From the NCBI GenBank assembly GCA_009914755.4, contig CP086569.2, positions 32,001 to 96,000 of the forward strand: a stretch of DNA of 64,000 nt. The letters run 5' to 3'. Both the position numbers and the translations under genes were made by a program. The stretch is from the human T2T-CHM13v2.0 reference genome, Homo sapiens. Positions 1 through 64,000 of this stretch are shown here, in pieces. Under the pieces are notes generated by a model, which ran no database searches, was not told the DNA's origin, and saw nothing but the letters and a program-made list of their open reading frames with translations. The stretch's first letter is position 1; every line of letters begins with the position of its first letter.

Positions 1-3000
1 CTCTAGAGTCGGCATTGGGCCTAGGTCTCATTGAGGACAGATAGAGACCAGACTGTTGAAACTTTAGAGTCTGCATTGGGCCTAGGTCTCATTGAGGACA
101 GATAGAGGGCAGACTGTGCAACCTTTAGAGTCTACAATGGGCCTAGGTATCAGTGAGGACAAATAGAGAGGAGACTGTGCAACCTTTAGAGTCTGCACTG
201 GCCCTAGGTCTCTTTGAGGACAGACAGAGAGCAGAATGTGCAAACTTTAGAGTCTGCACTGGGCCTAGGTGTCATTGAGGACAGATAGAGACCAGACTGT
301 GCAACCTTTAGAGTCTGCATTGGGCCTAGGTCTCCTTGAGGTCAGACAGACAGCAGACTCTGCAACCTTTAGAGTCTGCATTGGGCCTAGGTCTAATTGC
401 GGACAGATAGACAGCAGACTGTGCAACGTTTAGAGTCTGCATTGGGCCTAGGTCTAATTGCGGACAGATAGAGAGCAGACTATGCAACGTTTAGAGTCTG
501 CATTGGGCCTGGGTCTCATTGAGGACAGATAGAGAGCAGACTGTGCAACCTTTAGGGTCTCTATTGGGCCTAGGTCTCATTGAGGACAGATAGGGAGCGG
601 ACTGTGCAACCTTTAGAGTCTGCATTGGGCCTAGGTCTCATTGAGGGCAGATAGAGAGCAGGCTCGGCAACCCTTAGAGTCTGCATTGGGCCTAGATATC
701 ATTGAGGACAGATAGAGAGCATGCTATGCAACCTTTAGAGTCTGCACTGGGCCTAGGTCTCATTGAGGACACATAGAGAGCAGACTGTGCAACCTTTAGA
801 GTCTGCATTGGGCCTATGTCTCATTGAGGACAGTTAGAGAGCAGACTGTGCAACCTTTAGAGTCTGCATTTGGCCTAGGTCTCATTGAGGACAGAAAGAG
901 ACCAGAGTGTGCAAACTTTAGAGTCTGCATTGGGCCTAGGTCTCATTGAGGACAGATAGAGAGCAGACTGTAGAACCTTTATAGTCTGCATTGGGCCTAG
1001 GTCTCATTGAGGTCAGATAGAGAGCAGACTGTGCAAGCTTTAGAGTCTGCACTTGTCCTAGGTCTCATTGAGGACAGATAGAGAACAGACTGTGCAACCT
1101 TTAGAGTCTGCATTGGGCCTAGGTCTCATTGAGGGCAGTTAGAGAGCAGACTGTGCAAACTTTAGAGTCTGCATTGGGCCTAGGTCTCATTGAGAGCAGA
1201 TAGAGAGCACACTGTGCAAACTCTAGAGTCGGCATTGGGCCTAGGTCTCATTGAGGACAGATAGAGACCAGACTGTGCAAACTTTAGAGTCTGCATTGGG
1301 CCTAGGTCTCATTGAGGACAGATAGAGGGCAGACTGTGCAACCTTTAGAGTCTGCATTGGGCCTAGGTCTCATTGAGGACAGATAGAGAGCAGACTTTGC
1401 AAACTTTAGAGTCTGCACTGGGCCTAGGTCTCATTGAGGGCATATAGAGACCATACTGTGCAAACTTTAGAGTCTGCATTGGGTCTAGGTCTCACTGAGG
1501 AGAGATAGAGAGCAGACTTTGCAAACTTCAGAGTCTGCATTAGGTCTAGGTCTCACTGAGGACTGATAGAGAGCAGACTATGCAACTTTAGAGTCTGCCT
1601 GGCCCTAGGTCTCATTGAGGACAGATAGAGAGCAGACTGCGCAAACTTTAGAGTCTGCATTGGGCCTAGGTCTCACTGAGGACAGATAGAGAGCACACTG
1701 TGTAACCTTTAGAGTTTGCATAGGGCCTCGGTCTCATTGAGGACCGATAGAGAGCAGACTGTGCAACCTTTAGAGTCTGCATTGGGCCTGGGTCTCATTG
1801 AGGAAAAATGGAGAGCCGACTGTGCAACCTTTAGAGTCTGCATTGGGCCTAGGTCTCATTGAGGGCAGATAGAGAGCAGACTGTGCAACCTTTAGAGTCT
1901 GCACTAGGGCTAGGTCTCATCGAGGACAGATAGAGAGCAGACTGTGCAACATTTAGAGTCTGCATTGGACCTAGGTCTCACTGAGGACAGATAGAGAGCA
2001 GACTATGCAAACTTTACAGTCTGCACTGGGCCTAGGTCTCATTGAGGACAGATAGAGAGCAGACTGTGCAACCTTTACAGTCTGCATTGGGCCTGGGTCT
2101 CATTCAGGAGAGATAGAGACCAGAATGTGCAACCTTTAGAGTTTGCATTGGGCCTAGGTCTCTTGAGAGCAGATAGAGAGCAGACTGTGCAACCTTTACA
2201 GTCTGCATTGGGCCTAGGTCTCATTGAGGGCCGATAGAGAGCAGACTGTGCAAACTTTAGAGTCTGCACTGGGCCTAGGTCTGATTGAGGACACATAGAG
2301 AGCAGACTGTGCAACCTTTAGAGTCTGCATTTGGCCTAGGTCTCATTGAGGACAGATGGAGAGCACACTGTGCAACCTTTAGAGTCCGCATTGGGCCTAG
2401 GTCTCATTGAGGACAGATAGAGACCAGACTGTGCAACCTTTAGAGTTTGCATTGGGCCTAGGTCTCATTGAGGGCAGATAGAGAGCAGACTGTGCAACCT
2501 TTAGAGTCTGCATTGGGCCTAGGTCTCATTGAGGACCGATAGAGAGCAGACTGTGCAACCTTTAGACTCTGCATTGGGCCTGGGTCTCATTGAGGACAAA
2601 TAGAGAACAGACTGTGCAACCTTTAGAGTCTGCATTGGGCCTAGGTATCAGTGAGGACAGATAGAGAGGAGACTGTGCAACCTTTAGAGTCTGCACTGGG
2701 CCTAGGTCTCTTTGAGGACAGACAGAGAGCAGACTGTGCAAACTTTAGAGTCTGCACTGGGCCTAGGTGTCATTGAGGACAGATAGAGACCAGACTGTGC
2801 AACCTTTAGAGTCTGCATTGGGCCTAGGTCTCCTTGAGGTCAGATAGACAGCAGAATCTGCAACCTTTAGAGTCTGCATTGGGCCTAGGTCTAATTGCGG
2901 ACAGATAGACAGCAGACTGTGCAACGTTTAGAGTCTGCATTGGGCCTAGGTCTAATTGCGGACAGATAGAGAGCAGACTATGCAACGTTTAGAGTCTGCA

Positions 3001-6000
3001 TTGGGCCTGGGTCTCATTGAGGACAGATAGAGAGCAGACTGTGCAACCTTTAGAGTCTCTATTGGGCCTAGGTCTCATTGAGGACAGATAGGGAGAGGAC
3101 TGTGCAACCTTTAGAGTCTGCATTGGGCCTAGGTCTCATTGAGGGCAGATAGAGAGCAGGCTCGGGAACCCTTAGAGTCTGCATTGGGCCTAGATCTCAT
3201 TGAGGACAGATAGAGAGCATACTATGCAACCTTTAGAGTCTGCACTGGGCCTAGGTCTCATTGAGGACACATAGAGAGCAGACTGTGCAACCTTTAGAGT
3301 CTGCATTGGGCCTATGTCTCATTGAGGACAGTTAGAGAGCAGGCTGTGCAACCTTTACAGTCTGCATTTGGCCTAGGTCTCATTGAGGACAGAAAGAGAC
3401 CAGAGTGCGCAAACTTTAGAGTCTGCATTGGGCCTAGGTCTCATTGAGGACAGATAGAGAGCAGACTGTAGAACCTTTATAGTCTGCATTGGGCCTAGGT
3501 CTCTTTGAGGTCAGATAGAGAGCAGACTGTGCAAGCTTTAGAGTCTGCACTTTGCCTAGGTCTCATTGAGGACAGATAGAGAACAGACTGTGCAACCTTT
3601 AGAGTCTGCATTGGGCCTAGGTCTCATTGAGGGCAGTTAGAGAGCAGACTGTGCAACCTTTAGAGTCTGCATTGGGCCTAGGTCTCATTGAGAGCAGATA
3701 GAGAGCACACTGTGCAACCTCTAGAGTCGGCATTGGGCCTAGGTCTCATTGAGGACAGATAGAGACCAGACTGTGCAAACTTTAGAGTCTGCATTGGGCC
3801 TAGGTCTCATTGAGGACAGATAGAGGGCAGACTGTGCAACCTTTAGAGTCTGCATTGAGCCTAGGTCTCATTGAGGACAGATAGAGAGCAGACTGTGCAA
3901 CCTTTCGAGTCTGCACTGGGCCTAGGTCTCATTGAGGGCATATAGAGACCATACTGTGCAAACTTTAGAGTCTGCATTGGGTCTAGGTCTCACTGAGGAG
4001 AGATAGAGAGCAGACTTTGCAAACTTTAGAGTCTGCATTAGGTCTAGGTCTCACTGAGGACTGATAGAGAGCAGACTATGCAACTTTAGAGTCTGCACTG
4101 GCCCTAGGTCTCATTGAGGACAGATAGAGAGCAGACTGCGCAAACTTTAGAGTCTGCATTGGGTCTAGGTCTCATTGAGGACAGATAGAGAGCACACTGT
4201 GTAACCTTTAGAGTCTGCATAGAGCCTCGGTCTCATTGAGGACCGATAGAGAGCAGACTGTGCAACCTTTAGAATCTGCATTGGGCCTAGGTCTCATTGA
4301 GGGCAGGTAGAGAGCCGACTGTGCAACCTTTAGAGTCTGCATTGGGCCAAGGTCTCATTGAGGTCAGATAGAGAGCACACTGTGCAACCTTTAGAGACTG
4401 CATTGAGCCTGGGTCTCATTGAGGACAGATAGAGAGCAGACTGTGCAACCTTTAGAGTCTGCATTGGGCCTAGGTCTCATTGAGGGCACATAGAGAGCAG
4501 ACTGCACAACCTTTAGAGTCTGCATTGGGCCTACGTCTCATTGAGGGCAGATAGAGAACAGACGGTGCAACCTTTACAGTCTGCATTGGGCCTAGGTCTC
4601 AATGAGGGCAGGTAGAGAGCCGACTGTACAACCTTTAGAGTCTGCATTGGGCCTAGGTCTCATTGAGGGCAGATAGAGAGCAGACGGTGCAACCTTTAGA
4701 GTCTGCATTGGGCCTAGGTCTCATTGAGGACAGATAGAGAGCAGACTGTGCAACCTTTAGAGACTGCATTGAGCCTGAGTCTCATTGAGGACAGATAGAG
4801 AGCAGACTGTGCAACCATTAGAGTCTGCATTGGGCCTAGGTCTCATTGAGGGCACATAGAGAGCAGACTGTGCAACCTTTAGAGTCTGCATTGGGCCTAG
4901 GTCTCATTGAGGACAGATAGAGAGCAGACTGTGCAACCTTTAGAGTCTGCATTGGGTCTAGGGCTCATTGAGGGCAGACAGAGAGCAGACTGTGCAAACT
5001 TTAGAGTCTGCATTGGGCCTAGGTCTCATTGAAGACAGATAGAGAGCAGACTGTGCAACCTTTAGAGTCCGAATTGGGCCTCGGTCTCATTGAGGACCGA
5101 TGGAGAGCAGACTGTGCAACCTTTAGAGTCTGCATTGGGCCTGGGTCTCACTGAGGACAAATAGAGAGCAGACTGTGCAACCTTTAGGGACTGCATTGGA
5201 CCTAGGTCTCATTGAGGACAGATAGAGAGCAGACTAGGCAACCTTTAGAGTCGGCACTGGGCCTAGGTCTCATTGAGGACACATATAGAGCAGACTGTGC
5301 AACCTTTACAGTCTGCATTGGGCCTGGGTCTCATTGAGGACAGATAGAGACCAGACTGTGCAAACTTTAGAGTCTGCATTGGGCCTAGGTCTCATTGAGG
5401 GCAGATAGAGAGCAGACTGTGCAACCTTTAGAGTCTGCACTGGGCCTAGGTCTCATTGAGGACAGATAGAGAGCAGACTGTGCAACCTTTAGAGTCTGCA
5501 TTGGGCCTAGGTCTCATTGAGAGCAGATAGAGAGCATACTGTGCAACCTTTAGAGTCGGCATTGGGCCTAGGTCTCATTCAGGACAGATAGAGAGCAGAC
5601 TAGGCAACCATTAGAGTCGGCACTGGTCCTAGGTCTCATTGAGGACAGATATAGAGCAGACTGTGCAACCTTTAGAGTCTGCATTGTGCCTGGGTCTCAT
5701 TGAGGACAGATAGAGAGCAGAGTGAGCAACCTTTAGAGTCTGCACTGGGCCTAGGTCTCATTGAGGACAGATAGAGAGCAGACTGTGCAACCTCTAGAGT
5801 CTGCATTGGGCCTAGGTCTCATTGAGGGCATTTAGAGAGCAGACTGCGCAACCTTTAGAGTCTGCATTGGGCCTAGGTCTCATTGAGAGCAGATAGAGAG
5901 CACACTGTGCAACCTCTAGAGTCGGCATTGGGCCTAGGTCTCATTGAGGACAGATAGAGACCAGACTGTGCAAACTTTAGAGTTTGCATTGGACCTAGGT

Positions 6001-7498
6001 CTCATTGAGGGCAGATAGAGAGCAAACTGTGCAACCTTTAGAGTCTGCATTGGGCCTAGGTCTCATTGAGGACAGATAGAGAGCAGACTGTGCAACCTTT
6101 AGAGTCTGCACTGGGCCTAGGTCTCTTTGAGGACAGACAGAGAGCAGACTGTGCAAACTTTAGAGTCTGCACTGGGCCTAGGTGTCATTGAGGACAGAAA
6201 GAGACCAGACTGTGCAACCTTTAGAGTCTGCATTGGGCCTAGGTCTCCTTGAGGTCAGATAGACAGCAGACTGTGCAACCTTTAGAGTCTGCATTGGGCC
6301 TAGGTCTAATTGCGGACAGATAGAGAGCAGACTATGCAACGTTTAGAGTCTGCATTGGGCCTGGGTCTCATTCAGGACAGATAGAGAGCAGACTGTGCAA
6401 CCTTTAGAGTCTCTATTGGGCCTAGGTCTCATTGAGGACAGATAGAGAGCGGACTGTGCAACCTTTAGAGTCTGCATTGGGCCTAGGTCTCATTGAGGGC
6501 AGATAGAGAGCAGGCTCGGCAACCCTTAGAGTCTGCATTGGGCCTAGATCTTATTGAGGACAGATAGAGAGCATACTATGCAACCTTTAGAGTCTGCATT
6601 GGGCCTAGGTCTCATTGAGGACACATAGAGAGCAGACTGTGCAACCTTTAGAGTCTGCATTGGGCCTATGTCTCATTGAGGACAGTTAGAGAGCAGACTG
6701 TGCAACCTTTAGAGTCTGCATTTGGCCTAGGTCTCATTGAGGACAGAAACAGACCAGAGTGTGCAACCTTTAGAGTCAGCATTGGGCCTAGGTCTCATTG
6801 AGGACAGATAGAGAGCAGACTGTAGAAACTTTATAGTCTGCATTGGGCCTAGGTCTCATTGAGGTCAGATAGAGAGCAGACGGTGCAAGCTTTAGAGTCT
6901 GCACTTGGCCTAGGTCTCATTGAGGACAGATAGAGAGCAGACTGTGCAAACTCTAGAGTCTGCATTGGGCCTAGGTCTCATTGAGGGCAGATAGAGACCA
7001 GACTATGCAACGTTTAGAGTCTGCATTGGGCCTAGGTCTCATTGAGGGCAGTTAGAGAGCAGACTGTGCAACCTTTAGAGTCTGCATTGGGCCTAGGTCT
7101 CATTGAGAGCAGATAGAGAGCACACTGTGCAAACTTTAGAGTCGGCATTGGGCCTAGGTCTCATTGAGGACAGATAGAGACCGGACTGTGCAACCTTTAG
7201 AGTCTGCATTGGGCCTACGTGTCATTGAGGACAGATAGAGAGCAGACTAGGCAACCATTAGAGTCGGCACTGGTCCTAGGTCTCATTGAGGACAGATATA
7301 GAGCAGACTGTGCAACCTTTAGAGTCTGCATTGGGCCTGGGTCTCATTGAGGACAGATAGCGACCAGACTGTGCAACCTTTAGAGTCTGCATTGGGCTTA
7401 GGTCTCATTGAGGGCAGTTAGAGAGCAGACTGTGCAACCTTTAGAGTCTGCATTGGGCCTAGGTCTCATTGAGAGCAGATAGAGAGCACACTGTGCAA

Positions 7499-10400
7499 CC
7501 TCTAGAGTCGGCATTGGGCCTAGGTCTCATTGAGGACAGATAGAGACCAGACTGTTGAAACTTTAGAGTCTGCATTGGGCCTAGGTCTCATTGAGGACAG
7601 ATAGAGGGCAGACTGTGCAACCTTTAGAGTCTACAATGGGCCTAGGTATCAGTGAGGACAAATAGAGAGGAGACTGTGCAACCTTTAGAGTCTGCACTGG
7701 CCCTAGGTCTCTTTGAGGACAGACAGAGAGCAGAATGTGCAAACTTTAGAGTCTGCACTGGGCCTAGGTGTCATTGAGGACAGATAGAGACCAGACTGTG
7801 CAACCTTTAGAGTCTGCATTGGGCCTAGGTCTCCTTGAGGTCAGACAGACAGCAGACTCTGCAACCTTTAGAGTCTGCATTGGGCCTAGGTCTAATTGCG
7901 GACAGATAGACAGCAGACTGTGCAACGTTTAGAGTCTGCATTGGGCCTAGGTCTAATTGCGGACAGATAGAGAGCAGACTATGCAACGTTTAGAGTCTGC
8001 ATTGGGCCTGGGTCTCATTGAGGACAGATAGAGAGCAGACTGTGCAACCTTTAGGGTCTCTATTGGGCCTAGGTCTCATTGAGGACAGATAGGGAGCGGA
8101 CTGTGCAACCTTTAGAGTCTGCATTGGGCCTAGGTCTCATTGAGGGCAGATAGAGAGCAGGCTCGGCAACCCTTAGAGTCTGCATTGGGCCTAGATATCA
8201 TTGAGGACAGATAGAGAGCATGCTATGCAACCTTTAGAGTCTGCACTGGGCCTAGGTCTCATTGAGGACACATAGAGAGCAGACTGTGCAACCTTTAGAG
8301 TCTGCATTGGGCCTATGTCTCATTGAGGACAGTTAGAGAGCAGACTGTGCAACCTTTAGAGTCTGCATTTGGCCTAGGTCTCATTGAGGACAGAAAGAGA
8401 CCAGAGTGTGCAAACTTTAGAGTCTGCATTGGGCCTAGGTCTCATTGAGGACAGATAGAGAGCAGACTGTAGAACCTTTATAGTCTGCATTGGGCCTAGG
8501 TCTCATTGAGGTCAGATAGAGAGCAGACTGTGCAAGCTTTAGAGTCTGCACTTGTCCTAGGTCTCATTGAGGACAGATAGAGAACAGACTGTGCAACCTT
8601 TAGAGTCTGCATTGGGCCTAGGTCTCATTGAGGGCAGTTAGAGAGCAGACTGTGCAAACTTTAGAGTCTGCATTGGGCCTAGGTCTCATTGAGAGCAGAT
8701 AGAGAGCACACTGTGCAAACTCTAGAGTCGGCATTGGGCCTAGGTCTCATTGAGGACAGATAGAGACCAGACTGTGCAAACTTTAGAGTCTGCATTGGGC
8801 CTAGGTCTCATTGAGGACAGATAGAGGGCAGACTGTGCAACCTTTAGAGTCTGCATTGGGCCTAGGTCTCATTGAGGACAGATAGAGAGCAGACTTTGCA
8901 AACTTTAGAGTCTGCACTGGGCCTAGGTCTCATTGAGGGCATATAGAGACCATACTGTGCAAACTTTAGAGTCTGCATTGGGTCTAGGTCTCACTGAGGA
9001 GAGATAGAGAGCAGACTTTGCAAACTTCAGAGTCTGCATTAGGTCTAGGTCTCACTGAGGACTGATAGAGAGCAGACTATGCAACTTTAGAGTCTGCCTG
9101 GCCCTAGGTCTCATTGAGGACAGATAGAGAGCAGACTGCGCAAACTTTAGAGTCTGCATTGGGCCTAGGTCTCACTGAGGACAGATAGAGAGCACACTGT
9201 GTAACCTTTAGAGTTTGCATAGGGCCTCGGTCTCATTGAGGACCGATAGAGAGCAGACTGTGCAACCTTTAGAGTCTGCATTGGGCCTGGGTCTCATTGA
9301 GGAAAAATAGAGAGCAGACTGTGCAACCTTTAGAGTCTGCATTGGGCCTAGGTCTCATTGAGGGCAGATAGAGAGCAGACTGTGCAACCTTTAGAGTCTG
9401 CACTAGGGCTAGGTCTCATCGAGGACAGATAGAGAGCAGACTGTGCAACATTTAGAGTCTGCATTGGACCTAGGTCTCACTGAGGACAGATAGAGAGCAG
9501 ACTATGCAAACTTTACAGTCTGCACTGGGCCTAGGTCTCATTGAGGACAGATAGAGAGCAGACTGTGCAACCTTTACAGTCTGCATTGGGCCTGGGTCTC
9601 ATTCAGGAGAGATAGAGACCAGAATGTGCAACCTTTAGAGTTTGCATTGGGCCTAGGTCTCTTGAGAGCAGATAGAGAGCAGACTGTGCAACCTTTACAG
9701 TCTGCATTGGGCCTAGGTCTCATTGAGGGCCGATAGAGAGCAGACTGTGCAAACTTTAGAGTCTGCACTGGGCCTAGGTCTGATTGAGGACACATAGAGA
9801 GCAGACTGTGCAACCTTTAGAGTCTGCATTTGGCCTAGGTCTCATTGAGGACAGATGGAGAGCACACTGTGCAACCTTTAGAGTCCGCATTGGGCCTAGG
9901 TCTCATTGAGGACAGATAGAGACCAGACTGTGCAACCTTTAGAGTTTGCATTGGGCCTAGGTCTCATTGAGGGCAGATAGAGAGCAGACTGTGCAACCTT
10001 TAGAGTCTGCATTGGGCCTAGGTCTCATTGAGGACCGATAGAGAGCAGACTGTGCAACCTTTAGACTCTGCATTGGGCCTGGGTCTCATTGAGGACAAAT
10101 AGAGAACAGACTGTGCAACCTTTAGAGTCTGCATTGGGCCTAGGTATCAGTGAGGACAGATAGAGAGGAGACTGTGCAACCTTTAGAGTCTGCACTGGGC
10201 CTAGGTCTCTTTGAGGACAGACAGAGAGCAGACTGTGCAAACTTTAGAGTCTGCACTGGGCCTAGGTGTCATTGAGGACAGATAGAGACCAGACTGTGCA
10301 ACCTTTAGAGTCTGCATTGGGCCTAGGTCTCCTTGAGGTCAGATAGACAGCAGAATCTGCAACCTTTAGAGTCTGCATTGGGCCTAGGTCTAATTGCGGA

Positions 10401-11750
10401 CAGATAGACAGCAGACTGTGCAACGTTTAGAGTCTGCATTGGGCCTAGGTCTAATTGCGGACAGATAGAGAGCAGACTATGCAACGTTTAGAGTCTGCAT
10501 TGGGCCTGGGTCTCATTGAGGACAGATAGAGAGCAGACTGTGCAACCTTTAGAGTCTCTATTGGGCCTAGGTCTCATTGAGGACAGATAGGGAGAGGACT
10601 GTGCAACCTTTAGAGTCTGCATTGGGCCTAGGTCTCATTGAGGGCAGATAGAGAGCAGGCTCGGGAACCCTTAGAGTCTGCATTGGGCCTAGATCTCATT
10701 GAGGACAGATAGAGAGCATACTATGCAACCTTTAGAGTCTGCACTGGGCCTAGGTCTCATTGAGGACACATAGAGAGCAGACTGTGCAAGCTTTAGAGTC
10801 TGCATTGGGCCTATGTCTCATTGAGGACAGTTAGAGAGCAGGCTGTGCAACCTTTACAGTCTGCATTTGGCCTAGGTCTCATTGAGGACAGAAAGAGACC
10901 AGAGTGCGCAAACTTTAGAGTCTGCATTGGGCCTAGGTCTCATTGAGGACAGATAGAGAGCAGACTGTAGAACCTTTATAGTCTGCATTGGGCCTAGGTC
11001 TCATTGAGGTCAGATAGAGAGCAGACTGTGCAAGCTTTAGAGTCTGCACTTGGCCTAGGTCTCATTGAGGACAGATAGAGAACAGACTGTGCAACCTTTA
11101 GAGTCTGCATTGGGCCTAGGTCTCATTGAGGGCAGTTAGAGAGCAGACTGTGCAACCTTTAGAGTCTGCATTGGGCCTAGGTCTCATTGAGAGCAGATAG
11201 AGAGCACACTGTGCAACCTCTAGAGTCGGCATTGGGCCTAGGTCTCATTGAGGACAGATAGAGACCAGACTGTGCAAACTTTAGAGTCTGCATTGGGCCT
11301 AGGTCTCATTGAGGACAGATAGAGGGCAGACTGTGCAACCTTTAGAGTCTGCATTGAGCCTAGGTCTCATTGAGGACAGATAGAGAGCAGACTGTGCAAC
11401 CTTTCGAGTCTGCACTGGGCCTAGGTCTCATTGAGGGCATATAGAGACCATACTGTGCAAACTTTAGAGTCTGCATTGGGTCTAGGTCTCACTGAGGAGA
11501 GATAGAGAGCAGACTTTGCAAACTTTAGAGTCTGCATTAGGTCTAGGTCTCACTGAGGACTGATAGAGAGCAGACTATGCAACTTTAGAGTCTGCACTGG
11601 CCCTAGGTCTCATTGAGGACAGATAGAGAGCAGACTGCGCAAACTTTAGAGTCTGCATTGGGTCTAGGTCTCATTGAGGACAGATAGAGAGCACACTGTG
11701 TAACCTTTAGAGTCTGCATAGAGCCTCGGTCTCATTGAGGACCGATAGAG
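7499..11750. repeat. Higher-order repeat copy: 7499..~11750 is a near-identical copy of 1..~4250 (offset 7,499 bp, about 123 units)
   Basis: Identical 240-nt ORF artefacts at 2075-2314 and 9574-9813. Diagnostic variant units (e.g. CTCTAGAGTCGGCATTGGG ... GACTGTTGAAAC) occur at 1 and 7499, at 1201 and 8700, and at 3721 and 11220. The copies diverge after ~4250 / ~11750. Confidence 0.85.
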
Positions 11751-14700
11751 AGCAGACTGTGCCACCTTTAGAGTCTGCATTGGGCCTGGGTCTCACTGAG
11801 GAGAAATAGAGAGCAGACTGTGCAACCTTTAGAGTCTGCATTGGGCCTAGGTCTCATTGAGGACAGATGGAGAGCAGACTGTGCAACCTTTAGAGTCTGC
11901 ATTGGGCCTAGGTCTCATTGAGGGCAGATAGAGAGCAGACTGTGCAACCTTTAGAGTCTGCATTGGGCCTAGGTCTCATTGAGAGCAGATAGAGAGCATA
12001 CTGTGCAACCTTTAGAGTCGGCATTGGGCCTAGGTCTCATTGAGGACAGATAGAGACCAGACTGTGCAACCTTTAGAGTCTGCATTGGGCCTAGGTCTCA
12101 TTGAGGACAGATAGAGAGCAGACTATGCAACCATTAGAGTCGACACTGGTCCTAGGTCTCATTGAGGACAGATATAGAGCAGACTGTGCAACCTTTAGAG
12201 TCTGCATTGTGCCTGGGTCTCATTGAGGACAGATAGAGAGCAGACTAGGCAACCATTAGAGTCGACACTGGTCCTAGGTCTAATTGAGGACAGATATAGT
12301 GCAGACTGTGCAACCTTTAGAGTCTGCATTGGGCCTGGGTCTTATTGAGGACAGATAGAGACCAGACTGTGCAACCTTTAGAGTCTGCACTGGGCCTAGG
12401 TCTCATTGAGGACAGATAGAGGGCAGACTGTGCAACCTTTAGAGTCTGCATTGGGCCTAGGTCTCATTGAGGACAGATAGAGAGCAGACTGTGCAACCTT
12501 TAGAGTCTGCACTGGGCCTAGGTCTCATTGAGGGCAGATAGAGACCATACTGTGCAACCTTTAGAATCTGCATTGGGTCTAGGTCTCACTGAGGAGAGAT
12601 AGAGAGCAGACTTTGCAAACTTTAGAGTCTGCATTGGGTCTAGGTCTCACTGAGGACTGATAGAGAGCAGACTATGCAACCTTTAGAGTCTGCACTGGCA
12701 CTAGGTCTCATTGAGGACAGATACAGAGCAGACTGCGCAAACTTTAGAGTCTGCATTGGGCCTAGGTCTCATTGAGGACAGATAGAGAGCACACTGTGTA
12801 ACCTTTAGAGTCTGCATAGGGCCTCGGTCTCTATGAGGACCGATAGAGAGCAGACTGTGCAACCTTTAGAGTCTGCATTGGGCCTGGGTCTCATTGAGGA
12901 CAAATAGAGAGCAGACTGTGCAACCTTTAGAGTCTGCATTGGGCCTAGGTCTCATTGAGGAGAGATGGAGAGCAGACTGTGCAACCTTTAGAGTCTGCAT
13001 TGGGCCTAGGTCTCATTGAGAGCAGATAGAGAGCAGAGTGTGCAACCTTTAGAGTCTGCATTGGGCCTAGGTCTCATTGAGGGCAGATAGAGACCAGACT
13101 GTGCAACCTTTAGAGTCTGCATTGGGCCTAGGTCTCATTGAGAGCAGATAGAGAGCAGACTGTGCAACCTTTAGAGTCTGCATTGAGCCTAGGTCTCATT
13201 GAGGAGAGATAGAGAGCAGACTGTGCAACCTTTAGAGTCTGCATTGGGCCTAGGTCTCATTGAGGACAGATGGAGAGCACACTGTGCAACCTTTAGAGTC
13301 CGCATTGGGCCTAGGTGTCATTGAGGACAGATAGAGACCAGACTGTGCAACCTTTAGAGTCTGCATTGGGCCTAGGTCTCCTTGAGGTCAGATAGACAGC
13401 AGACTCTGCAACCTTTAGAGTCTGCATTGGGCCTAGGTCTAATTGCGGACAGATAGACAGCAGACTGTGCAACGTTTAGAGTCTGCATTGGGCCTAGGTC
13501 TAATTGCGGACAGATAGAGAGCAGACTATGCAACGTTTAGAGTCTGCATTGGGCCTGGGTCTCATTGAGGACAGATAGAGAGCAGACTGTGCAACCTTTA
13601 GAGTCTCTATTGGGCCTAGGTCTCATTGAGGACAGATAGGGAGCGGACTGTGCAACCTTTAGAGTCTGCATTGGGCCTAGGTCTCATTGACGGCAGACAG
13701 AGAGCAGGCTCGGCAACCCTTAGAGTCTGCATTGGGCCTAGATCTCATTGAGGACAGATAGAGAGCATACTATGCAACCTTTAGAGTCTGCACTGGGCTT
13801 AGTTCTCATTGAGGAAACATAGAGAGCAGACTGTGCAACCTTTAGAGTCTGCATTAGGCCTATGTCTCATTGAGGACAGTTAGAGAGCAGACTGTGCTAC
13901 CTTTAGAGTCTGCATTTGGCCTAGGTCTCATTGAGTACAGAAAGAGACCAGAGTGTGCAACCTTTAGAGTCTGCATTGGGCCTGGGTCTCATTGAGGACA
14001 GATAGAGAGGAGACTGTAGAACCTTTATAGTCTGCATTGGGCCTAGGTCTCATTGAGGTCAGATAGGGAGCAGACTGGGCAAGCTTTAGAGTCTGCACTT
14101 GGCCTAGGTCTCATTGAGGACAGATAGAGAACAGACTGTGCAACCTTTAGAGTCTGCATTGGGCCTAGGTCTCATTGAGGGCAGTTAGAGAGCAGACTGT
14201 GCAACCTTTAGAGTCTGCATTGGGCCTAGGTCTCATTGAGAGCAGATAGAGAGCACACTGTGCAACCTCTAGAGTCGGCATTGGGCCTAGGTCTCATTGA
14301 GGACAGATAGAGACCAGACTGTGCAAACTTTAGAGTCTGCATTGGGCCTAGGTCTCATTGAGGACAGATACAGGGCAGACTGTGCAACCTTTAGAGTCTG
14401 CATTGGGCCTAGGTCTCATTGAGGTCAGATAGAGAGCAGACTGTGCAACCTTTAGAGTCTGCACTGGGCCTAGGTCTCATTGAGGGCAGATAGAGACCAT
14501 ACTGTGCAACCTTTAGAGTCTGCATTGGGTCTAGGTCTCACTGAGGAGAGATAGAGAGCAGACTTTGCAAACTTTAGAGTCTGCATTAGGTCTAGGTCTC
14601 ACTGAGGACTGATAGAGAGCAGATTATGCAACCTTTAGAGTCTGCACTGGCCCTAGGTCTCATTGAGGACAGATAGAGAGCAGACTGCGCAAACTTTAGA

Positions 14701-17640
14701 GTCTGCATTGGGCCTAGGTCTCATTGAGGACAGATAGAGAGCACACTGTGTAACCTTTAGAGTCTGCATAGGGCCTCGGTCTCATTGAGGACCGATAGAG
14801 AGCAGACTGTGCCACCTTTAGAGTCTGCATTGGGCCTGGGTCTCATTGAGGAGAAATAGAGAGCAGACTGTGCAACCTTTAGAGTCTGCATTGGGCCTAG
14901 GTCTCATTGAGGACAGATGGAGAGCAGACTGTGCAACCTTTAGAGTCTGCATTGGGCCTAGGTCTCATTGAGGGCACATAGAGAGCAGACTGTGCAACCT
15001 TTAGAGTCTGCATTGGGCCTAGGTCTCATTGAGAGAAGATAGAGAGCATACAGTGCAACCTTTAGAGTCGGCATTGGGCCTAGGTCTCATTGAGGGCACA
15101 TAGAGAGCAGACTGTGCAACCTTTAGAGTCTGCATTGGGCCTAGGTCTCATTGAGAGAAGATAGAGAGCATACAGTGCAACCTTTAGAGTCGGCATTGGG
15201 CCTAGGTCTCATTGAGGACAGATAGAGACCAGACTGTGAAACCTTTAGAGTCTGCATTGGGCCTAGGTCTCATTGAGGACAGATAGAGAGCAGAGTAGGC
15301 AACCATTAGAGTCGGCACTGGTCCTAGGTCTCATTGAGGACAGATATAGAGCAGACTGTGCAACCTTTAGAGTCTGCATTGGGCCTGGGTCTCATTGAGG
15401 ACAGATAGAGAGCAGACTGTGCAACCTTTAGAGGCTGCACTGGGCCTAGGTCTCATTGAGGACAGATAGAGGGCAGACTGTGCAACCTTTAGAGTCTGCA
15501 TTGGGCCTAGGTCTCATTGAGGACCGATAGAGAGCAGACTGTGCAACCTTTAGAGTCTGCACTGGGCCTAGGTCTCATTGAGGGCAGATAGAGACCATAC
15601 TGTGCAACCTTTAGAGTCTGCATTGGGCCTAGGTCTCACTGAGGAGAGATAGAGAGCACACTGTGTAACCTTTAGAGACTGCATAGGGCCTCGGTCTCAT
15701 TGAGGACCGATAGAGAGCAGACTGTGCCACCTTTAGAGTCTGCATTGGGCCTGGGTCTCATTGAGGACAAATAGAGAGCAGACTGTGCAACCTTTAGAGT
15801 CTGCATTGGGCCTAGGTCTCATTGAGGACAGATGGAGAGCAGACTGTGCAACCTATAGAGTCTGCATTGGGCCTAGGTCTCATTGAGGACAGATGGAAAG
15901 CAGACTGTGCAACCTTTAGAGTCTGCATTGGACCTAGGTCTCATTGAGGACAGATAGAGAGCAGACTATGCAAACTTTAGAGGCTGGACTGAGCCTAGGT
16001 CTCATTGAGGACAGATAGAGAGCAGACTGTGCAACCTTTACAGTCTGCATTGGGCCTGGGCCTCATTCAGGACAGATAGAGACCAGACTGCGCAACCTTT
16101 AGAGTCTGCATTGGGCCTAGGTCTCATTGAGAGTAGATAGAGAGCAGACTGTGCAACCTTTAGAGTCTACATTGGGCCTAGGTCTCATTGAGGGCAGATA
16201 GAGAGCAGACTGTGCAACCTTTAGAGTCTGCACTTGGCCTAGGTCTCATTGAGGACACATAGAGAGCAGACTGTGCAACCTTTAGAGTCTGCATTGGGCC
16301 TAGGTCTCATTGAGGGCAGATAGAGAGCAGACTGTGCAAACTTTAGAGTTTGCATTGGGCCTAGGTCTCATTGAGGAGAGATAGAGAGCAGACTGTGCAA
16401 CCTTTAGAGTCTGCATTGGGCCTAGGTCTCATTGAGGACAGATGGAGAGCACACTGTGCAACCTTTAGAGTCCGCATTGGGCCTAGGTCTCATTGAGGAC
16501 AGATAGAGACCAGACTGTGCAACCTTTAGTGTTTGCATTGGGCCTAGGTCTCATTGAGGGCAGATAGAGAGCAGAATGTGCAACCCTTAGAGTCTGCATT
16601 GGGCCTAGGTCTCATTGAGGACAGATAGAGAGCAGACTGTGCAACCTTTAGAGTCTGCACTGGGCCTAGGTCTCTTTGAGGACAGACAGAGAGCAGACTG
16701 TGCAAACTTTAGAGTCTGCACTGGGCCTAGGTCTCATTGAGGACACATAGAGAGCAGACTGTGCAACCTTTAGAGTCTGCATTGGGCCTATGTCTCATTG
16801 AGGACAGTTAGAGAGCAGACTGTGCAAACTTTAGAGTCTGCATTTGGCCTACGTCTCATTGAGGACAAAAAGAGACCAGAGTGTGCAACCTTTAGAGTCG
16901 GCATTGGGACTCGGTCTCATTGAGGACAGATAGAGAGCAGACTGTAGAACCTTCATAGTCTGCATTGGGCCTAGGTCTCATTGAGGTCAGATAGAGAGCA
17001 GACTGTGCAAGCTTTAGAGTCTGCACTTGGCCTAGGTCTCATTGAGGACAGATAGAGAGCAGACTGTGCAAACTTTAGAGTCTGCATTGGGCCTAGGTCT
17101 CATTGAGGGCAGATAGAGACCAGACTATGCAACGTTTAGAGTCTGCATTGGGCCTAGGTGTCATTGAGGGCAGTTAGAGAGCAGACTGTGCAACCTTTAG
17201 AATCTGCATTGGGCCTAGGTCTCATTGAGAGCAGATAGAGAGCACACTGTGCAAACTTTAGAGTCGGCATTGGGCCTAGGTCTCATTGAGGACAGATAGA
17301 GACCGGACTGTGCAACCTTTAGAGTCTGCATTGGGCCTAGGTCTCATTGAGGACAGATAGAGAGCACACTAGGCAACCATTAGAGTCCGCACTGGTCCTA
17401 GGTCTCATTGAGGACAGATATAGAGCAGACTGTGCAACCTTTAGAGTCTGCATTGGGCCTGGGTCTCATTGAGGACAGATAGCGACCAGACTGTACAACC
17501 TTTAGAGTCTGCATTGGGCTTAGGTCTCATTGAGGGCAGTTAGAGAGCAGACTGTGCAACCTTTAGAGTCTGCATTGGGCCTAGGTCTCATTGAGAGCAG
17601 ATAGAGAGCACACTGTGCAACCTCTAGAGTCGGCATTGGG

Positions 17641-20600
17641 CCTAGGTCTCATTGAGGACAGATAGAGACCAGACTGTTGAAACTTTAGAGGCTGCATTGG
17701 GCCTAGGTCTCATTGAGGACAGATAGAGGGCAGACTGTGCAACCTTTAGAGTCTGCAATGGACCTAGGTCTCATTGAGGACAGATACGGAGCAGACTGTG
17801 CAAACTTTAAAGTCTGCACTGAGCCTAGGTCTCATTGAGGGCAGATAGAGACCAGACTGTGCAACCTTTAGAGTCTGCATTGGGTCTAGGTCTCACTGAG
17901 GCGAGATAGAGAGCAGACTTTGCAAACTTTAGAGTCTCCATTGGGTCTAGGTCTCACTGAGGACTGATAGGAGCAGACTATGCAACCTTTAGAGTCTGCA
18001 CTGGCCCTAGGTCTCATTGAGGACAGATAGAGAGCAGACTGCGCAAACTTTAGAGTCTGCATTGGGCCTAGGTCTCACTGAGGACAGATAGAGAGCACAC
18101 TGTGTAACCTTTAGAGTCTGCATAGAGCCTCGGTCTCATTGAGGACAGATAGAGAGCAGACTGTGCAACCTTTAGAGTCTCTATTGGGCCTAGATCTCAT
18201 TGAGGACAGATAGGGAGCGGACTGTGCAACCTTTAGAGTCTGCATTGGGCCTAGGTCTCATTGAGGGCAGATAGAGAGCAGGCTCGGCAACCCTTAGAGT
18301 CTGCATTGGGCCTAGATCTTATTGAGGACAGATAGTGAGCATACTATGCAACCTTGAGAGTCTGCACTGGGCCTAGGTCTCATTGAGGACACATAGAGAG
18401 CAGACTGTGCAACCTTTAGAGTCTGCATTGGGCCTATGTCTCATTGAGGACAGTTAGAGAGCAGACTGTGCAACCTTTAGAGTCTGCATTTGGCCTAGGT
18501 CTCATTGAGGACAGAAAGAGACCAGAGTGTGCAACCTTTAGAGTTTGCATTGGGCCTAGGTCTCATTGAGGACAGATAGAGAGCAGACTGTAGAACCTTT
18601 ATAGTCTGCATTGGGCCTAGGTCTCATTGAGGTCAGATAGAGAGCAGACTGTGCAAGCTTTAGAGTCTACACTTGGCCTAGGTCTCATTGAGGACAGATA
18701 GAGAACAGACTGTGCAAACTTTAGAGTCTGCATTGGGCCTAGGTCTCATTGAGGGCAGTTAGAGAGCAGACTGTGCAACCTTTAGAGTCTGCATTGGGCC
18801 TAGGTCTCATTGAGAGCAGATAGAGAGCACACTGTGCAACCTCTAGAGTCGGCATTGGGCCTAGGTCTCATTGAGGACAGATAGAGACCAGACTGTGCAA
18901 ACTTTAGAGTCTGCATTGGGCCTAGGTCTCATTGAGGACAGATAGAGGGCAGACTGTGCAACGTTTAGAGTCTGCATTGGGCCTAGGTCTCATTGAGGAC
19001 AGATAGAGAGCAGACTGTGAAACCTTTAGAGTCTGCACTGGGCCTAGGTCTCATTGAGGGCAGACAGAGACCATACTGTGCAACCTTTAGAGTCTGCATT
19101 GGGTCTAGGTCTCACTGAGGAGAGATAGAGAGCAGACTTTGCAAACTTTAGAGTCTACATTAGGTCTACGTCTCACTGAGGACTGATAGAGAGCAGACTA
19201 TGCAACCTTTAGAGTCTGCACTGGCCCTAGGTCTCATTGAGGACACATAGAGAGCAGACTGCGCAAACTTTAGAGTTTGCATTGGGCCTAGGTCTCACTG
19301 AGGACAGATAGAGAGCACACTGTGTAACCTTTAGAGTCTGCGTAGGGCCTCGGTCTCATTGAGGACCGATAGAGAGCAGACTGTGCCACCTTTAGAGTCT
19401 GCATTGGGCCTGGGTCTCATGGAGGAGAAATAGAGAGCAGACTGTGCAACCTTTAGAGTCTGCATTGGGCCTAGGTCTCATTGAGGACAGATGGAGAGCA
19501 GACTGTGCAACCTTTAGAGTCTGCATTGGGTCTATGTCTCATTGAGGGCAGATAGAGACCAGACTGTGCAACCTTTAGAGTTTGCATTGGGCCTAGGTCT
19601 CATTGAGGGCAGATAGAGAGCAGACTGTGCCACCTTTAGAGTCTACATTGGGCCTAGGTCTCATTGAGGACAGATAGAGAGCAGACTGTGCAACCTTTAT
19701 AGTCTGCACTGGGCCTAGGTCTCTTTGAGGACAGACAGAGAGCAGACTGTGCAAACTTTAGAGTCTGCACTGGGCCTAGGTGTCATTGAGGACAGATAGA
19801 GACCAGACTGTGCAACCTTTAGAGTCTGCATTGGGCCTAGGTCTCCTTGAGGTCAGATAGGCAGCAGACTGTGCAACCTTTAGAGTCTGCATTGGGTCTA
19901 GGTCTAATTGCGGACAGATGGAGAGCAGACTATGCAAAGTTTACAGTCTGCATTGGGCCTGGGTCTCATTGAGGACAGATAGAGAGCAGACTGTGCAACC
20001 TTTAGAGTCTCTATTGGGCCTAGGTCTCATTGAGGACAGATAGAGAGCAGACTGTGCAACCTTTAGAGTCTGCATTGGGCCTAGGTCTCATTGAGGGCAG
20101 ATAGAGAGCAGGCTCGGCAACCCTTAGAGTCTGCGTTGGGCTTAGATCTCATTGAGGACAGATAGAGAGCATACTATGCAACCTTTAGAGTCTGCACTGG
20201 GCCTAGGTCTCATTGAGGACACATAGAGAGCAGACTGTGGAACCTTTAGAGTCTGCATTGGGCCTATGTCTCAATGAGGACAGTTAGAGAGCAGACTGTG
20301 CAACCTTTAGAGTCTGCATTGGGCCTAGGTCTCATTGAGGACAGATAGAGAGCAGACTGTAGAACCTTTATAGTCTGCATTGGGCCTAGGTCTCATTGAG
20401 GTCAGATAGAGAGCAGACTGTGCAAGCTTTAGAGTCTGCACTTGGCCTAGGTCTCATTGAGGACAGATAGAGAGCAGACTGTGCAACCTTTAGAGTCTGC
20501 ATTGGGCCTAGGTCTTATTGAGGGCAGATAGAGACCAGACTATGCAACGTTTAGAGTCTGCATTGGGCCTAGGTGTCATTGAGGGCAGTTAGAGAGCAGA

Positions 20601-23600
20601 CTGTGCAACCTTTAGAATCTGCATTGGGCCTAGGTCTCATTGAGAGCAGATAGAGAGCACACTGTGCAAACTTTAGAGTCGGCATTGGGCCTAGGTCTCA
20701 TTGAGGACAGATAGAGACCGGACTGTGCAACCTTTAGAGTCTGCATTGGGCCTAGGTCTCATTGAGGACAGATAGAGAGCACACTAGGCAACCATTAGAG
20801 TCCGCACTGGTCCTAGGTCTCATTGAGGACAGATATAGAGCAGACTGTGCAACCTTTAGAGTCTGCATTGGGCCTGGGTCTCATTGAGGACAGATAGCGA
20901 CCAGACTGTACAACCTTTAGAGTCTGCATTGGGCTTAGGTCTCATTGAGGGCAGTTAGAGAGCAGACTGTGCAACCTTTAGAGTCTGCATTGGGCCTAGG
21001 TCTCATTGAGAGCAGATAGAGAGCACACTGTGCAACCTCTAGAGTCGGCATTGGGCCTAGGTCTCATTGAGGACAGATAGAGACCAGACTGTTGAAACTT
21101 TAGAGGCTGCATTGGGCCTAGGTCTCATTGAGGACAGATAGAGGGCAGACTGTGCAACCTTTAGAGTCTGCAATGGACCTAGGTCTCATTGAGGACAGAT
21201 ACGGAGCAGACTGTGCAAACTTTAAAGTCTGCACTGAGCCTAGGTCTCATTGAGGGCAGATAGAGACCAGACTGTGCAACCTTTAGAGTCTGCATTGGGT
21301 CTAGGTCTCACTGAGGCGAGATAGAGAGCAGACTTTGCAAACTTTAGAGTCTCCATTGGGTCTAGGTCTCACTGAGGACTGATAGGAGCAGACTATGCAA
21401 CCTTTAGAGTCTGCACTGGCCCTAGGTCTCATTGAGGACAGATAGAGAGCAGACTGCGCAAACTTTAGAGTCTGCATTGGGCCTAGGTCTCACTGAGGAC
21501 AGATAGAGAGCACACTGTGTAACCTTTAGAGTCTGCATAGAGCCTCGGTCTCATTGAGGACAGATAGAGAGCAGACTGTGCAACCTTTAGAGTCTCTATT
21601 GGGCCTAGATCTCATTGAGGACAGATAGGGAGCGGACTGTGCAACCTTTAGAGTCTGCATTGGGCCTAGGTCTCATTGAGGGCAGATAGAGAGCAGGCTC
21701 GGCAACCCTTAGAGTCTGCATTGGGCCTAGATCTTATTGAGGACAGATAGTGAGCATACTATGCAACCTTGAGAGTCTGCACTGGGCCTAGGTCTCATTG
21801 AGGACACATAGAGAGCAGACTGTGCAACCTTTAGAGTCTGCATTGGGCCTATGTCTCATTGAGGACAGTTAGAGAGCAGACTGTGCAACCTTTAGAGTCT
21901 GCATTTGGCCTAGGTCTCATTGAGGACAGAAAGAGACCAGAGTGTGCAACCTTTAGAGTTTGCATTGGGCCTAGGTCTCATTGAGGACAGATAGAGAGCA
22001 GACTGTAGAACCTTTATAGTCTGCATTGGGCCTAGGTCTCATTGAGGTCAGATAGAGAGCAGACTGTGCAAGCTTTAGAGTCTACACTTGGCCTAGGTCT
22101 CATTGAGGACAGATAGAGAACAGACTGTGCAAACTTTAGAGTCTGCATTGGGCCTAGGTCTCATTGAGGGCAGTTAGAGAGCAGACTGTGCAACCTTTAG
22201 AGTCTGCATTGGGCCTAGGTCTCATTGAGAGCAGATAGAGAGCACACTGTGCAACCTCTAGAGTCGGCATTGGGCCTAGGTCTCATTGAGGACAGATAGA
22301 GACCAGACTGTGCAAACTTTAGAGTCTGCATTGGGCCTAGGTCTCATTGAGGACAGATAGAGGGCAGACTGTGCAACGTTTAGAGTCTGCATTGGGCCTA
22401 GGTCTCATTGAGGACAGATAGAGAGCAGACTGTGAAACCTTTAGAGTCTGCACTGGGCCTAGGTCTCATTGAGGGCAGACAGAGACCATACTGTGCAACC
22501 TTTAGAGTCTGCATTGGGTCTAGGTCTCACTGAGGAGAGATAGAGAGCAGACTTTGCAAACTTTAGAGTCTACATTAGGTCTACGTCTCACTGAGGACTG
22601 ATAGAGAGCAGACTATGCAACCTTTAGAGTCTGCACTGGCCCTAGGTCTCATTGAGGACACATAGAGAGCAGACTGCGCAAACTTTAGAGTTTGCATTGG
22701 GCCTAGGTCTCACTGAGGACAGATAGAGAGCACACTGTGTAACCTTTAGAGTCTGCGTAGGGCCTCGGTCTCATTGAGGACCGATAGAGAGCAGACTGTG
22801 CCACCTTTAGAGTCTGCATTGGGCCTGGGTCTCATGGAGGAGAAATAGAGAGCAGACTGTGCAACCTTTAGAGTCTGCATTGGGCCTAGGTCTCATTGAG
22901 GACAGATGGAGAGCAGACTGTGCAACCTTTAGAGTCTGCATTGGGTCTATGTCTCATTGAGGGCAGATAGAGACCAGACTGTGCAACCTTTAGAGTTTGC
23001 ATTGGGCCTAGGTCTCATTGAGGGCAGATAGAGAGCAGACTGTGCCACCTTTAGAGTCTACATTGGGCCTAGGTCTCATTGAGGACAGATAGAGAGCAGA
23101 CTGTGCAACCTTTATAGTCTGCACTGGGCCTAGGTCTCTTTGAGGACAGACAGAGAGCAGACTGTGCAAACTTTAGAGTCTGCACTGGGCCTAGGTGTCA
23201 TTGAGGACAGATAGAGACCAGACTGTGCAACCTTTAGAGTCTGCATTGGGCCTAGGTCTCCTTGAGGTCAGATAGGCAGCAGACTGTGCAACCTTTAGAG
23301 TCTGCATTGGGTCTAGGTCTAATTGCGGACAGATGGAGAGCAGACTATGCAAAGTTTACAGTCTGCATTGGGCCTGGGTCTCATTGAGGACAGATAGAGA
23401 GCAGACTGTGCAACCTTTAGAGTCTCTATTGGGCCTAGGTCTCATTGAGGACAGATAGAGAGCAGACTGTGCAACCTTTAGAGTCTGCATTGGGCCTAGG
23501 TCTCATTGAGGGCAGATAGAGAGCAGGCTCGGCAACCCTTAGAGTCTGCGTTGGGCTTAGATCTCATTGAGGACAGATAGAGAGCATACTATGCAACCTT

Positions 23601-24480
23601 TAGAGTCTGCACTGGGCCTAGGTCTCATTGAGGACACATAGAGAGCAGACTGTGGAACCTTTAGAGTCTGCATTGGGCCTATGTCTCAATGAGGACAGTT
23701 AGAGAGCAGACTGTGCAACCTTTAGAGTCTGCATTGGGCCTAGGTCTCATTGAGGACAGATAGAGAGCAGACTGTAGAACCTTTATAGTCTGCATTGGGC
23801 CTAGGTCTCATTGAGGTCAGATAGAGAGCAGACTGTGCAAGCTTTAGAGTCTGCACTTGGCCTAGGTCTCATTGAGGACAGATAGAGAGCAGACTGTGCA
23901 ACCTTTAGAGTCTGCATTGGGCCTAGGTCTTATTGAGGGCAGATAGAGACCAGACTATGCAACGTTTAGAGTCTGCATTGGGCCTAGGTGTCATTGAGGG
24001 CAGTTAGAGAGCAGACTGTGCTACCTTTAGAGTCTGCATTAGGCCTAGGTCTCATTGAGAGCAGATAGAGAGCACACTGTGCAAACTTTAGAGTCGGCAT
24101 TGGGCCTAGGTCTCATTGAGGACAGATAGAGACCGGACTGTGCAACCTTTAGAGTCTGCATTGGGCCTAGGTCTCATTGAGGACAGATAAAGAGCAGACT
24201 AGGCAACCATTAGAGTCGGCACTGGTCCTAAGTCTCATTGAGGACAGATATAGAGGAGACTGTGTAACCTTTAGAGTCTGCATTGGGCCTGGGTCTCATT
24301 GAGGACAGATAGCGACCAGACTGTGCAACCTTTAGAGTCTGCATTGGGTCTAGGTCTCATTGAGGGCAGTTAGAGAGCAGACTGTGCCACCTTTAGAGTC
24401 TGCATTGGGCCTAGGTCTCATCGACAGCAGATAGAGAGCACACTGTGCAACCTCTAGAGTCGGCATTGGGCCTAGGTCTC
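17641..24480. repeat. Tandem duplication of a ~3,415-bp higher-order block (17641-21060 and 21061-24480, about 56 units each)
   Basis: The diagnostic variant string GTTGAAACTTTAGAGGCTGCATTGGG ... CTGCAATGGACCTAGG ... GATACGGAGCAG occurs at 17676/17756 and again at 21091/21171, offset 3,415 bp. Confidence 0.8.
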
Positions 24481-24599
24481 ATTGAGGACAGATAGAGACC
24501 AGACTGTTAAAACTTTAGAGTCTGCATTGGGCCTAGGTCTAATTGAGGACAGATAGAGGGCAGACTGTGCAACCTTTAGAGTCTGCATTGGGCCTAGGT

Positions 24600-27500
24600 C
24601 TCATTGAGGGCAGATAGAGAGCAGGCTCGGGAACCCTTAGAGTCTGCATTGGGCCTAGATCTCATTGAGGACAGATAGAGAGCATACTATGCAACCTTTA
24701 GAGTCTGCATTGGGCCTAGGTCTCATTGAGAGCACATAGAGAGCAGACTGTGCAACCTTTAGAGTCTGCATTGGGCCTATGTCTCATTGAGGACAGTTAG
24801 AGAGCAGGCTGTGCAACCTTTACAGTCTGCATTTGGCCTAGGTCTCATTGAGGACAGAAAGAGACCAGAGTGCGCAAACTTTAGAGTCTGCATTGGGCCT
24901 AGGTCTCATTGAGGACAGATAGAGAGCAGACTGTAGAACCTTTATAGTCTGCATTGGGCCTAGGTCTCATTGAGGTCAGATAGAGAGCAGACTGTGCAAG
25001 CTTTAGAGTCTGCACTTGGCCTAGGTCTCATTGAGGACAGATAGAGAACAGACTGTGCAACCTTTAGAGTCTGCATTGGGCCTAGGTCTCATTGAGGGCA
25101 GTTAGAGAGCAGACTGTGCAACCTTTAGAGTCTGCATTGGGCCTAGGTCTCATTGAGAGCAGATAGAGAGCACACTGTGCAACCTCTAGAGTCGGCATTG
25201 GGCCTAGGTCTCATTGAGGACAGATAGAGACCAGACTGTGCAAACTTTAGAGTCTGCATTGGGCCTAGGTCTCATTGAGGACAGATAGAGGGCAGACTGT
25301 GCAACCTTTAGAGTCTGCATTGAGCCTAGGTCTCATTGAGGACAGATAGAGAGCAGACTGTGCAACCTTTCGAGTCTGCACTGGGCCTAGGTCTCATTGA
25401 GGGCATATAGAGACCATACTGTGCAAACTTTAGAGTCTGCATTGGGTCTAGGTCTCACTGAGGAGAGATAGAGAGCAGACTTTGCAAACTTTAGAGTCTG
25501 CATTAGGTCTAGGTCTCACTGAGGACTGATAGAGAGCAGACTATGCAACTTTAGAGTCTGCACTGGCCCTAGGTCTCATTGAGGACAGATAGAGAGCAGA
25601 CTGCGCAAACTTTAGAGTCTGCATTGGGTCTAGGTCTCATTGAGGACAGATAGAGAGCACACTGTGTAACCTTTAGAGTCTGCATAGAGCCTCGGTCTCA
25701 TTGAGGACCGATAGAGAGCAGACTGTGCCACCTTTAGAGTCTGCATTGGGCCTGGGTCTCACTGAGGAGAAATAGAGAGCAGACTGTGCAACCTTTAGAG
25801 TCTGCATTGGGCCTAGGTCTCATTGAGGACAGATGGAGAGCAGACTGTGCAACCTTTAGAGTCTGCATTGGGCCTAGGTCTCATTGAGGGCAGATAGAGA
25901 GCAGACTGTGCAACCTTTAGAGTCTGCATTGGGCCTAGGTCTCATTGAGAGCAGATAGAGAGCATACTGTGCAACCTTTAGAGTCGGCATTGGGCCTAGG
26001 TCTCATTGAGGACAGATAGAGACCAGACTGTGCAACCTTTAGAGTCTGCATTGGGCCTAGGTCTCATTGAGGACAGATAGAGAGCAGACTATGCAACCAT
26101 TAGAGTCGACACTGGTCCTAGGTCTCATTGAGGACAGATATAGAGCAGACTGTGCAACCTTTAGAGTCTGCATTGTGCATGGGTCTCATTGAGGACAGAT
26201 AGAGAGCAGACTAGGCAACCATTAGAGTCGACACTGGTCCTAGGTCTAATTGAGGACAGATATAGTGCAGACTGTGCAACCTTTAGAGTCTGCATTGGGC
26301 CTGGGTCTCATTGAGGACAGATAGAGACCAGACTGTGCAACCTTTAGAGTCTGCACTGGGCCTAGGTCTCATTGAGGACAGATAGAGGGCAGACTGTGCA
26401 ACCTTTAGAGTCTGCATTGGGCCTAGGTCTCATTGAGGACAGATAGAGAGCAGACTGTGCAACCTTTAGAGTCTGCACTGGGCCTAGGTCTCATTGAGGG
26501 CAGATAGAGACCATACTGTGCAACCTTTAGAATCTGCATTGGGTCTAGGTCTCACTGAGGAGAGATAGAGAGCAGACTTTGCAAACTTTAGAGTCTGCAT
26601 TGGGTCTAGGTCTCACTGAGGACTGATAGAGAGCAGACTATGCAACCTTTAGAGTCTGCACTGGCACTAGGTCTCATTGAGGACAGATACAGAGCAGACT
26701 GCGCAAACTTTAGAGTCTGCATTGGGCCTAGGTCTCATTGAGGACAGATAGAGAGCACACTGTGTAACCTTTAGAGTCTGCATAGGGCCTCGGTCTCTAT
26801 GAGGACCGATAGAGAGCAGACTGTGCAACCTTTAGAGTCTGCATTGGGCCTGGGTCTCATTGAGGACAAATAGAGAGCAGACTGTGCAACCTTTAGAGTC
26901 TGCATTGGGCCTAGGTCTCATTGAGGAGAGATGGAGAGCAGACTGTGCAACCTTTAGAGTCTGCATTGGGCCTAGGTCTCATTGAGAGCAGATAGAGAGC
27001 AGAGTGTGCAACCTTTAGAGTCTGCATTGGGCCTAGGTCTCATTGAGGGCAGATAGAGACCAGACTGTGCAACCTTTAGAGTCTGCATTGGGCCTAGGTC
27101 TCATTGAGAGCAGATAGAGAGCAGACTGTGCAACCTTTAGAGTCTGCATTGAGCCTAGGTCTCATTGAGGAGAGATAGAGAGCAGACTGTGCAACCTTTA
27201 GAGTCTGCATTGGGCCTAGGTCTCATTGAGGACAGATGGAGAGCACACTGTGCAACCTTTAGAGTCCGCATTGGGCCTAGGTGTCATTGAGGACAGATAG
27301 AGACCAGACTGTGCAACCTTTAGAGTCTGCATTGGGCCTAGGTCTCCTTGAGGTCAGATAGACAGCAGACTCTGCAACCTTTAGAGTCTGCATTGGGCCT
27401 AGGTCTAATTGCGGACAGATAGACAGCAGACTGTGCAACGTTTAGAGTCTGCATTGGGCCTAGGTCTAATTGCGGACAGATAGAGAGCAGACTATGCAAC

Positions 27501-30500
27501 GTTTAGAGTCTGCATTGGGCCTGGGTCTCATTGAGGACAGATAGAGAGCAGACTGTGCAACCTTTAGAGTCTCTATTGGGCCTAGGTCTCATTGAGGACA
27601 GATAGGGAGCGGACTGTGCAACCTTTAGAGTCTGCATTGGGCCTAGGTCTCATTGACGGCAGACAGAGAGCAGGCTCGGCAACCCTTAGAGTCTGCATTG
27701 GGCCTAGATCTCATTGAGGACAGATAGAGAGCATACTATGCAACCTTTAGAGTCTGCACTGGGCTTAGTTCTCATTGAGGAAACATAGAGAGCAGACTGT
27801 GCAACCTTTAGAGTCTGCATTAGGCCTATGTCTCATTGAGGACAGTTAGAGAGCAGACTGTGCTACCTTTAGAGTCTGCATTTGGCCTAGGTCTCATTGA
27901 GTACAGAAAGAGACCAGAGTGTGCAACCTTTAGAGTCTGCATTGGGCCTGGGTCTCATTGAGGACAGATAGAGAGGAGACTGTAGAACCTTTATAGTCTG
28001 CATTGGGCCTAGGTCTCATTGAGGTCAGATAGGGAGCAGACTGGGCAAGCTTTAGAGTCTGCACTTGGCCTAGGTCTCATTGAGGACAGATAGAGAACAG
28101 ACTGTGCAACCTTTAGAGTCTGCATTGGGCCTAGGTCTCATTGAGGGCAGTTAGAGAGCAGACTGTGCAACCTTTAGAGTCTGCATTGGGCCTAGGTCTC
28201 ATTGAGAGCAGATAGAGAGCACACTGTGCAACCTCTAGAGTCGGCATTGGGCCTAGGTCTCATTGAGGACAGATAGAGACCAGACTGTGCAAACTTTAGA
28301 GTCTGCATTGGGCCTAGGTCTCATTGAGGACAGATACAGGGCAGACTGTGCAACCTTTAGAGTCTGCATTGGGCCTAGGTCTCATTGAGGTCAGATAGAG
28401 AGCAGACTGTGCAACCTTTAGAGTCTGCACTGGGCCTAGGTCTCATTGAGGGCAGATAGAGACCATACTGTGCAACCTTTAGAGTCTGCATTGGGTCTAG
28501 GTCTCACTGAGGAGAGATAGAGAGCAGACTTTGCAAACTTTAGAGTCTGCATTAGGTCTAGGTCTCACTGAGGACTGATAGAGAGCAGATTATGCAACCT
28601 TTAGAGTCTGCACTGGCCCTAGGTCTCATTGAGGACAGATAGAGAGCAGACTGCGCAAACTTTAGAGTCTGCATTGGGCCTAGGTCTCATTGAGGACAGA
28701 TAGAGAGCACACTGTGTAACCTTTAGAGTCTGCATAGGGCCTCGGTCTCATTGAGGACCGATAGAGAGCAGACTGTGCCACCTTTAGAGTCTGCATTGGG
28801 CCTGGGTCTCATTGAGGAGAAATAGAGAGCAGACTGTGCAACCTTTAGAGTCTGCATTGGGCCTAGGTCTCATTGAGGACAGATGGAGAGCAGACTGTGC
28901 AACCTTTAGAGTCTGCATTGGGCCTAGGTCTCATTGAGGGCACATAGAGAGCAGACTGTGCAACCTTTAGAGTCTGCATTGGGCCTAGGTCTCATTGAGA
29001 GAAGATAGAGAGCATACAGTGCAACCTTTAGAGTCGGCATTGGGCCTAGGTCTCATTGAGGACAGATAGAGACCAGACTGTGAAACCTTTAGAGTCTGCA
29101 TTGGGCCTAGGTCTCATTGAGGACAGATAGAGAGCAGAGTAGGCAACCATTAGAGTCGGCACTGGTCCTAGGTCTCATTGAGGACAGATATAGAGCAGAC
29201 TGTGCAACCTTTAGAGTCTGCATTGGGCCTGGGTCTCATTGAGGACAGATAGAGAGCAGACTGTGCAACCTTTAGAGGCTGCACTGGGCCTAGGTCTCAT
29301 TGAGGACAGATAGAGGGCAGACTGTGCAACCTTTAGAGTCTGCATTGGGCCTAGGTCTCATTGAGGACCGATAGAGAGCAGACTGTGCAACCTTTAGAGT
29401 CTGCACTGGGCCTAGGTCTCATTGAGGGCAGATAGAGACCATACTGTGCAACCTTTAGAGTCTGCATTGGGCCTAGGTCTCACTGAGGAGAGATAGAGAG
29501 CACACTGTGTAACCTTTAGAGACTGCATAGGGCCTCGGTCTCATTGAGGACCGATAGAGAGCAGACTGTGCCACCTTTAGAGTCTGCATTGGGCCTGGGT
29601 CTCATTGAGGACAAATAGAGAGCAGACTGTGCAACCTTTAGAGTCTGCATTGGGCCTAGGTCTCATTGAGGACAGATGGAGAGCAGACTGTGCAACCTAT
29701 AGAGTCTGCATTGGGCCTAGGTCTCATTGAGGACAGATGGAAAGCAGACTGTGCAACCTTTAGAGTCTGCATTGGACCTAGGTCTCATTGAGGACAGATA
29801 GAGAGCAGACTATGCAAACTTTAGAGGCTGGACTGAGCCTAGGTCTCATTGAGGACAGATAGAGAGCAGACTGTGCAACCTTTACAGTCTGCATTGGGCC
29901 TGGGCCTCATTCAGGACAGATAGAGACCAGACTGCGCAACCTTTAGAGTCTGCATTGGGCCTAGGTCTCATTGAGAGTAGATAGAGAGCAGACTGTGCAA
30001 CCTTTAGAGTCTACATTGGGCCTAGGTCTCATTGAGGGCAGATAGAGAGCAGACTGTGCAACCTTTAGAGTCTGCACTTGGCCTAGGTCTCATTGAGGAC
30101 ACATAGAGAGCAGACTGTGCAACCTTTAGAGTCTGCATTGGGCCTAGGTCTCGTTGAGGGCAGATAGAGAGCAGACTGTGCAAACTTTAGAGTTTGCATT
30201 GGGCCTAGGTCTCATTGAGGAGAGATAGAGAGCAGACTGTGCAACCTTTAGAGTCTGCATTGGGCCTAGGTCTCATTGAGGACAGATGGAGAGCACACTG
30301 TGCAACCTTTAGAGTCCGCATTGGGCCTAGGTCTCATTGAGGACAGATAGAGACCAGACTGTGCAACCTTTAGTGTTTGCATTGGGCCTAGGTCTCATTG
30401 AGGGCAGATAGAGAGCAGAATGTGCAACCCTTAGAGTCTGCATTGGGCCTAGGTCTCATTGAGGACAGATAGAGAGCAGACTGTGCAACCTTTAGAGTCT

Positions 30501-33500
30501 GCACTGGGCCTAGGTCTCTTTGAGGACAGACAGAGAGCAGACTGTGCAAACTTTAGAGTCTGCACTGGGCCTAGGTCTCATTGAGGACACATAGAGAGCA
30601 GACTGTGCAACCTTTAGAGTCTGCATTGGGCCTATGTCTCATTGAGGACAGTTAGAGAGCAGACTGTGCAAACTTTAGAGTCTGCATTTGGCCTACGTCT
30701 CATTGAGGACAAAAAGAGACCAGAGTGTGCAACCTTTAGAGTCGGCATTGGGACTCGGTCTCATTGAGGACAGATAGAGAGCAGACTGTAGAACCTTCAT
30801 AGTCTGCATTGGGCCTAGGTCTCATTGAGGTCAGATAGAGAGCAGACTGTGCAAGCTTTAGAGTCTGCACTTGGCCTAGGTCTCATTGAGGACAGATAGA
30901 GAGCAGACTGTGCAAACTTTAGAGTCTGCATTGGGCCTAGGTCTCATTGAGGGCAGATAGAGACCAGACTATGCAACGTTTAGAGTCTGCATTGGGCCTA
31001 GGTGTCATTGAGGGCAGTTAGAGAGCAGACTGTGCAACCTTTAGAATCTGCATTGGGCCTAGGTCTCATTGAGAGCAGATAGAGAGCACACTGTGCAAAC
31101 TTTAGAGTCGGCATTGGGCCTAGGTCTCATTGAGGACAGATAGAGACCGGACTGTGCAACCTTTAGAGTCTGCATTGGGCCTAGGTCTCATTGAGGACAG
31201 ATAGAGAGCACACTAGGCAACCATTAGAGTCCGCACTGGTCCTAGGTCTCATTGAGGACAGATATAGAGCAGACTGTGCAACCTTTAGAGTCTGCATTGG
31301 GCCTGGGTCTCATTGAGGACAGATAGCGACCAGACTGTACAACCTTTAGAGTCTGCATTGGGCTTAGGTCTCATTGAGGGCAGTTAGAGAGCAGACTGTG
31401 CAACCTTTAGAGTCTGCATTGGGCCTAGGTCTCATTGAGAGCAGATAGAGAGCACACTGTGCAACCTCTAGAGTCGGCATTGGGCCTAGGTCTCATTGAG
31501 GACAGATAGAGACCAGACTGTTGAAACTTTAGAGGCTGCATTGGGCCTAGGTCTCATTGAGGACAGATAGAGGGCAGACTGTGCAACCTTTAGAGTCTGC
31601 AATGGACCTAGGTCTCATTGAGGACAGATACGGAGCAGACTGTGCAAACTTTAAAGTCTGCACTGAGCCTAGGTCTCATTGAGGGCAGATAGAGACCAGA
31701 CTGTGCAACCTTTAGAGTCTGCATTGGGTCTAGGTCTCACTGAGGCGAGATAGAGAGCAGACTTTGCAAACTTTAGAGTCTCCATTGGGTCTAGGTCTCA
31801 CTGAGGACTGACAGGAGCAGACTATGCAACCTTTAGAGTCTGCACTGGCCCTAGGTCTCATTGAGGACAGATAGAGAGCAGACTGCGCAAACTTTAGAGT
31901 CTGCATTGGGCCTAGGTCTCACTGAGGACAGATAGAGAGCACACTGTGTAACCTTTAGAGTCTGCATAGAGCCTCGGTCTCATTGAGGACAGATAGAGAG
32001 CAGACTGTGCAACCTTTAGAGTCTCTATTGGGCCTAGATCTCATTGAGGACAGATAGGGAGCGGACTGTGCAACCTTTAGAGTCTGCATTGGGCCTAGGT
32101 CTCATTGAGGGCAGATAGAGAGCAGGCTCGGCAACCCTTAGAGTCTGCATTGGGCCTAGATCTTATTGAGGACAGATAGAGAGCATACTATGCAACCTTG
32201 AGAGTCTGCACTGGGCCTAGGTCTCATTGAGGACACATAGAGAGCAGACTGTGCAACCTTTAGAGTCTGCATTGGGCCTATGTCTCATTGAGGACAGTTA
32301 GAGAGCAGACTGTGCAACCTTTAGAGTCTGCATTTGGCCTAGGTCTCATTGAGGACAGAAAGAGACCAGAGTGTGCAACCTTTAGAGTTTGCATTGGGCC
32401 TAGGTCTCATTGAGGACAGATAGAGAGCAGACTGTAGAACCTTTATAGTCTGCATTGGGCCTAGGTCTCATTGAGGTCAGATAGAGAGCAGACTGTGCAA
32501 GCTTTAGAGTCTACACTTGGCCTAGGTCTCATTGAGGACAGATAGAGAACAGACTGTGCAACCTTTAGAGTCTGCATTGGGCCTAGGTCTCATTGAGGGC
32601 AGTTAGAGAGCAGACTGTGCAACCTTTAGAGTCTGCATTGGGCCTAGGTCTCATTGAGAGCAGATAGAGAGCACACTGTGCAACCTCTAGAGTCGGCATT
32701 GGGCCTAGGTCTCATTGAGGACAGATAGAGACCAGACTGTGCAAACTTTAGAGTCTGCATTGGGCCTAGGTCTCATTGAGGACAGATAGAGGGCAGACTG
32801 TGCAACGTTTAGAGTCTGCATTGGGCCTAGGTCTCATTGAGGACAGATAGAGAGCAGACTGTGAAACCTTTAGAGTCTGCACTGGGCCTAGGTCTCATTG
32901 AGGGCAGATAGAGACCATACTGTGCAACCTTTAGAGTCTGCATTGGGTCTAGGTCTCACTGAGGAGAGATAGAGAGCAGACTTTGCAAACTTTAGAGTCT
33001 ACATTAGGTCTACGTCTCACTGAGGACTGATAGAGAGCAGACTATGCAACCTTTAGAGTCTGCACTGGCCCTAGGTCTCATTGAGGACACATAGAGAGCA
33101 GACTGCGCAAACTTTAGAGTTTGCATTGGGCCTAGGTCTCACTGAGGACAGATAGAGAGCACACTGTGTAACCTTTAGAGTCTGCGTAGGGCCTCGGTCT
33201 CATTGAGGACCGATAGAGAGCAGACTGTGCCACCTTTAGAGTCTGCATTGGGCCTGGGTCTCATGGAGGAGAAATAGAGAGCAGACTGTGCAACCTTTAG
33301 AGTCTGCATTGGGCCTAGGTCTCATTGAGGACAGATGGAGAGCAGACTGTGCAACCTTTAGAGTCTGCATTGGGTCTATGTCTCATTGAGGGCAGATAGA
33401 GACCAGACTGTGCAACCTTTAGAGTTTGCATTGGGCCTAGGTCTCATTGAGGGCAGATAGAGAGCAGACTGTGCCACCTTTAGAGTCTACATTGGGCCTA

Positions 33501-33800
33501 GGTCTCATTGAGGACAGATAGAGAGCAGACTGTGCAACCTTTATAGTCTGCACTGGGCCTAGGTCTCTTTGAGGACAGACAGAGAGCAGACTGTGCAAAC
33601 TTTAGAGTCTGCACTGGGCCTAGGTGTCATTGAGGACAGATAGAGACCAGACTGTGCAACCTTTAGAGTCTGCATTGGGCCTAGGTCTCCTTGAGGTCAG
33701 ATAGGCAGCAGACTGTGCAACCTTTAGAGTCTGCATTGGGTCTAGGTCTAATTGCGGACAGATGGAGAGCAGACTATGCAAAGTTTACAGTCTGCATTGG
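24600..33800. repeat. ~9-kb higher-order block that duplicates ~10600-19900 (offset ~13.85-13.97 kb). A third copy of the 3.4-kb block lies at ~31500-34900
   Basis: Variant-unit strings match between 11221 and 25187 (offset 13,966), between 13321 and 27290, between 17676 and 31521, and between 19861 and 33700. Unit-level indels change the offset by multiples of ~61. Confidence 0.75.
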
Positions 33801-36800
33801 GCCTGGGTCTCATTGAGGACAGATAGAGAGCAGACTGTGCAACCTTTAGAGTCTCTATTGGGCCTAGGTCTCATTGAGGACAGATAGAGAGCAGACTGTG
33901 CAACCTTTAGAGTCTGCATTGGGCCTAGGTCTCATTGAGGGCAGATAGAGAGCAGGCTCGGCAACCCTTAGAGTCTGCGTTGGGCTTAGATCTCATTGAG
34001 GACAGATAGAGAGCATACTATGCAACCTTTAGAGTCTGCACTGGGCCTAGGTCTCATTGAGGACACATAGAGAGCAGACTGTGGAACCTTTAGAGTCTGC
34101 ATTGGGCCTATGTCTCAATGAGGACAGTTAGAGAGCAGACTGTGCAACCTTTAGAGTCTGCATTGGGCCTAGGTCTCATTGAGGACAGATAGAGAGCAGA
34201 CTGTAGAACCTTTATAGTCTGCATTGGGCCTAGGTCTCATTGAGGTCAGATAGAGAGCAGACTGTGCAAGCTTTAGAGTCTGCACTTGGCCTAGGTCTCA
34301 TTGAGGACAGATAGAGAGCAGACTGTGCAACCTTTAGAGTCTGCATTGGGCCTAGGTGTCATTGAGGGCAGATAGAGACCAGACTATGCAACGTTTAGAG
34401 TCTGCATTGGGCCTAGGTGTCATTGAGGGCAGTTAGAGAGCAGACTGTGCTACCTTTAGAGTCTGCATTAGGCCTAGGTCTCATTGAGAGCAGATAGAGA
34501 GCACACTGTGCAAACTTTAGAGTCGGCATTGGGCCTAGGTCTCATTGAGGACAGATAGAGACCGGACTGTGCAACCTTTAGAGTCTGCATTGGGCCTAGG
34601 TCTCATTGAGGACAGATAAAGAGCAGACTAGGCAACCATTAGAGTCGGCACTGGTCCTAAGTCTCATTGAGGACAGATATAGAGGAGACTGTGTAACCTT
34701 TAGAGTCTGCATTGGGCCTGGGTCTCATTGAGGACAGATAGCGACCAGACTGTGCAACCTTTAGAGTCTGCATTGGGTCTAGGTCTCATTGAGGGCAGTT
34801 AGAGAGCAGACTGTGCCACCTTTAGAGTCTGCATTGGGCCTAGGTCTCATCGACAGCAGATAGAGAGCACACTGTGCAACCTCTAGAGTCGGCATTGGGC
34901 CTAGGTCTCATTGAGGACAGATAGAGACCAGACTGTTAAAACTTTAGAGTCTGCATTGGGCCTAGGTCTAATTGAGGACAGATAGAGGGCAGACTGTGCA
35001 ACCTTTAGAGTCTGCATTGGGCCTAGGTCTCATTGAGGACAGATACAGAGCAGACTGTGCAAACTTTAAAGTCTGCACTGAACCTAGGTCTCATTGAGGG
35101 CAGATAGAGACCATAATGTGCAACCTTTAGAGTCTGCATTGGGTCTAGGTCTCACTGAGGAGAGATAGAGAGCAGACTTTGCAAACTTTAGAGTCTCCAT
35201 TGGGTCTAGGTCTCACTGAGGACTGATAGAGAGCAGACTATGCAACCTTTAGAGTCTGCACTGGCCCTAGGTCTCATTGAGGACACATAGAGAGCAGACT
35301 GCGCAAACTTTAGAGTCTGCATTGGGCCTAGGTCTCACTGAGGACAGATAGAGAGCACACTGTGTAACCTTTAGAGTCTGCATAGGGCCTCGGTCTCATT
35401 GAGGACCGATAGAGAGCAGACTGTGCCACCTTTAGAGTCTGCATTGGGCCTGGGTCTCATTGAGGACAAATAGAGAGCAGACTGTGCAACCTTTAGAGTC
35501 TGCATTGGGCCTAGGTCTCATTGAGGACAGATAGAGAGCAGACTGTGCAACCTTTAGAGTCTGCATTGGGCCTAGGTCTCATTGAGGGCAGATAGAGAGC
35601 AGACTGTGCAACCTTTAGAGTCTGCACTGGGCCTAGGTCTCATCGAGGACAGATAGAGAGCAGACTGTGCAACCTTTAGAGTCTGCATTGGACCTAGGTC
35701 TCATTGAGGACAGATAGAGAGCAGACTATGCAAACTTTACAGTCTGCACTGGGCCTAGGTCTCATTGAGGACAGATAGAGACCAGAGTGTGCAACCTTTA
35801 GAGTCTGCATTGGGCCTAGGTCTCATTGAGGACAGACAGAGAGCAGACTGTAGAACCTTTATAGTCTGCATTGGGCCTATGTCTCATTGAGGTCAGATAG
35901 AGAGCAGACTGTGCAAGCTTTAGAGTCTGCACTTGGCCTAGGTCTCATTGAGGACAGATAGAGAGCAGACTGTGCAACCTTTAGAGTCTGCATTGGGCCT
36001 AGGTCTCATTGAGGACAGATAGAGACCAGACTGTGCAACCTTTATAGTCTGCACTGGGCCTAGGTCTCATTGAGGAGAGATAGAGAGCAGACTGCGCAAC
36101 CTTTAGAGTCTTCATTGGGCCTAGGTCTCATTGAGGGCAGATAGAGACCAGAGTGTTCAACCTTTAGAGTCTGCATTGGGCCTAGGTCTCATTGAGGACA
36201 GATAGAGAGCAGACTGTAGAAACTTTATAGTCTGCATTGGGCCTAGGTCTCATTGAGGTCAGATAGAGAACAGACTGTGCAAGCTTTAGAGTCTGCACTT
36301 GGCCTAGGTCTCATTGAGGACAGATAGAGAACAGACTGTGCAACCTTTAGAGTCTGCACTAGGCCTAGGTCTCATTGAGGACAGATAGAGAGCAGACTGT
36401 GCAACCTTTAGAGTCTGCATTGGACCTAGGTCTCATTGAGGACAGATAGAGAGCAGACTATGCAAACTTTAGAGGCTGCACTGAGCCTAGGTCTCATTGA
36501 GGACAGATAGAGAGCAGACTGTGCAACCTTTACAGTCTGCATTGGGTCTGGGCCTCATTCAGGACAGATAGAGACCAGACTGTGCAACCTTTAGAGTCTG
36601 CATTGGGCCTAGGTCTCATTGAGAGCAGATAGAGAGCAGACTGTGCAACCTTTAGAGTCTGCATTGGGCCTAGGTCTCATTGAGGGCAGATAGAGAGCAG
36701 ACTGTGCAAACTTTAGAGTCTGCATTGGGCCTAGGTCTCATTGAGGAGAGATAGAGAGCAGACTGTGCAACCTTTAGAGTCTGCATTGGGCCTAGGTCTC

Positions 36801-39800
36801 ATTGAGGACAGATGGAGAGCACACTGTGCAACCTTTAGAGTCCGCATTGGGCCTAGGTCTCATTGAGGACAGATAGAGACCAGACTGTGCAACTTTAGAG
36901 TCTGCATTGGGCCTAGGTCTCATTGAGGGCAGATAGAGAGCAGACTGTGCAACCTTTAGAGTCTGCACTGGGCCTAGGTCTCATTGAGGACAGATAGAGA
37001 GCAGACTGTGCAACCTTTAGAGTCTGCACTGTGCCTAGGTCTCTTTGAGGACAGACAGAGAGCAGACTGTGCAAACTTTAGAGTCTGCACTGGGCCTAGG
37101 TGTCATTGAGGACAGATAGAGACCAGACTGTGCAACCTTTAGAGTCTGCATTGGGCCTAAGTCTCCTTGAGGTCAGATAGACAGCAGACTGTGCAACCTT
37201 TAGAGTCTGCATTGGGCCTAGGTCTAATTGCGGACAGACAGAGAGCAGACTATGCAACGTTTAGAGTCTGCATTGGGCCTGGGTCTCATTGAGGACAGAT
37301 AGAGTGCAGACTGTGCAACCTTTAGAGTCTCTATTGGGCCTAGGTCTCATTGAGGACAGATAGAGAGCGGACTGTGCAACCTTTAGAGTCTGCATTGGGC
37401 CTAGGTCTCATTGAGGGCAGATAGAGAGCAGGCTCGGCAACCCTTAGAGTCTGCATTGGGCTTAGATCTCATTGAGGACAGATAGAGAGCATACTATGCA
37501 ACCTTTAGAGTCTGCACTGGGCCTAGGTCTCATTGAGGACACATAGAGAGCAGACTGTGCAACCTTTAGAGTCTGCATTGGGCCTATGTCTCATTGAGGA
37601 CAGTTAGAGAGCAGACTGTGCAACCTTTAGAGTCTGCATTTGGCCTAGGTCTCATTGAGGACAGAAAGAGACCAGAGTGTGCAACCTTTAGAGTCTGCAT
37701 TGGGCCTAGGTCTCATTGAGGACAGATAGAGAGCAGACTGTAGAACCTTTATAGTCTGCATTGGGCCTAGGTCTCATTGAGGTCAGATAGAGAGCAGACT
37801 GTGCAAGCTTTAGAGTCTGCACTTGGCCTAGGTCTCATTGAGGACAGATAGAGAGCAGACTGTGCAACCTTTAGAGTCTGCATTGGGCCTAGGTCTCATT
37901 GAGGGCAGATAGAGACCAGACTATGCAACGTTTAGAGTCTGCATTGGGCCTAGGTGTCATTGAGGGCAGTTAGAGAGCAGACTGTGCTACCTTTAGAGTC
38001 TGCATTGGGCCTAGGTCTCATTGAGAGCAGATAGAGAGCACACTGTGCAAACTTTAGAGTCGGCATTGGGCCTAGGTCTCATTGAGGACAGATAGAGACC
38101 GGACTGTGCAACCTTTAGAGTCTGCATTGGGCCTAGGTCTCATTGAGGACAGATAAAGAGCAGACTAGGCAACCATTAGAGTCGGCACTTTTCCTAGGTC
38201 TCATTGAGGACAGATATAGAGCAGACTGTGCAACCTTTAGAGTCTGCATTGGGTCTGGGTCTCATTGAGGACAGATAGCGACCAGACTGTGCAACCTTTA
38301 GAGTCTGCTTTGGGCTTAGGTCTCATTGAGGGCAGTTAGAGAGCAGACTGTGCAACCTTTAGAGTCTGCATTGGGTCTAGGTCTCATTGAGAGCAGATAG
38401 AGAGCACACTGTGCAACCTCTAGAGTCGGCATTGGGCCTAGGTCTCATTGAGGACAGATAGAGACCAGACTGTTAAAACTTTAGAGTCTGCATTGGGCCT
38501 AGGTCTCATTGAGGACAGATAGAGGGCAGACTGTGCAACCTTTAGAGTCTGCATTGGTCCTAGGTCTCATTGAGGACAGATAGAGAGCAGACTGCGCAAA
38601 CTTTAGAGTCTGCATTGGGCCTAGGTCTCACTGAGGACAGATAGAGAGCACACTGTGTAACCTTTAGAGTCTGCATAGGGCCTCGGTCTCATTGAGGACC
38701 GATAGAGAGCAGACTGTGCAACCTTTAGAGTCTGCATTGGGCCTGGGTCTCATTGAGGACAAATAGAGAGCAGACTGTGCAACCTTTAGAGTCTGCATTG
38801 GGCCTAGGTCTCATTGAGGACAGATAGAGAGCAGACTGTGCAACCTTTAGAGTCTGCATTGGGCCTAGGTCTCATTGAGGGCAGATAGAGAGCAGACTGT
38901 GCAACCTTTAGAGTCTGCACTAGGCCTAGGTCTCATCGAGGACAGATAGAGAGCAGACTGTGCAACCTTTAGAGTCTGCATTGGACCTAGGTCTCATTGA
39001 GGACAGATAGAAAGCAGACTATGCAAACTTTACAGTCTGCACTGGGCCTAGGTCTCATTGAGGACAGATAGAGACCAGAGTGTGCAACCTTTAGAGTCTG
39101 CATTGGGCCTAGGTCTCATTGAGGACAGATAGAGAGCAGACTGTAGAACCTTTATAGTCTGCATTGGGCCTAGGTCTCATTGAGGTCAGATAGAGAGCAG
39201 ACTGTGCAAGCTTTAGAGTCTGCACTTGGCCTAGGTCTCATTGAGGACAGATAGAGAGCAGACTGTGCAACCTTTAGAGTCTGCATTGGGCCTAGGTCTC
39301 ATTGAGGACAGATAGAGACCAGACTGTGCAACCTTTATAGTCTGCACTGGGCCTAGGTCTCATTGAGGACAGATAGAGAGCAGACTGCGCAACCTTTAGA
39401 GTCTTCATTGGTCCTAGGTCTCATTGAGGGCAGATAGAGACCAGACTATGCAACCTTTAGAGTCTGCATTGGGCCTAGGTCTCATTGAGGGCAGATAGAG
39501 AGCAGACTGTGCAACCTTTAGAGTATGCATTGGGCCTAGGTCTCATTGAGGGCAGATAGAGAGCAGACTGTGCAACGTTTAGAGTCTGCATTGTGCCTAA
39601 GTCTCATTGAGGACAGATAGAGAGCAGACTGTGCAACCTTTCGAGTCTGCACTGGGCCTAGGTCTCATTGAGGGCAGATAGGGACCAGAGTATGCAACCT
39701 TTAGAGTCTGCACTGGGCCTAGGTCTCATTGAGGGCAGATAGAGACCAGACTATGCAACCTTTAGAGTCTGCATTGGGACCCCAGAAATCCTAAACTTTG

Positions 39801-40040
39801 TGTGGTCTAAGGACGGTTAGAGAGCCACGTCTGGACCATCCCTGTGGCTGCCACCTGAATGGCGGCCAGCACGAGATCTTATGCTTGCACACTGTGCCTG
39901 CAAGGGTGGGAGGGGCTGGCTTATCTCAGACAACCTCCTGATAGTGGGGTAAACCAAAAATAGAATTCTAAGCCCCTCAGCTGACTGAGTGGACCTGTTT
40001 GTAGCCAAGGGGATCCCAAAGAAACCTGAAAAACAACTCA

Positions 40041-42605
40041 GGCCGTGACAGGAAGAGGGGATCTCGGGCCGTGACAGGAAGAGGGAGTCTCGGGCCGTGA
40101 CAGGAAGAGGGAGTCTCGGGCCGTGACAGGAAGAGGGAGTCTCGGGCCGTGACTGGAAGAGGGGGTCTCGGGCCGTGACAGGAAGAGGGGGTCTCGGGCC
40201 GTGACAGGAAGAGGGGGTCTCGGGCCGTGACAGGAAGAGGGAGTCTCGGGCCGTGACAGGAAGAGGGGGTCTCGGGCCGTGACAGGAAGAGGGAGTCTCG
40301 GGCCGTGACAGGAAGAGGGAGTCTCGGGCCGTGACAGGAAGAGGGAGTCTCGGGCCGTGATAGGAAGAGGGAGTCTCGGGCCGTGACAGGAAGAGGGGAT
40401 CTCGGGCCGTGACAGGAAGAGGGAGTCTCGGGCCGTGACAGGAAGAGGGGGTCTCGGGCCGTGACAGGAAGAGGGAGTCTCGGGCCGTGACAGGAAGAGG
40501 GGGTCTCCGGCTGTGACAGGAAGAGGGAGTCTCGGGCCGTGACAGGAAGAGGGAGTCTCGGGCCGTGACAGGAAGAGGGAGTCTCGGGCCGTGACAGGAA
40601 GAGGGGATCTCGGGCTGTGACAGGAATAGGGAGTCTCGGGCCGTGACAGGAAGAGGGGGTCTCCGGCTGTGACAGGAAGAGGGAGTCTCGGGCCGTGACT
40701 GGAAGAGGGGGTCTCGGGCCGTGACAGGAAGAGGGGATCTCGGGCCGTGACAGGAAGAGGGAGTCTCGGGCCGTGACAGGAAGAGGGGGTCTCGGGCCGT
40801 GACAGGAAGAGGGGGTCTCGGGCCGTGACAGGAAGAGGGGGTCTCCGGCTGTGACAGGAAGAGGGAGTCTCGGGCCGTGACAGGAAGAGGGAGTCTCGGG
40901 CCGTGACAGGAAGAGGGAGTCTCGGGCCGTGACAGGAAGAGGGGATCTCGGGCTGTGACAGGAAGAGGGAGTCTCGGGCCGTGACAGGAAGAGGGGGTCT
41001 CCGGCTGTGACAGGAAGAGGGAGTCTCGGGCCGTGACTGGAAGAGGGGGTCTCGGGCCGTGACAGGAAGAGGGGGTCTCCGGCTGTGACAGGAAGAGGGA
41101 GTCTCGGGCCGTGACAGGAAGAGGGGGTCTCCGGCTGTGACAGGAAGAGGGAGTCTCGGGCCGTGACAGGAAGAGGGGGTCTCCGGCTGTGACAGGAAGA
41201 GGGGGTCTCGGGCCGTGACTGGAAGAGGGGGTCTCGGGCCGTGACAGGAAGAGGGGGTCTCCGGCCGTGACAGGAAGAGGGAGTCTCGGGCCGTTACAGG
41301 AAGAGGGAGTCTCGGGCCGTGACAGGAAGAGGGAGTCTCGGGCCGTGACAGGAAGAGGGAGTCTCGGGCCGTGACAGGAAGAGGGGATCTCGGGCCGTGA
41401 CAGGAAGAGGGAGTCTCGGGCCGTGACAGGAAGAGGGGGTCTCCGGCTGTGACAGGAAGAGGGAGTCTCGGGCCGTGACTGGAAGAGGGGGTCTCGGGCC
41501 GTGACATGAAGAGGGGGTCTCCGGCCGTGACAGGAAGAGGGAGTCTCGGGCCGTGACAGGAAGAGGGAGTCTCCGGCCGTGACAGGAAGAGGGGGTCTCC
41601 GGCTGTGACAGGAAGAGGGAGTCTCGGGCCGTGACAGGAAGAGGGAGTCTCGGGCCGTGACAGGAAGAGGGAGTCTCGGGCCGTGACAGGAAGAGGGAGT
41701 CTCGGGCCGTGACAGGAAGAGGGGGTCTCGGGCCGTGACAGGAAGAGGGGGTCTCGGGCCGTGACAGGAAGAGGGGGTCTCGGGCCGTGACAGGAAGAGG
41801 GGGTCTCGGGCCGTGACAGGAAGAGGGGGTCTCGGGCCGTGACAGGAAGAGGGGGTCTCGGGCCGTGACAGGAAGAGGGGGTCTCGGGCCGTGACAGGAA
41901 GAGGGGGTCTCGGGCCGTGACAGGAAGAGGGGGTCTCGGGCCGTGACAGGAAGAGGGGGTCTCGGGCCGTGACAGGAAGAGGGGGTCTCGGGCCGTGACA
42001 GGAAGAGGGGGTCTCGGGCCGTGACAGGAAGAGGGGGTCTCGGGCCGTGACAGGAAGAGGGGGTCTCGGGCCGTGACAGGAAGAGGGGGTCTCGGGCCGT
42101 GACAGGAAGAGGGGGTCTCGGGCCGTGACAGGAAGAGGGGGTCTCGGGCCGTGACAGGAAGAGGGGGTCTCGGGCCGTGACAGGAAGAGGGGGTCTCCGG
42201 CTGTGACAGGAAGAGGGAGTCTCGGGCCGTGACAGGAAGAGGGAGTCTCGGGCCGTGACAGGAAGAGGGAGTCTCGGGCCGTGACAGGAAGAGGGGGTCT
42301 CGGGCCGTGACAGGAAGAGGGGGTCTCGGGCCGTGACAGGAAGAGGGGGTCTCGGGCCGTGACAGGAAGAGGGGGTCTCGGGCCGTGACAGGAAGAGGGG
42401 GTCTCGGGCCGTGACAGGAAGAGGGGGTCTCGGGCCGTGACAGGAAGAGGGGGTCTCGGGCCGTGACTGGAAGAGGGGGTCTCCGGCTGTGACAGGAAGA
42501 GGGGGTCTCGGGCCGTGACAGGAAGATGGAGTCTCGGGCTGCGACAGGAAGAGGGGGTCTCGGGCCGTGACAGGAAGAGGGGGTCTCAGGTTGTGACAGG
42601 AAGGA
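40041..42605. repeat. Minisatellite with a 26-bp unit (GGGCCGTGACAGGAAGAGGG[A/G]GTCTC), ~98 copies. The + strand is G-run rich
   Basis: Head-to-tail 26-nt unit with interspersed variants (GAGT vs GGGT, CGGGCCGT vs CCGGCTGT). A perfectly homogeneous sub-block lies at ~41700-42180. The 26-aa peptide period seen in the ORF track is 3 x 26 nt. Confidence 0.95.
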
Positions 42606-42643
42606 GTCTCCTGTTTGTAGGGACTCATCCATTCTGTACAACT

Positions 42644-42698
42644 CATGTGCATCCTCCCATGTGCATCCTCCTCTGTGCATCCTCCCATGTGCATCCTT
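42644..42698. repeat. Short tandem repeat, ~14-15-bp unit (CATGTGCATCCTCC), ~4 copies
   Basis: CATGTGCATCCTCC CATGTGCATCCTCCT CTGTGCATCCTCC CATGTGCATCC is read directly. Confidence 0.6.
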
Positions 42699-42699
42699 G

Positions 42700-43668
42700 A
42701 AGGGGTGGCCTGCCCCTCCACACCTGTGGGCATTTCTCATCAGGTGGAACGAGATACTTGAAAAAAGAAAGAGACACAGAGATAAAGTAGAGAGAAAGAA
42801 AAATGGGTCCAGGGGACCGGCGCTCAGCATACAGAGGACCCGCGCCGGCACCTGCCTCTGAGTTCCCTTAGTACTTATTGATCATTATCGGGGAGAGGGG
42901 GATGTGGCAGGACAATAGGGTAATAGTGGAGAGAGGGTCAGCAGGAAAACGTGAACAAATGTCTCTGCATCATAAACAAGGTACAGAAAAAAGTGCTGTG
43001 CTTTTGATGTGCATATACATAAACATCTCAACGCCTTAAAGAGCAGTGTTGCCGCCAGCATGTCCCACCTCCAGCCGTAAGGCAGTTTTACCCTATCTCA
43101 GTAGATGGAATATACAATCGGTTTACACCGAGACATTCTATTGTCCAGGGACGAGCAGGAGACAGATGCCTTCCTCTTATCTCAACTGCAAAGAGGCCTT
43201 CCTCTTTTACTAATCCTCCTCAGCACAGACCCTTTATGGGTGTTGAGCTGGGGGATGGTCAGCTCTTTCCCTTCCCACAAGGCCATATTTCAGACTATCA
43301 CATGGGGAGAAACCTTGGACAATACCCGGCTTTCAAGAGCAGAGGTCCCTGCGGCTTTCCGCAGGGCACTGTGCCCCTGGTTTATTGAGACTAGAGGATG
43401 GCGATGACTTTTACCAAGTATACCGCTCGTGAACATCTTGTTAACAAGGCACGTCCTGCACCGCCCTGGATCCCTTAAACCTTGATTTCATACAACACAT
43501 GTTTTTGTGAGCTCCAGGTTGGGGCAAAGTGGCTGGGGCAAAGCTACAAATTAACAACATCTCAGCAAAGCAATTGTTTAAAGGACAGGTCTTTTTCAAA
43601 ATGGAGTCTCTTATGTCTTTCCTTTCTACATAGACACAGTGACAGTCTGATCTCTCTTTCTTTTCCCT
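42700..43668 (+). mobile_element. LTR fragment of an ERV1-class element, recognised from memory as LTR12 / HERV9-LTR family (5' U3-like portion, ~970 bp); subfamily not determined
   Basis: Long stretches match my recollection of the LTR12 consensus. Examples are CACCTGTGGGCA(T/C)TTCTCATCAGGTGGAACGAGAT...GAAAAAAGAAAGAGACACAGAGA(T/C)AAAGTA...GGGTCCAGGGGACC, CATCATAAACAAGGTA, TCTCAGTAGATGGAA, CCATATTTCAGACTATCACATGGGGAGAAACCTTGGACAATACC and AGAGGTCCCTGCGGC(T/C)TTCCGCAG. No database search was possible. Confidence 0.55.
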
Positions 43669-43679
43669 AGAATCTGTGC

Positions 43680-44645
43680 ATATCGATGGGGACGAAGTCA
43701 TCCTGGATGTTGATTGGGACAAGGTCATCTCTGCTTGTTAGTGGGGACAAGTTCATCCCTGGGTGCTTATCAGGACAAGGTCAGTCCCGGATGTTGGTGA
43801 AGACAAGGTCATTCTGGATGTTGATGGGGACAAGATTATCCCCGGACGTTGGCGAGAGCAAGGGGATCTCTGCATGTTTGGTGAATGTTGATGGGGACGA
43901 GGTCATCTCTGCATGTGGGTGGGGACAAGGTCATCCTGATGTTGATTGGTTCAAGGTTAACCTTGGATGTTGGTGGGGACAAGGTGATCTCTACATGTTT
44001 GGTGAATGTTGATGGGGACGAGGTCATCTCCGCATGTGGGTGGTGGACAAGGTCATCCTGGATGTTGATTGGGACAAGGTTATCCCTGGATGTTGGTGGG
44101 GACAAGGTGATCTCTGCATGTGGGTGGGGACAAGGTCGTCCTGGATGTTGATAGGGACAAGGTCATCCTGGATGTTGATTGGTTCAAGGTTGTTGATTGA
44201 TTCAAGGTTATCCCCGGATGTTGGTGGGAACAAGGTGATCTCTGCATGTGGGTGGGGATGAGGTCATCCTGGATGTTGATTGACTCAAGGTTATCCCTGG
44301 ATGTTGGTGGGGATAAGGTGATCTCTGCATGTCAGTGGGGACAAGGTCATCCTGGATGTTGATTGGGACAAGGTTATCTCTGCTTGTTAGTGGGGACAAG
44401 GTCATCCCTGGGTGCTTATCGGGACAAGGTCAGTCCTGTATGTTGATGAGGACAAGATTATCCCCGGACGTTGGTGGGGACAAGGTGATCTCTGCATGTT
44501 TGGTGAATGTTGATGGGGACGAGGTCACCTCCACATGTGGGTGGGGACAAAGTCATCCCTGGATGTTGACTGGGACAAGGTTATCCCTGGATGTCGATGG
44601 GTTCAAGGTTATCCCTGGATGTTGGTGGGGACCAGGTCATCCTGT
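43680..44645. repeat. Imperfect minisatellite, ~27-30-bp unit (approx GGGGACAAGGTCATCCTGGATGTTGATT), ~34 copies
   Basis: Recurrent GGGGACAAGGT(C/G/T)ATC(C/T)CTG(G/C)ATGTTG(A/G)T motif with unit-length variation. It starts directly after the end of the LTR homology. Confidence 0.85.
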
Positions 44646-44703
44646 GGGTGGGTGAGGACTGCCACGTCCCGTTTTCCTGGTAAAGACATCTTTTTTCTAG
44701 CAG

Positions 44704-44925
44704 GATGGGCCACTGGAGCAGGCATAACTCTCAGTTCCCAGCTGGTGGACAGCCAAGTCCCCAGTTATCTGGTGTCTGTCCTCGGGGCCATGTTCTTTCT
44801 TCTCATTTCCACCTGAGGAAAGAAAGGCCAAGGTACAAGGCCTTCGACCAGGTGTCACTGGGGTTTCTGGGCTGGAAGTGCTTCGGGTTGGGAGAGAAGT
44901 CTCCCATCTTCCACAAAGTCAACAG
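44704..44925 (+). pseudogene. Regucalcin (RGN/SMP30, gluconolactonase family)-like pseudogene, upstream exon-like segment
   Basis: AG acceptor at 44702-44703 after a polypyrimidine tract (CATCTTTTTTCTAGCAG). The translation ...GHVLSSHFHLRKERPRYKAFDQVSLGFLGWKCFGLGEKSPIFHKVN aligns to RGN ...[39 protein letters not shown]. GT donor at 44926. The splice phase does not connect cleanly to the next exon. Confidence 0.6.
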
Positions 44926-45270
44926 GTGTACATCAAGGCTTCGTTCATAATCCTCGGTGGGAACTAGGAGAGAGATTGGATGCTGTTTAAAGGGTGATGT
45001 CCTTGGGCCGGCGTTTGAGGAGGTGTGTGCCCTGGTCAGCTGTATTTGGGGACATTAATTTTCAGCCTACAGCTGTTCGCCAAACGGGGTCTGTACGCAT
45101 CAGGATCCAGCCACGTCCAAGGCTCCCAACGAGCTAGGTGCACCTCCTCCAGGCTCCACTCACATCCAGGAGGGTCACGGGCCTGCCTGAGGTCTGCCTG
45201 CTCCTGGCACTCAGCAGGGCACTCACCAGGGCTGGGAAGGCCCCTGCCCATCCCGGTCCTCTCATTGCAG

Positions 45271-45404
45271 TGAACCGGAGGCTCCTGTACCGGCTGCATC
45301 CGGAGCAGGGCATGCCGGCCGGCGTGTGCGTGGACGCTGCGGGGAAGCTCTGGGTGGCCTCTGCGTCGATAGAGGCAAGGTGATACGCCTGGACCCCGAG
45401 ACAG
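45271..45404 (+). pseudogene. RGN-like pseudogene, penultimate exon, with a 1-bp frameshift near 45357-45362
   Basis: AG acceptor at 45269-45270, GT donor at 45405-45406. Frame 1 reads [29 protein letters not shown], against RGN [29 protein letters not shown]. The continuation (G)[16 protein letters not shown], against RGN [15 protein letters not shown], lies in a different frame. Confidence 0.75.
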
Positions 45405-45699
45405 GTGTGTGCCGGATGGCGGGGCCGTATGAGGCTTGGCCACATCGGGTGTCCACTGCGTCTGCAGCGTTCTGGCTTCAGAAGTCGGGGCCGGGCAGCA
45501 ATCGCGAATTTGTAGAGACTAAGGGGCCTCCGTTTCCCGACGGCACGGACTCCCAGGTTCCCTCTGCAGGTGTGCTAGGTCCTGGGGCTGCCGCAACCAA
45601 GGACTGGCTGCCGAAAAAACAGGAAGTCACCTCCCCCAGTCCTGCAGAGCAGGAGTCTGAGACCGAGGAGTTTCAGGGCCGTACTCCCTCCAGGAGCTG

Positions 45700-46290
45700 T
45701 AGTGGAGGGTCCTTCCTGCCTCTCCCGGCTCCTGGGGGCTCCAGGCATCCCTGGGCTTGTGGCCGCATCACTCCACTCTCTGCCTCCGTCTCCACGTGGC
45801 CTCCTCCTCTGTGTCTGTGTCTCCTCTTCTGTCTCTAGAAGGACACCTGTCATTGCATTTAGGATCCACCCTACTCCAGGATGATCTCATCTCAAGATCC
45901 TTCACTAACTAGATCTTGAAACACCCTATTTCTATACAAGGTCTCATTCCTAGGTTGTGGATATTAGGGTGTAGACAGATCTTTTTGGGAACCACAGTTC
46001 AATCCACTTCAATTGTATTGAGACTCTAGGGGAGGGTCCTTCCTGCCTCTCCCAGCTCCTGGGGGCTCCAGGCATCCCTGGGCTTGAGGCCACATCACTC
46101 CAGTCTCTGCCTCCGTCTCCACGTGGCCTCCTCCTCTGTGTCTGTGTCTGCTCTTCTGTCTCTTAGAAGGACACTGGTGATTGGATGTAGGGCCCACCCT
46201 AACCTGCTCTGACCTACTAATTACCTCTGCAAACACCCTATTTCCAAATAATTTCCCATTCTGAGATCCTACTTGACATGAATCTGGGGA
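45700..46290. repeat. Local tandem duplication of a ~320-bp unit (two copies) inside the RGN-like intron; the unit looks derived from an old interspersed repeat
   Basis: The ~150-nt string GGAGGGTCCTTCCTGCCTCTCCC(G/A)GCTCCTGGGGGCTCCAGGCATCCCTGGGCTTG...CACGTGGCCTCCTCCTCTGTGTCTGTGTCT...AGAAGGACAC occurs at ~45703 and ~46027. The flanks show weaker similarity (...CACCCTA...ACCCTATTTC...). Confidence 0.7.
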
Positions 46291-46465
46291 GACTACAGAG
46301 CTCACTAGAGCAGGTGCGGCTGGGCCTGGCTAGGCAGGTGCCAATCTGGCAGCTCCAGGTGCCACAGAGACACCCATGCTGCCCGGGGGTTGGGCCCAGG
46401 GTCAGGAGGAACGGCCAGGCAGGCGGCCTGGGGTGCTCAGGCTCAGCCCCCACGCTCGCTCACAG

Positions 46466-46628
46466 GGAAGGTGCTGTGCACGGTGGAGCTGCCTGTGTAC
46501 AGGGTCACCTCTTGCTGCTTCGGGGACCCGGCTACGACAACCTCTACGTGACCTCCGCGGCGGACCGCCTGAGTCCGGAGCACTTGTTACGGGAGCCCCG
46601 GGCTGGACACATCTTCAAGGTTCCGTAA
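46466..46628 (+). pseudogene. RGN-like pseudogene, terminal exon, with a second frameshift; TAA stop at 46626-46628
   Basis: AG acceptor at 46464-46465. Splicing from 45404 gives in-phase ...DPETG|KVLCTVELPVYRVTSCCFGDP, against RGN [21 protein letters not shown]. It then shifts frame to GYDNLYVTSAADRLSPEHLLREPRAGHIFKVP*, against RGN [32 protein letters not shown]. Confidence 0.8.
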
Positions 46629-46771
46629 GGGTTTTCTGCCGAGAGTCCCTCCTGGGGCCGCGGGCGAGAGCTCATCTTTAACCTCGGTGGGAAGCTCGGG
46701 CAGGGTGGGCGATGTCTGCAGACAGACGGAGGTTATTGTTTCTGTTTCCTAGAAAACAAACGTTTCCAAAC

Positions 46772-47065
46772 TTTTTTTTTTTTGAGATGGAGTTTCGCTC
46801 CTGTTGCCTGGGCTGCAGTGCAGTGGCGTGATCTCGGCTCACTGCAACCTCCGCCTCCTGGGTTCAAGTGATTCTCTCACCTCAGCCGCCTGAGTAGCCG
46901 GGATTACAGGGAGGCACCACCACACCCGGCTAATTTTGTATTTTTAGTAGAGACGGGGTTTCACCATGTTGGTCAGGCTGGTCTTGAACTCCCGACCTCA
47001 GGTGATCCGCCGGCCTCGGCCTCCCAAAGTGCTGGGATGACAGGTGCGAGCCGCTGCGCCCGGCC
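46772..47065 (-). mobile_element. Alu (full length, AluS-like)
   Basis: Leading T-run then reverse-complement Alu consensus (GAGATGGAGTTTCGCTC...GGCTCACTGCAACCTCCGCCTCC...GCCGCTGCGCCCGGCC). Confidence 0.9.
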
Positions 47066-47111
47066 AGTTTCAAAGGTTTTATGCCCCTGGGTGTTAGACA
47101 GAAATTGTGTT

Positions 47112-47756
<645 letters not shown>

Positions 47757-47849
47757 TTAAAGCCTCCAGCATTGTTCTGGCCTCACTCTGCCGGTAACAC
47801 GGTGTTTCGGCCACAGCCTTGGAACTGACCGCAGCATCCCGGCTCCATC

Positions 47850-48130
47850 CAGGGGTCACGGGCTTTGGGGTGAGAGGAGGCCCCCCGTTTACCCCTTCAC
47901 TGGCTGAGCCGAGAGCCGCTCCCAGGGCAGCTTCGTGCGTTGGCCTCCGTGCGGGGGTGCTGGGCCGGCGTCAGCGGCCCCCCGCACGCTCATTCCCGCA
48001 GCAGCGTCGGGTTCACAGCGGGCAATAAAGGCAGCCGTTCTTCAAAGTCAGCTCGGTTGTGGCTGCCGTGGGGACGTCAGTCACAGCCGAGGGACCAAGC
48101 ACCGGGCCTCTGTGTGGCATAAGTCCTGCC
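47850..48130. other. CpG-rich unique segment (~280 bp) containing an AATAAA hexamer near 48024; function unassigned
   Basis: Dense CpGs (GCCGAGAGCCGCTCC, CGTGCGTTGGCCTCCGTGCGGGGG, GGCCGGCGTCAGCGGCCCCCCGCACGCTC, GCAGCGTCGGG) flanked by Alu elements. No homology was recognised. Confidence 0.3.
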
Positions 48131-48260
48131 TGGGGCTGTGCAGATCCCCCTTACACACCTCATGGCCCCGTAAGCTCACCGGCCCTCCCAGAAGTCATCT
48201 GTGCGAGACAGAAGGCGTCTCTGTGGAATTCTAACTCCCCCACCCAGAAGTGACTGATAG

Positions 48261-48599
<339 letters not shown>

Positions 48600-48640
48600 G
48601 AACAATGTTTCCAAATTGTGGTAAATATATATATAATTAG

Positions 48641-49020
<380 letters not shown>

Positions 49021-49198
49021 GCCAGGCAGGGTGGACAGGAGGGTGGGGAGTCTGGGAGCTCGGATGGAGTTGCGACGGGAGGCCCGGCTGGTTGCTGCTG
49101 CAACTGTGAGGCCAACGCCCAGGTTATTCTATGAATCGAGATGCTTTCACCTGCTGTGAGATTTACCACAAGACAGAGCTTTAAAAAATACTTTGCTT

Positions 49199-49484
49199 GG
49201 CTGGGCGCGGTGGCTCACGCCCGTAATCCCAGCACTTTGGGAGGCAGAGGCGGGTGGATCACCTGAGTTCAGGAGTTTGAGACCATCCTGGCCAACTTGG
49301 CAAAACCCCATCTGTACTAAAAATACAAAAATTAGCTGGGCGTGGTGGCGGGCACCTGTAATTCCCGCTACTCGGGAGGCTGAGGCAGGAGAATCGCTTG
49401 AACCGGGGAGGTGGAGGTTGCAGTGAGCCGAGATCGCTCCAGCCTGGGCGACAAGAGTGAAACTCCATCTCAAAAAAAAAAAAA
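49199..49484 (+). mobile_element. Alu (full length) with A-tail
   Basis: GGCTGGGCGCGGTGGCTCACGCCCGTAATCCCAGCACTTTGGGAGGCAGAGGCGGG...poly-A to ~49484. Confidence 0.9.
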
Positions 49485-49723
49485 GTACTTTCCTTGAGCC
49501 GAGGAGCCAGGTTTCCCTCTCCACGTGCCGGAGCCAGTGTGGACGGAGCTCCTTGTATTGTCCAGGACTGCATGGGAAGGCTGAGGGCAGCCTGGATGAG
49601 TACGGGGAGGCCAGGATCCGGGCAGAGAGGGGTGGAGGGGTGCGAGGTGGCATAGGGGCCGGGGCCAGGGCCCTAAAGCAAAAGACTTCTGCAAAATCAG
49701 TGCTGTAAAAATAAGCGGAAAGT

Positions 49724-49806
49724 GGCCGGGCACGGTGGCTCATGCCTGTGATCCCGGCGCTTTGGGAGGCTGAGGCGGTTGGATCACCTGAGGTCAGGAG
49801 TTTGAG
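49724..49806 (+). mobile_element. Alu 5' fragment (~80 bp)
   Basis: GGCCGGGCACGGTGGCTCATGCCTGTGATCCCGGCGCTTTGGGAGGCTGAGGCGG...CAGGAGTTTGAG, then unrelated sequence. Confidence 0.75.

Positions 49807-64000: not shown

What the first reader, a model, noticed from the sequence alone, without database searches (positions are those of the whole stretch)
1..39780. ~40-kb satellite of 61-bp units with three nested higher-order periodicities (7,499 bp, ~3,415 bp, ~13.9 kb)
The array is not a homogeneous minisatellite. Diagnostic variant units recur at fixed long offsets:
- 1-4250 matches 7499-11750 (offset 7,499 bp). The two ORF artefacts at 2075-2314 and 9574-9813 are identical, which makes this obvious.
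- 17641-21060 is tandemly duplicated at 21061-24480 (offset 3,415 bp).
- ~10.6-19.9 kb is copied at ~24.6-33.8 kb (offset 13,845-13,966 bp, differing by whole units).
- A third copy of the 3.4-kb block appears at ~31.5-34.9 kb.

This layered structure implies repeated unequal-crossover or segmental-duplication events within the array, and probably large copy-number polymorphism. The array runs off the window start, so its true size is unknown.
Basis: seen in the sequence. Interest (0 to 1): 0.7.

Follow-up and report, generated by a model that had tools for sequence, protein, structure and literature searches.

The report
Known human pseudoautosomal 61-bp minisatellite array
This is a 40-kb-plus human minisatellite of 61-bp units, most likely the known one at the tip of the X/Y pseudoautosomal region, and nearly half of the visible array comes from three very recent in-register tandem duplications (3.4, 7.5 and 10.4 kb), so it is real but ordinary.

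Summary
Window 1-39778 is one head-to-tail array of 652 units of 61 bp, all in one orientation. Shuffling unit order never gives a high-identity run longer than 9 units; the observed maximum is 112.

These are not three nested higher-order periods. Three two-copy tandem duplications, each in register with the 61-bp unit, explain every long offset:
- 7,499 bp (123 units).
- 10,429 bp (171 units).
- 3,415 bp (56 units, zero mismatches).
- A separate 122-bp slip accounts for the small offset difference.

The "13.9 kb" offsets are simply 10,429 + 3,415 (+122). No short or array-wide higher-order repeat (HOR) exists. An older layer at about 96-97% identity shows irregular periods of about 1.6, 2.5, 3.0 and 3.4 kb.

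The DNA is human. The array is most likely the 61-bp VNTR of Xp22.33/Yp11.32 (PAR1), already described with "irregular HORs of 1.6 and 2.5 kb" (Warburton 2008). The likely mechanism is unequal homologous exchange between misaligned units. Already known; low interest.

The parts
1..39778 (+). 61-bp minisatellite array of 652 units, all in one orientation. Consensus: TAGAGTCTGCATTGGGCCTAGGTCTCATTGAGGACAGATAGAGAGCAGACTGTGCAACCTT. It runs off the window start and ends abruptly at 39778.
   Evidence: TRF. Segmentation. 645 forward and 0 reverse-complement consensus hits. CpG observed/expected 0.105, GC 0.49, GC skew +0.17 to +0.19 throughout. Junction sequence.
1..4269 (+). E1, visible part of copy 1 of a 7,499-bp (123-unit) duplication. 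The block is still matching at window position 1, so it continues to the left.
   Evidence: 6 mismatches in 4266 bp against 7503-11768, with a sharp drop to background after unit 69.
7500..11768 (+). E1, matching part of copy 2. In the tandem model copy 2 is units 70-192, that is 4270-11768.
   Evidence: Indel-bearing units 24/33/65 recur as units 147/156/188.
10611..24576 (+). E2 copy Q1 of a 10,429-bp (171-unit) tandem duplication. It was later enlarged by E3 and by a 2-unit slip.
   Evidence: Q1 ends at unit 402 and Q2 begins at unit 403, which is a copy of unit 174. There are 6 + 6 mismatches over 4452 + 5428 bp.
24577..35005 (+). E2 copy Q2. It carries a single copy of the 3.4-kb block, at 30981-34395.
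   Evidence: Diagonals at offsets 229, 227 and 171 units. Exact-match runs at 10429, 13844 and 13966 bp.
17102..24021 (+). E3, a perfect tandem duplication of 3,415 bp (56 units). T1 is 17137-20551 and T2 is 20552-23966. This is the youngest event.
   Evidence: 0 mismatches in 3415 bp. The exact self-match at offset 3415 runs 3505 bp, from 17102 to 20606.
14941..15184 (+). 2-unit (122-bp) tandem duplication present in Q1 only. It explains why the two long offsets differ (13,966 vs 13,844 bp).
   Evidence: Units 245-246 and 247-248 both match Q2 units 474-475, with 0-1 mismatch. A 147-bp exact run at offset 122.
7503..11707 (+). Example of the older layer: 28 units repeated at an offset of 41 units (2,498 bp), at 97.1% identity. 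Other examples are 10062-12195 with 13111-15245 (50 units, 96.8%), 5734-7685 with 36653-38603 (97.2%) and 6100-7075 with 7747-8722 (27 units = 1,647 bp, 95.5%).
   Evidence: Analysis after collapsing the three recent duplications. Offset ranking.
39779..40036 (.). 258 bp of unique sequence marking the right boundary of the array. An unrelated 26-bp minisatellite follows at 40037-42603.

Best explanation
This is a large, old, non-coding human minisatellite (VNTR) of 61-bp units. It is most likely the known 61-bp array of distal PAR1 (Xp22.33/Yp11.32).

Its units have drifted to about 89% mutual identity. The array now grows in large steps rather than unit by unit. Misaligned but in-register copies of the array recombine, between sister chromatids or homologues, or through an equivalent replication or break-induced template switch. 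Each such event creates a tandem duplication of tens to hundreds of units.

An older round of the same process left 15-35-unit blocks at 96-97% identity with irregular periods of about 1.6, 2.5, 3.0 and 3.4 kb. The youngest 3.4-kb duplication re-used one of these older periods.

Shown: the blocks, their identities, their in-register junctions and their adjacency. Inferred: the recombination mechanism, the tandem nature of the 7.5-kb event (its first copy starts outside the window) and the PAR1 address.
For: Structure:
- One uniform array in a single orientation.
- Duplicated blocks are 99.86-100% identical against a 0.893 background, with breakpoints sharp to within a unit.
- Q2 starts exactly where Q1 ends. 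T2 follows T1 with a 3505-bp exact match, which is the period plus 90 bp. That excess fits exchange within a tract of identity.
- All junctions keep the 61-bp phase. Random breakage would do this in 1 of 61 cases per event.
- Offsets 227 and 229 units equal 171 + 56 (+2).
- Shuffle control: at most 9 units against 112 observed.
- The diagonal at 56 units continues at about 97% beyond the perfect block (units 337-346 vs 393-402). A 96% block at offset 56 remains after collapsing the recent events. So the new duplication re-used an older 56-unit period.
- Variation is spread over all 61 positions with no conserved core, and CpG is depleted to 0.105. Both fit neutral decay.

Species:
- ORFs from the window occur exactly in contigs of human gut and oral metagenomes, at 99.5-100% DNA identity.

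Locus:
- Warburton et al. 2008 (PMC2588610) list only two >10-kb VNTRs of 61-bp period in hg18. Both are at Xp22.33/Yp11.32, with 'irregular HORs of 1.6 and 2.5 kb in a complex arrangement'. The older layer here has offsets of 1,647 and 2,498 bp.
- Contig L005 matches window 44665-45861 at 99.7%. It then continues into exons 100% identical to human GTPBP6, a PAR1 gene.
- The T2T-Y paper reports previously unknown satellite arrays mainly in PAR1, and Alu and GA-repeat enrichment there. The window flank is similar.
Against: - No human reference sequence could be searched, so the PAR1 address rests on literature and on one contig.
- L005 departs from the window after about 45.9 kb inside a local ~325-bp repeat. 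Its join to GTPBP6 is probably a short-read chimera.
- hg18 was incomplete, so other 61-bp arrays could exist in regions unsequenced in 2008.
- The first copy of the 7.5-kb event begins left of the window, so its tandem nature is a prediction, not an observation.
- Unequal crossover, sister-chromatid exchange and replication template switching leave the same footprint and cannot be told apart here.
- Near-perfect duplicates could in principle be assembly errors.
Confidence: 0.8

Rival explanations
1. The array is a true higher-order-repeat satellite, as in alpha satellite. A multi-unit block of fixed length would be iterated along the array and homogenised as a block, with three nested periods.
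For: Block copies are far more alike (99.9-100%) than units within a block (about 89%). That contrast is the signature of HORs. The 56-unit period occurs as two perfect copies, one copy in Q2 and an older partial copy. Warburton 2008 also uses 'HOR' for this kind of VNTR.
Against: Each long period has only two adjacent copies and covers a different part of the array. No offset is enriched array-wide once the three events are collapsed: the best is 166 units at 0.912 against a median of 0.894, caused by a few blocks. Offsets of 1-40 units are flat. The 13.9-kb 'period' is the arithmetic sum of two events.
Confidence: 0.07
2. One or more of the near-identical blocks is an assembly artefact. This could be a false tandem duplication, or two allelic versions of the array (X/Y or maternal/paternal) concatenated.
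For: E3 is 100% identical over 3.4 kb. E1 and E2 differ by about 0.13%, which is in the range of allelic divergence. Q1 and Q2 differ by exactly the kind of changes that distinguish VNTR alleles: a 56-unit and a 2-unit copy-number change. The T2T-Y paper says PAR1 had HiFi coverage gaps that were patched with ONT assemblies.
Against: The clone-based 2008 reference already showed complex higher-order structure in the PAR1 61-bp array. An older 96-97% layer of the same kind of block duplication shows that the process is genuine and recurrent. All junctions are clean and in register. No reads were available to test this directly.
Confidence: 0.1
3. The 61-bp units are the CpG-island '61-mer' of the subtelomeric TAR1 / TERRA promoter (61-29-37 repeats), here amplified.
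For: Same unit length, and a chromosome-end setting is plausible.
Against: That element occurs in about 2-7 copies, is CpG-rich, binds CTCF, and sits next to 29-bp and 37-bp arrays and the telomere. Here there are 652 copies with CpG observed/expected of 0.105. The neighbouring arrays have periods of 26, 28/56, 19/35 and 55 bp, and there is no TTAGGG run in 64 kb.
Confidence: 0.02

Closest known systems
Human PAR1 61-bp VNTR at Xp22.33/Yp11.32 (Warburton et al. 2008, BMC Genomics 9:533, Table 1 and Fig. 2G). From my memory, untested: the hypervariable locus DXYS20 / repeat family DXYZ2 of Page et al. 1987.
   Same: Human DNA and a 61-bp unit. The array exceeds 10 kb. The internal order is complex and irregular, with periods of about 1.6 and 2.4-2.5 kb (1,647 and 2,498 bp here). 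The surroundings are GC-, Alu- and minisatellite-rich. A contig links the flank to the PAR1 gene GTPBP6.
   Different: The reference arrays of 2008 were 18.6 and 11.3 kb; the 18.6-kb one, from my memory of the assembly gap tables and not checked here, ended at an assembly gap. This copy is at least 39.8 kb and shows three further, much younger duplications (3.4, 7.5 and 10.4 kb) not mentioned there. Sequence identity to the reference array could not be checked.
Other large locus-specific human VNTRs with higher-order structure, such as the 40-bp array at 1p36.32 and the 38-bp array at 3q29 in Warburton's Table 1
   Same: Short GC-rich units, arrays of tens of kb near chromosome ends, and multi-unit blocks visible in dot plots.
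   Different: Unrelated unit length and locus.
Alpha-satellite higher-order repeats
   Same: Units within a block are diverged, while block copies are near-identical. Unequal exchange is the accepted generator.
   Different: Alpha HORs are iterated hundreds to thousands of times with one fixed period and underlie centromeres. Here each block has 2-3 copies, periods differ along the array, and there is no evidence of a centromere role.
Mouse PAR mo-2 minisatellite (Acquaviva et al. 2020; from my own knowledge)
   Same: A minisatellite array in the pseudoautosomal region, where male meiotic breaks are very frequent.
   Different: Different unit (31 bp) and sequence. The mouse array is shown to recruit break-promoting proteins. 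Nothing of the kind was tested or is known to me for this human array.

Membership tests
Human PAR1 61-bp VNTR (Warburton 2008) | Tandem unit of 61 bp in an array larger than 10 kb | tested here: met
   TRF period 61, 652 copies, 39.8 kb. 639 of the 650 measured unit lengths are exactly 61 bp.
Human PAR1 61-bp VNTR (Warburton 2008) | Human sequence | tested here: met
   Window ORFs are found exactly in human gut and oral metagenome contigs. DNA identity is 99.5-100% over 0.65-2.6 kb.
Human PAR1 61-bp VNTR (Warburton 2008) | Irregular higher-order blocks of about 1.6 and 2.4-2.5 kb | tested here: met
   The older 95.5-97% layer has offsets of 27 units (1,647 bp) and 41 units (2,498 bp), among others.
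Human PAR1 61-bp VNTR (Warburton 2008) | Location in distal Xp22.33/Yp11.32 | tested here: inconclusive
   Indirect only. These are the only 61-bp VNTRs >10 kb in hg18. Contig L005 joins the window flank to GTPBP6 exons, but probably through a repeat-mediated chimera.
Human PAR1 61-bp VNTR (Warburton 2008) | Sequence identity of the unit to the reference array | not testable with these tools
   There is no human genome collection, the paper gives no consensus and no supplements are held. A full-text search for unit fragments found nothing.
Higher-order-repeat satellite (alpha-satellite type) | Block copies much more alike than units within a block | tested here: met
   99.86-100% against 89%.
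Higher-order-repeat satellite (alpha-satellite type) | One multi-unit period iterated many times across the array | tested here: not met
   There are two adjacent copies per event, with different periods in different parts of the array. No array-wide period remains after collapsing the events.
TAR1 / TERRA-promoter 61-29-37 repeats | A few CpG-rich 61-bp units next to 29-bp and 37-bp arrays and the telomere | tested here: not met
   652 units, CpG observed/expected 0.105, no arrays of period 29 or 37, no TTAGGG runs. Features taken.

The most novel reading that the evidence does not exclude
The distal PAR1 61-bp array could be more than neutral junk. It might be the human counterpart of the mouse PAR mo-2 minisatellite: a cis-acting platform that concentrates break-promoting proteins and so helps secure the obligatory X-Y crossover. 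The near-perfect multi-kb duplications would then be scars of very frequent meiotic breaks repaired from a misaligned sister. Nothing here excludes this reading. Nothing here supports it beyond the probable location and the evidence of recent, repeated unequal exchange.
Probability: 0.06. Interest if true: 0.8.

Novelty: already known. Interest (0 to 1): 0.2.

Why it matters
It matters little as a discovery. A 61-bp VNTR with complex higher-order structure in human PAR1 was described in 2008, and unequal exchange in minisatellites is textbook.

The useful outcome is a clean decomposition. Three discrete, datable tandem duplications and one slip explain every long-range signal. About 45% of the visible array is recent, which predicts large structural polymorphism between haplotypes. 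Such internal block maps could serve as markers of PAR1 haplotype history. They also serve as checks on assembly correctness in a region known to be hard to assemble.

Tried and rejected
- Whole-array ungapped autocorrelation loses register through 11 short units and gave misleading broad peaks near 4-5 kb. I replaced it with unit segmentation.
- Rfam scan of the window found no family.
- Full-text searches for fragments of the 61-, 26- and 55-bp units, and for '61-bp' with satellite/T2T or VNTR/long-read, found nothing.
- '61-bp repeat' led to the TERT intron-2 VNTR. From memory that VNTR is only a few kb, and no TERT gene signal turned up in the window, though I did not search for TERT exons. 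I rejected it.
- A 61-bp insertion in CEACAM18 is irrelevant.
- Searches for DXYS20/DXYZ2 gave only a false match to DXYS201.
- TAR1 61-mer: considered and rejected on copy number, CpG content and context.
- Synteny test: bird loci with the intact regucalcin-like gene show no GTPBP6 within 10 kb, so this was uninformative.
- Ordering E1 against E2 from the 19 units present in three copies: every difference is a singleton, so there is no information.
- The T2T-Y paper and a 2026 chromosome-end paper contain no description of this array.
Full report
**1. What is there**

TRF reports a single 61-bp array from 4 to 39778, with 652.3 copies, 89% matches and 0% indels. Base composition is constant across it: GC 0.49 and GC skew +0.17 to +0.19. 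CpG is strongly depleted, with observed/expected 0.105.

All units point the same way: 645 forward and 0 reverse-complement matches to the consensus. The array runs off the left end of the window. On the right it stops abruptly at 39778. Then come 258 bp of unique sequence and an unrelated 26-bp minisatellite.

**2. Checking the long-range identities**

Ungapped autocorrelation of the whole array was misleading because a few short units shift the register. I therefore cut the array into 652 units.

Eleven units are 59 or 60 bp long, and their positions already show the pattern:
- Units 24/33/65 recur as 147/156/188 (7,499 bp apart).
- Unit 293 recurs as 349 (3,415 bp) and as 520 (13,844 bp).
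- Unit 188 recurs as 417 (13,966 bp).

In the unit-by-unit identity matrix the background is 0.893, and five long diagonals stand out. Per-unit mismatch profiles show they are nearly perfect with sharp ends. At base level:

| Block | Matches | Mismatches |
|---|---|---|
| 1-4269 | 7500-11768 | 6 in 4266 bp |
| 10611-15062 | 24577-29028 | 6 in 4452 bp |
| 15063-20490 | 28907-34334 | 6 in 5428 bp |
| 20552-24576 | 30981-35005 | 6 in 4025 bp |
| 17137-20551 | 20552-23966 | 0 in 3415 bp |

For the last pair, the exact self-match at offset 3415 is 3505 bp long.

Shuffling the order of the units 50 times never produced a high-identity run longer than 9 units, against 112 observed. It never produced more than 6 qualifying windows, against 1939 observed.

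**3. What the pattern means**

The five diagonals reduce to three events plus a slip. Units are numbered from 0 at window position 4.

- **E2.** A 171-unit block Q was duplicated in tandem. Q1 ends at unit 402, and Q2 starts at unit 403 as a copy of unit 174. The period is 10,429 bp.
- **E3.** Inside Q1 only, a 56-unit block T was duplicated in tandem (units 281-336 and 337-392) with no mismatch. This is the youngest event.
- **E1.** Units 0-69 equal units 123-192, and identity is still perfect at window position 1. The simplest reading is a tandem duplication of 123 units. Its first copy would start 53 units left of the window and its second copy would be units 70-192. This makes a testable prediction about the unseen sequence.

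The offsets of 227 and 229 units (13,844 and 13,966 bp) are then just 171 + 56 and 171 + 56 + 2. The 'third copy of the 3.4-kb block' is the single T carried in Q2.

So the real periods are 3,415, 7,499 and 10,429 bp. Each is present as two adjacent copies. Together these events supply about 297 of the 652 visible units.

There is no classical short HOR. Mean identity at offsets of 1-40 units is flat at 0.890-0.896, and neighbouring units are no more alike than distant ones.

**4. An older layer**

After removing the recent copies (355 units left), blocks of 15-35 units still recur at 95.5-97% identity. Their offsets are irregular: 27, 41, 50, 54-58, 75, 91, 114, 125, 166 and 280 units.

The diagonal at 56 units continues at about 97% just beyond the perfect T1/T2 block. 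A 96% block at offset 56 also survives collapsing. The newest duplication therefore re-used a pre-existing 56-unit period, as expected if misalignment prefers older paralogous blocks.

Variation among units is spread over all 61 positions, with a few common two-state sites and no conserved core. That fits neutral drift.

**5. Mechanism (inferred)**

All junctions preserve the 61-bp phase. Random breakage and joining would do so once in 61 per event. The duplicated copies are adjacent, and the exact match in E3 exceeds the period by 90 bp.

These features fit homologous exchange between misaligned copies of the array. That could be unequal sister-chromatid or inter-homologue crossover, or an equivalent template switch during replication or break repair. 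The sequence cannot distinguish among these.

With a standard human mutation rate of about 1.2e-8 per bp per generation (my own knowledge), the 0.13-0.14% divergence of E1 and E2 gives an upper bound of the order of 1-2 million years. Clustered differences, such as three in one unit of Q2, suggest that conversion inflates this estimate. The order of E1 and E2 cannot be resolved.

**6. Where it comes from**

The flank carries Alu elements. ORFs from the window occur letter-for-letter in contigs of human gut and oral metagenomes, which match the window at 99.5-100%. The DNA is therefore human.

Warburton et al. 2008 (PMC2588610) catalogued all tandem arrays above 10 kb in hg18. The only ones with a 61-bp period are two at Xp22.33/Yp11.32, of 18.6 and 11.3 kb. 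The former has 'irregular HORs of 1.6 and 2.5 kb in a complex arrangement'. The older layer here has periods of 1,647 and 2,498 bp.

Independently, contig L005 matches the window flank at 99.7% up to about 45.86 kb. It then continues into two exons that are 100% identical to human GTPBP6, a PAR1 gene. The switch occurs inside a local ~325-bp repeat, so the join is probably a short-read chimera. Landing on a PAR1 gene by chance is nevertheless unlikely.

The T2T-Y paper notes previously unknown satellite arrays mainly in PAR1, and Alu and GA-repeat enrichment there. From memory, untested: the hypervariable pseudoautosomal locus DXYS20 / DXYZ2 was described in 1987 as a 61-bp repeat. I put the PAR1 assignment at about 0.8. 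No human reference was available for a direct test.

**7. Alternatives**

- A true iterated HOR is disfavoured by the two-copy, region-specific nature of each period.
- An assembly artefact cannot be excluded without reads. Q1 and Q2 differ in just the way two alleles might, and PAR1 is hard to assemble. However, the clone-based 2008 reference already showed this kind of structure, and the older layer shows the process is genuine.
- The TAR1/TERRA 61-mer shares only the unit length. Copy number, CpG content, neighbouring arrays and the absence of telomere repeats all argue against it.

**8. Verdict**

The feature is real and highly non-random. It is a known kind of thing and very probably a known locus. 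The signal comes from three discrete tandem duplications and one slip, laid over an older irregular block structure. Interest is low.

The only reading that would raise the interest, a role for the array in pseudoautosomal break formation like mouse mo-2, is untested speculation.

Noticed in passing
window 45273-45406 and 46459-46625 (+ strand): Remnants of the last two coding exons of a regucalcin (RGN / SMP-30)-like gene, each broken by a frameshift. Similarity to human regucalcin residues 189-284 is about 55-68%. The best database relatives are bird 'RGN, partial' proteins at about 62%, which belong to an intact 5-exon gene in penguin and other bird contigs. This looks like a unitary pseudogene of an RGN paralogue lost in humans. 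No upstream exons are in the window, so they may be lost or lie beyond the 40-kb array.
   Followed up: partly
window 40037-42603: 26-bp minisatellite (CTCGGGCCGTGACAGGAAGAGGGGGT) with 98.7 copies and 94% matches. It is GC 0.66 with strong G skew (+0.41). It creates a spurious 937-aa ORF on the minus strand. A weak 2- and 13-unit periodicity shows in the autocorrelation.
   Followed up: partly
window 60016-64000: Very homogeneous 55-bp minisatellite with at least 72 copies and 97% matches. It runs off the right end of the window. Identity is flat with distance, so unlike the 61-bp array there is no higher-order structure.
   Followed up: partly
window 43685-44642: Degenerate 28/56-bp tandem array (GATGGGGACAAGGTCATCCCTGGATGTT) at about 65-76% matches, lying just upstream of the RGN-like exon remnants.
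   Followed up: no
window 50756-51575: GA-rich 19/35/106-bp tandem array (AGCTAGAGAGAGGGGGGT) with CpG observed/expected of 0.035. GA-rich repeats are reported to be enriched in PAR1 and to cause HiFi coverage drop-outs.
   Followed up: no
window 45685-46260; L005 2080-2600 and 5145-5374: A local ~325-bp repeat, present in two diverged copies in the window (77-79% alike). A 93-94% copy lies in an intron of GTPBP6 on contig L005. Two independent short-read contigs (L005, L006) leave the window's path inside this repeat.
   Followed up: partly
window 47112-47745, 52294-52862 and many sites in 47-60 kb: Dense Alu content, including two adjacent Alu pairs that TRF scores as 293-319-bp 'tandem repeats'. 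Most long ORFs in 47-60 kb are Alu-derived.
   Followed up: no
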